Notes under the pieces: generated by a model
Told to the model about the DNA's origin: nothing
The model's database searches: none
What the model saw: the letters and a program-made list of their open reading frames with translations, nothing else
Part shown: piece after piece, positions 1 through 24,000 of the stretch
How positions within the stretch are numbered: position 1 is the stretch's first letter
Layout: each line of letters opens with the position of its first letter
Assembly (NCBI GenBank): GCA_964605645.1
Contig: CAZSDJ010000007.1
Location: 1-24,000 of the forward strand
Length of the DNA stretch: 24,000 nucleotides
Direction: 5' to 3'
Origin: an uncultured Planctomycetia bacterium
GTDB taxonomy: Bacteria > Omnitrophota > Gorgyraeia > Duberdicusellales > 4484-171
Program-made: the position numbers and the translations under genes

Positions 1-60
1 ACAAGGATCTCTCTTAAATATAAAGAACGAATATTAACTTATTATACGAGGAGGTTATAG

Positions 61-972
61 ATGAAAAGAGTTGTTAGTTTTGTTGGTTTATTTTTTCTTG
101 TTATAGCGATATCAACGAGCGGGGTTTATTCGCAAGATTTGAGCGGGCCGAAGAAAACAGTTGCGGTTGTCAAGTTTGAAAATGCATCCGGTTTTCGTAG
201 TTATGTTAATCTAGGTAACGATTTTACCACTCAACTTACTGACGCTTTGGTTCAATCGGGCCAATTTACCGTTTTATCGAGGACAGAATTGGCTGAAGTC
301 TTCGGTGAGCAAGATTTAGCTGCCTCCGGCAGAATGGCAAAGTCGTTAACTGCTCAAAAAGGGAAAGCAATTCCTGCTCAAATTTTAGTTACCGGAAAAA
401 TTACAGAATTCCAAAAAGGTACAGAAGGCGGTTCGCAAGGGATCAGCATTAGCGGGATAAGTATCGGCGGCTCTAAGTCAACTGCTCATATTGCCGTGAT
501 TGTGCAAATTATTGACTCAACAACAGGCCAGGTCTTAGACTCAAAGCGAGTGGAGGGGAAAGCCGAAGCCGGTGGCTTTAGCATCGGCTATAGCGGTTCT
601 TTTAATATTGGAACTTCCAGCTTTAAAAAGACCCCTCTAGGAAAGGCAACTCAAATTGCAATTGATCGGGCGGTAGATTATATAGCGAGCGAACTTTCCG
701 GGGTACCTTGGAAAGGGAGAGTGGTTACGGTAAAAGACGGTGTAGTCTATGTTAATTCCGGTTCAAATGCCGGGATAGATTCGGGGACGACTTTTGCAGT
801 TTGGCGCAAAGGAGAAAGTTTAACTGATCCTGAAACTGGTATTGAGTTAGGTTCGGAGAAGGAAAAGATAGCCGATATTCAAATTACAGAAGTGTATCCT
901 AAATATTCAAAAGCGAAAATAGTGATGGGGGATGCATCTGCAATTCAGCGGTCTGATTTGGTACTTAAATAA
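61..972 (+). CDS. CsgG-family-like (COG1462-type) secreted, outer-membrane-associated protein
   Basis: 303-aa ORF with GAGGAGG (48-54) 6 nt upstream of the ATG. N-terminal signal peptide (…AISTSGVYS/QD). The block KKTVAVVKFENASG…LGNDFTTQLTDALVQSGQFTVLSRTELAEVFGEQDLAASG matches the hallmark N-terminal region of CsgG/LpoB-like proteins. Family call is from motif memory only. Confidence 0.55.
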   Translation: MKRVVSFVGLFFLVIAISTSGVYSQDLSGPKKTVAVVKFENASGFRSYVNLGNDFTTQLTDALVQSGQFTVLSRTELAEVFGEQDLAASGRMAKSLTAQKGKAIPAQILVTGKITEFQKGTEGGSQGISISGISIGGSKSTAHIAVIVQIIDSTTGQVLDSKRVEGKAEAGGFSIGYSGSFNIGTSSFKKTPLGKATQIAIDRAVDYIASELSGVPWKGRVVTVKDGVVYVNSGSNAGIDSGTTFAVWRKGESLTDPETGIELGSEKEKIADIQITEVYPKYSKAKIVMGDASAIQRSDLVLK

Positions 973-987
973 GAAGAGGAGGTTTAA

Positions 988-1176
988 ATGCGATTATTGA
1001 TTATTTTACTGGTAAGTTTTCTTGCTTTGGCAGGTTGTGCAAAGGTAAAAGAAGGGGCAAAAGAAGTAGGCAAGCCCGTAGGAAAAACTATGGATACGAT
1101 GGGTGGTTTGTCTGAAGGAGCTGTTGAAGGCTATTCAGATACAGGCAAAGAACAGCCTAATCCTTACGATAGATAA
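988..1176 (+). CDS. small lipoprotein, function unknown
   Basis: 62-aa ORF with AGAGGAGG upstream. Signal peptide ends in the lipobox LALAG|C. The mature part is short and hydrophilic. It starts 15 nt after the CsgG-like gene. Confidence 0.55.
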   Translation: MRLLIILLVSFLALAGCAKVKEGAKEVGKPVGKTMDTMGGLSEGAVEGYSDTGKEQPNPYDR

Positions 1177-1184
1177 TAATATTT

Positions 1185-1655
1185 ATGAAAGAAATTCCTG
1201 ATAATGTAATTCAATTATTAAAAGAAAGAGGTTATGTTATTGTTTCTACTTTAGATAATAACGGGGGTATTCATTGCTCTGCCAAAGGGGTGGTTGAAGT
1301 AAAAAAGAAAGGGGAAGTCTATTTGATAGATCTTTATAAACAAATTACCTATAACAATTTAAAACGAAATCCTACAATCAGTATTACTGCAATCGATGAG
1401 CATCAGTTTATTGGATTTACTTTAAAGGGAAAAGCAAATATTGTAAAAAGAGATAAAATAGAAAATGAATCAATTAAGCAGTGGGAGCAAAAGATAGTGG
1501 AAAGAATATCAAAACGGGTTATTAAAAATGTGAAAAGAGATAGAGGATCCATTAAACACCCTGAATCCAGATTTCCTCAGCCTGAATATTTAATCGAAAT
1601 GACTGTAGCCCAAATTATAGACTTAACTCCTTCCCACCTAAAAGGGCCAGTTTAA
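1185..1655 (+). CDS. pyridoxamine 5'-phosphate oxidase-like FMN-binding split-barrel family protein
   Basis: 156 aa. The N-terminal pattern (…GYVIVSTLDNNGGIHCSAKG…VYLIDLYKQITYNNLKRNPTISITAID…FTLKGKANIV) is typical of the PNPOx-like/general stress protein 26 fold. Confidence 0.5.
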   Translation: MKEIPDNVIQLLKERGYVIVSTLDNNGGIHCSAKGVVEVKKKGEVYLIDLYKQITYNNLKRNPTISITAIDEHQFIGFTLKGKANIVKRDKIENESIKQWEQKIVERISKRVIKNVKRDRGSIKHPESRFPQPEYLIEMTVAQIIDLTPSHLKGPV

Positions 1656-1660
1656 AATTA

Positions 1661-2902
1661 ATGATTTATAATATTTTTATTTTTATAGTGCTGCTTGGTC
1701 TTTCCGCTTTTTTTTCGGCCTCAGAAACTGCTATTTTTTCTTTAAGTAAATTAAATTTACGCAATTTAAAACAAGAGCATAAAGGGGCTAAAACAATAAA
1801 GAGGTTGCTTGAAAAACCTACCCGCTTGCTTTCTGTGATTGTGTTTGGCAATCTTTTATTTAATATCGGCATATCTTCGTTGTCAACTGCTATTTTTGTA
1901 AAATTCTTCGGGCCGAAAGGTTTAATTTTTGCAATTATTTTCAGCGGCCTGGCGATACTTTTTCTTGGTGAAATATTTCCGAAAATATTTGCAATTTATG
2001 CTGCCAAAGAATTTTCTTTGCTTGCTTCATCGGTGTTAAATATTTTTTCGAAAATATTTTTTCCTTTGATAATTGGTACGGAAAAAATTGTAGATTATTT
2101 TTCTAATCTTTTCATAAAAATTCCAAAAAGAAAAAACAAGGCAGACCAAGAATTTAAAACCGCTCTTTTATTAAGTAAAAAAGGCGGCCACATATCAGAA
2201 GCAGAAGAAGAAATGATTTCATATGTGCTAGAGTTTAAAGAAACTAGTGCCGGAGAAATTTTAACCGCGCGAGTTGACACAAAAGGGATAGAAATAAATT
2301 CTTCCCAAGAAGAGGTTTTGTCATTATTGCGAAAATTTAAACACTCTAAATTACCGGTTTATGAAGAATCTTTAGATAACGTCAAAGGAATAATTTATGC
2401 CAAAGATGTGTTTCTTGACCCAAATAAAGATTGGCATACTTTTATAAAAAAACCTATTTTTATCCCGGAAAGTAAAAAAATTGATGATATTTTAGATTTA
2501 TTTTTAGCGAAAAAAACAAATATTGCAATTGTGCTCGATGAATATGGCGGCAGCGAAGGGATGCTTACCTTAGAAGATATTACAGAAGAGATATTTGGCG
2601 AAATTTATGATGAATTTGAAAGCGTGCAAGAACCAGTCGCAGAAATTGGAAAAAATAGTTGGCGGGTTTACGGAAAAACACCGATAAAAACAGTAAATAT
2701 TGAACTAGATTTAGAAATTCCCGAAGAGGAAGATACTCTGGCGGGATTTTTATTAGAAAAAGCGGAAAAAATACCGAAATCAGGAGAGATTTTTCAGTTT
2801 AATATCCCGAAAAGTTCTACCGGCCGGCCGGAAAAAGTAGAATTTAAAATTGAACGGGCAACAGTAAGGCGGATTGTAACTGTAATTATCTCTATAAAAT
2901 GA
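1661..2902 (+). CDS. CNNM/TlyC-family membrane protein (DUF21 TM domain + CBS pair + CorC_HlyC C-terminal domain), so-called hemolysin family
   Basis: 413 aa. N-terminus has the SASETAIFSLS motif and four hydrophobic helices. The central region reads like a CBS pair (…TARVDTKGIE…LPVYEESLDNVKGIIYAKDV…IAIVLDEYGGSEGMLTLEDITEEIFGEI). A C-terminal CorC_HlyC-like block follows. Confidence 0.85.
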   Translation: MIYNIFIFIVLLGLSAFFSASETAIFSLSKLNLRNLKQEHKGAKTIKRLLEKPTRLLSVIVFGNLLFNIGISSLSTAIFVKFFGPKGLIFAIIFSGLAILFLGEIFPKIFAIYAAKEFSLLASSVLNIFSKIFFPLIIGTEKIVDYFSNLFIKIPKRKNKADQEFKTALLLSKKGGHISEAEEEMISYVLEFKETSAGEILTARVDTKGIEINSSQEEVLSLLRKFKHSKLPVYEESLDNVKGIIYAKDVFLDPNKDWHTFIKKPIFIPESKKIDDILDLFLAKKTNIAIVLDEYGGSEGMLTLEDITEEIFGEIYDEFESVQEPVAEIGKNSWRVYGKTPIKTVNIELDLEIPEEEDTLAGFLLEKAEKIPKSGEIFQFNIPKSSTGRPEKVEFKIERATVRRIVTVIISIK

Positions 2903-2903
2903 C

Positions 2904-3863
2904 ATGATTTACCTATATATATTAACTTCTATTTTATTTTTTCTGTTATCAGGCTTTTTTTCCGCCTCAGAAATTGCTTTTATTTCTTCCAGTAAAATTA
3001 GTTTACGCCACAAAAAAGAAAGAAAGCAAAAAGGGGCTGCTCAAGCATACAGCTATCTTTTAAACCCGGACCGGCTGCTGACAACTATTTTAATTGGGGT
3101 TAACCTTTCCAATGTTTTAAGCGCCAGCATTCTCACTTTTTTATTAATTAATTTTGGCGTTGGAAAAAGTAATTTATGGATAACTTTTCTGTTTACTCCG
3201 CTTGTAGTTGTGTTTGCGGATTTGGTACCAAAAAATGTGGGGAGATTTTACCGGGAAGATTTTAGTTGTAAGACTGTTGGATTAATAAAATTATTTGAAA
3301 TTTTATTTTTCCCTTTAATTAAGCTTACTGTTTTTATAAATTTTTTATTTAAAAAGATTTTTTTAAAAAAGAAAAATAAAATTTCCTTTTTTGTGACTAA
3401 AGAAGAGATAAGGTTTTTAGCCCAACAAATTCAACAAGAAGGAGAAATTGATTTTGGCGAAAGAAGAGCTATTGAGGAAGTATTTGAATTTAAAGAAAAT
3501 AAGGTAAAAGATTTTTGTGTGAAAAGAAGAAAAATAGTAGGGTTTGACTATACAGATTCAGAACAAGTGTTACTGGCAACAGTTAAGAAATATAATTTTG
3601 ACCGTTATCCGGTTTATAAGAATAAAGAAATTATAGGTTACATCACTATTTATGATTTATTTTATAATCCGGATAAAAATTGGCGAAAACTAATCCGGCC
3701 GATTACAAAAATCGGGATTAGCCAAAAACTTTATCAAACCTTTTCAATTTTGCAGAAGAAAAAAGAAAATATTGCTTTAGTTTTAAAAGGAAATAAAGTT
3801 TACGGGATGATTACCCTCGAAGATCTAACCCGCGAAATACTCACCTCAATCATTGAAATCTAA
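2904..3863 (+). CDS. DUF21 + CBS-pair membrane protein, a shorter paralogue of the preceding gene without the CorC_HlyC domain
   Basis: 319 aa. The ATG lies 1 nt after the upstream stop. Carries the SASEIAFISSS motif, TM helices, then CBS-like sequence (…DRYPVYKNKEIIGYITIYDL…IALVLKGNKVYGMITLEDLTREIL). Confidence 0.8.
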   Translation: MIYLYILTSILFFLLSGFFSASEIAFISSSKISLRHKKERKQKGAAQAYSYLLNPDRLLTTILIGVNLSNVLSASILTFLLINFGVGKSNLWITFLFTPLVVVFADLVPKNVGRFYREDFSCKTVGLIKLFEILFFPLIKLTVFINFLFKKIFLKKKNKISFFVTKEEIRFLAQQIQQEGEIDFGERRAIEEVFEFKENKVKDFCVKRRKIVGFDYTDSEQVLLATVKKYNFDRYPVYKNKEIIGYITIYDLFYNPDKNWRKLIRPITKIGISQKLYQTFSILQKKKENIALVLKGNKVYGMITLEDLTREILTSIIEI

Positions 3864-3902
3864 ATAGTGAAAAGCTTGTTAGTTTGTGCAGGGTGTACCC
3901 TT

Positions 3903-3938
3903 ATAGACGTCCTACTTTCGTTAAATATAGGACGTCTA
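3903..3938. repeat. perfect 12-bp-stem hairpin (ATAGACGTCCTA / TAGGACGTCTAT, 12-nt loop) 40 nt downstream of the CBS gene stop
   Basis: Read directly: 3903-3914 is the exact reverse complement of 3927-3938. No T-tract follows, so it may be a REP-like element or a factor-dependent terminator rather than an intrinsic terminator. Confidence 0.5.
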
Positions 3939-4033
3939 TCTATTAGTATGGGCAGTTTAAGACAATATTTATAAGTCGTTGGGGTCTAAATAGATGCAAG
4001 GGTAAGGACCGTCCCCTTATGTGCCCTTAAATC

Positions 4034-4096
4034 TATGGGATTGTGACCTTAGAAGACCTTACCCGGGAAATTCTTACCTCGATTGTCAAAATTTAA
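4034..4096 (+). pseudogene. orphan, diverged duplicate of the 3' end of the DUF21-CBS gene (encodes YGIVTLEDLTREILTSIVKI*)
   Basis: 63 nt align codon-for-codon with 3801-3863 (YGMITLEDLTREILTSIIEI*). Most differences are synonymous third-position changes. An in-frame stop lies immediately upstream (4028-4030), so it is not part of a live ORF. Confidence 0.6.
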
Positions 4097-4115
4097 GGTT
4101 AGTTATAAACAGATT

Positions 4116-4943
4116 TTATTTATCTTGATAGGCCTTTTTAAAGGATTCATCTAAAGGTTGAGTTTTTCTAATTTTGTAATTTTCTTTTTCTATCTCTTTT
4201 TTCATCTTTTTTATTCTATTTTCCGGATGGGGGTGGGTAGAGAAAAAATAAGCGAATTTAGGTAGCTTCTTTTTCTTTTGCAACTTTTTTAAAAAAGGGA
4301 TTGAGCCGGCTACATTTCCGTATTTTTTATCTAACAGCCTTAGTGCAAAAAGATCGGCTTGTACTTCTTGTTTTTGAGAAAATTTCATGTCAGTGTTTTG
4401 AATTATTCTGGATAAAAAATTTGTTACTGAACTATCTTGACCGAAAAAAGCTACTGAAAGCGTAAAAAACACCAGGCTTCTCCCGAGCTTTTTTAAATGG
4501 TCTTTGTGGGCAAAATGGCCCAGTTCATGGGCTAAGATAAAAGAGAGCTCGTTTTTCGAATCTATCTCTTTTAATAACTCCGAAAAAATTACAATGTTAT
4601 TTCCGGGATAAGCCATGGTATTGGCTTGTTTACTTTCTGTGACATATACTTTATATTTATCTTTATTACTGCCGGTTGCGGCAATCAATTCATTAAGCAT
4701 TTTTTGAATTTTTTTATTATGTTTTTTCTCCAAGCCTTGCAACGGTGTTTTATAAATTTTAGCTATTTTTTTTTCTACTTCTTTAGGAATATGCATGGCG
4801 ACGATATCTACAGCAAAACCCAGGCCGATATAAATTATTAGAATAATAATCAGAAGAGAAAGAAGAAGCGAGATTATGCTTTTAAGGGGAGATTTTTCAG
4901 TTATATTTACGTTGCCTTTTAATTCTTTTGGCTTGTATTTCAT
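4116..4943 (-). CDS. membrane-anchored M48-family zinc metallopeptidase
   Basis: 275 aa with an N-terminal TM helix. HEXXH motif in LAHELGHFAHKDH and the downstream …FFSTHPHPENRI block typical of M48 (HtpX/Ste24-like) peptidases. Confidence 0.8.
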   Translation of the reverse strand: MKYKPKELKGNVNITEKSPLKSIISLLLSLLIIILIIYIGLGFAVDIVAMHIPKEVEKKIAKIYKTPLQGLEKKHNKKIQKMLNELIAATGSNKDKYKVYVTESKQANTMAYPGNNIVIFSELLKEIDSKNELSFILAHELGHFAHKDHLKKLGRSLVFFTLSVAFFGQDSSVTNFLSRIIQNTDMKFSQKQEVQADLFALRLLDKKYGNVAGSIPFLKKLQKKKKLPKFAYFFSTHPHPENRIKKMKKEIEKENYKIRKTQPLDESFKKAYQDK

Positions 4944-4955
4944 AGAATACGGATT

Positions 4956-5564
4956 TTAGAGCATAAGGAGAATGACAAGAATCAAGACGATGGCAGCAAT
5001 TGCTAAAACAATATAAGTAAAAATACCTACCTTTTCTTTTTTTATCTTTTTTTCTTTAGAAGAGGCTATTTTTTGTTCTACTTCAGGCGGTTTTTCAACT
5101 TCTCTTAAGGAGGCCGGCCCCTCTAGATGGACGGCAGTACCATAGGCTAAAACTTCACTGCAGCCAACACCGCTTCCTTTTTTAGATTTTCCTAAGGTGG
5201 AGGTCTCAATCCTGGTGTTTAAAATTATATTTGCTTCTCTGGCTGATTCTTTCATTCTAAGGATAGCTTCCCTTCTGCCTCTATCCAATACAGATTCGAA
5301 AGCATAAACTTCGCCTCCAAATACTTTCTTTAGCCCTCCCCAAAATAACTTAAAATAATCTATTGAAACCACAATACTGCCGTAAACCATTTGAGAAGAT
5401 TTTATTTTTTGACCTTCTTCAAGGAAATTTTTCGCTGAAATGGCTGGTAGATGGAGGAACTCCTTTTCCCGTTTTTTTATTTCAAGATAATGTTTTTTCT
5501 CAATTAATTTTGTTCCAATAAGGTAGGCTCCGGCAAGCAAAATAGCAAAGATTAGTAGGTCCAT
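4956..5564 (-). CDS. membrane-anchored YbjQ-like (UPF0145) domain protein with TM helices at both termini
   Basis: 202 aa. An N-terminal TM helix is followed by a YbjQ-like core (…GGLKKVFGGEVYAFESVLDRGRREAILRMKESAREANIILNTRIETS…VLAYGTAV), a K/E-rich segment and a C-terminal TM helix (IFTYIVLAIAAIVLILVILLML). Confidence 0.55.
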   Translation of the reverse strand: MDLLIFAILLAGAYLIGTKLIEKKHYLEIKKREKEFLHLPAISAKNFLEEGQKIKSSQMVYGSIVVSIDYFKLFWGGLKKVFGGEVYAFESVLDRGRREAILRMKESAREANIILNTRIETSTLGKSKKGSGVGCSEVLAYGTAVHLEGPASLREVEKPPEVEQKIASSKEKKIKKEKVGIFTYIVLAIAAIVLILVILLML

Positions 5565-5582
5565 TTATCTCCCCCTCCTAAT

Positions 5583-5897
5583 TTACTCAGCCTTTACGGC
5601 TGTTCCATAAACATATAGTTCTGAAGCCCCTTGGGTTATAGACGAAGTTGAGAAACGAACGTTGATTATGGCGTTTGCGCCTAACTGTTTTGCTTGTTGG
5701 CTCATTCTTTCTAAGGCTTGGTTTCTTGCGCCTTCAAGAAGTTTAGTATAGCCTTTTAGTTCTCCGCCGACCATATTTTTAAGCCCAGCTGCCATATCAG
5801 CTCCAATATGGCGTGCTTTTACAGTTGAGCCCGAAACAAGACCGTAGTGTTCAACAATTTTTTTGCCGGGAATCGATTCTACATTAGTTAGAATCAT
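5583..5897 (-). CDS. ybjQ: YbjQ family protein (UPF0145, annotated elsewhere as putative heavy-metal-binding)
   Basis: 104 aa with full-length resemblance to the UPF0145 pattern (…IPGKKIVEHYGLVSG…GGELKGYTKLLEGARNQALERMSQQAKQLGANAIINVRF…YVYGTAVK). Confidence 0.8.
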   Translation of the reverse strand: MILTNVESIPGKKIVEHYGLVSGSTVKARHIGADMAAGLKNMVGGELKGYTKLLEGARNQALERMSQQAKQLGANAIINVRFSTSSITQGASELYVYGTAVKAE

Positions 5898-6480
5898 TGA
5901 CCACCTCCTTTAATTCTTTTGCATCTAAACAGGTAATACCTAATTTTTGAGCCCATTTTACCAATCCTTTATCTGAGGTAGCAAGGGAAGCTTCCAGTTC
6001 CTTGGCGACTAGGATCAAATCGAAATCTTCTTTACTGTCCAGGATGCCTTCACGAAGAGCAATTCTATATTCTTGGCGGGCGGATTGGATAAGCTCTTGG
6101 GTTTTTTGGCGGCTATCTTCTTCTCTTAAGGCGCGGCGGGTATATTTTTCAGTAATTCTTAAACCTTTATTTACCCGCAGGCGGGTTTCTTCGATGAATT
6201 CATAAAGCAAAAGGGCCGGAATCGAATCTTGGTAAGAAGCAGGAGATTTTTTTGTGATTAAAATATGTTTATCAGCCGGCAGTTCTTTAGTAAATTTGAT
6301 TAATTCTTCATAGACGGTAGGGGGGATATAACAATTAATGTTTTTTTTATCTGTTATGATTTTTATGAAGTTTTCCAGGGCTTGACGGGGACTTTTGCCA
6401 AAAAACTTACGGGAGTCAGGATTAACAAAAATACTGGTGTCTAACACAATTTTTTTAATTTGTTGAGCCATGTTAATCAT
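5884..6480 (-). CDS. PIN-like domain protein, resembling the archaeal 'RNA ligase partner' (MJ_0950) family
   Basis: 198 aa. The N-terminus KKIVLDTSIFVNPDSRKFFG…CYIPPTVYEELIKF is PIN/RNA-ligase-partner-like. The gene overlaps ybjQ by 14 nt. The functional call is tentative. Confidence 0.4.
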   Translation of the reverse strand: MINMAQQIKKIVLDTSIFVNPDSRKFFGKSPRQALENFIKIITDKKNINCYIPPTVYEELIKFTKELPADKHILITKKSPASYQDSIPALLLYEFIEETRLRVNKGLRITEKYTRRALREEDSRQKTQELIQSARQEYRIALREGILDSKEDFDLILVAKELEASLATSDKGLVKWAQKLGITCLDAKELKEVVNDSN

Positions 6481-6544
6481 TGTAAAAGATAGAGATAAAA
6501 ATACAACTTATTTTTTTAAGCCTAATTTTAAAACACTTTTTTTG

Positions 6545-6573
6545 TTGACTTTTTAACTGGAGCAGGTTAAACT
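6545..6573 (+). promoter_or_regulatory. sigma70-like promoter candidate for the PPIase-cpaB-secretin-ATPase operon
   Basis: TTGACT (6545-6550), a 17-nt spacer, then TAAACT (6568-6573). AGGGAGG (6596-6602) sits 5 nt before the ATG at 6608. Located in a 127-bp divergent intergenic region. Confidence 0.4.
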
Positions 6574-6607
6574 ATAAGAAAGTTTTAAATATAAAAGGGA
6601 GGCAAAG

Positions 6608-7504
6608 ATGCGCAAGTATCAAACTTTGGTTTTAATTTTAGCTTTATTTTTAGTTGCCGGTTGTGATAAGATCATGCCGGTAACTTCCGCCCCGGAAAAA
6701 GACCAAGAACAAAAAGTGAGTACTACAATCAGAGGGCCATTGCTAGCTAAAGTTAACGGCTGGGCGATGGGGTTGGATGATTTTAGGCAACGTCTCGATG
6801 CTTTAAAAGCAATGATTCCGGAAGATCAACGCGGGCAAGAATTGGGCGTCGAAGATAAGAAAAATATTCTGCAAGAATTAGTGAATGTTCAAATTTTAGG
6901 AAAAGTTGCTAAAGAAAAAGGTTTAAATAAAGACAAAGATGTCCAAGAAGCTGTTGAAAATTTTAAAAATTCTTTGTTAGTGCAGAAATTAAGAGAAAAT
7001 ATTACAAAAGATGTAGTGGTGACTGATGCCGAAATAGAAAACTTTTATAATACCAACAAACTTGCTTTTCAAAAACCGGAAGAAAGAAGGGTCAGAGAAA
7101 TAGTAGCATCTTCTGAATCACAGGCAAAAAATATTTTAATCAGATTGTTACAGGGCGAAAATTTTTCTGTGTTAGCTAGAACTAATTCTATTTCCGAATC
7201 GGCATCACAAGGAGGGGATTTAGGTTATATCACTCCTCAGGCAGAGGAAAGATTTCAAAAATTTTGGGAAGCCGCTTTTACCACTGACAAAGGAGATACC
7301 TCCAATTATTTTAAAGGGCCGGAAGGTTATTATATAGTGAAAGTAGAGGATATCCGCGGCGGCGAAGCCCAGCCGTTAAGTGAAGTAAGAGATCAAATCA
7401 GCCAATACTTAAAGGCCCAGAAAGTGCAAACAAAAATTGAAGATTTAATTTACGAAGCAAAACAAAGGCTGAAAGTTACAATTAATGATTATTTGATAGA
7501 ATAA
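6608..7504 (+). CDS. SurA/PrsA-like parvulin-type peptidyl-prolyl isomerase lipoprotein
   Basis: 298 aa with lipobox LVAG|C. SurA-N-like helical region followed by a parvulin block (RVREIVASSESQAKNILIRLLQGENFSVLARTNSISESASQGGDLGYITP…GYYIVKVEDIR). Confidence 0.8.
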   Translation: MRKYQTLVLILALFLVAGCDKIMPVTSAPEKDQEQKVSTTIRGPLLAKVNGWAMGLDDFRQRLDALKAMIPEDQRGQELGVEDKKNILQELVNVQILGKVAKEKGLNKDKDVQEAVENFKNSLLVQKLRENITKDVVVTDAEIENFYNTNKLAFQKPEERRVREIVASSESQAKNILIRLLQGENFSVLARTNSISESASQGGDLGYITPQAEERFQKFWEAAFTTDKGDTSNYFKGPEGYYIVKVEDIRGGEAQPLSEVRDQISQYLKAQKVQTKIEDLIYEAKQRLKVTINDYLIE

Positions 7505-8289
7505 TGGATAAAAAAAAGTTAATAAATTTAGGGATTGGAGTAGTGCTGGCAATAATTGCGATTGTGATTATTAACGCCCGCCTTCAAGAAAGAGAAAATA
7601 TAATTCAGCGCCTTATTCAAGAAGGCAATGTGGCTCAAGTATTGGTGGCATCGCGTGATATCGAAAAAGGTGAAATGATCAGAGAGAATGTGTTGGGTTT
7701 TGTAAAAATTCGTTCAGAAAACCTTAAAAACAATGCCTTGCAATCGCCGGAGTCAGCAGTGGGGAAAATTGCCAGAGTCGATATTTTACGGAAGCAGGAA
7801 ATTTTATCAACTATGTTAGAACTTCCGGAAGGATCGCAAACACTTTCTCAAAAAACGCCTTCCGGGAAAAAAGCCTATACTATCTCTATTGATCAAATTT
7901 CAGCCGTGGGGGGGAATATCCGGCCGGGGAACAAAGTTGATGTGGTAAGCATAATGCAGCTTCCCCAAAATCAGGGCCAAACAGTTATGACTCTGTTTGA
8001 GGCGGCAAGAGTGCTTCAAATGGGCCAAGGCGGCAAGAACTTAGACAGTATTACTTTAGCCTTGACCAGCGAAGAAATAAAAGTTCTTACCTTTGCGCTG
8101 CAAAATGGACAAATCAAACTTGTACTTAGATCGCCTTTGGATGAACCGGAAGGAACAGCTTTTCAACCTTTTACCTATCAAACATTTATGCAAAAGATTT
8201 ATAATGCTATGGGAGTTAGCCCTCAAAGAGGGCCTGTTGAGCAAAAACCGGATGTTGAAATTTATCGCGGCGGGAGTTCAGGAGAGTAA
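7504..8289 (+). CDS. cpaB: Flp/Tad pilus assembly protein CpaB/RcpC (SAF domain + RcpC domain)
   Basis: 261 aa. N-terminal TM anchor, then a SAF-like segment (VLVASRDIEKGEMIRENVL…VGKIARVDILRKQEI) and a C-terminal CpaB-like region. The start overlaps the upstream stop by 1 nt (TAATG). Confidence 0.8.
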   Translation: MDKKKLINLGIGVVLAIIAIVIINARLQERENIIQRLIQEGNVAQVLVASRDIEKGEMIRENVLGFVKIRSENLKNNALQSPESAVGKIARVDILRKQEILSTMLELPEGSQTLSQKTPSGKKAYTISIDQISAVGGNIRPGNKVDVVSIMQLPQNQGQTVMTLFEAARVLQMGQGGKNLDSITLALTSEEIKVLTFALQNGQIKLVLRSPLDEPEGTAFQPFTYQTFMQKIYNAMGVSPQRGPVEQKPDVEIYRGGSSGE

Positions 8290-9887
8290 TGAAATTACAA
8301 AGATTGTTTTTAATTTTAATTTTAATATTTACATTTAGTTTAACTATCTTTTCTTCATCTGTTTTTAGCCGAGATGATTATTATCAAGCATTAATGTTTG
8401 AAGAAGGGGCAGGAGAAGGCTTAGATATTGTGGTTGGCGATATTCAAGTTATTAAGGTAGAGGGAATAAAAAGGGTATCAATTCGTGATCCGAATATTGC
8501 TAATATTCAAAAAGCAGAAGCAGGTGAAATTATAATTGCCGGAAAATCGCAAGGATCAACGGTGCTTTCGGTATGGACGCAAAGCGGTAAACAACAATTT
8601 CAAATCAATGTAATTTCTGAAGATTTACCGGCATTGAAGAAAAAACTTGAAGAAATCATTCACCAAAAGTTAGGGATAACAGAGGTAACTTTGCGCGAAA
8701 ATAAATCGACTGGAAAAATTATGCTGTTGGGCAATATCACCCAAAACCAACGAAATAAAATTGAGCAAGTCATTGCTCCTTTTGCGAATAAGATTGAAGA
8801 TTTATTAATTACTAAAAAAGAACAGGAAATGGTAGAAATTGACGTTCAAATTTTAGAACTGAATAGAACTGATGCAAAAAATTTAGGCGTAGATTGGATG
8901 GATAGTATCGATATTACCGAAGCAGCTCCGGCAGCTTCAAGAAGTTGGAAATCGTTATGGCAGACAGGTACTTGGTCGCGGGGTAATTTAAATGCTACTT
9001 TAAATTTATTAATTAAAGAAGATAAAGGCAGAGTTTTATCAAGGCCAAAATTACTTTGTTTAAATGGTGAAGAAGCCGAGCTTTTGGTAGGTGGAGAAGT
9101 TCCCGTTTTAACAGAGGCGACAATCGGTGCAGGGAGCGGAACAAGTTCGGCTTCGATTGAATACAAAGAATACGGGATAAAACTTTTGATTAAACCTTTT
9201 ATTTTAGAAGAACAAATTTATCTCTCAATTACAGCCGAGGTGAGTGATGTAACTTCTGTAAACGCACTCACTGTTCAAGGCACGACTACACCTGCCTTTA
9301 CTGTAAGAAGAGCCCAAACGGTAGTTAATGTTGAATCAGGTGATACTGTATTTTTAGGAGGCCTTATCGACAGTGATGATTCAGACATTATTGAGAAATT
9401 GCCCGGATTTTCTCAAATTCCGATTTTAGGGGCACTTTTTCGTTCCAAGGATTTTACTAGTGAAAAGACTGAGCTTTTTATTACTTTGACTCCTAAAATT
9501 ATTAATTTAAGGAAAAAAGCAACAGCTTTGAAAACTGACAGTAAGTTTGAAGCTAAGCCGGAAGAGAGCCTTTTATACCAAAAATCTTCAATCCCTTTTG
9601 ATTTGCAAGGTTATGTACTGAGAGTTCAAAAAATAATATCAAATAATATAACTTATCCGCGAGAATTGTCAGGGACCGGTTGGAAAGGCAGGGTTGTTTT
9701 GTATTTAGAAGTTAATCAATATGGCGAGCTTTTAGATGTAAAGATAAAGAAGTCTTCCGGTTATAAAATATTTGACAAAGATGCTCTAGATTTGGTGAAA
9801 AAACTCAACTTCCATCCTTTTCCTTCTGAATTTGAAGAAGAAGAAATTAATATCGAAATTCCGATAGTTTATCGGGAATATAGGTAA
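8289..9887 (+). CDS. cpaC: CpaC/RcpA-type secretin with an added C-terminal TonB_C-like domain
   Basis: 532 aa with a signal peptide. Pilus-N domain (GDIQVIKVEGIKRVSIRDPNIANI…GSTVLSVW). Canonical secretin core (…VLSRPKLLCLNGEEAELLVGGEVPV…IEYKEYGIKLLIKP…EKLPGFSQIPILGALFRSK…ELFITLTPKII). The last ~90 aa (nt ~9606-9884: YPRELSGTGWKGRVVLYLEVNQYGELLDVKIKKSSGYKIFDKDALDLVKKLNFHPFP) read as a TonB C-terminal domain. Confidence 0.8.
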   Translation: MKLQRLFLILILIFTFSLTIFSSSVFSRDDYYQALMFEEGAGEGLDIVVGDIQVIKVEGIKRVSIRDPNIANIQKAEAGEIIIAGKSQGSTVLSVWTQSGKQQFQINVISEDLPALKKKLEEIIHQKLGITEVTLRENKSTGKIMLLGNITQNQRNKIEQVIAPFANKIEDLLITKKEQEMVEIDVQILELNRTDAKNLGVDWMDSIDITEAAPAASRSWKSLWQTGTWSRGNLNATLNLLIKEDKGRVLSRPKLLCLNGEEAELLVGGEVPVLTEATIGAGSGTSSASIEYKEYGIKLLIKPFILEEQIYLSITAEVSDVTSVNALTVQGTTTPAFTVRRAQTVVNVESGDTVFLGGLIDSDDSDIIEKLPGFSQIPILGALFRSKDFTSEKTELFITLTPKIINLRKKATALKTDSKFEAKPEESLLYQKSSIPFDLQGYVLRVQKIISNNITYPRELSGTGWKGRVVLYLEVNQYGELLDVKIKKSSGYKIFDKDALDLVKKLNFHPFPSEFEEEEINIEIPIVYREYR

Positions 9888-9966
9888 TTATATAATTAAT
9901 CTTGACGGCAGAAGTTAAAAACCTTTCCTTAAGGGAACTAATCTTAAAACAAAATAATTGTTAAAA

Positions 9967-12135
9967 ATGGATAATTCTAAATTAATTACTTTAATTAGTC
10001 CAAAAGGCGGGGTAGGCAAGACTATTATTTCCCTTAATTTGGCAACCGCTCTTTCTTTAAAGAAGAAAAAAACAATATTGCTTGATCTAGATTTACGGGC
10101 ACCGCAGGGAACTCATAAATTAATGAATATAAAGTGCAAATATTCACTTTATAATTTAGCCGGTTCAATTCAAAAATTTAAAAGTGAAGAGCGCCATCTG
10201 GAAAGTTATATCTCCCGCCATAGCAGCGGTTTATTTTTTGTGCCGGGGATTTTAAGAACAAAAGAAAAGTTTTCTTTAACTCCAGAGGTGATTCGAGATT
10301 TTCTTTCCCTTCTTTCCACAAAATTCGAATATGTAATAATTGATGGTGGTAGTGAGTTAACAGATCAACTAATAACCACTCTGGATAGTTCTAATTTAAT
10401 TGGACTAGTTTTATCACCGGACATTGTCTCAATCTATCAGAATGAGTGGATTATCGATACTTTACAGAGCTTAGGTTATCCGTTGAGCATGGTTAAGACT
10501 ATTCTAAATAGAGCCCAAAGCAAAGGTGGGGTTAGTGTGCAGGAGATAAAAGTATTATTAAATAGTGAAATAATTTCACAAATACCTTCGGAAGGGAAAG
10601 TGGTAGGCTATGCGGTGAACAAGGGCAATCCGGTTGTAATGGATAGTCCCAAAGCTAAAATTAGTGAGGCATTTAACGAATTAGCAGATAAGTTAATCAC
10701 TAAACCAAGTATTTTCATAGCCAGGAAAAATTTACAGGATATCAGGATAAAAACAGTTAAAGAAAAAGAAACTCAAGCAAGTATTTTAGAAAAAAGTTTA
10801 GGTGAAAAAAAAGCACCTCAGAAATTAGCGGAAGAAGAAGATGCTGTAATTCAGCTGAAAAAAAGAACTCAAAGTAGACTTCTTGATGAAATGGACCTAA
10901 AACGACTTCCCCTGGAAAAAATCTTATCGGATAAGCATCAGATGAAATCTTTACGAGATAAAGCAAAAAAGATAGTGACAAATATTATCGCACAAGAAGC
11001 TGGCGGGTTTATTTCATCAGCCGAGGTAAGAGCAAAAATAATCAAAGAAGTCCTAGATGAAGCCTTAGGCCTGGGGCCTTTAGAAGATTTGTTGAATGAC
11101 CCCGAAGTAACAGAAGTTATGGTCAATAATAAAGACCAGGTTTTTATTGAAGAAAAAGGAAAATTAAAACTTACTACCAAGAAATTTATATCTAACAATC
11201 AAGTAAGGATTATAATTGAAAGGGTCCTTGCTCCCCTGGGAAGAAGAATAGATGAATCAGTGCCCTATGTGGATGCTCGGCTGCAAGACGGTTCCCGGGT
11301 GAATGCGATAATTCCGCCGCTGTCGTTAAGTGGGCCAACTATAACTATTCGTAAATTTGCCCACGAAAGGTTTAATATGGAAGATTTAATCAACAGGTTT
11401 GGCAGTTTAACGTCAGATATGGGTAAATTTTTAAAAGCTTCAGTTGAATCGAGGAAAAATATACTGGTGTCCGGTGGAACCGGTTCAGGTAAAACTACCT
11501 TTTTAAATATTTTATCTTCATATTTACCGGGAGATGAGCGAATTGTGACTATCGAAGATTCCGCTGAACTAAAGTTGCACCAAAGGCATTGGATTCGACT
11601 TGAATCACGGCCGCCTAACATCGAAGGCAAAGGGGCGATAACAATTCGCGAATTATTTCGTAATACTTTAAGAATGAGGCCGGATCGGATTGTAGTGGGT
11701 GAATGCCGCGGCCAAGAGGTATTAGATATGCTCCAGGCGATGAATACCGGCCACGACGGCAGCATGACCACCATTCATGCTAACTCACCCCAAGATGTAT
11801 TAATTCGCCTCGATAGTATGATTTTAATGAGCGGTGTGGATTTGCCGTTGCGGGCAATAAGGGAAATGATCGCATCGGCTCTCGATTTAGTAGTACAAAC
11901 TGCGCGGCTTTCCGATGGATCGCGTAAAGTTACTAAGATTACTGAAATTGCCGGAATGACTGATGAAACTCATATCAATTTACAAGATATATTTACTTTT
12001 CGCCAAACCGGCATTGGCAAGAATCAAGAAGTTGTTGGTGATTTCGTGCCATTGGGCAATATTCCTACTTATTATGATGAAATGAAAGCAAGAGGTATAG
12101 AATTACCGCGGGATATGTTTATCCCCGAGGAATAA
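9967..12135 (+). CDS. fusion protein: TadZ/CpaE-like ParA/MinD-type ATPase (N-terminal) + TadA/CpaF type IV filament ATPase (C-terminal)
   Basis: The N-terminus has the deviant Walker A LISPKGGVGKTIISLNLA and the MinD/ParA layout (~250 aa). A K/E-rich linker follows. The CpaF core has Walker A VSGGTGSGKTTFLN, Asp box TIEDSAEL, Walker B RPDRIVVGECRG and His box GHDGSMTTIHA. The ORF track starts at TTG 9958; ATG 9967 is preferred. Confidence 0.85.
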   Translation: MDNSKLITLISPKGGVGKTIISLNLATALSLKKKKTILLDLDLRAPQGTHKLMNIKCKYSLYNLAGSIQKFKSEERHLESYISRHSSGLFFVPGILRTKEKFSLTPEVIRDFLSLLSTKFEYVIIDGGSELTDQLITTLDSSNLIGLVLSPDIVSIYQNEWIIDTLQSLGYPLSMVKTILNRAQSKGGVSVQEIKVLLNSEIISQIPSEGKVVGYAVNKGNPVVMDSPKAKISEAFNELADKLITKPSIFIARKNLQDIRIKTVKEKETQASILEKSLGEKKAPQKLAEEEDAVIQLKKRTQSRLLDEMDLKRLPLEKILSDKHQMKSLRDKAKKIVTNIIAQEAGGFISSAEVRAKIIKEVLDEALGLGPLEDLLNDPEVTEVMVNNKDQVFIEEKGKLKLTTKKFISNNQVRIIIERVLAPLGRRIDESVPYVDARLQDGSRVNAIIPPLSLSGPTITIRKFAHERFNMEDLINRFGSLTSDMGKFLKASVESRKNILVSGGTGSGKTTFLNILSSYLPGDERIVTIEDSAELKLHQRHWIRLESRPPNIEGKGAITIRELFRNTLRMRPDRIVVGECRGQEVLDMLQAMNTGHDGSMTTIHANSPQDVLIRLDSMILMSGVDLPLRAIREMIASALDLVVQTARLSDGSRKVTKITEIAGMTDETHINLQDIFTFRQTGIGKNQEVVGDFVPLGNIPTYYDEMKARGIELPRDMFIPEE

Positions 12136-12137
12136 TT

Positions 12138-13202
12138 ATGGCAGAAGGCGTAGAAAAATTAAATAAGTTATTGGCTGATCCAAAAACTACAGAAATCATG
12201 ATTAACGGCCCTCAGGCTGTTTTTTTAGAAAAAGACGGTAAAACTTACAAGGAAGATTCTGTAAGTTTTAGCGAAAAAGAGATAGAAGATATTATAAAAG
12301 ATTTTTTTATAAAAAATGGAAAGATGGTGTCCCACAATCATCCTTATGCGGATGTTTGCCTCGAGGATGGATCACGCCTGAATATAATTTTAGCCCCGAT
12401 GTCACGCTGCGGCAGTTCAATTACAATCAGAAAGTTTTCTCAAGAACTAAAAAGTCTAGATGATTTATTGCAACGGGATGCAATGAGTAAAAATATGGCT
12501 GAATTTTTAAAAAGCTGTATCCAGGCAAAACTCAATATATTATTTTCCGGGGCAACCGGAACCGGTAAAACCACTACTTTAGAGATGCTTTCTTATTCAA
12601 TCCCCAAAGATGAAAGAATTGTAACTATTGAAGATACTGCAGAACTTCAGCTGCATCAGCCAAATTTAGTCCCACTGGAAACTCGTGATCCGGATGAAGA
12701 AGGTAGAGGGGGGGTAACTTTAAGAGATTTAATAAAAAATGCTCTCCGCATGCGCCCGGATCGAATAATTTTAGGTGAAGTACGCGGGGAGGAAGCTTTA
12801 GATATGGTACAAGCGATGGCAACCGGCCATACCGGGACTTTAGCGGTAGTTCACGGCAGCAGTCCTAAAGATATATTAGGCCGAATTGAGGCGATGGTTT
12901 TATCTTCCGGGATAAAACTGCCTTTAGAGGAAATTAGAAAAATGTTGGCGGCAACTTTAGATATTGTTGTGCAGCACCATCGCTTTGTCGATGGTTCCCG
13001 CCGGATTACTCATATTACAGAAGTAAGGGATATTCAGCAAGGAGAAATCGTTTTACAGGATTTATTTGTTTTTCGACGCGAAGGCAAAACTTCGGAAGGA
13101 AAAATTAAAGGAAGTTTCAAAACGGTGATGAAGAGATATCCTAAATTTTTCACCGATATGCGCCGTATGAACTTAATCGACGATAAAATCTTTTCCGATT
13201 AA
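12138..13202 (+). CDS. cpaF: second, stand-alone TadA/CpaF-type type IV filament ATPase
   Basis: 354 aa, starting 2 nt after the upstream stop. Walker A FSGATGTGKTTTLE, TIEDTAEL, RPDRIILGEVRGEEA and GHTGTLAVVHG are all intact. The compact N-terminal domain is similar to the corresponding region of the fusion protein. Confidence 0.85.
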   Translation: MAEGVEKLNKLLADPKTTEIMINGPQAVFLEKDGKTYKEDSVSFSEKEIEDIIKDFFIKNGKMVSHNHPYADVCLEDGSRLNIILAPMSRCGSSITIRKFSQELKSLDDLLQRDAMSKNMAEFLKSCIQAKLNILFSGATGTGKTTTLEMLSYSIPKDERIVTIEDTAELQLHQPNLVPLETRDPDEEGRGGVTLRDLIKNALRMRPDRIILGEVRGEEALDMVQAMATGHTGTLAVVHGSSPKDILGRIEAMVLSSGIKLPLEEIRKMLAATLDIVVQHHRFVDGSRRITHITEVRDIQQGEIVLQDLFVFRREGKTSEGKIKGSFKTVMKRYPKFFTDMRRMNLIDDKIFSD

Positions 13203-13212
13203 TCCACTCCAG

Positions 13213-13367
13213 AGGGGACGTTTCCCTCTTTCATAACTAATTGATTAACAACAAGTTGCAAAGGTATATTTTCCGCGTTTTTATTAGCTATGCATATTTT
13301 TTCCTGGAAATGTTGCCTTCATAACCAATTGTATAGCAAGGGGTTACAAACGAGGGAAACGTCCCCT
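13213..13367. repeat. 155-bp segment bounded by perfect 16-bp inverted repeats (AGGGGACGTTTCCCTC / GAGGGAAACGTCCCCT), MITE-like or a long hairpin
   Basis: 13213-13228 is the exact reverse complement of 13352-13367. Each arm is also a small self-hairpin. There is no ORF inside. It begins 10 nt after the cpaF stop. Confidence 0.5.
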
Positions 13368-13449
13368 TTTTATACCTTTTTTATATAAATTACAAAATTC
13401 CCTTGAAAAATCTTTTTTTGATATGTTATCTTTAAATCAAAGAGGGTTC

Positions 13450-13476
13450 TAGGGGCACGGCATGCCGTGACCCTAC
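13450..13476. repeat. REP-family palindrome variant (TAGGGGCAC-GGCATGCC-GTGACCCTAC)
   Basis: It shares the outer arms (TAGGGGCAC…GTGnCCCTAC) with the 28-bp palindromes at 18798, 19087 and 20640 but has a different centre. The 14-bp core CACGGCATGCCGTG is a perfect palindrome. Confidence 0.45.
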
Positions 13477-13484
13477 TTAGCCAA

Positions 13485-13509
13485 GGGGGCAAACGCCCCC
13501 TATTTTTTT
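13485..13509 (+). terminator. intrinsic terminator candidate
   Basis: GGGGGC-AAAC-GCCCCC stem-loop followed by TATTTTTTT. Confidence 0.6.
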
Positions 13510-13514
13510 ATCTG

Positions 13515-13542
13515 ATTCCCACCTTTTGGGTGGGAATTTTTA
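13515..13542 (+). terminator. second intrinsic terminator candidate
   Basis: ATTCCCACC-TTTTG-GGTGGGAAT stem-loop followed by TTTTT. In tandem with the previous hairpin. Confidence 0.55.
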
Positions 13543-13562
13543 TGATATAATAAAGGTCAATT

Positions 13563-15509
13563 ATGTTAGAAAAAGTTAATAAGATAATTGATTTTTTACG
13601 CTGGCCGGCATTTTTTCTTCTTTTTTCCTACCTGATTCTTTTTGCTTCTCTTAACTTACATGGTTTAGATTATTTGTTTCACATTAAAAGTGGTGAACAT
13701 ATCTTAGAAAGTGGCCATGTTCTCAGAGAAGATCCTTTTTCATTTACTCAAGCAGGCAAGAAATGGGATGATCATGAATGGCTTTATCAGGTTTTAATTT
13801 ATAAAATTTATCAGCAATTTGGGATTGAAGGGTTAGTTTTATTTAAAACAATAGTCTTAATTACAGCTTTTTTTCTTCTAGCTCTTATTGCTTTAAAGAT
13901 TGATTGGATTTTTGCTTTTTTTCTGATTTTTTTTAGCTTAAAAGTATCCTTTTTGCGTTTTACGCTGCGGCCGGACCATTTTAGTTTTCTCTTTTTTATT
14001 GTTTTTCTGATACCCTTTATCTTTAAAAAAAAGAAATTACTTTATTTACTTCCTTTTGTTCAGCTGATTTGGGTAAATACGCACGGTTTTTTCTTTCTCG
14101 GGCCGGCGGTATTAATTATTTATCTGCTCAGCGCTAAAATAAGTAAGCAACAATTTTCTGATGATTTTTACAAAAGAGTAAAAATTATAACCTTTTTTAC
14201 CTTTTTTGCCTGTTTGCTAAATCCTTATCCAATTGGTACTATCACCTATCCTTTAAAAATTATAAAAGATATATTAACCGGCCAACAAGGTGTTTTTTAT
14301 CAGAGCATACAAGAATTGCGAAAACCGCTAGCAGCTTTTAGTTGGAGTTCTTTATACATAAAATATCTGATAGCTACCAGTTTTTTTGTTTTTATTTTTA
14401 AAAAATTCAATCTTTTTTATGCTGTTCTTTGGCTGGTTATGGTGATTTTTGCCCTAAATTCTACCCGTAATTTCTACTTTTATATCCCGGCAGCAGTAGT
14501 ATTGGCCGTAAATCGATTTCCTTATTTGGAAAAATCTTTTTTAAAAAAAAGTATTACTCCTAAAAGGTTTATTTTTTTAAAAATTGTTTTATTAGTTTTT
14601 ATTGTAAAGATTTGTTTAGCAATTTCAGGTGAAATTATTGATTTACCGAAGACCAAACAGTCATACCTTGATTTTTCTGTAAAGAATTCACTCGCTACTA
14701 GCCAAAAGTCTCTTGGCCGGGAAAAAATTCAATATCCGGAAAAATTAATTGATTTTATAAAAAATAATAAATTGCCTGGGAGGATGTATAACAATTTTAA
14801 TCTTGGCTCAAGCTTAATATTTAATCTCTATCCGGAGAGAAAAGTATTTATTGACGGCAGGGCAGAATTTTACGGCCAAGATTTTTTTAATTTTTATAAT
14901 GAAATTTCATCCGGGGATGAGGAAAAAATAAAGGAAGCCGTCAGCAGATATAAGCTAGAAGGATTTGTGATTAGTTATGTTAGAAACGATCCTCCTGATT
15001 TAATTTTTAGCCTTTACCAGCAAGGCTATAAGTGTATTTATTTCGGGATGGATGGAATAATTTTTATAAAGAATTCAGCCTTAAAAAATTATACCAATTT
15101 AGAGAAAAAAATAGTTGATTTTGATAATTATAAACCAGAAAAAATTAATTTTATTAAAAATATAAAACTCTATACCCCCTACGCCGAAGGTTTGTACAAG
15201 AAAGGTTATATATTGTATAGATTAGGCTTTTATAATCAGAGTAGAATATATATGGACAATTTATTAAATATTTATCCGGGCCATTACAAGGCATTATATA
15301 TTCTGGCGAAAATAAATTATAAGAATAAAAAATATGAACAAGCTTATATTTTTGCGCGTCAGGCGCTTAGTTTTAAATCGGATTTTAAAAAAGCTAAGAA
15401 ATTTATTGCAAAAATTTATCTAGATTTAGGAAAAGAAGAAGAGGCCCAGGAAATTTTAGATAAATTAAATTTAAGTTTAGAAAAATTTAAAAATGAAAAG
15501 GTAAGGTAA
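13563..15509 (+). CDS. large polytopic membrane protein with C-terminal TPR repeats; possible GT-C-fold glycosyltransferase (tentative)
   Basis: 648 aa with about 10 or more hydrophobic helices in the first ~370 aa. The first loop carries an acidic motif (REDPFSFTQAGKKWDDHEWLYQ). The C-terminal ~120 aa read as TPR (…YKKGYILYRLGFYNQS…YKALYILAKINYKNKKYEQAYIFARQAL…). The function is a guess. Confidence 0.35.
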   Translation: MLEKVNKIIDFLRWPAFFLLFSYLILFASLNLHGLDYLFHIKSGEHILESGHVLREDPFSFTQAGKKWDDHEWLYQVLIYKIYQQFGIEGLVLFKTIVLITAFFLLALIALKIDWIFAFFLIFFSLKVSFLRFTLRPDHFSFLFFIVFLIPFIFKKKKLLYLLPFVQLIWVNTHGFFFLGPAVLIIYLLSAKISKQQFSDDFYKRVKIITFFTFFACLLNPYPIGTITYPLKIIKDILTGQQGVFYQSIQELRKPLAAFSWSSLYIKYLIATSFFVFIFKKFNLFYAVLWLVMVIFALNSTRNFYFYIPAAVVLAVNRFPYLEKSFLKKSITPKRFIFLKIVLLVFIVKICLAISGEIIDLPKTKQSYLDFSVKNSLATSQKSLGREKIQYPEKLIDFIKNNKLPGRMYNNFNLGSSLIFNLYPERKVFIDGRAEFYGQDFFNFYNEISSGDEEKIKEAVSRYKLEGFVISYVRNDPPDLIFSLYQQGYKCIYFGMDGIIFIKNSALKNYTNLEKKIVDFDNYKPEKINFIKNIKLYTPYAEGLYKKGYILYRLGFYNQSRIYMDNLLNIYPGHYKALYILAKINYKNKKYEQAYIFARQALSFKSDFKKAKKFIAKIYLDLGKEEEAQEILDKLNLSLEKFKNEKVR

Positions 15510-15510
15510 A

Positions 15511-16440
15511 TTATTTTTTATCAAGAGTGATATTCTTTGCTATATTTTTGATTTCTGCATAAATCTTTGCTTGATCGTTTCCCAAAGTCCAACCGATAAA
15601 TTTTAAGTCAAAATCATTAATTCTAAGGTAAAGTATAAGGTAATCTTGTCTATTGCCCTTTGTGATATCTGTGTATTGAATTTGGAAACCAGTATTTTTA
15701 TTTATAAAAAAAGAAGATTTTTTTACTTTTATATTTCTTTTAAGATTTAAATCATTAGATAAAGTATTTTTAAGAGTTTTTAAACTAAAACTTTTTTTAA
15801 ATAAATTTAATTCTTCGGGGATGATTAAGCAAAATGAATTACCATTTTTTCTGATTAAAGCAATTTCAGCTTCTGTTTTTAAGAATTTTTCCTTTATTTG
15901 AGAAAAATCATCCCTTCTTACTATTTTCCAGTTAGCGGGGGTATTGAGTTTATAATTGAAGGCTGGGCTTATAAATTCTTTTTGTCCGTATTTTTTAAGC
16001 TTTATTAAAAGCTGTTGTTTGTAGCTGATATAATAGGCGGTCAGATAGCCGTTAGTTAAAAGCATAATTACCGTTAAAATAGCTAAAATAGCGGCTCTTT
16101 TTAGCTTATCTAGAGCCAGGAGCCCTAAGCAAAGTAAAGTGACGATTCTAGCCCAAATTAAGCCATATTGGGCATCAACTAGGTAAAATACCAGGAGTGT
16201 GCTAATTAACCCCAAGAATAATCTGAAGAAAAAGGTTCTTTTTATTTTTGGCTTGTTTTGGAAGAATGCATAAGCTAAGTAGAAGTCAAAAAAAGCAAAG
16301 GCAAGTTTTAAATAGCCAAGCAGGTTTATGGGTAAATACATAACCTGCCAAAAGAAAAGAAAGAATTCAGCTAAACCTGTAACGAGAAGGACAAGCGCTA
16401 ATGTTTCGTAGTTTGATTTTAATTTAGATTTTTGGGCCAT
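15511..16440 (-). CDS. hypothetical membrane protein (N-terminal multi-TM region + C-terminal soluble domain)
   Basis: 309-aa ORF with 4-5 hydrophobic helices in the first ~150 aa. No recognisable motif. It is convergent with the previous gene, with only 1 nt between the stop codons. Confidence 0.6.
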   Translation of the reverse strand: MAQKSKLKSNYETLALVLLVTGLAEFFLFFWQVMYLPINLLGYLKLAFAFFDFYLAYAFFQNKPKIKRTFFFRLFLGLISTLLVFYLVDAQYGLIWARIVTLLCLGLLALDKLKRAAILAILTVIMLLTNGYLTAYYISYKQQLLIKLKKYGQKEFISPAFNYKLNTPANWKIVRRDDFSQIKEKFLKTEAEIALIRKNGNSFCLIIPEELNLFKKSFSLKTLKNTLSNDLNLKRNIKVKKSSFFINKNTGFQIQYTDITKGNRQDYLILYLRINDFDLKFIGWTLGNDQAKIYAEIKNIAKNITLDKK

Positions 16441-16482
16441 ATTTATTTTTAGTTACCAGTTGCCAGGCCACCAGTTTCCAGT

Positions 16483-17277
16483 TTAGTATTTTTCTAATAA
16501 TGAGGGAATAATAATTTTTGCGTCTTTTACTAAGTTTGCTTCGGATTCATCAAAAAGAAAAGGCTGCAATGAGTCAGCCTGTTTTTTTAGTTCTTTTTTG
16601 GAAAAGCCTTCAATTCTTTTTGTTATTGTTTGAAAAGGCTTTGTCTTGATGCCTAAAGTTTTTAACCTGTTTTTATCAATCGGATATTTATTTGAAAGCA
16701 TAAAAATTATATCATAAATATGCCTGCCTTTATTTTTTTTTCTGAGGGCATCGATTTTGTCAGCAAATAAAATGCTCTTTCTAGTGCAGAGGCAAGGATA
16801 AAACTGGCCAAAACCGGCAGCTACTTCTGTTTCTGTATTTATTCTTTGTTTTAACAAAACAGATTCTATTTTAATAATGATTCCTTCTTTTTTGGAATAT
16901 TTTGATTTTGCTTTATATGTTTGTTCTATTTGAGGGAAAATTAAATTTGCTACGTAAAGATTGCCCCAATGAGAAAACTCTAATTTAGGTTTTAGGCCAA
17001 TTCTTTTTAATTCATTTTTTACTTTTTCGAGAAGCTTTTCAAATTTAAGTTTGGTTATTTTGTTACTGTTAAAATCTAAATCTTCAGAAAATCTTTTTAA
17101 GTTATGAATCAATCTAAGATAAGTTCCTCCGGTAAAATAAAGTTTTTTCCCTTCCGGAATCTTATAAATTTCCTTTAGAATAAGGATTTGTAAATATTCT
17201 CGTAAAATTCCCCGGATTTTTGTAGGCGGCATCTCCCTTGATTTAGCCTGTTCTAACAAAGTTTCATAAGTCAGCAT
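16483..17277 (-). CDS. abiEii: AbiEii/AbiGii-family nucleotidyltransferase toxin (type IV TA / abortive infection)
   Basis: 264 aa. The motif YFTGGTYLRLIHNLKRFSEDLDFN is the DUF1814/AbiEii nucleotidyltransferase signature. The gene overlaps the upstream partner by 14 nt. Confidence 0.8.
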   Translation of the reverse strand: MLTYETLLEQAKSREMPPTKIRGILREYLQILILKEIYKIPEGKKLYFTGGTYLRLIHNLKRFSEDLDFNSNKITKLKFEKLLEKVKNELKRIGLKPKLEFSHWGNLYVANLIFPQIEQTYKAKSKYSKKEGIIIKIESVLLKQRINTETEVAAGFGQFYPCLCTRKSILFADKIDALRKKNKGRHIYDIIFMLSNKYPIDKNRLKTLGIKTKPFQTITKRIEGFSKKELKKQADSLQPFLFDESEANLVKDAKIIIPSLLEKY

Positions 17278-17872
17278 AAAATTCTCCCAGATTAAGATTA
17301 TAAAGTCTAGCGTATTTATTCAATTTTTTCTTATTAAGAGATTTAAGTTTTTTTTCATCAAACCGTTGGTCTTTTAAATTTATTTTTTTATTACGGTAAT
17401 TATTAAAATAGAGATAATCAATAAAGGCTTTTTCCGGCTCGGCAATAAGAATATTAAAATCGCCTTGTTTTTCTAAATAGTATCCCGCGAAAGCTTTTGG
17501 TTGGACTGTTTTATAAATAAAAAGGCCATGTTTATTTTTAAATTTGCGCGTAGGTTTTGTAGAGATAGACGTTACCGCCATAGATACTTCCGGAATAATG
17601 CTGTAATCCGATAAGGCAGTTTCTAGTGAGATATAAGAAGGATTATAAAGTTTGTTAGCAATATAAAAATCAGGGATCATAAAATCAGTTGGGAAGCTTA
17701 ACTCATATAAACCTCGCTTCAGGTGATAAATCCATCCTTTTTCACACCACCGAAACAGCATTTTTTTTAGATTTTCTTTTTTTTCGCTAGGTGAGAAGGA
17801 GAGAAGATCATCATAGGAAAAAATGAAGTATTTATGTTTTTCTAAAGTTTTGTAAAGTTCTTGAAATCTCAT
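17264..17872 (-). CDS. abiEi: AbiEi-family antitoxin / wHTH regulator
   Basis: 202 aa. The N-terminal wHTH-like pattern (…IFSYDDLLSF…LKKMLFRWCEKGWIYHLKRGLYEL) is typical of AbiEi. The gene lies immediately upstream of abiEii. Confidence 0.7.
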   Translation of the reverse strand: MRFQELYKTLEKHKYFIFSYDDLLSFSPSEKKENLKKMLFRWCEKGWIYHLKRGLYELSFPTDFMIPDFYIANKLYNPSYISLETALSDYSIIPEVSMAVTSISTKPTRKFKNKHGLFIYKTVQPKAFAGYYLEKQGDFNILIAEPEKAFIDYLYFNNYRNKKINLKDQRFDEKKLKSLNKKKLNKYARLYNLNLGEFYADL

Positions 17873-17979
17873 TTCACTAAGTACTCTTTTTTGTCCACTT
17901 ACTGAAACAAGTGTAACCTAATTTTCAAGGTTTGTCAAGGGTTGGAAGGTGATAGCTTGCGGTTATCAGAAGAAAGTAA

Positions 17980-18261
17980 TTAGCCTTCCTTGCGCAAATG
18001 GACTTGTTGATAAACCTCTTTTCTGTGGCCTATTTTAAAAATAATAATATCTTTTTTATCTATTTTATAAATAACCCGGTAATCACCGACGCGAAGTTTT
18101 CGATATTGCTGTAAGCCTCTTTTTAGGGGTTGCCCGTATTTTGTCGGTTCTGCCAATAATCTTTCTTCAATCGCTTTGCGAATTCTTTTTTGGAGATTTT
18201 TCGGTATTTTGGGCAGATCCTTTCTTTTAATATCGGGATGATAAAGTAAATTATAAGCCAT
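17980..18261 (-). CDS. RelE/ParE-family type II toxin
   Basis: 93 aa. …LPKIPKNLQKRIRKAIEERLLAEPTKYGQPLKRGLQQYRKLRVGDYRVIYKIDKKDIIIFKIGHRKEVY is a typical RelE/StbE pattern. Confidence 0.85.
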   Translation of the reverse strand: MAYNLLYHPDIKRKDLPKIPKNLQKRIRKAIEERLLAEPTKYGQPLKRGLQQYRKLRVGDYRVIYKIDKKDIIIFKIGHRKEVYQQVHLRKEG

Positions 18262-18489
18262 TTATTCCCAAGTTTCTTGATGCGATAGAGATTTTTTAGG
18301 AGAAAAGGTTTTTTCTCTTTCCTGGGCTGATTTTTGCCAATAGCTGTCTGCATGGAGTTCTAACGCCTCTTTGATCAAATCCCTTGCTGCCAAAGAGAGA
18401 GAAACTCCTTCTCGATGTGCCAATTTATCTAAAGCTTTGTATAATCTTGGTTCCAACACAACATTTAAACGCGGGTTTTTTGTCGGCAT
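18262..18489 (-). CDS. ribbon-helix-helix (CopG-like) antitoxin
   Basis: The preferred start is MPTKNPRLNVVLEPRLYKALDKLAHREGVSLSLAARDLIKEALE. On the - strand, GGAGGTG lies 7 nt upstream of this ATG. The stop abuts the toxin start (TAAATG). The longer ORF-track start (18537) lacks an RBS. Confidence 0.8.
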   Translation of the reverse strand: MPTKNPRLNVVLEPRLYKALDKLAHREGVSLSLAARDLIKEALELHADSYWQKSAQEREKTFSPKKSLSHQETWE

Positions 18490-18558
18490 AATTTTCACCT
18501 CCATATCAAATGTATCACATATGATGAACTTTGTCAAGAGCGGCTGGGGAGCATATTT

Positions 18559-19074
18559 TTATTTGGGGTAATATTTATCATTTTTCCAATTGCCAGGATT
18601 ATCGAGGATGTAATGGCGGATGCGGTTTAAATTGAATTCAGTGCGGATTGTGTGTTCATAATAATTGCGTTGCCAAATCGGTTGTTTTGGCATATTCCGT
18701 AATTGGTTGATCTGTTTTGTTGTTGTTGATTTAAACAATTTAACAATTGTCGGTATTGAATTTGGCGTGGAGCAACCAAATTTTTCAACATGATTATGTA
18801 CGGGCACATTGCAATGTGCCCGTACGATATTGATTATTCCATGGATATGATTTGGCATTATAATAAATTCATCCAATTCAATATTTTTACGGATTTTTTC
18901 CGTTTTACACCATTCTTTTTGAATAATTCTCCCATATTTATTTAAAATCATTTTTTCATTATATATATCGCCAAACAGGTATTTACGATTATTTACACAT
19001 ATTGTCACATAATACATACCTGGTTGGCTGTAATTGTAATTTTTTAATCGTATTGATTTGCGGTTTTTTAACAT
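18559..19074 (-). CDS. REP-associated tyrosine transposase (RAYT; IS200/IS605-like Y1 HUH transposase, COG1943-type)
   Basis: Typical N-terminus MLKNRKSIRLKNYNYSQPGMYYVTICV, HUH motif PNHIHGII and catalytic-Tyr block IWQRNYYEHTIRTE…IRHYILDNPGNW. The ORF-track start at 19098 lies inside the flanking palindrome, so the second Met (19074) is preferred. Confidence 0.85.
   Translation of the reverse strand: MLKNRKSIRLKNYNYSQPGMYYVTICVNNRKYLFGDIYNEKMILNKYGRIIQKEWCKTEKIRKNIELDEFIIMPNHIHGIINIVRAHCNVPVHNHVEKFGCSTPNSIPTIVKLFKSTTTKQINQLRNMPKQPIWQRNYYEHTIRTEFNLNRIRHYILDNPGNWKNDKYYPK
18798..18825. repeat. 28-bp perfect palindrome GTACGGGCACATTGCAATGTGCCCGTAC, a REP copy inside the RAYT coding sequence
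   Basis: Read directly. It encodes …VRAHCNVPV… between the HUH motif and the Tyr helix of the RAYT. Confidence 0.8.
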
Positions 19075-19086
19075 GGGTTTTATTTG

Positions 19087-19114
19087 GTAGGGGCACATTG
19101 CAATGTGCCCCTAC
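19087..19114. repeat. 28-bp perfect palindrome GTAGGGGCACATTGCAATGTGCCCCTAC (REP)
   Basis: Read directly. It lies in the divergent intergenic region between the RAYT and the 478-aa ORF. Confidence 0.85.
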
Positions 19115-19202
19115 ATTGTTATTTTTTACCCCCTTTACTTATAGACGAAATAAAACGGGAAATTCTTTCATTTTTTTTGATTTTATTCTATAATAGATAA
19201 TA

Positions 19203-20639
19203 ATGAAGAAAAAGATTGATGCCCGCCTGAAGAAGCTGGTGCTCAACCAACACAGAAATAATCCTAATCTAGGGGTGAGGAAGCTTTCTGACTTGTTAGA
19301 GAAGAAATACGGCGTCTTATTATCGAAAAGCAGTGTTCACTCTGTATTACAAGCTAAAGGAGCTAAGCTTAAAAAGGGGCGAAAAGAAGCTAAATTAGCT
19401 TATGAAAAAAACAGTATTCCGGAAGCAGGATTATTACTATTGCGCTGTATCGATAGTCAGATCGGATTCTTTGAGTATGTTAGCGATGAACTCAATATCT
19501 ACACCCCAAAGTTAAAAAAAGAATTGTTGAAAAAATTTATAATTTTAGCTAGCCTTGCTTTTTTATCAGCTGAAAAACCAAATACAGCAGCTCGTAAAAA
19601 GAGTTATTTACGGTTAGCGGGGTTGTATAGATTTCCCGTTAAAAAGTTCAATTATTTTAAAAAACAGATAGTGCGTTATCAGCCCACCCTGGAACTGAAA
19701 TTACTACATAAAAATTTAACGATTATTTCAGGAATAAAAATTATATTTATAGATAGGTCTTATATTTTTTCTGATGCAAAAATGACAACTCTTTGGGATT
19801 CTGTGCCCAAGATAGAATATTTCTTTTCTTCTCTCCAAGATGCAAAAAATCGCGTTATGAAAATGGCCAAAGAAGGTTTATTTATTTTTGGTTATACTAA
19901 AAGCTGGGGTCATCTATCCACCTTGGTTTTTAAATTAATTAAAGGCCAGAAGCAAAGGATCGCAGCGGTACAATTTTTAGATACAAAAGCGAAGGTGGTT
20001 GAGAAAATTGAGATGAAGAAAAAAACAGATTTTATTTTAGGTTATTATCCGAAAGGAGTTTCGAAAGGGTTAAATTTTCCTAAAAAACAAAAGCGATACA
20101 AGTGCATTCATCTTACTCCTTTAGGCACTTATTATCTTCTTGATTTATCTATAGAATTTATACAAAACATTGATAATGAAAGAATTATATCAAATAACGT
20201 CCTAATAAGAGATAAGAATTATGGCCTGCCTAATTGGGGTTTAATTACTTCTTATCAGAAAATTACCAAAACTCTCTTAAAGGATATAATTAACAGTTAC
20301 TTGTATTTATGGCCGGATAGAGAAGAAAGTTTTTTTGCAGGGACAAAAGCGATTGAACAATCTTTTTTCAACAAAGACGCGCAAAAAAAAGAAATAATGG
20401 GGATATTACCGCATAAATTAAGTTTTTCTCAATTAACGGATTTTAGCCGGGTTGGGCAATTGTTATCGATTTTGTGTAAAGAATTGGTGGAAGGTTTCGA
20501 ACCAAAACGGAAAAGGGGATTTATAGAAAACGGGAATGATTATCTGTTGGTAGTTTTAGATAAAATTGCTGCTAAAACTAAAAAAAGATTAAATAAACAA
20601 GCTTTTTTTGTGGATGGGAAAAGGGTGTTTTTTCGGTGA
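19203..20639 (+). CDS. hypothetical protein with an N-terminal transposase/integrase-style HTH; possibly a very divergent transposase
   Basis: 478 aa. The N-terminus …LVLNQHRNNPNLGVRKLSDLLEKKYGVLLSKSSVHSVLQAKGAKLKKGRK resembles the HTH that precedes catalytic domains in IS481/IS3-type transposases. …AGLLLLRCIDSQIGF…, …IIFIDRSY… and …YLWPDREESFFAGTK… are only weakly DDE-like. No firm catalytic assignment. Confidence 0.35.
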   Translation: MKKKIDARLKKLVLNQHRNNPNLGVRKLSDLLEKKYGVLLSKSSVHSVLQAKGAKLKKGRKEAKLAYEKNSIPEAGLLLLRCIDSQIGFFEYVSDELNIYTPKLKKELLKKFIILASLAFLSAEKPNTAARKKSYLRLAGLYRFPVKKFNYFKKQIVRYQPTLELKLLHKNLTIISGIKIIFIDRSYIFSDAKMTTLWDSVPKIEYFFSSLQDAKNRVMKMAKEGLFIFGYTKSWGHLSTLVFKLIKGQKQRIAAVQFLDTKAKVVEKIEMKKKTDFILGYYPKGVSKGLNFPKKQKRYKCIHLTPLGTYYLLDLSIEFIQNIDNERIISNNVLIRDKNYGLPNWGLITSYQKITKTLLKDIINSYLYLWPDREESFFAGTKAIEQSFFNKDAQKKEIMGILPHKLSFSQLTDFSRVGQLLSILCKELVEGFEPKRKRGFIENGNDYLLVVLDKIAAKTKKRLNKQAFFVDGKRVFFR

Positions 20640-20667
20640 GGAGGGGCACATTGCAATGTGCCCCTAC
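20640..20667. repeat. REP copy GGAGGGGCACATTGCAATGTGCCCCTAC (27/28 identical to 19087-19114; 24-bp perfect palindrome core 20642-20665)
   Basis: Read directly. It starts 1 nt after the stop codon of the 478-aa ORF. Confidence 0.85.
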
Positions 20668-20747
20668 CATACAACGATGCGTTGAAAAAAGCGCTTTCAT
20701 AATCTCCCTTTTTGCCTTGTTTTTTGTGGTAATTTTGTCATGTTATA

Positions 20748-20756
20748 TGTTATAAT
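20748..20756 (+). promoter_or_regulatory. extended -10 promoter candidate (TGtTATAAT) for the pilin array
   Basis: TG at 20748-20749 and TATAAT at 20751-20756, in the 190-bp intergenic region upstream of the first pilin gene. There is no convincing -35. Confidence 0.3.
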
Positions 20757-20767
20757 AAGAGTGTTTT

Positions 20768-20835
20768 GGGGGAGGCGCGAAAATGCGTAAAAATGTATTT
20801 TTAACAAGCCGGATGCCTCCCCCGAGGTTATCCGG
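20768..20835 (+). promoter_or_regulatory. structured 5' leader with two mutually exclusive hairpins upstream of the first pilin gene
   Basis: GGGGGAGGC (20768-20776) pairs with GCCTCCCCC (20815-20823). CCGGAT (20809-20814) pairs with ATCCGG (20830-20835), followed by TTTTG. The two stems are adjacent and appear sterically incompatible. Confidence 0.3.
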
Positions 20836-20857
20836 TTTTGTAATTATGGAGACAAAA

Positions 20858-21154
20858 ATGAAAAAAGCACAGTCAATAGTCGAATACGCAATAGCATTTG
20901 TGGTGGTGGTCAGCGGCATAATTGCTATCGGTTTTATTGCTGATGCAAGAGGAGTTTTCCAAAATCATTTTGATGAAGTAATGCAGGAAATGAGCATGAA
21001 CAATCAACCTGTTGCTGTTGTTTTGAATTCGGATAATAGTTCTGAAAAAGATGATTCTAAAACAGCTGCTTCTGAAGAGAACAATTCCGAAGAAGATGAT
21101 TCTACTGGTGTTAAAGCTGGAGGAATAAGTGCTTTTGGTGTTTGGTGGAAGTAG
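20858..21154 (+). CDS. pilin-like protein P1 (class III signal, Flp/TadE-like N-terminus, acidic S/D/E-rich tail)
   Basis: GGAG lies 6 nt upstream of ATG 20858. Begins MKKA|QSIVEYAIAFVVVVSGIIAIGF…. The ORF-track start at 20783 would add a 25-aa leader and sits inside the leader hairpin. Confidence 0.65.
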   Translation: MKKAQSIVEYAIAFVVVVSGIIAIGFIADARGVFQNHFDEVMQEMSMNNQPVAVVLNSDNSSEKDDSKTAASEENNSEEDDSTGVKAGGISAFGVWWK

Positions 21155-21178
21155 TTTTGGTTTTTAATTTTAAAAATA

Positions 21179-21367
21179 ATGAAACGAAACAAAAGTAAAG
21201 TTATGATTAGAAAATTACAAAAAAGTAAAGCACAGTCGATTTTAGAGTATTCATTGTTGATAATGGTGATAGCTGCAGCCTTGATGGCGATGCAGAAGTA
21301 TATACGCCGAGCGATGAACGCACGATTAAAACAAGTACAGGAAGAATTAGATGAATCTTCACGATAA
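21179..21367 (+). CDS. pilin-like protein P2 (short, Flp-sized)
   Basis: …KLQKSKA|QSILEYSLLIMVIAAALMAMQKYIRRAMNARLKQ…. 62 aa, or 54 aa if it starts at ATG 21203. No strong SD at either start. Confidence 0.6.
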   Translation: MKRNKSKVMIRKLQKSKAQSILEYSLLIMVIAAALMAMQKYIRRAMNARLKQVQEELDESSR

Positions 21368-21383
21368 CTTAAGGAGGTGGGAG

Positions 21384-21575
21384 ATGTTAAGGAAGGGGCA
21401 AAGTATTTTGGAATACATGATTATTTTAGCGGTAATAATTGCTGCGGTGGTTGTTGGCGCTAAATATATGCAGAAGAGCACCGACCAAGGACTGCAAGAT
21501 GCAACTGGTGCTATGGAAAGTGCAACCGGTAAGTTCAAGAGCCAAGTTGGCGGCGGTCTCGGTGACGGAAATTAA
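21384..21575 (+). CDS. pilin-like protein P3 (short, Flp-sized)
   Basis: AGGAGGTG (21372-21379) precedes ATG 21384. Begins MLRKG|QSILEYMIILAVIIAAVVVGAKYMQK…. The ORF-track start at 21351 overlaps P2 and lacks an RBS. Confidence 0.75.
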   Translation: MLRKGQSILEYMIILAVIIAAVVVGAKYMQKSTDQGLQDATGAMESATGKFKSQVGGGLGDGN

Positions 21576-21598
21576 AAATAATTTTTAGGAGGTGGCAG

Positions 21599-21985
21599 AT
21601 GTTAATAGTTTTAAGAAAAAAAATAAGAGCCCAGTCAACGGCAGAGTATGCGATCTTTTTTGGCATCATTATTGCTGTGGCAATCGGGATGCAGAAGTAT
21701 CTAAAAAGAGGCATGCAGGGAAAGGTGAAGTCAGTTACCGATGCGGTAGGGCAATCGGCGCAAGGCCAAACTATTGCCGGAACTGGTGTAACCCTACAAG
21801 ATGAAGGCCAATATGTGCCCTATTATCTTGTTGATCAGGATTCAGGAACAACTAGTAGGAGCCAAGAGGTTAGCAAAGAAATGGCTACAACTGACGGCGG
21901 CGCTTTCACCAGAACGGAAACTCAAGATGCGGAAGCTGATTCTACGCAAACAGAAACATATTCTATTGGCGATCAAGGCTATTAA
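21599..21985 (+). CDS. pilin-like protein P4
   Basis: TAGGAGGTGG lies upstream. Begins MLIVLRKKIRA|QSTAEYAIFFGIIIAVAIGMQKYLKRGMQGKVKS…. T/D/E/Q-rich tail. Confidence 0.75.
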   Translation: MLIVLRKKIRAQSTAEYAIFFGIIIAVAIGMQKYLKRGMQGKVKSVTDAVGQSAQGQTIAGTGVTLQDEGQYVPYYLVDQDSGTTSRSQEVSKEMATTDGGAFTRTETQDAEADSTQTETYSIGDQGY

Positions 21986-22021
21986 TCGTTACGGGATAAA
22001 AAGATGAGGAGGAGGTTTTAG

Positions 22022-22330
22022 ATGTTAATGAAAATGCAAAAAGGACAAAGTACCCTAGAATACGCTGCGTTGTTTGCGGTAGTAATCGGGGCGATCATTG
22101 CCGGCCAAGTTTATTTTAAACGCGGTGTGCAAGGCAAACTGAAATCATCGGCAGATCAAATGGGTGAGCAATATTCGTTTGGGGCAACGGGGACTATTAC
22201 TCAAGAGATATCTTCATCGTCTGAAGAAGTTACAGGTGGCGGAACAACTACAACTACTTCCCAACAAACTCAAAGCCAGGAAAGTGATATTAACATTGGC
22301 GGATTTGATGAGGAGTATTGGGGAGAGTAA
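22022..22330 (+). CDS. pilin-like protein P5
   Basis: GAGGAGGAGG lies upstream. Begins MLMKMQKG|QSTLEYAALFAVVIGAIIAGQVYFKRGVQGKLKS…. The tail contains SSSSEEVTGGGTTTTTSQQTQSQES. Confidence 0.75.
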   Translation: MLMKMQKGQSTLEYAALFAVVIGAIIAGQVYFKRGVQGKLKSSADQMGEQYSFGATGTITQEISSSSEEVTGGGTTTTTSQQTQSQESDINIGGFDEEYWGE

Positions 22331-22365
22331 TAATTAAGAAAAGAGCAGAAAAGGAGTGATTATTT

Positions 22366-22728
22366 GTGCGTAAAACTCAGAGTTTATTGAATTATGCGAT
22401 ATTGATGGTGGTGGTTGGCTTAGCTCTTGTTGGGATGAATAAATACTTTAAAAGAGGTGTTCAAGGCAAGGTCGCCGGGCTTTCCGATGCGATGATTGCA
22501 CCTCGCGCAGATCATCTAGCTTATACCGATCAAGACATGGTGCAAAATTCGCAAACAATTCAAGATATGAATGTAAGCATAAATTTAGGAGCAGAAGGGG
22601 CTCAATCCAAACGATCATCTACAACAGCAACTAGTAATACCCATAGAGTTACAGAGGATGAAGATTATGTGGAAGGGGATAGCTCAGGAAATTTAAAGGG
22701 GATAGCTCAGGAGATTTATAAGAAGTAG
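22366..22728 (+). CDS. pilin-like protein P6 (Asn instead of Glu at predicted +5)
   Basis: GTG start with AAGGAG 9 nt upstream. Begins MRKT|QSLLNYAILMVVVGLALVGMNKYFKRGVQGKVAG…. Confidence 0.65.
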   Translation: MRKTQSLLNYAILMVVVGLALVGMNKYFKRGVQGKVAGLSDAMIAPRADHLAYTDQDMVQNSQTIQDMNVSINLGAEGAQSKRSSTTATSNTHRVTEDEDYVEGDSSGNLKGIAQEIYKK

Positions 22729-22758
22729 TTTAAATAAAGTAATTTATTAAAGAAAAAT

Positions 22759-23646
22759 ATGATTCAAAAAATTAAAAAAGCACAAGCATTAACAGAAATG
22801 GCAATATTTGGAACGTTGATATTGCTTTGTTTTTATTACTTATTAACTTATATCCAGAGAATGAATGAAACTCAATATGTGACTCAAGAAGCTTTTCGGA
22901 ATGCACTGGAAAGAGCATCTGACTCAAGTGTAGGCTCGGTAAGCTATGTAAATTTTTCTAATAAACGCCAAGCCAATCTTTATTCTCCGGTTGTAGGAGA
23001 AAGAAGCCAAATAAGCGGCTCTGGACAAATATATTGGGGAACTCCTCCTATTACCTATACTGACGAAGGTGCAGTAGAAACTGGTGAGCTTGCAGCCCAC
23101 GCTTACTATAAATTTAATAAAGATGAGCGTGAATTAAGCGGTATTTTGGCTGGAGAAGAAAGCCCAGCTGTTGAGCTAAGTAGCGGGTCACTTAATGTTT
23201 TGGTAAATAGATTAGGTTCAAGTCTTCAAGGTACAATTAACGCTTACGCTGGCGAAGATGAAACAGTTTTAGGCGATACAAGTATTACCGGCGTTAGCAG
23301 TTCTGTAGGCTCATCCCACCTGGAAGATGTGGTAAATACTACATTACAGCAAAATAATGAAAATAATGAAGATGCAAGTGAGAATGAGATAGAGATAGAT
23401 TCTTATGTAAAGGTAAATGCTTCTACACAAATAAATTATAATAATTCGAATATTACGACTAACCAATCAGGGAAGGTAGAAGATAAAGTGATTTATACTA
23501 TAAATGATAAAGACGGGAATCCGCTTTATAGTATTGATCAAGGCCTTGGCCAAGATGGTTATTATAGTCATACGGATGTGGATAAAGAAGTTGATAATGT
23601 AATGTTACCGGGCGATAGCCCGAGACAATGGATAGCAGTGAAATGA
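22759..23646 (+). CDS. large pilin-like protein P7 (TadE/TadG-like minor pilin or tip/adhesin candidate)
   Basis: 295 aa. Begins MIQKIKKA|QALTEMAIFGTLILLCFYYLL…, followed by a ~260-aa soluble S/G/N/E-rich region. Confidence 0.6.
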   Translation: MIQKIKKAQALTEMAIFGTLILLCFYYLLTYIQRMNETQYVTQEAFRNALERASDSSVGSVSYVNFSNKRQANLYSPVVGERSQISGSGQIYWGTPPITYTDEGAVETGELAAHAYYKFNKDERELSGILAGEESPAVELSSGSLNVLVNRLGSSLQGTINAYAGEDETVLGDTSITGVSSSVGSSHLEDVVNTTLQQNNENNEDASENEIEIDSYVKVNASTQINYNNSNITTNQSGKVEDKVIYTINDKDGNPLYSIDQGLGQDGYYSHTDVDKEVDNVMLPGDSPRQWIAVK

Positions 23647-23876
23647 AATTAATAAAAAAAACAGAAGTTACTTTAGAATTAGCGGTTACTTTTGTGGTTT
23701 TTTGCCTCTTTATTTTAGGCATAATCAATATTTGGGTTTGGGGGCACGCCCAAATTGCAGGAAGAAGCAATAGTTATGAACAGAGTCGAAGAGAAGCTGG
23801 CAATCAAGATCCTGGCCGTCCGGCAGGTTATAATCCTAGTAGTTTAACCGAAGAGGAAGTGATTTTAAGCAATTAA
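23643..23876 (+). CDS. TadE-like pseudopilin P8
   Basis: The ATG at 23643 overlaps the P7 stop (ATGA). Begins MKLIKKT|EVTLELAVTFVVFCLFILGIINIW…. The ORF-track start at 23628 is 5 codons upstream. Confidence 0.6.
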   Translation: MKLIKKTEVTLELAVTFVVFCLFILGIINIWVWGHAQIAGRSNSYEQSRREAGNQDPGRPAGYNPSSLTEEEVILSN

Positions 23877-23884
23877 GTATATCA

Positions 23885-24000
23885 ATGATTTTGTATAAAA
23901 GAAAAAAAGTTCAATCAGCAATAGAATATGCAGCTTTGATTGCTGTAGTAGCGGGTGCATTATTAGCATTTAGTGTTTATTTTAAAAGAGCTACTCAAGG
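23885..24000 (+). CDS. pilin-like protein P9 (5' part only, truncated by the window end)
   Basis: Hand-translated: MILYKRKKV|QSAIEYAALIAVVAGALLAFSVYFKRATQG…. It has the same signal and post-helix YFKR-x-QG motif as P4-P6. It is absent from the ORF track because it runs off the window. Confidence 0.6.
   Translation, partial: MILYKRKKVQSAIEYAALIAVVAGALLAFSVYFKRATQ

Follow-up and report, generated by a model that had tools for sequence, protein, structure and literature searches.

A probable Tad-type (type IVc) pilus/secretion locus, conserved among ultra-small and probably predatory Omnitrophota

Tad complexes have been reported from the Omnitrophota, where they are expressed in V. archaeovorus and have TadB/C proteins that group with those of Bdellovibrionales (Seymour 2023, PMC10066038). 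From the same phylum, West-Roberts et al. (2023, bioRxiv 10.1101/2023.11.21.568195) described a locus type that combines a Rotamase_2 PPIase with rcpC and with small genes bearing class III signals, and read it as T2SS-like and conserved upstream of giant genes. In the predator Bdellovibrio bacteriovorus, a preprint describes dispersed tad loci with a TadZ-TadA fusion, extra tadA paralogues and no tadV, the Flp pilins being processed by PilD (bioRxiv 10.64898/2026.07.08.737194). The Kil system of Myxococcus xanthus is a Tad-like machine for prey contact, encoded in more than one cluster, with part of its prepilin processing carried out by a peptidase encoded elsewhere (PMC8460266, PMC12075869); its single major pilin is joined by 14 minor ones, which form interchangeable tips (PMC12075869). 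As Denise 2019 derives the Tad systems from Epd-like ancestors, some archaeal flavour is to be expected.

The window analyzed here, a single stretch of 24,000 nucleotides, carries most of a phylum-typical Tad (type IVc) filament machine, a reading of the whole to which we give a probability of about 0.78. The locus is a conserved Tad-type pilus/secretion gene cluster of ultra-small, probably predatory Omnitrophota, and its odd-looking features are real, most of them having been known beforehand from Omnitrophota or from Bdellovibrio. CpaB, the secretin and a TadZ homologue, all hallmarks of the bacterial Tad systems, are found (Table 1), and the domains present bear out the initial annotation in describing a Tad-type machine that departs from the textbook tad/cpa locus. 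A tblastn screen found the full set of components, in collinear order, in 16 of 16 Omnitrophota loci, and two more annotated loci show the same, so chance is no concern. Gene order and sequence are kept across the phylum at 35% to 90% identity. V. archaeovorus LiM has the published Omnitrophota locus type at CP019384.1 12382-29832, and the relatives compared are given below by L numbers.

Table 1. Features of the window, with the evidence for each (arrow, predicted prepilin cleavage site)
Feature	Coordinates	Strand	Evidence
Lipoprotein PPIase, parvulin-type, PrsA/SurA/PpiD-like; first machine-operon gene	6608..7504	+	Rotamase_2, SurA_N_2, NCBIfam
CpaB/RcpC, periplasmic alignment protein	7504..8289	+	TIGR03177 pilus_cpaB; Pfam RcpC and SAF
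Tad-type secretin (RcpA/CpaC-like) with C-terminal TonB_C	8289..9887	+	T2SS-T3SS_pil_N, Secretin, TonB_C (Pfam)
TadZA: MinD/ParA-type TadZ-like domain, linker, CpaF/TadA motor ATPase	9967..12135	+	ParA/MinD-type and T2SSE domains
CpaF2, short divergent second CpaF-family ATPase, 354 aa	12138..13202	+	T2SSE 165 bits
Two terminator-like hairpins closing the machine operon	13484..13538	+	Consensus matches only
Polytopic membrane protein, 648 aa, C-terminal TPR repeats	13563..15509	+	TPR matches only
Membrane protein, 309 aa, no function assigned by family	15511..16440	-	Weak TraX, E = 0.021
AbiEii/AbiEi type IV toxin-antitoxin pair	16483..17872	-	AbiEii 61 bits; TAA_AbiEi 50.6 bits, under cutoff
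ParE toxin and RHH antitoxin pair, insertion	17980..18537	-	ParE_toxin 49.8 bits; RHH_1/RHH_5
RAYT, REP-associated tyrosine transposase	18559..19098	-	NF047646 65.4 bits, under cutoff 80
REP-like palindrome GTAGGGGCACATTGCAATGTGCCCCTAC	19087..19114	.	Three copies in the gap
p478, Omnitrophota-specific, N-terminal HTH	19203..20639	+	Weak HTH_33/32/21 matches
Flp-like prepilin f1 (MKKA↓QSIVEYAI...)	20858..21154	+	Orthologues in L091, L093
Flp-like prepilin f2, short form (...KSKA↓QSILEYSL...)	21179..21367	+	87-90% identical orthologues in L091, L093
Flp-like prepilin f3 (MLRKG↓QSILEYMI...)	21351..21575	+	75-82% identical orthologues
Flp-like prepilin f4, 128 aa	21599..21985	+	N-terminal motif
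Flp-like prepilin f5, 102 aa, Ser/Thr-rich tail	22022..22330	+	N-terminal motif
Flp-like paralogue f6 (MRKT↓QSLLNY)	22366..22728	+	Degenerate signal
TadE-like minor pilin, 295 aa (...KKA↓QALTEMAIFG...)	22759..23646	+	N-terminal motif
TadF-like small minor pilin, 82 aa	23628..23876	+	Pfam TadE 17.4 bits, under 22.9 cutoff
Ninth Flp-like ORF (MILYKRKKV↓QSAIEYAALI...)	23885..24000	+	Runs past the window end

The machine operon opens with the gene for the PPIase, which is matched by Rotamase_2 (68.7 bits), weakly by SurA_N_2 in Pfam and by the NCBIfam peptidylprolyl isomerase models. By direct reading, its N-terminus MRKYQTLVLILALFLVAGC would be a lipobox, and in the periplasm the protein probably acts as a chaperone of secretin or pilins. 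It lies directly upstream of cpaB in 13 of the 16 screened Omnitrophota loci, these 13 being the ones that extend far enough upstream to show the gene, and in none of the screened non-Omnitrophota loci; its presence at the Omnitrophota locus had been noted before (West-Roberts 2023, 10.1101/2023.11.21.568195). The proposed coupling of the PPIase gene to cpaB and the secretin gene is seen in two TAATG overlaps of stop and start, at 7504 (PPIase and cpaB) and 8289 (cpaB and secretin). CpaB passes the TIGR03177 equivalog model with 147.6 bits against a cutoff of 71. The secretin gene encodes a Secretin domain (149 bits) and the TonB_C domain that had been recognized at its C-terminus (Pfam, 54 bits, residues 453-529, approximately nucleotides 9606-9884); the TonB C-terminal domain structures 5lw8 and 6sly independently match residues 441-529. 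The best PDB matches of the protein are Tad-type secretins, 8jvb with 140 bits and RcpA (8odn) with 107 bits. The TonB_C tail is shared by all 16 screened Omnitrophota loci and is found in none of the seven secretin-bearing non-Omnitrophota loci. The terminator-like sites of the window as a whole are no more numerous than in shuffled sequence.

Both of the ATPases recognized in the initial annotation, the TadZ/CpaE-TadA/CpaF fusion and the complete second CpaF paralogue directly after it, are present with intact catalytic motifs. TadZA is a single ORF of 722 aa from the ATG at 9967 or 725 aa from the upstream TTG at 9958. Its N-terminal domain finds the ParA-family entry 3ea0 as the best structural match, followed by MinD structures, and lacks the receiver-like N-terminal extension. 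Homologues of this domain outside the Omnitrophota are proteins in their own right, with genes immediately preceding cpaF, a gene position that supports its predicted identity as TadZ. The C-terminal part scores 377 bits against Caulobacter CpaF versus 134 against archaeal GspE2 and 126 against FlaI. There are more than 100 clusters of full-length TadZA homologues, and all those with a source name are from Omnitrophica/Omnitrophota. The ATG of CpaF2 lies 2 nt past the stop of TadZA, and the protein retains Walker A, the Asp box, Walker B and the His box; it scores 280 bits against Caulobacter CpaF versus 136 against FlaI. In a neighbor-joining tree CpaF2 forms a clade of its own (100/100), with a sister relationship to the fusion cores in only 2/100. 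CpaF2 occurs in L084-88, L089/90, L091, L095 and L096; L001-3 and L093/94 (29-aa remnant) have lost it, the L004 copy is truncated, and L005-L013 have none.

Nine ORFs with a pilin-like N-terminus, the last of them running off the window, make up the pilin array, in agreement with the number given earlier: six Flp-type prepilins, a TadE-like and a TadF-like minor pilin and a ninth Flp-like ORF. Their signal had been called archaeal-looking, but it is the ordinary Flp motif, (G/A)↓QSxxEY, with cleavage after G/A, E at +5 and Y at +6; in the form [KR][KR](G/A)↓QSxxEY it recurs in 79 ORFs from nine loci. Among the small ORFs, which are conserved and collinear in relatives, none matches Flp_Fap (Pfam), and only sub-threshold matches to Class_IIIsignal, TIGR04205 and TadE are seen, three pilins matching the class III models. 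A profile of the pilins matches Tad pilins in the PDB weakly (E = 0.5-0.8). Of the Flp-like proteins, f2 has homologues also in distant loci, and f3 (Class_IIIsignal 14.8 bits and TIGR04205 19 bits, both under cutoff) is short and therefore a candidate major pilin. Past its helix f4 has a conserved Y-x-KRG-x-QGK motif and then a variable tail, f5 has a 102-aa orthologue in L001, L084-86 and L089-96, and f6 has a degenerate signal with T at -1 and N at +5. The TadE-like protein, with 15 homologues and a variable C-terminal domain, is modeled by AF2 as a long N-terminal helix followed by a β-sheet (pLDDT 81); a fold search with it gave no significant match. The TadF-like protein has 63-68% identical orthologues in L091 and L093, and the ninth ORF has a 56-aa orthologue in L091, after which no further small gene precedes tadB.

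Machine and array are separated by 7.66 kb (13202 to 20858) that do hold the toxin-antitoxin, transposase and REP material reported for them. The interval nevertheless appears to be a lineage-specific insertion hot spot that leaves the system functionally undivided, because L096 carries the whole system contiguously on one strand; the insertions fall between operons and never within genes. The AbiEii/AbiEi pair has no homologue in any of the relative loci compared and seems to be a lineage-specific insertion, a ParE pair occupies the equivalent site of L095, and RAYT orthologues occur at the same place in L091 and L093. Three further genes of the gap had not been separated before, those for the 648-aa TPR protein, the 309-aa membrane protein and p478 (478 aa). 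The TPR protein has orthologues at 67-76% identity in L091 and L093, is absent from L090, L095 and L096, and is seen in close relatives only; it might be an accessory gene or cargo. The 309-aa protein finds no Pfam family at E <= 0.01 and is kept in L091, L093 and L095. The p478 gene is single-copy and kept phylum-wide, always directly upstream of the pilin array, with homologues between ATPase and array in L005, L006, L007, L010, L013, L090 and L096; its homologues fall into 27 clusters, few of them named, and those from Omnitrophica. Its AF2 model (pLDDT 85, pTM 0.74) has Tn5 transposase as all five top Foldseek matches, weakly (E = 2e-3, TM = 0.2), and the gene is bracketed by the REP-like element, since further copies of the latter lie at 18797-18826 and 20644-20671. 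We see in p478 a candidate regulator that may have arisen from a transposase.

No T2SSF or Peptidase_A24 gene occurs within the 24 kb, as had been pointed out. For tadB and tadC this is in all likelihood an effect of the window edge at 24000, because two T2SSF genes directly follow the array in five orthologous loci (L091, L092, L093, L094 and L095) and lie further downstream, after the Tad-domain protein, in L096; this reading is drawn from the loci of relatives. In L091-L095 a tadG-like Tad-domain protein comes after tadB/tadC, and the orthologous loci continue with an approximately 300-aa protein and a giant ORF (>2,000 aa). The lack of a prepilin peptidase holds more generally, as the window encodes none and none turned up in the relatives out to 10 kb from the query genes; likewise, no tadV, tadD or rcpB is recognized at the locus.

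These downstream genes raise the possibility that the machine is chiefly a T2SS-like exporter, in which a short class-III-signal pseudopilus pushes or presents the giant protein or other effectors by way of the secretin and no extended pilus is formed. In L091, L092, L093 and L095 the locus is immediately followed by giant ORFs (>1,700 to >2,300 aa), West-Roberts 2023 describes it as T2SS-like, conserved and upstream of giant genes (10.1101/2023.11.21.568195), a 2026 preprint finds secretion or pilus genes flanking 13 of 14 giant genes, and the Kil papers discuss T2SS-like effector delivery via a Tad pilus (PMC8460266, PMC12075869); many heterogeneous pilins and an extra ATPase could also suit the handling of cargo. 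The components, however, are of Tad and not of Gsp type (GspE 46 against a cutoff of 630 bits, GspD 172 against 351), the platform is a split TadB/TadC pair and the pilin motif is Flp-like rather than G↓FTLIE. Moreover, in L087 and L004 the machine block has neither array nor >2,000-aa ORF in the 9-10 kb downstream (L004 has a 1,809-aa ORF there, on the opposite strand), and a giant protein tens of thousands of residues long would probably not fit through a secretin. We therefore regard this alternative as unlikely, noting that it overlaps with the Tad filament and does not exclude it.

Far less probable is the view of the initial annotation that the locus is an undescribed branch of the type IV filament superfamily, lying between archaeal Epd-like pili and bacterial Tad. 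The sub-threshold class III matches of three pilins, the missing Flp_Fap match, the unusual accessory PPIase and TonB_C, and the position of CpaF2 outside the sampled bacterial TadA sequences in the midpoint-rooted neighbor-joining tree would fit it. But with Caulobacter CpaF both ATPases reach two to three times the scores that they have with archaeal FlaI/GspE2, and secretin, CpaB and TadZ homologue, together with the TadB/TadC pair and TadG-like protein of relatives, place the system with bacterial Tad. Because the components group with Tad and the architecture is in the literature (West-Roberts 2023, Seymour 2023 and the Bdellovibrio preprint), the claim fails: the ATPase scores, CpaB and secretin put the components largely inside ordinary Tad, and the archaeal flavor is that expected from the derivation of Denise 2019. 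The accompanying judgment that this is no plain adhesion pilus was probably right. Least likely of all is a decaying remnant whose machine is no longer assembled, as might be read from the mobile elements between machine and pilins, the loss or truncation of CpaF2 in some relatives and the degenerate f6 signal, since every component ORF is intact, both ATPases keep their catalytic motifs, order and sequence are conserved across the phylum, the insertions spare the genes and V. archaeovorus expresses its own Tad complex (PMC10066038).

Taking the locus as a Tad filament machine, we propose that the prepilins would be cut after G/A by a prepilin peptidase from another part of the genome, probably a shared PilD like the one in Bdellovibrio, and that TadZA would work on the TadB/C platform to polymerize Flp into a short filament, with a TadE/F/G tip as the primer. 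This filament would exit through the secretin, which CpaB would align and which may be anchored by its TonB_C tail to peptidoglycan or an outer-membrane partner. The PPIase might help fold or pilot the secretin or the pilins, standing in for the absent TadD/RcpB, and CpaF2 could provide a second motor activity, perhaps in retraction or in the assembly of alternative pilins. The filament would serve in contact with host or prey, possibly deploying the neighboring giant protein. We infer the functional roles throughout, the one in predation and those of the PPIase, TonB_C, CpaF2 and p478 included.

Compared with known systems, the locus resembles archaeal Epd and class III pili in that its pilins start with a short basic leader and carry Q at +1 and E at +5, and in the weak matches of three of them to class III signal models, though these scores are under the cutoffs, the ATPases are much closer to CpaF, and the locus also encodes a secretin, CpaB and a TadZ homologue. 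With the canonical flp-tadV-rcpCAB-tadZABCDEFG cluster of A. actinomycetemcomitans and the cpa cluster of C. crescentus it shares the CpaF-clade ATPase, CpaB/RcpC, the RcpA-type secretin and the Flp motif G/A↓xxxxEY, to which relatives add the TadB/TadC pair as well as TadE/F/G-like proteins. It differs from them in the fusion of TadZ, devoid of its receiver-like N-domain, to TadA, in the extra ATPase, in the added PPIase and TonB_C tail and in having no recognized tadV, tadD or rcpB. The locus type has 6-13 Flp paralogues, mostly of about 100-130 aa, against 1-3 in canonical loci, where Flp prepilins are roughly 60-75 aa. Kil differs in its FHA-domain accessory proteins and in working with a needleless T3SS, and descriptions of it include no TadZ fusion, PPIase or TonB_C; unlike those of Kil, the Omnitrophota pilins stand in one tandem array.

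By description, the Tad system of Bdellovibrio is like this one in having a ParA/MinD-like TadZ region fused through a linker to TadA, in extra tadA paralogues, several flp genes and tad loci without tadV, and in an inferred predatory role. Its extra tadA genes have loci of their own (an rcpA2-tadA2 module and tadA3), while here CpaF2 directly follows TadZA, and the preprint mentions neither a TonB_C secretin tail nor a PPIase (10.64898/2026.07.08.737194). We found no published mention of the secretin TonB_C tail, the divergent short CpaF2 or the conserved HTH protein heading the array, and a term search of West-Roberts 2023 and Seymour 2023 returned none of these or the TadZ-CpaF fusion. The closest match is the published Omnitrophota locus, with which the window shares the phylum, the Rotamase_2 PPIase, rcpC/cpaB, the gspD-type secretin, gspE-type ATPases, gspF-type platform genes, the many small class III signal genes and, as seen in its close relatives, the giant ORF downstream; to this the window adds toxin-antitoxin, RAYT/REP and TPR-protein insertions between machine and pilins.

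The window carries the known Tad-type locus of Omnitrophota together with a few conserved sub-features. The G+C content is ~31-42% across most of its length and 25% in one 1-kb block, and searches against Rfam returned no match in it. Upstream of position 6608 the genes are of the housekeeping type, coding for a CsgG-like lipoprotein, a PNPOx-like protein, two CNNM/CorC transporters, an M48 peptidase, two YbjQ proteins and a PIN_5 ribonuclease. The CsgG-family lipoprotein, which has a C-terminal FlgT_C domain, is kept in the relative locus L001 and is unrelated to the Tad locus. Downstream lies the machine operon, where a TAATG overlap is seen at both the PPIase/cpaB and cpaB/secretin junctions and 2 nt separate the stop codon of TadZA, the MinD/TadZ-like protein fused to CpaF, from the start of the second CpaF protein, CpaF2. 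The N-terminus of the lead peptidyl-prolyl isomerase (PPIase; …LFLVAGC) reads as a probable lipoprotein signal. The sequence observations of the initial annotation were accurate overall, and Pfam and NCBIfam recover every domain that it had named for the machine genes.

Features of the window, with positions in nucleotides and the supporting matches
Feature	Position	Strand	Matches or remarks
CsgG-family lipoprotein with FlgT_C	61-972	+	
Parvulin-type PPIase	6608-7504	+	Rotamase_2 68.7 bits; SurA_N_2 weak
CpaB/RcpC	7504-8289	+	TIGR03177 equivalog 147.6 bits, cutoff 71
Secretin with C-terminal TonB_C	8289-9887	+	T2SS-T3SS_pil_N, Secretin, TonB_C 54 bits
TadZA, 722 aa, ParA/MinD-type domain joined to T2SSE ATPase	9967-12135	+	Pfam, NCBIfam
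CpaF2, 354 aa, second T2SSE protein	12138-13202	+	Pfam, NCBIfam
309-aa membrane protein	15511-16440	-	TraX (F-pilin acetylase family), E = 0.021, too weak for interpretation
RAYT (REP-associated tyrosine transposase)	18559-19098	-	
REP-like palindrome GGGGCACATTGCAATGTGCCCC, three copies	18797-18826, 19087-19114, 20644-20671		
p478, 478-aa HTH protein	19203-20639		
Pilin array	20858 to window end		Ninth ORF begins ~23885 and runs off the window
E295, 295-aa TadE-like ORF	22759-23646		
Short ORF within the array	23628-23876		TadE 17.4 bits, under the 22.9 cutoff

The best NCBIfam match of both ATPases is the TadA-family model TIGR03819 (TadZA 339 bits, CpaF2 262 bits), with both under its cutoff of 373, which is conjugation-specific. 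Against PDB, the ATPase core of TadZA scores 377 bits with Caulobacter CpaF, 134 with archaeal GspE2 and 126 with FlaI, and CpaF2 scores 280 bits with CpaF and 136 with FlaI (archaeal FlaI/GspE2 range for both ATPases, 125-136), placing the two motors in the TadA/CpaF clade. The secretin is of the RcpA/CpaC type: its nearest structures by sequence are 8jvb and the P. aeruginosa RcpA 8odn, GspD and PilQ rank lower, and its final 90 residues match TonB C-terminal domains in a PDB sequence search. The protein encoded between the PPIase and the secretin scores well above the cutoff of the RcpC/CpaB equivalog. These placements bear on the main rival reading, in which the machine is a T2SS-like exporter for the giant protein encoded next to the locus in relatives. 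That reading, the less probable of the two, overlaps with the one as a Tad filament; by family membership, however, the parts classify as Tad and not Gsp. The type II secretion models fail (TIGR02533, 46 bits against a cutoff of 630; TIGR02517, 172 against 351), and the type II set of GspE, GspD, a two-domain GspF and pseudopilins with a G↓FTLIE site (the arrow marking cleavage) is not found, the platform being split in relatives and the pilins bearing a QSxxEY motif. Membership in the archaeal Epd-like/type IV pili is contradicted by archaeal ATPase matches of less than half the CpaF score, the presence of a secretin and class III signal models that stay below cutoff.

The N-terminal part of TadZA is a MinD/ParA domain (residues 8-250), as in TadZ/CpaE, with a canonical KGGVGKT motif at residues 13-19 (725-aa numbering); the CpaF Walker A lies at about residue 505. 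Its nearest structures in PDB are of the ParA/MinD type, and that of E. rectale TadZ is missing from its matches at E <= 1e-3. PDB 3ea0, presumably a TadZ-type ATPase, was not used in placing the domain. The nearest homologues outside Omnitrophota are stand-alone proteins of 385-550 aa, with an extra N-terminal region of 130-280 aa, whose genes occur directly upstream of a separate cpaF and often downstream of cpaB—the classical tadZ position. Hence, the N-terminal part of TadZA is the TadZ ATPase domain, fused to TadA after loss of its receiver-like extension. With TadZ and TadA on one polypeptide and joined by a linker, the protein has the layout of the Bdellovibrio-type TadZA. Other fusions of CpaF-type ATPases were also encountered. 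A 770-aa MinD-CpaF protein of an unclassified bacterium, in L016 (JAJRTK010000086.1, “bacterium isolate Dive96_bin1.51”), with an N-domain identity of only 24%, lies downstream of a secretin in a locus with no TonB_C tail and no PPIase; its fusion may have arisen independently or be a very distant relative of TadZA. The metagenomic proteins P0015 (1156 aa), P0163 (1605 aa), P0164, P0165 and P0167 concatenate two or three complete CpaF-type cores with no MinD domain. Either these are tandem-motor fusions that exist in nature, or gene calling has read through.

A search for TadZA homologues recovered an NCBI protein of 100% identity on a 55.8-kb contig and, at 56-93% identity, >100 full-length clusters, of which those with a named source are labeled Candidatus Omnitrophica/Omnitrophota. 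In annotated relatives at 86%, 85%, 70% and 62% TadZA identity, as well as in one found via a p478 homologue, a PIN_5 gene on the minus strand precedes the series PPIase-CpaB-secretin::TonB_C-TadZA. A tblastn screen shows the CpaB and secretin core with the TonB_C tail in the same order in 16/16 Omnitrophota loci, and in these the PPIase precedes CpaB wherever the locus reaches far enough upstream. Given this recurrence, the TonB_C tail and the PPIase are real and conserved. Both are missing from all seven secretin-bearing loci of other phyla in the same screen (0/7), making them specific to Omnitrophota in what is admittedly a small and biased sample. Two MAG contigs labeled “uncultured Planctomycetales bacterium”, L007 (CAYHZK010000045.1) and L009 (CAYZPQ010000129.1), contain the full PPIase-CpaB-secretin::TonB_C-TadZA block; unless their taxonomy is mislabeled, the Omnitrophota-type block is present beyond Omnitrophota.

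CpaF2 retains the Walker A, Asp box, Walker B and His box and is present in the window, L084-88, L089/90, L091, L095 and L096. Only a 29-aa remnant, alongside ~450 nt of non-coding DNA, is left in L001-3 and L093/94 (L001:12174-12713, L093:1930-2469), and in L004 the protein is cut to 212 aa (L004:12236-12871). As these losses and truncations occur where the rest of the machine is kept, CpaF2 is dispensable in at least some lineages. The distant loci L005-L013 have no CpaF2, and its position is taken by a DUF192 gene. This gene, of 114-125 aa, immediately adjoins TadZA in L006 (12148-12495), L007 (7983-8336), L010 (12157-12534) and L013 (12167-12511) and lies ~1.4 kb downstream in L005 (13591-13947); the L006 copy matches DUF192 at 73.7 bits and the other copies share its N-terminal sequence. 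In a neighbor-joining (distance) tree of 30 ATPase cores, which has limited sampling and no archaeal outgroup and hence does not settle the origin of CpaF2, the CpaF2 clade is recovered in 100/100 bootstraps, that of the TadZA cores in 99/100 and a sister relation between them in 2/100. The two are thus not sisters in this tree, and CpaF2 is a divergent paralogue belonging to one subclade rather than the product of a recent tandem duplication.

Between the machine and pilin blocks lie 7.66 kb coding for an AbiEii/AbiEi pair, a ParE/RHH pair, a RAYT, a 648-aa polytopic TPR protein and proteins of 309 and 478 aa, along with palindromes, one copy of which falls inside the RAYT ORF while the other two bracket the gene for p478. 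The 309-aa membrane protein is kept in close relatives; the TPR protein, near the pilin array, has no recognizable enzymatic domain. The site between CpaF2 and p478 differs in content from locus to locus: in the window (13203-19200) it is occupied by the TPR protein, the 309-aa protein, AbiE, ParE and RAYT; in L091 and L093 by the TPR protein, the 309-aa protein and RAYT; in L095 (3830-6600) by the 309-aa protein, ParE and a bAvd/23S_rRNA_IVP-like gene; in L090 (13240-15560) by two secreted proteins; and in L096 (9866-10000) it is empty. By this comparison, the site is an insertion hot spot for toxin-antitoxin and REP/RAYT cargo. The gap that the initial annotation read as a split between machine and pilins by toxin-antitoxin, transposase and REP material is therefore real as a local insertion and is no general split, the system being contiguous in L096. 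Two candidates from L090 were rejected: its 336- and 337-aa proteins, considered as divergent TadB/C, are signal-peptide proteins with no T2SSF domain, and its 476-aa protein, considered as a p478 paralogue that would suggest an IS element, shows no similarity.

The family of the p478 protein, which was earlier counted as transposase material, comprises 27 clusters and is single-copy; the few members that carry a name come from Omnitrophica. Its genes always lie directly upstream of the pilin array, even in distant loci at ~21% identity. Versions of 478-628 aa (L005:14017-15579, L006:12684-14210, L010:14082-15527, L013:12587-14473, L007:8746-10479, L096:10001-11443) were seen in Omnitrophota-type loci only. 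Its matches to transposase-type HTH domains are weak, and the AlphaFold model, a confident one (pLDDT 85, pTM 0.74), retrieves Tn5 transposase as all five of its best PDB matches in Foldseek, again weakly (E = 2e-3, TM = 0.2). Being single-copy and syntenic, p478 is not an active IS; an active DDE transposase is further disfavored by the apparent lack of an acidic residue at the expected position after beta4 in our reading of the model. In our view, p478 is a conserved DNA-binding protein that goes with the pilin array and may derive from a transposase; a regulatory role is our guess.

Nine ORFs with pilin-like N-termini lie downstream of 20858. These small ORFs are genuine genes: close relatives have collinear orthologues, 55-90% identical, of the Flp-like prepilin ORFs f2-f6, of E295, of the 82-aa protein and of the ninth ORF, truncated in the window, and recognizable homologues of these also occur in distant Omnitrophota. 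The motif [KR][KR]-(G/A)↓Q-S-x-x-E-Y-A, with a hydrophobic helix after it, is found in seven ORFs of the window and in 79 ORFs over nine loci; the search expression preset part of this pattern, and Q still occurs at +1 in 79/79 where seven residues were permitted. These ORFs thus show the short leader, G/A cleavage site, E at +5, Y at +6 and hydrophobic helix of Flp-type prepilins. Since a G/A cleavage site combined with E at +5 and Y at +6 marks Flp pilins, the “archaeal-looking” signal ascribed to these pilins does not distinguish them. Denise et al. 2019 trace Tad back to an Epd-like archaeal ancestor. Profile searches gave weak matches or none: of eight ORFs searched, none matched Pfam Flp_Fap at E <= 1, the best pilins for the pilin profile against PDB were Caulobacter PilA 8u1k (E = 0.5) and Flp 8u2b (E = 0.8), neither significant, and the small ORFs scored under the cutoffs of Class_IIIsignal (14.8 vs 23.7) and TIGR04205 (19 vs 65). 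E295 has a TadE-like N-terminus (…KKA↓QALTEMAIFG…) and its AlphaFold model, a confident one (pLDDT 81), combines an N-terminal helix of 50 residues with a beta-sheet and an additional domain; since Foldseek returned no significant PDB match for this model, we can only infer that E295 is a minor pilin. The C-terminal tails of the pilins are rich in Ser, Thr, Asp and Glu, e.g., SSSSEEVTGGGTTTTTSQQTQSQ (22022-22330, 21599-21985, 20858-21154), and could possibly be O-glycosylated. At L013:15192-17371 and L006:16002-17946, two-gene pilin cassettes have recently been duplicated in tandem. Their N-terminal halves are nearly identical and their C-terminal tails different, suggesting rapid diversification of the exposed pilin parts.

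The window has no tadB or tadC. In the close relatives L091, L092, L093, L094 and L095, two adjacent genes for 284-aa proteins with a single T2SSF domain each, the TadB/TadC pair, lie ~100-220 nt past the orthologue of the ninth ORF. In these five loci they are followed by a 418-449-aa protein (136 aa in L094, cut by the contig end), of which the L091 copy passes the Pfam “Tad” (TadE/G-like) model at 26.6 against a cutoff of 22.3. Next after this TadG-like gene come a protein of ~300-327 aa and a giant ORF of >1,700 to >2,300 aa. Such giant ORFs (L091:15825-20726, L092:13269-18170, L093:16195-21086, L095:15581-20561) all run off their loci, and their position beside the tad genes agrees with published reports of giant Omnitrophota genes next to a secretion locus. 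On the 762-kb contig of L096 the entire system is contiguous on one strand, in the order PPIase-CpaB-secretin::TonB_C-TadZA-CpaF2-p480-six Flp-like genes-TadE-like-258 aa-TadG-like-285 aa-60 aa-TadB-TadC, with TadB/TadC further downstream than in L091-L095. The noted absence of TadB/TadC and prepilin peptidase thus holds for the window and, in the case of TadB/TadC, probably not for the system: as these genes lie beyond the array in orthologous loci, their absence is probably an edge effect. Neither the window nor the gene annotation of the relative loci includes a Peptidase_A24 (TadV/CpaA), and a peptidase encoded elsewhere has precedents in Bdellovibrio (10.64898/2026.07.08.737194) and Kil (PMC8460266).

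Gene content, family placement, conservation and operon structure are direct observations; the working of the machine can be sketched from them only in the conditional. The prepilins would be cleaved by a peptidase encoded elsewhere. TadZA would act on TadB/C so that an Flp filament, primed by a TadE/F/G tip, is assembled and leaves through the CpaB-aligned secretin. The PPIase lipoprotein might stand in for TadD/RcpB as a chaperone or pilot of envelope parts, the secretin might be anchored by its TonB_C tail, either on peptidoglycan or on a partner that offers a TonB-box-like strand, and CpaF2 could supply a second motor function. The filament system would then serve in contact with a host or prey, and perhaps in deployment of the adjacent giant protein. 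A bolder reading takes motors, PPIase/TonB_C and pilin-tip parts together as a re-purposed two-motor Tad derivative, and we consider it, taken as a whole, unlikely (a probability of roughly 0.15). Under it, TadZA and CpaF2 would split the labor, e.g., between extension and retraction or between assembly and cargo handling; the dedicated PPIase and TonB_C tail would replace the usual pilotin and anchoring parts; and the p478-controlled Flp/TadE/F/G repertoire would furnish interchangeable tips deploying or docking the giant protein onto prey. If true, nanobacteria would possess a device for predation and secretion that is built on Tad and forms a new functional class.

The Omnitrophota are abundant, uncultured and ultra-small and are thought to live by predation or parasitism. 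Among candidates for the apparatus with which they contact their hosts, this locus ranks first. The window adds no new kind of system; rather, the comparison reconciles the “T2SS-like” and “Tad” labels in favor of Tad. For modeling or imaging the machine, the TonB_C tail, the divergent CpaF2 and p478 provide leads, as increments to known biology. Papers searched on Omnitrophota, Bdellovibrio and Kil make no mention of the TonB_C tail, the adjacent divergent CpaF2 or p478, an absence that is no proof of novelty. The initial annotation was right in seeing a non-textbook Tad locus, and its proposal of an undescribed variant of the type IV filament superfamily is not supported, the locus being a member of a Tad-type already described in Omnitrophota. 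Tad complexes (TadBC, RcpA) are known across the phylum, with a complete, expressed cluster in V. archaeovorus LiM interpreted as predation-related (Seymour et al. 2023, PMC10066038), and a conserved secretion locus of >10 genes lies upstream of Omnitrophota giant genes (West-Roberts et al. 2023, 10.1101/2023.11.21.568195); the latter is the locus type found in the window. Five of the seven deviations that had been listed are precedented, as these studies and those on Bdellovibrio and Kil describe counterparts; the TonB_C tail has none there, and nor does the toxin-antitoxin/REP insertion, itself incidental. In M. xanthus, the Kil genes are split across clusters and specify one major and 14 minor pilins (PMC8460266, PMC12075869). 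In B. bacteriovorus, a July 2026 preprint (10.64898/2026.07.08.737194) reports dispersed tad loci with a duplicated rcpA-tadA module and a third tadA, no tadV, processing of Flp1 by PilD, four flp genes and an “atypical TadZA hybrid protein”. Compared by description, the TadZA of the window has the same architecture as this hybrid, and the TadZ-TadA fusion called atypical in Bdellovibrio occurs throughout the sampled Omnitrophota loci.

Follow-up and report, generated by a model that had tools for sequence, protein, structure and literature searches.

Why should a locus for Tad pili encode two CpaF-type ATPases in tandem, the first of them fused to a TadZ module? The question bears on how a single CpaF achieves both extension and retraction of these pili, a mechanism that is under active debate. 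An allosteric switch was reportedly proposed for CpaF in a 2024 study, and a 2026 preprint proposed that the hexamer physically inverts and classed Tad as a "single inverting ATPase" motor. A natural two-motor Tad operon would provide concrete sequence variants for testing the inverting-motor model, i.e., TadZA, with a canonical extension face and an altered retraction motif, and CpaF2, without the N1 domain and with its extension docking residues lost. The current study covers the whole 24,000-nt stretch of DNA, here called the window. Our main reading, to which we assign a probability of roughly 40%, is that both proteins belong to the cytoplasmic motor module of the Omnitrophota Tad (type IVc/Flp) pilus, with TadZA as the extension motor and CpaF2 as an additional motor with a distinct function.

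The TadZA fusion protein

The tadZA gene (positions 9967..12135, + strand) encodes a single 722-aa polypeptide in which a TadZ module is joined to a TadA/CpaF motor. Of two alternative starts on the + strand that share the end at 12135, i.e., TTG at 9958 (725 aa) and ATG at 9967 (722 aa), the latter is the likely one because homologs have lengths of 719 to 723 aa. Pfam matches of the 722-aa protein are CbiA/ParA/AAA_31 at aa 5 to 258 and T2SSE at aa 367 to 648 (E = 2.4e-60). The TadZ module (aa 1 to 253, 9967..10725, +) shows these same CbiA/ParA/AAA_31 matches and a MinD/ParA fold with the deviant Walker A motif KGGVGKT; its PDB matches are MinD/ParA, and the AF2 pLDDT is about 80 to 95. Residues G14, G15, G17, D126, and G128 are invariant across 58 fusions, and K13, K18, T19, D40, and D42 are each at least 90% conserved in this set. 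[quoted passage not shown] A disordered, K/E-rich linker of about 40 aa (aa 254 to 292, 10726..10842, +; AF2 pLDDT of <50) leads to the three-helix bundle (3HB, N1 domain) of the TadA part (aa 293 to 367, 10843..11067, +), with predicted AF2 helices at 293 to 309, 316 to 345, and 352 to 367, and then to the NTD and the catalytic ATPase domain (CAD; 11068..12132, +). Homologs, at 719 to 743 aa, conserve the length of the whole protein. In the alignment, aa 298 to 712 of TadZA correspond to residues 86 to 490 of Caulobacter crescentus CpaF.

Pfam and AF2 thus bear out the preliminary description of a receiver-less MinD module, a linker, and a complete CpaF core within one open reading frame. The same fused architecture recurs in related genomes: at least 119 homologous clusters of constant length contain it, and it is found on many independent contigs; these clusters of about 722 aa are named Candidatus Omnitrophica/Omnitrophota and stem from NCBI, JGI, ENA, and Logan assemblies. 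A chimeric assembly or a frameshift at the TadZ-TadA junction is ruled out by the conserved fusion length, the conserved residues, and the AF2 model.

It had initially been assumed that TadZ and TadA are separate proteins throughout and that a tad locus has one ATPase; this premise was not supported. Single-ORF TadZA fusions were also found in Bdellovibrionota, Elusimicrobiota, and WOR-3, and the experimentally studied TadZA of Bdellovibrio bacteriovorus combines TadA with an ARD-less TadZ through a flexible linker, in a species that also has the paralogs tadA2 and tadA3 (bioRxiv 10.64898/2026.07.08.737194). Our cross-phylum locus sample was obtained by a contig scan in which one of the peptides, DMLQAMNT, is universal in CpaF, and comprises mostly non-Omnitrophota loci. 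The TadZA architecture itself is not new, the Omnitrophota fusion matches the Bdellovibrio type, and TadZA spans several phyla with known or suspected predators or parasites.

Operon structure and tad neighborhood

The conserved operon begins with a gene for a PpiC/SurA-like periplasmic rotamase (6608..7504, +; Pfam Rotamase_2/3), which occupies the same position in the loci L001, L002, L086, L089, L090, L108, L120, and L148. It is followed by the Flp pilus assembly (alignment) protein CpaB/RcpC (7504..8289, +; Pfam RcpC and SAF; NCBIfam TIGR03177 pilus_cpaB, 147.6 bits versus a cut-off of 71) and by a Tad-type secretin (RcpA/CpaC) with a C-terminal TonB_C domain (8289..9887, +; Pfam T2SS-T3SS_pil_N, Secretin, and TonB_C), a fusion that is also present in L001, L002, L086, L089, and L090. 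Together with tadZA, these genes constitute an operon that is conserved in Candidatus Omnitrophota, and the complete series from PpiC to CpaF2 is found in L086, L089, L108, L120, and L148.

The junction letters, read directly from the sequence, are the tadZA stop codon TAA at 12133-12135, TT at 12136-12137, and the CpaF2 start codon ATG at 12138, which confirms that the second CpaF of 354 aa begins 2 nt past the tadZA stop. A Shine-Dalgarno (SD)-like GAGGA (12127..12131, +), located within the end of tadZA 6 nt ahead of the CpaF2 ATG and kept in L086 and L089, suggests translational coupling of CpaF2. The gap between the two genes is 1 to 6 nt in most loci and 58 nt in L123 and L148. The operon probably ends at two terminator-like hairpins downstream of CpaF2 (13484..13538, +; consensus scan only).

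Further downstream in the tad neighborhood, a conserved 478-aa protein with weak N-terminal HTH matches only (19203..20639, +) is encoded ahead of the pilin array, and L086 and L089 encode counterparts of 478 and 479 aa, respectively, at this position. The array comprises six small ORFs for putative Flp pilins (20783..22728, +), whose translations contain [GA]-Q-S-x-x-E-Y followed by a hydrophobic helix; their Pfam matches are sub-threshold only, e.g., Class_IIIsignal with E = 0.028. Two putative TadE/TadF-type minor pilins (22759..23876, +) were assigned based on N-terminal motifs, with a weak TadE match (E = 0.0048) for 23628-23876. For gene content beyond nt 24000, the 92%-identical relative L086 was used, in which the two T2SSF genes TadB and TadC come after an equivalent pilin array. 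The fused core thus resides in a tad locus, with CpaB and the secretin in the window, putative Flp genes at 20783-22728, and TadB, TadC, and pilins in the syntenic L086.

Two divergent ATPase cores

The fused core has the arrangement 3HB-NTD-CAD, and its loop 8 (GRRID) and pore loop E/G (E331/G334) are canonical. Walker A, Asp box, Walker B, His box, and the arginine fingers R217, R223, and R347 are present in 119/119 Omnitrophota fusions. The extension interface of CpaF is formed by alpha5, loop 8, and the pore loop (PMC12019362). The loop 8 residues G204-R205-R206-x-D208 are 95 to 97% conserved in 79 canonical TadA proteins and 99 to 100% in the 119 fusions. Deviations of the Omnitrophota fused core from the ≥90% canonical consensus are restricted to positions 386, 387, and 394, in or beside the N-terminal "retraction" motif of alpha11, and the window protein combines a canonical extension interface with Q in place of R387. 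The exchange R387A abolishes retraction (bioRxiv 10.64898/2026.02.24.707734).

CpaF2 (12138..13202, +) is a short CpaF paralog of 354 aa that comprises NTD and CAD only. T2SSE is its sole Pfam match (E = 1.8e-48), its best PDB match is CpaF (phmmer, 2.3e-82; Foldseek TMq, 0.80), and aa 7 to 342 align with CpaF 150 to 485, with the 3HB absent. It falls short, without the 3HB, of the published CpaF minimum architecture 3HB-NTD-CAD (PMC12019362). An assignment to PilT was rejected (TIGR01420 pilT_fam, 66.7 bits versus a cut-off of 319.1; about 17% identity to PilT structures), as was one to VirB11 (TIGR02788, 233.1 bits versus a cut-off of 249.95), since CpaF is a far better match.

It had been claimed that all boxes of the second ATPase are intact. 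This holds for the named boxes, but outside of them the NTD arginine finger corresponding to C. crescentus R217 is a Cys in the window (DVCLEDGSR). The exchange is a hallmark of the short family, in which Arg occurs at this position in 0/121 proteins and Cys in 109/121, whereas K287, T288, E312, E357, H382, R347, R223, and D215 are retained in 121/121 and R359 in 120/121. Loop 8 reads GKMVS in the window versus canonical GRRxD; across the family, K205 is found in 99%, R206 in 13/121, and D208 in 9/121 proteins, with Ser at the latter position in 84%. Residue 387 is Gln in 60%, Arg in 16%, and Lys in 16%. The loss of R217 could reduce the ATPase activity of CpaF2.

Both tadZA and CpaF2 are under purifying selection (dN/dS of about 0.045 for each), and their paired distances co-vary (Mantel r = 0.775; reached by 0/2000 permutations). 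The combination of TadZA and CpaF2 recurs in related genomes, namely in L086-L089, L108, L120, L123, L134, and L148 in addition to the window. CpaF2 is dispensable; it is missing from L002, L003, and L090, and L001 (CP070807.1) has only a truncated copy (aa 1 to 233).

The pairing could also reflect a joint ring, in which CpaF2 enters mixed hexamers with TadZA or serves as a regulatory, catalytically weakened subunit on TadZA rings, so that it would tune motor activity or relieve ring positions of the bulky TadZ tether. Translational coupling suggests co-production, the R217-to-Cys exchange removes one of three arginine fingers and recalls regulatory paralogs, and a ring with six TadZ modules could be sterically crowded. 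We nevertheless regard such mixing as quite improbable, given that the two cores share only 45% identity (over 343 aa) and differ at many positions of the NTD and near the Walker A and His boxes, that the short family consists mostly of orphans without an adjacent partner, and that CpaF2 was lost in some lineages retaining TadZA. Moreover, we know of no hetero-hexameric motor of the PilT/VirB11 type.

Origin of the short CpaF family

Recent tandem duplication as the source of CpaF2 was rejected based on the 45% identity of the two cores and on the trees, in which 60/60 bootstraps recover the short family as monophyletic and 1/60 as the sister group of the fused cores, and CpaF2 nests among orphan short paralogs, beside 420-aa Cys-217 proteins. 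The trees were obtained by neighbor joining (NJ) on p-distances, and the deep position of the long short-family branch, which joins other long branches, is unreliable. Identity and separate clade identify the two cores as old paralogs, the distinction that the preliminary description had left to phylogeny. That the fusion or CpaF2 is an assembly or frameshift artifact, or CpaF2 a decaying recent duplicate, is therefore extremely improbable. Nothing in the window speaks for it, and only the truncated copy of L001 recalls decay; full-length CpaF2 occurs in at least 120 clusters, and the low dN/dS, the constant length of the fusion across all four assembly sources, and the divergence of the cores contradict it.

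A TadA is lacking upstream in 27/36 judgeable short-type loci, as determined by a motif scan. The conserved orphan context is yidC-parA-parB-ndk-yicC-gmk-rpoZ-x-shortCpaF-thrS, and related 420-aa Cys-217 ATPases adjoin proS in Omnitrophota. One Omnitrophota subclade has placed the short-family gene directly behind tadZA. Confinement of the family to Omnitrophota was ruled out by members in a Verrucomicrobiota-named orphan cluster, a Kiritimatiellota-named MAG, and Thiorhodococcus minor. In the latter, the short paralog abuts a canonical tad locus, and contamination is unlikely because the gene has a GC content of 59% versus 63% for the locus. T. minor is a named species and apparently not a MAG. 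A sizeable CpaF paralog family is thereby brought to light, together with a named-species carrier of the short form beside a canonical tad locus. The literature searched yielded no description of the short/Cys-217 CpaF paralog family, of a tandem of TadZA and short CpaF, or of a Tad retraction paralog.

The genomic distribution allows for the explanation that CpaF2 serves a non-Tad target, e.g., a type IV filament other than Tad or some unrelated substrate, as is presumably the case for its orphan relatives, and that its adjacency to tadZA reflects co-expression only. The high proportion of loci without upstream TadA, the conserved housekeeping context, and the proS-flanking and Verrucomicrobiota-named relatives are consistent with it. 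On the other hand, the gap in the window clade is usually 1 to 6 nt (maximum, 58 nt), the SD-like site is internal to tadZA, the two proteins co-diverge, and the short paralog of T. minor abuts a tad locus. Orphan status does not exclude a role in pili, because pilT genes are often unlinked to pilus operons too. On balance, we consider a non-Tad target rather unlikely.

Proposed roles of the two motors

In our preferred reading of a Tad motor module with two ATPases, TadZA would be the principal (extension) motor, because all residues for TadB/TadC docking in the extension orientation are canonical, and its own TadZ module would deliver or position it, in the manner of Bdellovibrio TadZA. CpaF2 may have been recruited from an older CpaF-like lineage, the "Cys-217" clade of Omnitrophota and neighboring PVC-type phyla. 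Translationally coupled to tadZA, it would form its own hexamer and could not use the canonical extension mode on the platform. The loss of the extension interface favors a functional divergence of CpaF2, and we infer from the sequence comparison that it acts on the Tad platform and what it does there. A second motor with a separate role in the same machine, possibly retraction, is plausible, and the likeliest job would be that of a PilT-like retraction or antagonist motor.

A retraction role is not cleanly supported by the sequences, since the short family has mostly Gln at residue 387 and the loss of R387 in the fusion ignores the presence of the partner; the R387 evidence is mixed. The idea of complementary degeneration, i.e., that the fusion drops R387 only in company with CpaF2 and that CpaF2 retains it, was tested and is not supported by the residue distribution. 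The fusion has lost P386/R387 without regard to CpaF2 presence: the nearest relatives of the window have kept SPRD although CpaF2 is present, and STRD, STQD, or STHD is found at the 386-387 motif in loci without CpaF2. We regard a more specific version as doubtful, according to which the Omnitrophota subclade would have turned the single inverting motor into a two-motor Tad system with an extension-only TadZA, whose alpha11 retraction motif is eroded, and CpaF2 as dedicated retraction motor, the Cys-217 clade representing unlinked retraction or remodeling motors.

Comparison with known systems

A feature ascribed to the Bdellovibrio type of fusion is that its TadZ-plus-linker region binds a polar hub (RomR). 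In both Bdellovibrio and Omnitrophota, the CpaB/secretin genes precede tadZA within the main tad locus, and both groups have the Walker A motif KGGVGK[TS]. However, tadA2 and tadA3 of Bdellovibrio lie elsewhere and not next to tadZA, and P386-R387 is retained in the Bdellovibrionota cores of the sampled loci but absent from most Omnitrophota cores. Omnitrophota TadB/TadC have been grouped with those of Bdellovibrionales (Seymour et al. 2023). As regards a shared origin of the two fusions, monophyly of all fusions was obtained in 0/60 NJ bootstraps (p-distances), and BLAST scores of the Omnitrophota TadZ module are no higher for Bdellovibrionota fusions (69 to 98 bits) than for separate TadZ proteins (53 to 132 bits). 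Like TadZ/CpaE, the window module is a ParA/MinD-type ATPase with conserved ATP-binding residues that is encoded just upstream of tadA, but it has no N-terminal ARD and forms one covalent chain with TadA.

C. crescentus CpaF and Aggregatibacter TadA (PDB 9e24 and 8rkd) are the best sequence and fold matches of both ATPases in the window. The fused core shares with Caulobacter CpaF the 3HB-NTD-CAD arrangement, the canonical loop 8, the pore loop, and the arginine fingers, whereas CpaF2 is devoid of R217, R206, and D208; the Caulobacter model comprises one inverting ATPase, in contrast to the two ATPases of the window. The published CpaF classes are 3HB-NTD-CAD (the minimum), IDR-3HB-NTD-CAD, and FHA-IDR-3HB-NTD-CAD, and both the TadZ-fused and the 3HB-less forms fall outside this list (PMC12019362).

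A parallel to the division of labor proposed here is provided by type IVa PilB/PilT, with a long motor that has an N1 domain, a short motor of about 350 aa without N1 and without the N-face extension interface, and short-motor genes that are often unlinked from the assembly genes. CpaF2 nevertheless belongs to the CpaF lineage (42% identity to CpaF versus about 17% to PilT in a structure-based alignment), and any resemblance to PilT would be analogy or convergence. If the two-motor reading is true, CpaF2 would represent a PilT analog that evolved independently within the CpaF lineage.

Organization of the tad locus

A plus-strand series of genes in the window, with tiny or no gaps, runs from a PpiC/SurA-like rotamase (6608-7504) through CpaB/RcpC (7504-8289) and a secretin whose C terminus carries a TonB_C domain (8289-9887) to the 722-aa ORF of the TadZ-TadA fusion TadZA (9967-12135; alternative TTG start at 9958) and the 354-aa ORF of the second ATPase, CpaF2 (12138-13202). 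The TAA stop codon of tadZA occupies 12133-12135, the ATG of cpaF2 at 12138 is preceded by a Shine-Dalgarno-like GAGGA (12127-12131), and two terminator-like hairpins lie 3' of cpaF2 (13484-13538). The 722-aa protein matched the Pfam families CbiA/ParA/AAA_31 (aa 5-258) and T2SSE (aa 367-648; E=2.4e-60), and the 354-aa protein matched T2SSE only (E=1.8e-48). ORF coordinates, Pfam matches, and the spacing of stop and start codons therefore bear out the preliminary description, in which a MinD-like module joined to a CpaF core is followed by a second CpaF. The secretin-TonB_C fusion was present in all five Omnitrophota loci examined (L001, L002, L086, L089, and L090) and is thus a lineage feature.

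A variable island of the window (13203-19200) separates the ATPase genes from the pilin/platform genes. It harbors a multi-pass membrane protein of 648 aa whose C terminus bears TPRs (13563-15509), an unassigned 309-aa gene, and, on the minus strand, an AbiEii toxin and its weakly AbiEi-like partner (16483-17872), a ParE/RHH pair (17980-18537), and an IS200-like Y1 transposase (18559-19098). The island at the equivalent place in the syntenic relative L086 is shorter and different. The adjoining 478-aa protein (19203-20639, plus strand) has only weak N-terminal HTH (transposase-like) similarity; its counterparts in L086 (478 aa) and the related locus L089 (479 aa) are located directly 5' of the pilin array, and it probably serves this tad system as a component or regulator rather than being a transposase.

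Six tandem small ORFs of 62 to 128 aa (20783-22728, plus strand) encode putative Flp pilins with a common Flp-like prepilin motif (K-[AG]-Q-S-x-x-E-Y, then a hydrophobic helix), and 3' of this array lie two larger pilin-like, putatively TadE-like ORFs (22759-23876, plus strand). None of the pilin-like ORFs at 20783-23876 reached the Pfam threshold (best TadE hit, E=0.0048; best Class_IIIsignal hit, E=0.028); comparable arrays of 9 to 11 small ORFs are found in L086 and L089. With TadB, TadC, and pilins encoded in L086 and putative Flp/TadE-like genes in the window, the gene content shows a complete Tad system. Tandem CNNM/CBS (CorC-like) paralogues, only one of which has a CorC_HlyC domain, are located at 1661-3863 (plus strand), and tandem YbjQ-domain genes lie beside an M48 peptidase at 4956-5897 (minus strand). 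Synteny of the CNNM pair and a PIN_5 gene with the tad operon extends to L001 (CP070807.1), L086, and L089. According to precomputed Pfam hits, the gyrase/topoisomerase IV A-subunit gene 5' of the tad operon in Omnitrophica CG1_02_44_16 (L002, 1-1046) contains an intein with a LAGLIDADG domain.

The TadZ-TadA fusion is genuine

A search of 5.8 billion proteins returned at least 119 further clusters with 56 to 93% identity to the fusion, nearly all with 98 to 100% query coverage and 708 to 743 aa (one, P0030, is a 549-aa fragment), stemming, where named, from Candidatus Omnitrophica/Omnitrophota in NCBI, JGI, ENA, and Logan assemblies. The preliminary description had raised the concern of a chimeric junction, but since the same full-length architecture recurs at near-constant length in at least 119 clusters from several assembly sources, an artefact is excluded and the fusion is genuine.

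In the AF2 model of the fusion (58 homologues), a confident MinD-like domain (residues 1-250) is followed by a disordered stretch (254-292; pLDDT <50), three helices (293-367), and the N-terminal (NTD) and catalytic ATPase (CAD) domains. Comparison with solved structures matched residues 5-246 to MinD/ParA proteins and aligned residues 298-712 to Caulobacter crescentus CpaF 86-490, i.e., the three-helix bundle (3HB), NTD, and catalytic domain. Within the MinD-type nucleotide site, G14, G15, G17, D126, and G128 are invariant in the 58 fusions, K13, K18, T19, D40, and D42 reach at least 90% conservation, and 50 of the 58 contain KGGVGKT. The main motor is fused to its ParA-like positioning module.

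For 80 loci from a species-representative genome scan, ORF inspection revealed single-ORF fusions in Omnitrophota, Bdellovibrionota (six loci), Elusimicrobiota, WOR-3, and two other MAGs, and separate TadZ and TadA proteins in Firmicutes, Actinomycetota, Chloroflexota, Acidobacteriota, Planctomycetota, Nitrospirota, and most Proteobacteria. Separate TadZ comprises ~385 to 450 aa, with the MinD module behind an atypical receiver domain of ~130 aa, and separate TadA ~430 to 480 aa. A third class, with a non-TadZ N-terminal extension of ~220 aa, is, judged by size, probably the published FHA class. Fused cores as a whole were monophyletic in 0/60 bootstraps (all trees are neighbor-joining [NJ] only; the main tree is based on 336 aligned columns and 60 bootstraps), and the P-loop of Elusimicrobia-type modules differs (GPKEGVGKT). 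A single Tad/Kil-like locus in a Myxococcota MAG (L041, 9656-17603) encodes, inside a stretch of ~8 kb, CpaF homologues of 535 aa and 907 aa, the latter a long-branch paralogue.

CpaF2 is an altered but maintained ATPase

CpaF2 covers only residues 150-485 of CpaF (C. crescentus numbering, reconstructed and then checked), i.e., the NTD and CAD without the IDR or 3HB. Its predicted fold (pLDDT, 90.2; pTM, 0.88) has CpaF as the top structural match (TMq, 0.80; 42% identity; PilT, ~17% identity). All 121 proteins of the short family formed by CpaF2 and its relatives keep K287, T288, E312, E357, H382, R347, R223, and D215, and 120 keep R359. The NTD arginine finger R217, which makes contact with the phosphates of the nucleotide in the two published structures of CpaF, is present in 79/79 canonical TadA proteins and 119/119 fusions; in the short family (n=121), the position is never Arg and is Cys in 109. 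Loop 8 of the short family reads G-K-[NPIT]-[IV]-S, and in the pore loop N329 is replaced by D and E331 is variable.

Relatives of CpaF2 comprise at least 120 clusters of 338 to 452 aa (most 347 to 364 aa) at 55 to 92% identity. The order fusion-then-CpaF2, with intergenic gaps of 1 to 58 nt (mostly 1 to 6), was found in the window and in L086-L088, L089, L108, L120, L123, L134, and L148, and the same order occurs on the partial contigs L137, L147, L158, and L164. A further 25 cluster pairs have equal-sized longest contigs, a proxy for the same contig on which partner presence rests for many clusters. Pairwise distances of fused core and CpaF2 co-vary in these 25 proxy pairs (Mantel r=0.775, reached by 0/2000 permutations), with CpaF2 evolving ~1.3 to 1.45 times faster. 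Between the window and L086, dN/dS is ~0.045 for both tadZA and cpaF2. Decay is excluded as an account of the window pair, and the second ATPase, which has neither an N1 domain nor the residues for docking in extension, is selectively maintained. CpaF2 was not found within 10 kb of tadZA in L002, L003, and L090, whose fusions are 52 to 57% identical to that of the window. In the complete genome CP070807.1 (L001, 12176-13090), the CpaF2 homologue behind tadZA is reduced to residues 1-233 and abutted by an 1809-aa gene on the opposite strand, which looks like a lineage-specific loss of the partner.

Origin of the second ATPase

The short family was monophyletic in 60/60 and the Omnitrophota fused cores in 59/60 bootstraps, and the two were sisters in 1/60. 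Kimura distances from the short family to each TadA group are 0.94 to 0.98, compared with 0.57 to 0.63 among the TadA groups. A scan of metagenome contigs with a family-specific motif (D-x-C-x-x-DGSR-x-N, then TxRKF) listed 80 loci, 46 of them with short-type genes. Nine of the 46 immediately follow TadA/TadZA, each with at least 59% identity to the CpaF2 of the window; 27 lack TadA within an upstream sequence of at least 400 nt, and 10 could not be judged. Orphan short paralogues (e.g., L143, L097, L116, L145, and L128 on metagenome contigs; 355 to 361 aa, Cys at the R217 position) reside in a conserved housekeeping context, yidC-parA-parB-ndk-yicC-gmk-rpoZ-x-shortCpaF-thrS, and one orphan cluster bears the name Verrucomicrobiota. 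These orphan relatives speak for a rival reading, in which CpaF2 has a role outside Tad.

The other 34 loci encode 420-aa CpaF-like proteins, named Candidatus Omnitrophota, with Cys at 217, an N-terminus of 3HB length, and a near-canonical loop 8 (RRRVD), often two per locus and flanking proS. Such pairs of 409- to 421-aa ATPases (L093, 6946-10747; L094, 3462-7279; L141, 2180-5974) lie on either side of a gene for a class II aminoacyl-tRNA synthetase (probably proS) within a cluster of isoprenoid and translation genes (uppS-cdsA-dxr-rseP-ispG ... nusA); in their motif-matched copy, Cys occupies the R217 position, and loop 8 and the pore loop remain canonical.

A joint NJ tree placed canonical TadA and the Omnitrophota fused cores on one side and, on the other, adjacent and orphan short proteins together, as sister to the 420-aa Cys-217 type. 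The CpaF2 clade of the window nests among the short orphans. Recent duplication, one origin considered beforehand, thus does not account for the two ATPase cores, which are 45% identical and fall into separate clades; together with the sister position in 1/60 bootstraps, the nesting rules out CpaF2 as a duplicate of the adjoining core. CpaF2 belongs instead to an older paralogue lineage, which one Omnitrophota subclade placed behind tadZA.

Thiorhodococcus minor has a short paralogue of 350 aa (56% identity), convergent to a canonical tad locus (JAAIJQ010000040.1; L083, 9201-19239) with secretin, TadZ (396 aa), TadA (461 aa), TadB, TadC, two TadE-like proteins, and one TadG-like protein. The GC content of the paralogue is close to that of its locus, and a 132-aa PilZ protein precedes it, both at the end of the tad locus. 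This bacterium may offer a culturable system in which to test what the short paralogue does and whether it has a link to c-di-GMP.

A possible division of labour

Whitfield et al. (2026 preprint, bioRxiv 10.64898/2026.02.24.707734) assign Tad to the "single inverting ATPase" motors and locate the "alpha11 N-term" element, made up of P386 and R387, on the retraction face; pili made by their R387A mutant do not retract. Over residues 150 to 490, the fused core of Omnitrophota differs from the at least 90% canonical consensus at three positions only: P386 is T in 81%, R387 is H or Q (Arg is kept in 27/119), and E394 is D in 100%. The departures at P386/R387 are suggestive of a division of labour between the two ATPases, but the pattern is not clean. 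SPRD is kept in the nearest relatives of the window despite CpaF2, the window itself has SPQD, and loci without CpaF2 have STRD, STQD, or STHD; residue 387 of the short family is mostly Gln.

In this proposal, TadZA would be the extension motor, and CpaF2 would assemble into a hexamer of its own and have to engage the machine in another way, most plausibly as a PilT-like retraction or antagonist motor. In a rival reading, CpaF2 would join TadZA in mixed or regulatory rings.

Comparison with known systems

The tandem of TadZA and a short CpaF was not found in the literature searched, nor was a description of the Cys-217 clade. The fusion itself had initially been regarded as a departure from described tad loci, which does not hold, since an "atypical TadZA hybrid protein" has been described in Bdellovibrio bacteriovorus (2026 preprint, bioRxiv 10.64898/2026.07.08.737194). 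According to the same preprint, its ParA/MinD-like TadZ region lacks the atypical receiver domain and is connected to TadA through a flexible linker; tadZA is essential, TadZ and linker together bind RomR, the polar hub, and the bacterium carries in addition an rcpA2-tadA2 module, which is dispensable, and an isolated tadA3. The protein of the window, likewise with a linker and a TadA core and without a receiver domain, belongs to this already known TadZA kind. Measured against the "minimum" architecture and the active site published for CpaF (PMC12019362), CpaF2 lacks the 3HB and R217, yet it is an ATPase of the CpaF lineage.

Follow-up and report, generated by a model that had tools for sequence, protein, structure and literature searches.

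Nine tandem pilin genes in the Tad pilus locus of an uncultured Omnitrophota bacterium

Introduction

Among the described systems closest to the one considered here are the Tad pili of Bdellovibrio bacteriovorus and the Tad-like Kil pilus of Myxococcus xanthus. The Bdellovibrio system has a TadZA fusion and extra TadA paralogue(s) (bioRxiv 10.64898/2026.07.08.737194; Avidan et al. 2017, PMC5430801). Its pilins are flp1-4 with TadE/F/G, its tad loci contain no TadV, and Flp1 is processed by PilD, encoded elsewhere (bioRxiv 10.64898/2026.07.08.737194). The TadB and TadC proteins of Omnitrophota group phylogenetically with those of Bdellovibrionales, and the RcpA of Omnitrophota (Velamenicoccia) reportedly groups with that of predatory Stigmatella and of Vulgatibacter (PMC10066038). 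In the Kil Tad pilus KilP is the major Flp, and KilK and KilO are short all-helical adapter Flps (PMC12075869, PMC8460266). One adapter Flp is encoded inside a tip cluster; there are four interchangeable tips, each a trimer of TadE/F/G type whose distal subunit is large (PMC12075869). Tad itself has been inferred to come from an Epd-like archaeal system (PMC6668835).

Here we describe nine genes, P1-P9, in a window of 24,000 nucleotides, by which we mean the whole stretch of DNA that was analysed. All nine are genuine and conserved, and they encode pilins of a tight-adherence (Tad) locus. The machine is of a known kind, and what is unusual is the number of pilin genes and the long tails that several of them carry.

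Results

The nine genes are consecutive ORFs of the same strand between 20858 and 24000 (+), identified from the ORF list and, at the window end, by frame translation (Table 1). In every one of them the motif (K/R)(K/R)(G/A/T/V)↓Q-S-x-x-E-Y, with individual departures given below and the arrow marking the predicted cleavage site, is followed by a hydrophobic helix. The array reported in the first-pass annotation is confirmed, and the nine N-terminal strings quoted there are exact. We built a profile from the N-termini of all nine and ran it over all six-frame stop-to-stop segments of the window on both strands; it matched P1-P9 only (E 1e-12 to 1e-16), with no further match on the opposite strand or elsewhere. 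After one iteration over 83 sources there were 639 matches; every one lay on the anchor-gene strand, and the opposite strand gave none. The cleavage logo of 575 unique N-termini has K/R at -3 (69%) and -2 (78%), G (55%) or A (39%) at -1, together 94%, and Q at +1 (90%), E at +5 (97%) and Y at +6 (92%). T at -1, as in P6 and P8, or V, as in P9, is rare in a family with 94% G/A at this position, and these three proteins may be poor peptidase substrates. The best sequence matches of the profile in the PDB were weak, namely an archaellin and the Caulobacter Tad pilins of 45 residues (8u1k and 8u2b), and E5-Y6 aligned in register with them.

Table 1. Coordinates of the pilin genes and their upstream neighbours.
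Feature	Position	Strand	Basis
PPIase	6608-7504	+	Pfam well above threshold
RcpC/CpaB	7504-8289	+	Pfam well above threshold
Secretin with C-terminal TonB_C	8289-9887	+	Pfam well above threshold
TadZ-TadA fusion (ParA-like + T2SSE)	9958-12135	+	Pfam well above threshold
Second T2SSE ATPase	12138-13202	+	Pfam well above threshold
Lineage-specific insertion between machinery and pilin genes	13563..19098		
478-aa protein, weak N-terminal HTH	19203..20639	+	HTH_33/32/21 sub-threshold
P1, pilin-like	20858..21154 (longest ORF from 20783)	+	ORF list, profile match
P2, Flp-size pilin	21203..21367 (longest ORF from 21179)	+	ORF list, profile match
P3, Flp-size pilin	21384..21575 (longest ORF from 21351)	+	Class_IIIsignal/TIGR04205 sub-threshold
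P4, tailed Flp-like pilin	21599..21985	+	ORF list, domain comparison
P5, tailed Flp-like pilin	22022..22330	+	homologues, AF2
P6, tailed Flp-like pilin	22366..22728, GTG start	+	ORF list, domain comparison
P7, large pilin-fold protein	22759..23646	+	homologues, AF2
P8, small TadE-like minor pilin	23628..23876, overlaps P7 end	+	Pfam TadE sub-threshold
P9, short Flp-like pilin	23885 to beyond 24000, cut by window end	+	frame translation

The Tad machinery lies upstream of P1-P9 at 6608..13202 (+), in a gene order that is identical in dozens of related loci. All components match parts of Tad pili and not of T2SS, and neither GspC/L/M nor a T3SS* partner of the kind considered in comparison with Kil was found in the window. 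The insertion that separates machinery from pilin genes contains a 648-aa polytopic membrane/TPR protein and, on the reverse strand, a 309-aa membrane protein, AbiEii with a partner, ParE with a partner and an IS200-like Y1 transposase fragment; the 648-aa and 309-aa proteins occur in only 4 of the 83 sources, namely the window and the loci L001-L003, which are its closest relatives. The 478-aa protein with the weak HTH match stands directly upstream of the pilin array in 18 related loci, and its N-terminus is still recognisable in the distant locus L046. Neither the window nor 82 related loci, searched to +-10 kb, yielded a prepilin peptidase gene, so that prepilin processing is an assumption of our reading.

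None of the P1-P9 proteins of the window reaches the curated Flp_Fap, TadE or Class_IIIsignal threshold in Pfam/NCBIfam. P1, which could also start in frame at 20783 or 20846, consists of the leader MKKA↓QSIVEY, a hydrophobic helix and an acidic low-complexity tail ending in FGVWWK. Its orthologues in two close loci, L001 and L002, keep the N-terminal ~55 residues, with 45-48% identity over the whole protein (pN 0.37 vs pS 0.74), and their tail length differs widely (161 and 261 aa). P2 (SKA↓QSILEY; C-terminal end ARLKQVQEELDESSR) has ~47 aa past the predicted cleavage site, the size of a single helix, and this mature length is fixed among 82 P2-like genes across loci (median 47); it is 74-94% identical to its orthologues and has a weak Shine-Dalgarno (SD) sequence. 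P3 (RKG↓QSILEY; mature length ~58 aa) has sub-threshold matches to Pfam Class_IIIsignal (E=0.028) and NCBIfam TIGR04205 (E=0.001), 77-82% identity to orthologues and a strong SD, AGGAGGTGGGAG-ATG; of all classes, the P3-like genes conserve their SD best, with a 5-mer or longer in 85%. P3 is a candidate major pilin, and P2 a candidate major or adapter pilin. The SD sequences before P3, P4 and P5 are strong and near-identical, and those before P2, P7, P8 and P9 are weak.

P4 (IRA↓QSTAEY; 73-74% identity to orthologues) has the motif KYLKRGMQGKVKS and a Ser/Thr/acidic tail of 67 residues, and P5 (QKG↓QSTLEY) has YFKRGVQGKLKSSADQMGEQYS and a Thr/Ser-rich tail ending in EEYWGE. The 47 homologues of P5 are named in their sources Omnitrophica, 'Flp' or 'UPF0333', and 4569 cluster representatives match at E <= 1e-3. 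At E <= 0.1, 62 of 101 P5 relatives match Class_IIIsignal (best E 5e-6) and 35 match Flp_Fap (best E 7e-6). P6 (RKT↓QSLLNY, with N replacing E at +5, and KYFKRGVQGKV) is 54-62% identical to its orthologues, and a 23-nt tandem duplication at 22673-22718 changes its last ~10 residues. P7 (KKA↓QALTEM) has 15 homologues, one named 'pseudopilin PulG'; its N- and C-terminal parts are conserved around a hypervariable acidic insert, and hhalign places its residues 1-35 in register with the P5 family (E=2e-4). P8 (KKT↓EVTLELAVTF...IWVWGHAQI; 58-71% identity to orthologues) scores 17.4 bits against Pfam TadE, for which the cut-off is 22.9, and its orthologues in L001 and L002 score 22.3 and 18.0. P9 (KKV↓QSAIEY...YFKRATQ) is complete in its orthologues at 56-59 aa, and these match Flp_Fap (E=0.004) and Class_IIIsignal (E=0.015) weakly.

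An N-terminal domain of ~50 residues (KY-x-KRG-x-QGK) is common to P2, P4, P5, P6 and P9, whose residues +20 to +50 are mutually similar (z 4-15 vs shuffles). Past +50 the divergent tails are acidic and Ser/Thr-rich and have no mutual similarity (z < 2.5 vs shuffles). Since five of the nine proteins share this domain, the unrelated C-termini noted earlier are a property of the tails only. For P5, AF2 returned a single long helix at 11-49 (pLDDT ~80-95) followed by a tail of pLDDT below 50; the tail is thus predicted to be disordered, which at this confidence could mean that it folds only in a complex. For P7 (pLDDT 80.6, pTM 0.73) AF2 gave a helix at 2-53 and then a beta-sheet domain, which significantly resembles no solved pilin (Foldseek vs PDB, no match at E < 0.1). 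Both models fit pilins, P5 as helix plus tail and P7 as helix plus beta domain.

In L001 and L002 all nine pilin genes are kept in identical order at 42-94% identity, with pN well below pS in comparison with the window, and the array stops at nine, P9 being followed directly by TadB and TadC. Downstream of the array the orthologous loci carry TadB and TadC (two T2SSF genes) and a TadG-like gene, whose product matches PF13400 (Tad) with 26.7 bits vs a cut-off of 22.3. Compared over related genomes, array length ranges from 3 to 12 motif-bearing genes in 82 loci, mostly 6-10, with a P3-P4-P5 core in common. P4 is followed by P5 on 101 occasions in these loci, 24 of which carry duplicated P4-P5 modules, and ~50 loci keep the Tad/pilin synteny of the window. 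In L046 the order is Flp-like array, P7-like, P8-like, TadG-like and P9-like genes, then TadB/TadC.

If the paralogues were alternative major pilins, produced one at a time, then differential regulation would yield an antigenically or functionally different, switchable filament, a use that has been suggested for the flp genes of Bdellovibrio, which differ in timing. The like sizes within P2, P3, P9 and within P4, P5, P6, their common polymerisation-type N-terminal domain and the duplicated P4-P5 modules agree with such a use, as do the expression profiles of Bdellovibrio flp3/flp4, which differ from those of flp1/flp2 (bioRxiv 10.64898/2026.07.08.737194). However, the array is tight and on one strand, its genes overlapping or spaced by 8-48 nt, and shuffled sequences have promoter-like and terminator-like sites at least as often. 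There are no inverted repeats of the invertible-segment type and no recombination repeats, direct repeats between copies being just 63-75% identical over 40 nt. Moreover, the close loci keep every paralogue as an orthologous lineage of its own, conserved, in a fixed order and under purifying selection, which indicates non-redundant roles. We regard alternative use as unlikely, and the switchable filament raised in the first-pass annotation finds no support in these repeats or in these loci. Nor is there evidence that any paralogue is decaying, all nine being conserved with pN well below pS.

Discussion

We put at roughly three in four the probability that these genes make up the pilin cassette of a type IVc (Tad) pilus locus in an uncultured Omnitrophota bacterium, with the division of labour proposed here. 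Genomic context, the cleavage logo, sub-threshold Pfam matches and AF2 models support the original view of class-III-signal paralogues of a Tad system; the search with pilin models contributed weak matches of P3 to Class_IIIsignal and of P8 to TadE, and no window protein above threshold. The hydrophobic helix would place each of the nine products in the inner membrane, where a prepilin peptidase encoded elsewhere would cut after (K/R)(K/R)(G/A), leaving Gln +1, Glu +5 and Tyr +6. The TadZ-TadA ATPase and the TadB/TadC platform would then pull the pilin out of the membrane, and polymerisation would proceed through the RcpA-type secretin.

We assign the major, adapter and tip roles tentatively, solely by size, SD strength, gene order and analogy. 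The major subunit would be one Flp-size all-helix protein, P3 or P2, and the short P9, encoded beside P7, P8 and TadG, would be an adapter pilin. The large helix-plus-beta protein P7, the TadE-like P8 and the TadG-like protein encoded past the window may form a tip or priming complex. P1, P4, P5 and P6 would be Omnitrophota-specific tailed Flp-like pilins whose conserved ~50-residue helix enters the fibre, from which the acidic Ser/Thr-rich tails would project; these tails probably contact host or prey cells. The heteropolymeric filament suggested earlier is plausible only in its usual meaning, a major pilin combined with minor, adapter and tip pilins, as in Kil (PMC12075869).

The tails, acidic, Ser/Thr-rich, highly variable between species and in P5 predicted to be disordered, are also effector-like. 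They could belong to class-III-tagged cargo (P1, P4-P6 or large neighbours) of a Tad-derived secretion machine in which the short helical proteins form a piston-like pseudopilus. The unusual TonB_C fusion on the secretin would suit such a machine, and giant-protein loci of Omnitrophota are reportedly flanked by T2SS/T4P/Tad genes (bioRxiv 10.64898/2026.06.07.730766). We consider this quite improbable, because the tailed proteins retain the full E5-Y6 helix and KRGxQGK, the parts expected to pack in a fibre, the components are all of Tad pilus type, without GspC/L/M, and the published Tad work examined held no precedent for pilin-signal cargo. That the nine are ordinary small bitopic membrane proteins, uncleaved, plainly anchored and unrelated to a filament, is hardly credible: although none passes a curated pilin model and the locus lacks a peptidase gene, -1 G/A, +1 Q, +5 E and +6 Y are near-invariant in 575 sequences, as predicted for a processing and assembly site, the array sits within the Tad operon phylum-wide, family members match Class_IIIsignal and Flp_Fap, and the P7 model has the pilin layout.

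With archaeal EppA-dependent (Epd) pilins and Class_IIIsignal (PF04021), the cassette as we read it shares the (K/R)G↓Q leader end and short pilins; the P5 family matches Class_IIIsignal more often than Flp_Fap (62/101 against 35/101), and some relatives are named 'UPF0333'. The window proteins nevertheless fall below the PF04021 threshold (14.8 bits vs 23.7), Tyr at +6, a bacterial Flp hallmark, sets the P1-P9 family apart, and secretin, RcpC and TadZ mark the machinery as that of a diderm bacterium. With Aggregatibacter flp-tad and Caulobacter cpa it shares RcpC/CpaB, RcpA/CpaC, TadZ/CpaE, TadA/CpaF and TadB/C, and as in canonical Flp/Tad pilins (PilA structures 8u1k/8u2b) the predicted cleavage lies five residues before E-Y and leaves a Flp-size mature protein of 45-60 aa. 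Unlike canonical Tad, the proteins do not reach the Pfam Flp_Fap threshold and have Gln at +1 and Lys/Arg at -2/-3 in archaeal class III signal style, TadZ and TadA are fused, the locus is without tadV, and nine or ten pilin-like genes replace one to three flp plus tadE/F(/G).

The Tad system of Bdellovibrio has in common with this locus a TadZ-TadA fusion, an extra ATPase, no TadV in the locus and several flp genes. The Bdellovibrio pilin genes are dispersed, whereas here they form one in-operon tandem block of nine, or ten with TadG; the KRGxQGK 'tailed Flp' family, to which most pilins here belong, does not appear in the descriptions of Bdellovibrio examined, and the secretin here has a TonB_C domain. 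In Kil several loci share out the pilin genes, and judged by sequence its tips do not occur outside Myxococcota (PMC12075869); nothing described in Kil corresponds to the tailed-Flp core P3-P4-P5, and Foldseek gave the P7 model no significant match to a solved structure in the PDB. Because Kil has a major pilin, two adapter Flps and four tip trimers and Bdellovibrio has flp1-4, the idea that nine pilin genes lie far outside Tad practice is weakened, and the position of P9 beside P7-P8(-TadG) mirrors the adapter-plus-tip arrangement of Kil.

An array of nine pilin-like genes

Nine consecutive pilin-like ORFs on a single strand, P1 to P9, emerged from the ORF list for 19500-24000 and a frame translation of the final 200 bases; P9 is cut by the window end. 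Neighbouring ORFs are 8-48 nt apart, except that P7 overlaps P8. From the nine N-termini we made a small profile, with which we searched the stop-to-stop segments of all six frames. In the window it matched the nine array ORFs and no others, and when iterated once over the window and 82 related loci it gave 639 matches, every one of them on the anchor-gene strand and 0 on the opposite strand. Since the matches are restricted to the array and to the anchor strand, the feature is real and far beyond chance. The ORF list, frame translation and profile search thus bear out the nine same-strand ORFs described in the first-pass annotation, whose quoted N-terminal strings were all exact on re-check.

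Two close orthologous contigs (L001 and L002) have the same gene order: a 478-aa gene comes first and the nine small genes next, followed by TadB and TadC (both T2SSF) and a gene for a 447-aa protein. This order indicates that the array is exactly nine genes long in this lineage and that a TadG-like tenth gene follows TadC. In L002 the 447-aa protein passed the PF13400 'Tad' model with 26.7 bits against a cut-off of 22.3.

Features of the locus, in window positions
Feature	Position	Strand	Properties
CsgG-like lipoprotein	61-972		FlgT_C domain; seemingly unrelated to array
Gene cluster	4116-6480	-	PIN_5 nuclease, two YbjQ-domain proteins, M48 peptidase; seemingly unrelated to array
PPIase	6608-7504	+	SurA/PrsA-like (Rotamase_2); first gene of Tad operon
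RcpC/CpaB	7504-8289	+	RcpC E=1e-17
RcpA-type secretin	8289-9887	+	Secretin E=1e-43, T2SS-T3SS_pil_N E=2e-11
TadZ-TadA fusion (TadZA), 725 aa	9958-12135	+	N-terminal CbiA/ParA/AAA_31, C-terminal T2SSE E=2e-60
Second T2SSE ATPase, 354 aa	12138-13202	+	TadZ-less; directly after TadZA
Lineage-specific insertion inside Tad operon	13563-18537		Between machinery and pilin genes; 648-aa protein (polytopic membrane N-terminus, C-terminal TPRs), 309-aa membrane protein (-), toxin-antitoxin modules: AbiEii toxin with upstream partner (-), ParE with small partner (-)
ORF with IS200-like Y1 transposase domain	18559-19098	-	Fragment
Palindrome copy	18801-18822		2 mismatches
Palindrome copy	19090-19111		Exact
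478-aa protein	19203-20639	+	Weak N-terminal HTH_33/32/21 (transposase-type) matches only
Palindrome copy	20643-20664		Exact
Pilin-like genes P1-P9	~20858 to window end	+	P9 cut by window end
Tandem duplication, 23 nt	22673-22718		3' end of P6; copies 96% identical

N-terminal signal and relation to curated pilin models

A logo of 575 unique N-termini reads (K/R)(K/R)(G/A) before the predicted prepilin cleavage site and Q-S-T-L-E-Y after it. Position -1 is G in 55% and A in 39% of sequences (G/A 94%), and Q (90%), E (97%) and Y (92%) occupy +1, +5 and +6, with further conservation at Y+23, R+26 and Q+29. A KG leader cleaved before Q is typical of archaeal class III signals, and E5-Y6 with its spacing is bacterial Flp. 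As judged from sequence, the signal is a combination of these two known signals. That these proteins are plain membrane anchors is disfavoured.

No window protein passed the threshold of any curated model. Flp_Fap (PF04964) gave no match to window proteins at E <= 0.1 and 17.3 bits for P9 orthologues against a threshold of 32.2, and P7 had no Pfam match. The outcome of the HMM search proposed in the first-pass annotation agrees with the mixed nature of the signal: no window protein reached a cut-off, and weak sub-threshold matches were seen for P3 to Class_IIIsignal (PF04021; 14.8 bits, cut-off 23.7) and for P8 to TadE (PF07811; 17.4 bits in the window, 22.3 and 18.0 in orthologues, cut-off 22.9). 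Among 101 representatives of the P5 family at E <= 0.1, Class_IIIsignal matched 62, Flp_Fap 35 (best 7e-6) and DUF4244 30. The best matches of the N-terminal profile to PDB sequences were weak, with E=0.03 for an archaellin and E=0.2 for 8u1k/8u2b, Caulobacter Tad pilins of 45 residues that aligned with E5-Y6 in register. Avidin matches to the P5 profile in the PDB covered the tail only and were judged to be chance.

AF2 models gave P5 (42 sequences) a single long helix at 11-49 with pLDDT of about 80-95 and a tail with pLDDT < 50. For P7 (15 sequences; pLDDT 80.6, pTM 0.73) a helix at 2-53 is predicted to be followed by a beta-sheet domain, the model also having a low-confidence acidic insert, and a Foldseek search of this model against the PDB returned nothing below E=0.1.

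Relationships and retention of the paralogues

The first-pass annotation had described the C-termini as unrelated. This is true of the tails past +50, which are mutually unrelated (z < 2.5), acidic and Ser/Thr-rich (S+T 21-34%, D+E 17-23%), but not of residues +20 to +50, where P2, P4, P5, P6 and P9 are significantly similar and carry a KY-x-KRG-x-QGK-x-K motif (z 4-15). P7 and P8 have only the leader-plus-helix region in common, and hhalign aligned the P5 and P7 families in register over residues 1-35 (E=2e-4).

All nine genes are retained in both L001 and L002. Identity to these orthologues is highest for P2 (74-94%), P3 (77-82%), P5 (75-78%) and P4 (73-74%), followed by P8 (58-71%), P9 (66%), P6 (54-62%), P1 (45-48%) and P7 (42-44%); for comparison, TadZA has 85% and the 478-aa gene 56-63%. 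In comparison with L001, pN lies far below pS in all nine genes, and approximate dN/dS is 0.07-0.37 where computable (not P3), with dS saturated. None of the nine is decaying.

If the array were a switchable filament, as had also been proposed, it might resemble phase- or antigen-variable cassettes of the pilE/pilS type, which consist of one expressed gene with silent truncated copies and long recombinogenic repeats or an invertible promoter. The array did not have these properties. Leader and helix are complete in all nine genes, several of which also have a Shine-Dalgarno (SD) sequence of their own. Repeats between copies are 63-75% identical over at most 40 nt and represent the diverged N-terminal coding motif only, and no inversion-type or flanking inverted repeats were seen within the array. 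Together with the low pN, these observations render switching between paralogues disfavoured.

The tandem duplication in P6 is not a multiple of three and so alters the frame of the last ~10 residues (KGIAQEIYKK, after …GDSSGNL). Without it P6 would end in …GDSSGDL, nearer to the L002 orthologue. Either slipped-strand variation or an assembly variant may account for it.

P3, P4 and P5 each follow a strong SD sequence that is nearly identical in the three (AGGAGGT-N5-ATGTTAA), while that of P6 is GGAG and those of P2, P7, P8 and P9 are weak or missing. Across loci, an SD of five or more matching bases is best conserved in P3-like genes (85%), followed by P4/P5 (68-69%) and the other classes (46-65%), against a background of 21%. 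Promoter and terminator scans of 19000-24000 did not rise above shuffled expectation, so no internal regulation can be inferred from them.

Tad machinery and neighbouring genes

The genes upstream of the array encode Tad machinery (see table). We assigned the 725-aa protein as a TadZ-TadA fusion because it joins a ParA-like N-terminus to a T2SSE C-terminus. TadB and TadC lie beyond the window end, and in L001 and L002 they are two 284-aa T2SSF proteins directly after P9. The locus thus has a secretin with an N-terminal pilus-formation domain, RcpC/CpaB, TadZ, TadA and, from the orthologous loci, two single-domain T2SSF proteins. The presence of secretin, RcpC and TadZ identifies a bacterial diderm Tad system; with this machinery, and with the PF04021 threshold missed, the genes do not belong to the archaeal class III/Epd-type. 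A role of the locus in secretion is conceivable.

No dedicated prepilin peptidase (TadV/CpaA) was found in the locus. Peptidase_A24 was absent from the 20 large window ORFs (Pfam) and from the called genes of L001 and L002, and within 10 kb on either side in 82 loci the polytopic ORFs of 120-330 aa that passed a crude hydropathy filter were all TadB/C or unrelated. Regex matches to the A24 motif GxGD(V/I)K were all spurious.

The secretin has an extra C-terminal TonB_C domain (E=2e-14), a fusion shared by the L001 orthologue; we did not find it mentioned in the Tad secretin literature examined. The PPIase stays the first gene in 36 sources, counting the window and, among the matches listed, 35 related loci, which suggests that the system has its own periplasmic folding helper.

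Among the matches listed, 4 of 83 sources have the 648-aa and 309-aa genes of the insertion, namely the window and its closest relatives L001-L003, and the 648-aa gene thus lies outside the core system. It was also considered as a glycosyltransferase for the Ser/Thr pilin tails, an idea that found no support; sequence searches returned TPR matches only.

The 478-aa gene lies directly upstream of the array in 18 related loci (among the matches listed), and at the same place in a distant Omnitrophota locus, L046, is a 569-aa protein with a similar N-terminus. We set aside a transposase, considered for its flanking palindromes and IS200-like neighbour, because of this conserved position in related Tad loci, and we treat the gene as a locus component, perhaps a regulator or a structural part. 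In loci with upstream sequence, most of those whose two ATPase matches lie ~2.2 kb (a full gene) apart also have it. The 22-nt GC-rich palindrome GGGGCACATTGCAATGTGCCCC is present in three copies against 0 expected in shuffles; two bracket the 478-aa gene and one lies inside the Y1 transposase ORF. They could be a REP/RAYT-like pairing, or terminators.

Spread across Omnitrophota

Of the 47 homologues of P5, those that carry a name come from Candidatus Omnitrophica; in two sources relatives are called 'Flp pilin' or 'UPF0333'. A protein 100% identical to P5 is encoded on an NCBI contig of 55.8 kb. Scanning a P5-family alignment against genomes gave 272 relatives, of which we analysed the best 80 loci; nearly all of these were Omnitrophota MAGs. 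The comparison of array length suggested in the first-pass annotation gave 3-12 pilin-like genes per array by profile, mostly 6-10, among the matches listed, the lowest counts coming from short or cut contigs.

Also among the matches listed, P2-P3-P4-P5 is a recurrent gene order. P4 is followed by P5 in 101 occurrences, the P3-P4-P5 triad occurs 55 times, and 24 loci have at least two P4-P5 pairs. Within the same set, the order PPIase, RcpC, secretin, TadZA, array, TadB, TadC is kept phylum-wide, with TadB/TadC homologues downstream of the array in about 50 related loci. In L046, which comes from a complete chromosome, four genes at 11505-18028 lie between the Flp-like array and TadB/TadC. None of their products has a Pfam domain; by its N-terminus the first (579 aa) is P7-like, the second (101 aa) P8/TadE-like, the third, very large at 1319 aa, TadG-like and the fourth (141 aa) P9-like. 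P7 alone as a query found no relative in a scan of genome contigs, because its family is narrow (15 proteins). The P5 family comprised 4569 cluster representatives at E <= 1e-3 in a 50%-identity library.

Discussion

We conclude that this is the pilin cassette of a Tad pilus of the predator type. The first-pass interpretation is supported in part: it stands as to class-III-signal pilins of a Tad locus, but not as to switching, which the repeats and pN far below pS disfavour, as they do decay. To judge from gene order, size, SD strength and analogy, the major pilin would be P3 or P2, P7, P8 and TadG would form the tip, P9 would be the adapter, and P1, P4, P5 and P6 would be tailed Flp-like subunits displaying variable acidic tails.

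We consider a bolder reading unlikely, at about one chance in five. The conserved P3-P4-P5 core, with P2, would then not be minor pilins; co-polymerised, its members would make up the body of a heteropolymeric Tad filament whose Flp-type helices carry disordered tails of 45-70 residues, acidic, Ser/Thr-rich and possibly glycosylated. Such a 'bottle-brush' pilus would be specific to ultra-small Omnitrophota and would serve to hold or attack host cells, and the family would also link archaeal Epd-type class III pilins (KG leader before Q) with bacterial Flp (E5-Y6) as a living intermediate.

New here are a conserved pilin-like block of 6-12 genes in the Omnitrophota Tad locus, with a P3-P4-P5 core that is phylum-wide among the matches listed, and a large 'tailed Flp' family, which at 50% identity counts 4,500 or more clusters, has no curated model and is mostly left hypothetical by annotation pipelines. 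They yield concrete candidates for the Omnitrophota pilus filament, adapter and tip, a profile to annotate them, and a link to test, that of host range with the diversity of pilin tails.

Omnitrophota, which are widespread, uncultured and for the most part ultra-small bacteria, are thought to be predators or parasites. Seymour et al. 2023 (PMC10066038) reported Tad complexes as their hallmark, and the Tad locus is among their main candidate host-interaction organelles. In the sections examined, that study scored machinery genes such as TadB/C and RcpA and did not dissect pilins; Omnitrophota TadB/C grouped with Bdellovibrionales, and RcpA with predatory myxobacteria. PMC12583861 does not mention pili, and our literature search found no description of an Omnitrophota pilin array. 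Denise et al. 2019 (PMC6668835) derive Tad from an archaeal Epd-like system.

The locus does not amount to a new kind of machine; its unusual point is the pilin set of a known Tad system. In Kil, the Tad-like pilus of Myxococcus, homologues of TadE/F/G form a tip heterotrimer whose distal subunit is large, and priming needs a short adapter Flp. Herrou et al. 2025 (PMC12075869) showed that besides its major Flp the Kil pilus uses two short adapter Flps and, at the tip, four trimers of the TadE/F/G type. Candidate counterparts of the tip (KilL/M/N plus adapter Flp) are present and adjacent here, as P7, P8, the TadG-like protein and P9. A 2026 Bdellovibrio preprint (bioRxiv 10.64898/2026.07.08.737194) reports a TadZA fusion, extra tadA copies, flp1-4 and tad loci without TadV, with PilD processing Flp1; TadV was not found in the Omnitrophota loci either (window ORFs scanned, called genes of L001/L002 and 82 loci). 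In overall design the locus described here matches the Tad systems of predator type in Bdellovibrio and Myxococcus: a TadZA fusion, no TadV, many Flps, and a TadE/F/G-like trio with a short Flp.

Follow-up and report, generated by a model that had tools for sequence, protein, structure and literature searches.

A nine-gene array probably encoding the pilins of a bacterial Tad pilus in an Omnitrophota genome

The window, that is the whole 24,000-nucleotide stretch of DNA analysed, encodes components of a Tad pilus machinery on the + strand. The gene at 7504..8289 codes for the periplasmic Tad component CpaB/RcpC (Pfam RcpC and SAF), which scores 147.6 bits against the NCBIfam equivalog TIGR03177 (cutoff 71). 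It is followed by a gene for an RcpA/CpaC-like outer-membrane secretin with a C-terminal TonB_C domain (8289..9887; Pfam Secretin, T2SS-T3SS_pil_N and TonB_C), and by a gene in which a TadZ-like (ParA/MinD) domain is fused to a CpaF/TadA assembly ATPase (9958..12135; Pfam CbiA/ParA/AAA_31 and T2SSE). The best NCBIfam match of this TadZ::CpaF fusion is the TadA family TIGR03819. A second, short CpaF/TadA-type ATPase (12138..13202; T2SSE, TIGR03819) also occurs in the related loci L005, L012 and L020 and is reduced in L002. In syntenic loci two T2SSF genes, encoding TadB and TadC, follow the pilin array just past the point where the window ends, and L005 alone among them also continues into a Tad (PF13400)-like gene. 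The gene order PPIase, RcpC, secretin, TadZ::CpaF and pilins recurs in about 30 loci, the pilin genes are invariably accompanied by Tad machinery, and neither GC content nor skew changes from the machinery to the pilin array. The pilin genes thus belong to a typical Tad locus of the diderm bacterial kind. Tad complexes have already been described in Omnitrophota, where they were tied to a predatory or parasitic lifestyle.

The ORF listing and a reading of the window end revealed nine tandem small genes on the + strand at 20846-24000. The N-termini of their products, P1-P9, consist of a short basic leader ending in [KR]-[G/A/T/V], the motif Q-S-x-x-E-Y and about 20 hydrophobic residues; the processing sites, shown below by a slash, were set so that Glu is at +5. 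P1 (20846..21154; METKMKKA/QSIVEY; mature length 94 aa) is a Flp-like prepilin with candidate starts at 20783, 20846 and 20858 and an acidic, Ser-rich tail; its orthologues read RKA/QSVVEY (L002) and KKS/QSVVEY (L005). P2 (P0051; 21179..21367; SKA/QSILEY) and P3 (P0058; 21384..21575, alternative ORF start 21351; MLRKG/QSILEY) are short Flp-like prepilins with mature lengths of 44 and 58 aa, respectively. Orthologues of P2 carry Cys at -1 (KKC/QSILEY and KKC/QSVLEY). The P3 type (KG/QSILEYVIVLTAIVA, about 55 aa) is the most frequent among database relatives, and P3 is a candidate for the major pilin; it matches Class_IIIsignal (E=0.028) and TIGR04205 (E=0.001) weakly.

The next prepilins are longer. 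P4 (21599..21985; IRA/QSTAEY; mature length 117 aa) has the post-helix motif KYLKRGMQGKVKS, and P5 (P0001; 22022..22330, database start 22034; QKG/QSTLEY; mature length 94 aa) contains YFKRGVQGKLKS. The relatives of P5 are named Candidatus Omnitrophica, and its AlphaFold model (pLDDT 74.8) comprises a helix at residues 3-46 and a beta-hairpin at 51-88. The prepilin-like P6 (22366..22728; RKT/QSLLNY) starts with GTG and has Asn in place of Glu at +5, which is retained in its L005 orthologue (RKA/QSLVNY). A lineage-specific motif Y-x-K-R-G-x-Q-G-K is present in P4 and P5; P6 has YFKRGVQGKV, P9 a diverged form (YFKRATQ), and P1 lacks the motif. P7 (22759..23646; KKA/QALTEM; 295 aa), a large minor pilin or pseudopilin, is conserved in most related loci with 26-47% identity, and no Pfam family was found for it. 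P8 (23628..23876; KKT/EVTLEL; 82 aa) is a TadE-like pseudopilin matching Pfam TadE below the cutoff (E=0.0048; 17.4 bits, cutoff 22.9), with orthologues reading KKT/QVALEL and KKT/QVTLEL. The prepilin P9 (23885..24000; KKV/QSAIEY) is cut by the window end; as called, its orthologues have 59 aa (L002, Thr at -1) and 56 aa (L005, Ala at -1).

Recounting bore out the residues given for the processing site in the earlier note: Gln is found at +1 in eight of the nine pilins and Ser at +2 in seven, and position -1 is occupied by Ala (four), Gly (two), Thr (two) or Val (one), so that the canonical Gly is present in only two. In addition, all nine have Lys or Arg at -2, eight have Glu at +5 (the exception being P6) and seven have Tyr at +6. 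The DNA pattern for QSxxEY, CARWSNNNNNNNGARTAY, occurs six times in the window, always inside the array and in one frame orientation, against 0.33 +/- 0.57 expected from dinucleotide shuffles, and six was reached in none of 100 shuffles. The motif is kept in the orthologous arrays of three syntenic loci. Among 161 database relatives, 155 have Gln at +1, 145 Ser at +2, 117 Gly and 32 Ala at -1, and 142 Lys or Arg at -2; the corresponding counts for the best 148 matches of an exhaustive profile search are 143 for Gln at +1, 98 for Gly and 44 for Ala at -1, and 125 for Lys or Arg at -2. Thousands of relatives show strict conservation of Gln +1, Glu +5 and Tyr +6 and of their spacing to the hydrophobic helix.

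Three features are unusual, namely the near-obligatory Lys/Arg at -2, a relaxed position -1, where Ala is almost as frequent as Gly, with rare cases of Ser, Thr, Cys or Val, and the lack of a prepilin peptidase gene in the screened surroundings of the locus. The earlier note had called Thr and Val at -1 unusual for substrates of a TadV-type peptidase, and they do not fit the G/A/S rule that is given for prepilins in general; in orthologues of the odd paralogues this position becomes Ala.

A large pilin family, with 6461 cluster representatives and 8-14 paralogues per locus, has the window motif as its consensus. All source-named members belong to Candidatus Omnitrophica/Omnitrophota, as do, according to their labels, most of the 50 genome loci carrying the family, which is found phylum-wide in Omnitrophota. 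In JGI annotations, some members are called "Flp pilus assembly pilin Flp" and some are labelled "UPF0333 family". In a sample of 150 members, Flp_Fap was matched by 30 (best E=1e-6) and Class_IIIsignal by 39. None of the nine window pilins matches Pfam Flp_Fap, even at E<=1; their only pilin-type matches are weak, sub-threshold ones to the archaeal class III signal models Class_IIIsignal and TIGR04205, no window protein reaching the PF04021 cutoff. Omnitrophota profiles gave no significant match to the solved Tad pilins, and no pilin-like match was found in a Foldseek search.

The earlier note had read the signal as archaeal rather than bacterial Flp-like, on the premise that bacterial Flp prepilins have no conserved Gln at +1. 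This premise is contradicted by Nair et al. and by the 120 PF04964 (Flp_Fap)-positive bacterial pilins retrieved with a generic query, of which 105 carry Gln at +1, 77 Q-S and 44 [KR]G/QS; according to the literature, Gln at +1 is common in Gram-positive Flp. The very set of bacterial pilins that the earlier note had named as speaking against its reading therefore exists. Where the source is named, the Q-S pilins come from Planctomycetes/Planctomycetota and Ca. Brocadiae MAGs, and those with Gln at +1 from a Firmicutes MAG, Effusibacillus consociatus and Gaiellaceae. Profile-profile comparison aligned the window family with PF04964-positive pilins at probabilities of 96.2% and 97.7%, with the G/Q sites in register, and the Caulobacter Tad pilin structures 8U1K and 8U2B are matched by a Q-type Flp profile at 2e-12. 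Since the motif is also present in many ordinary bacterial Flp pilins, it marks no archaeal or intermediate system. The K-[GA]/Q-S signal is a widespread variant of bacterial Flp, including that of Planctomycetota, rather than an archaeal feature peculiar to this locus.

An Epd-like origin of Tad was indeed proposed by Denise et al., as the earlier note said. The locus could be viewed as a Tad system of deep-branching or intermediate position in which an archaeal Epd-type signal has been retained, processed by an EppA-like peptidase needing Lys or Arg at -2 and Gln at +1. The likeness holds in part, since [KR][GA]/Q...E is the pattern of the EppA substrates of Methanococcus maripaludis (RA/QI, KG/QV, KG/QL and KG/QI; PMC4371748). 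EppA requires Gln at +1, and a charged residue at -2, near-obligatory in the Omnitrophota family, has been reported as critical in archaea only. The weak Class_IIIsignal and TIGR04205 matches, the "UPF0333 family" label and the lack of a TadV-type gene adjoining the locus (about 10 kb, about 50 loci screened) point in the same direction. However, Ser at +2 instead of +3 and Tyr at +6 are bacterial Flp features absent from Epd pilins, KG/QS is shared with PF04964-positive Planctomycetota Flp and Gln +1 with other phyla, and the secretin, CpaB, TadZ and TadB/TadC are all present. In published trees, Omnitrophota TadB/TadC group with Bdellovibrionales, among bacteria, and RcpA with those of myxobacteria and Lysobacter. 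With the signal, the machinery and the published trees all of bacterial type, nothing marks the locus as deep-branching or intermediate, and such an origin is unlikely.

Another reading, that some or all of the nine products are uncleaved membrane or secreted proteins held by a basic-hydrophobic N-terminal signal anchor, would also cover the case in which a paralogue may stay unprocessed if it has Thr, Val or Cys at -1. These residues do break the G/A/S rule, the screened surroundings hold no peptidase gene, Bdellovibrio entirely lacks TadV and has trimmed Flp genes, and the Foldseek result agrees; but the conserved spacing of Gln +1, Glu +5 and Tyr +6 to the helix is what characterises type IV pilins that are processed and polymerise, and the constant co-location with Tad machinery and the switch of odd -1 residues to Ala in orthologues make non-cleavage very unlikely. 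Recent acquisition of the pilin genes from archaea, such as methanogen hosts, and their addition to a bacterial Tad machine may be suggested by the related locus L022, labelled Methanosarcinales archaeon, and by Omnitrophota such as Velamenicoccus, which live on methanogens. Yet L022 shares the arrangement of array, TadB/TadC and ATPase with the Omnitrophota-labelled L016 and no archaeal hallmark genes were seen in it, so mis-binning is the simpler reading. Given also the constant GC content and skew, the phylum-wide distribution and the strong profile link to bacterial Flp, a chimeric origin is extremely improbable.

Most probably, therefore, the nine genes supply an Omnitrophota bacterium with the pilins of a bacterial Tad pilus (type IVc, Flp-type). 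All nine products would be prepilins that enter the inner membrane and are cleaved after the small -1 residue. This would release the basic leader from a mature protein whose N-terminal Q-S-x-x-E-Y is followed by a hydrophobic alpha-helix about 20 residues long. The cleaving enzyme could be a prepilin peptidase of the A24 aspartyl type, with its gene elsewhere in the genome; screening of about 50 loci for the G-x-G-D/E-x-K motif and transmembrane segments found no candidate in the roughly 10 kb around the array. The subunits would then be polymerised on the TadB/TadC platform, driven by the TadZ::CpaF ATPase, and the fibre would exit via CpaB/RcpC and the secretin. P2 and P3 (44-58 aa mature) are likely the major subunits, P1, P4, P5 and P9 may be alternative or minor pilins, and P7 and the TadE-like P8 putative pseudopilins, while P6, with Asn at +5, may start the fibre as an initiating or tip subunit. 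The pilus likely serves in attachment to host or prey cells.

The Epd pilins of M. maripaludis (PF04021 Class_IIIsignal/UPF0333) share with the Omnitrophota pilins [KR][GA] at -2/-1, Gln +1, Glu +5, the occurrence of several small paralogues (54-63 aa mature) beside larger ones, and a weak reciprocal profile similarity. They differ in having a hydrophobic residue (I/V/L) at +2 and neither Tyr +6 nor the Flp motif, and their Pfam description gives Ser at +3 (QxSxE). Unlike the window locus, Epd systems are not accompanied by a secretin, CpaB or TadZ::CpaF, and the 9-TM EppA is encoded nearby. Gram-positive Flp of Firmicutes and Actinobacteria commonly shares Gln +1, which is mostly followed by Gly or Ala rather than Ser and preceded by Gly; since these organisms are monoderm, they have no secretin.

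Proteobacterial Flp/PilA (Caulobacter PilA 8U1K/8U2B, Aggregatibacter Flp1) has Glu +5, Tyr +6 and a small mature subunit in common with the Omnitrophota pilins, and the loci share CpaB/RcpC, the secretin, TadZ, CpaF/TadA, TadB/TadC and TadE-like pseudopilins. However, the proteobacterial mature N-terminus reads T-A-I-E-Y from position 2, with Ala or Val at +1 in place of Gln-Ser, and Lys/Arg at -2 is not required. These loci usually encode a dedicated TadV/CpaA, and in Caulobacter and Aggregatibacter TadZ and CpaF are separate proteins, whereas the window has them as a fusion, followed by a second ATPase.

The Flp pilins of Planctomycetota and Ca. Brocadiae (PF04964; for example P0211, P0242, P0266 and P0275) share the short basic leader, the hydrophobic helix of about 20 residues and the signal in the same register, KG/QSLVEY as compared with KG/QSILEY or QSTLEY. 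Unlike the Omnitrophota pilins, they always have Gly at -1 (114 of 114 parsed), and at -2 Glu and Lys are equally common; they also pass Pfam Flp_Fap, measure about 55 aa and end in a Flp tail, LGxxI...F. Their genes were single orphans in the two contexts examined (P0185 and P0257), while those of Omnitrophota form arrays of 8-14 and often encode YxKRGxQG[KR] and a longer tail. The two phyla are usually placed close together, in the PVC group.

Nine consecutive forward-strand genes for prepilin-like proteins, P1 to P9, fill positions 20846-24000 of the window, as read from the ORF listing and the window end, past which P9 extends. Their layout comprises a short Lys/Arg-rich leader, a small residue, Q-S-x-x-E-Y and about 20 hydrophobic residues. 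With the bar marking the predicted cleavage site, the sequences read KKA|QSIVEY (P1), SKA|QSILEY (P2), RKG|QSILEY (P3), IRA|QSTAEY (P4), QKG|QSTLEY (P5), RKT|QSLLNY with Asn at +5 (P6, 22366-22728, +), KKA|QALTEM (P7, 295 aa), KKT|EVTLEL (the TadE-like P8) and KKV|QSAIEY (P9). Gln occupies +1 in eight of the nine proteins and Ser +2 in seven, with I, T or L at +3 behind the Ser, while the residue at -1 is Ala in four, Thr in two, Gly in two (P3 and P5 only) and Val in one; re-reading all nine genes thus confirmed the motif counts of the earlier note. Glu +5 is present in eight proteins, Tyr +6 in seven and both together in six. At the DNA level the QSxxEY pattern occurs six times, always inside the array; shuffled sequences are expected to contain 0.33 occurrences, and none of 100 shuffles reached six.

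The residue at -1 varies among small residues across orthologues, being V, T or A in P9, A, A or S in P1, A, C or C in P2 and T or A in P6. The Asn at +5 of P6 is retained in its orthologue at 10357-10683 of the related locus L005 (RKT|QSLLNY versus RKA|QSLVNY). Minor pilins devoid of Glu5 exist in other type IV systems, and by analogy P6 may start the fibre with no need of this residue.

The Q-S-x-x-E-Y signal is the consensus of the Omnitrophota pilin family. Among 161 database relatives, Gln is found at +1 in 155, Ser at +2 in 145, Lys or Arg at -2 in 142, Glu at +5 in 156 and Tyr at +6 in 155; position -1 is mostly Gly (117) or Ala (32), followed by Ser, Cys and Thr. An exhaustive profile search of 1.84 billion representatives yielded 6461 proteins at E<=0.001, and the best 148 of these matches have Gln +1 in 143 cases, Ser +2 in 125 and Lys/Arg -2 in 125, with Gly (98) or Ala (44) at -1. 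A noisier set of 568 pilin-like N-termini from 50 genome loci, anchored solely on positions +5/+6 and hydrophobicity, contains Gln +1 in 414 and Ser +2 in 321, and at -1 Gly in 233, Ala in 185, Ser in 18, Thr in 11, Val in 10 and Cys in 3. Wherever the source of a P5 relative is named, it is Candidatus Omnitrophica. Many family members also carry a lineage-specific motif behind the helix, Y-x-K-R-G-x-Q-G-[KR]-L-[KR], and each Omnitrophota locus encodes 8-14 pilin paralogues.

The window is AT-rich (GC about 25-42% per kb, mostly 31-40%) and encodes the machinery of a Tad system upstream of the pilins, all on the forward strand. A CpaB/RcpC protein (7504-8289), which exceeds the cutoff of the NCBIfam equivalog TIGR03177, is followed by a secretin (8289-9887) with a C-terminal TonB_C domain (PF03544, residues 453-529), a fusion kept in the syntenic loci L002 and L003. 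Next comes a 725-aa protein in which a TadZ-like ParA/MinD domain is fused to a CpaF/TadA ATPase (9958-12135), and directly after it a second, short CpaF-type ATPase of 354 aa (12138-13202), which has counterparts of 64-91% identity in L005, L012 and L020, while just a 29-aa remnant is called in L002. Between machinery and pilins lies a gene (13563-15509, +) for a 648-aa protein with TPR repeats at the C-terminus and about seven transmembrane segments or more, in which no glycosyltransferase Pfam match was found. The same interval holds a mobile/defence-type block on the reverse strand (16483-19098), which encodes an AbiEii toxin and its upstream partner, a ParE toxin next to a small ORF resembling an antitoxin, and a Y1 transposase of IS200-like type; its content is not constant among syntenic loci. 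Immediately 5' of the array, a 478-aa protein (19203-20639, +) with weak N-terminal HTH_33 and HTH_32 matches (E ~1e-3) may be a regulator, and is kept upstream of the array in many related loci at 22-63% identity. A CsgG-like lipoprotein with an FlgT_C domain, encoded at 61-972 (+), has no relation to the Tad locus.

Exact look-ups of the products P7, second ATPase and P0001 found no match, and P4 matched just a 1.6 kb Logan contig; the continuation beyond base 24000 was read from syntenic loci: two T2SSF genes (TadB and TadC) follow the pilin array in L002, L003 and L005, and in L005 a Tad(PF13400)-like gene comes after them. A genome scan with the peptide KGQSILEY, using one genome per species, returned 50 loci, most of them labelled Omnitrophota, and about 30 share the order PPIase, CpaB, secretin, TadZ::CpaF and pilin array. 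Together with its syntenic continuation, this makes up a full Tad locus of the diderm bacterial type. Tad itself has already been reported in Omnitrophota, where the complexes were tied to a predatory or parasitic lifestyle (PMC10066038); that discussion does not include the prepilin signal. Synteny also extends to loci labelled Planctomycetales, Deltaproteobacteria and Dehalococcoidia. One locus labelled "Methanosarcinales archaeon" (L022, JAIWAR010000014.1) contains a KG|QS array, a TadB/TadC pair and a T2SSE ATPase as in the Omnitrophota-labelled L016; no archaeal hallmark genes were found in the whole locus, which is probably a mis-binned epibiont contig. Just 5' of its pilin array, three PMT_2-type glycosyltransferases and a GT2 are encoded (1157-6638). 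Their position, together with the Ser/Thr-rich pilin tails, hints at pilin O-glycosylation.

By definition (PMC3244431), the Flp motif combines a short leader running directly into some 20 hydrophobic residues with Glu +5 and Tyr +6, and the window pilins carry this layout. The canonical Gly at -1 (G|xxxxEY) is limited in the window to P3 and P5 but is still the commonest residue family-wide. The Flp_Fap model PF04964 matched none of the nine window proteins, not even with the threshold relaxed to E<=1. At the profile level the family is nevertheless homologous to genuine Flp pilins: in hhalign comparisons with 36 PF04964-positive pilins, two Omnitrophota pilin alignments scored 96.2% (A3, E=2.5e-9) and 97.7% (A1, E=1.5e-12), with the G|Q cleavage sites in register. 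The setting in a tad locus with CpaB, secretin, TadZ::CpaF and TadB/TadC is likewise that of Flp pilins. P8 resembles TadE (PF07811) weakly (E=0.0048, 17.4 bits against a cutoff of 22.9), and it holds a conserved place between the large minor pilin and TadB/TadC.

The earlier note had described bacterial Flp pilins as having no conserved Gln at +1, and would have taken many ordinary bacterial Flp pilins with Q(+1)S(+2) as a refutation of its reading. Such pilins were found by a search of a 5.8-billion-protein collection with a generic Flp-like sequence containing GQSLVEY, which gave 482 clusters at E<=0.001. All 120 matches listed contain PF04964, and 105 of these have Gln +1, 77 Q-S and 44 exactly [KR]G|QS, counts that, the query being biased to Q-S, speak for the existence and scale of the motif and not for the frequency of +1 residues in PF04964. 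Source-named Q-S pilins are annotated as "Flp family type IVb pilin" and come from Planctomycetes/Planctomycetota and Ca. Brocadiae MAGs, and further Gln +1 pilins from a Firmicutes MAG, Effusibacillus consociatus and Gaiellaceae. Since so many PF04964-positive bacterial pilins have Q-S, K-G|Q-S-x-x-E-Y is a bacterial Flp variant. A profile of these Q-type Flp pilins reaches the Caulobacter Tad pilin structures 8U1K and 8U2B at 2e-12. Against the PDB, the Omnitrophota profiles alone gave only insignificant matches (geopilin, Caulobacter Flp and archaeal flagellin, E ~0.4-3.6), and the P5 sequence gave none. In the plasmid collection, tblastn with P3 and with a short consensus gave no match either, probably owing to the low-complexity filter. 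The Q-S Flp genes P0185 and P0257 are orphans: each stands between adh and dapB, away from any Tad or peptidase gene, and is uninformative on the cognate peptidase.

From Gln +1 the earlier note had read the signal as archaeal-looking, of EppA/Epd type, and had suggested that the locus could be a deep-branching or intermediate form. The likeness itself is real. EppA substrates of M. maripaludis read RA|QI, KG|QV, KG|QL and KG|QI with Glu at +5 (PMC4371748), and EppA needs Gln at +1 (PMC4390842). An exact [KR][G/A]|Q site is present in six of the nine window proteins (P1-P5 and P7), and P6 and P9 retain the K (-2) and the Q (+1), with T or V as the residue between them. Judged by single-sequence matches, the Omnitrophota family lies between Flp and class III pilins, as among 150 relatives 30 match PF04964 (best 1e-6), 39 weakly match Class_IIIsignal (best 2.3e-4) and 27 match DUF4244; for one relative, P0080, a PF04964 domain is precomputed, and JGI annotation of family members is split between "UPF0333 family" and "Flp pilus assembly pilin Flp". 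However, the [KR][G/A]|Q site also occurs in bacterial Flp_Fap pilins and so does not discriminate, and with KG|QS present in PF04964-positive bacterial Flp there is no support for a system that is archaeal-like, deep-branching or intermediate. The Pfam description of Class_IIIsignal gives QxSxE, that is, Ser at +3, whereas in the window Ser stands at +2 and Tyr +6 is present in seven of nine proteins. Epd pilins have a hydrophobic residue (I, V or L) at +2 (PMC4371748), and the M. maripaludis pilins have neither the +6 Tyr nor the Flp motif (PMC3875500). Cutoffs of the archaeal-type models were not reached: the best window match to PF04021 is that of P3 (14.8 bits versus 23.7, E=0.028), and TIGR04205 gives 19 bits (cutoff 65), with weak matches in P3, P4 and P5. 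The machinery differs as well, since Epd loci encode a 9-TM EppA (PMC4858521) and lack a secretin, whereas the window has a secretin and CpaB; no EppA-like ORF was found near any of about 50 related loci.

It is very unlikely that Omnitrophota Tad pilins keep the full EppA triad (Gln +1 behind a small -1 residue and an obligatory Lys/Arg at -2) and are matured by a peptidase of archaeal-like specificity, with Gln +1 as an ancestral Tad trait. Such a peptidase would be EppA-like, or a non-TadV enzyme encoded off-locus, and the exposed Gln might cyclise to pyroglutamate. Were this the case, the phylum would still bear witness to the transfer from archaeal Epd to bacterial Tad, and Proteobacteria would have lost Gln +1.

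With the pilins read as a bacterial Flp variant, the proposed mechanism is that of a Tad pilus, whose cleavage, assembly and adhesion are predicted from gene content and motifs. The prepilins would enter the inner membrane and be cut before Gln by a prepilin peptidase whose gene lies elsewhere, polymerisation would proceed on TadB/TadC powered by TadZ::CpaF, and the fibre would exit via CpaB and the secretin. P2 and P3, with mature lengths of 44-58 aa, are of the size of Flp major subunits, and P3 aligns end to end, though not significantly, with mature Caulobacter Flp. The model of P5 is a 44-residue helix followed by a beta-hairpin (pLDDT 74.8), and Foldseek found nothing below E=2 for it in the PDB. 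We infer that P7 and P8 are pseudopilins. Flp pilins are processed by an A24 peptidase of the TadV/CpaA type, which has no methyltransferase domain. When about 50 loci were searched by motif and TM count up to some 10 kb from the array, none had a multi-TM ORF containing G-x-G-D/E-x-K, and every multi-TM ORF near the arrays resembles the TadB/TadC pair. A 309-aa protein with four TM segments (15511-16440, -) was considered as the peptidase and rejected for want of a G-x-G-D motif and of any A24 match. The missing locus peptidase is notable but not unprecedented, since a loner tadV is permitted in the published Tad model and TadV is wholly missing in Bdellovibrio; by analogy, the cognate peptidase would be a loner gene or missing. 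The relaxed -1 position, combined with the lack of a locus-encoded peptidase, poses a concrete question on prepilin peptidase specificity.

The textbook description, G|xxxxEY with no conserved +1, mirrors the first-studied proteobacterial pilins. Gln +1, often with Ser +2 and Lys -2, is a widespread bacterial variant and alone gives no ground for calling a locus archaeal-like. Both the kind of pilin and the kind of locus are known; what is new in Omnitrophota is the subfamily, which is poorly modelled. Although very large (6461 cluster representatives), the family is mostly missed by the Pfam Flp_Fap model, and its members go under inconsistent pipeline labels, either "UPF0333", which is an archaeal family, or "Flp" or "hypothetical"; a model built for the family would improve Tad detection in host-dependent Omnitrophota.

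Compared with the Q-type Flp pilins of Planctomycetota, those of Omnitrophota have the Ser at +2 in common and differ in front of the cleavage site. A charged residue at -2 has been reported as critical in archaea only (PMC4371748); Lys or Arg is near-obligatory there in Omnitrophota, whereas Planctomycetota-type Flp has Glu there as often as Lys. At -1, Q-type Flp_Fap pilins have Gly in 114 of 114 cases, whereas in Omnitrophota Ala comes close to Gly in frequency, with Ser, Thr, Cys and Val also present.
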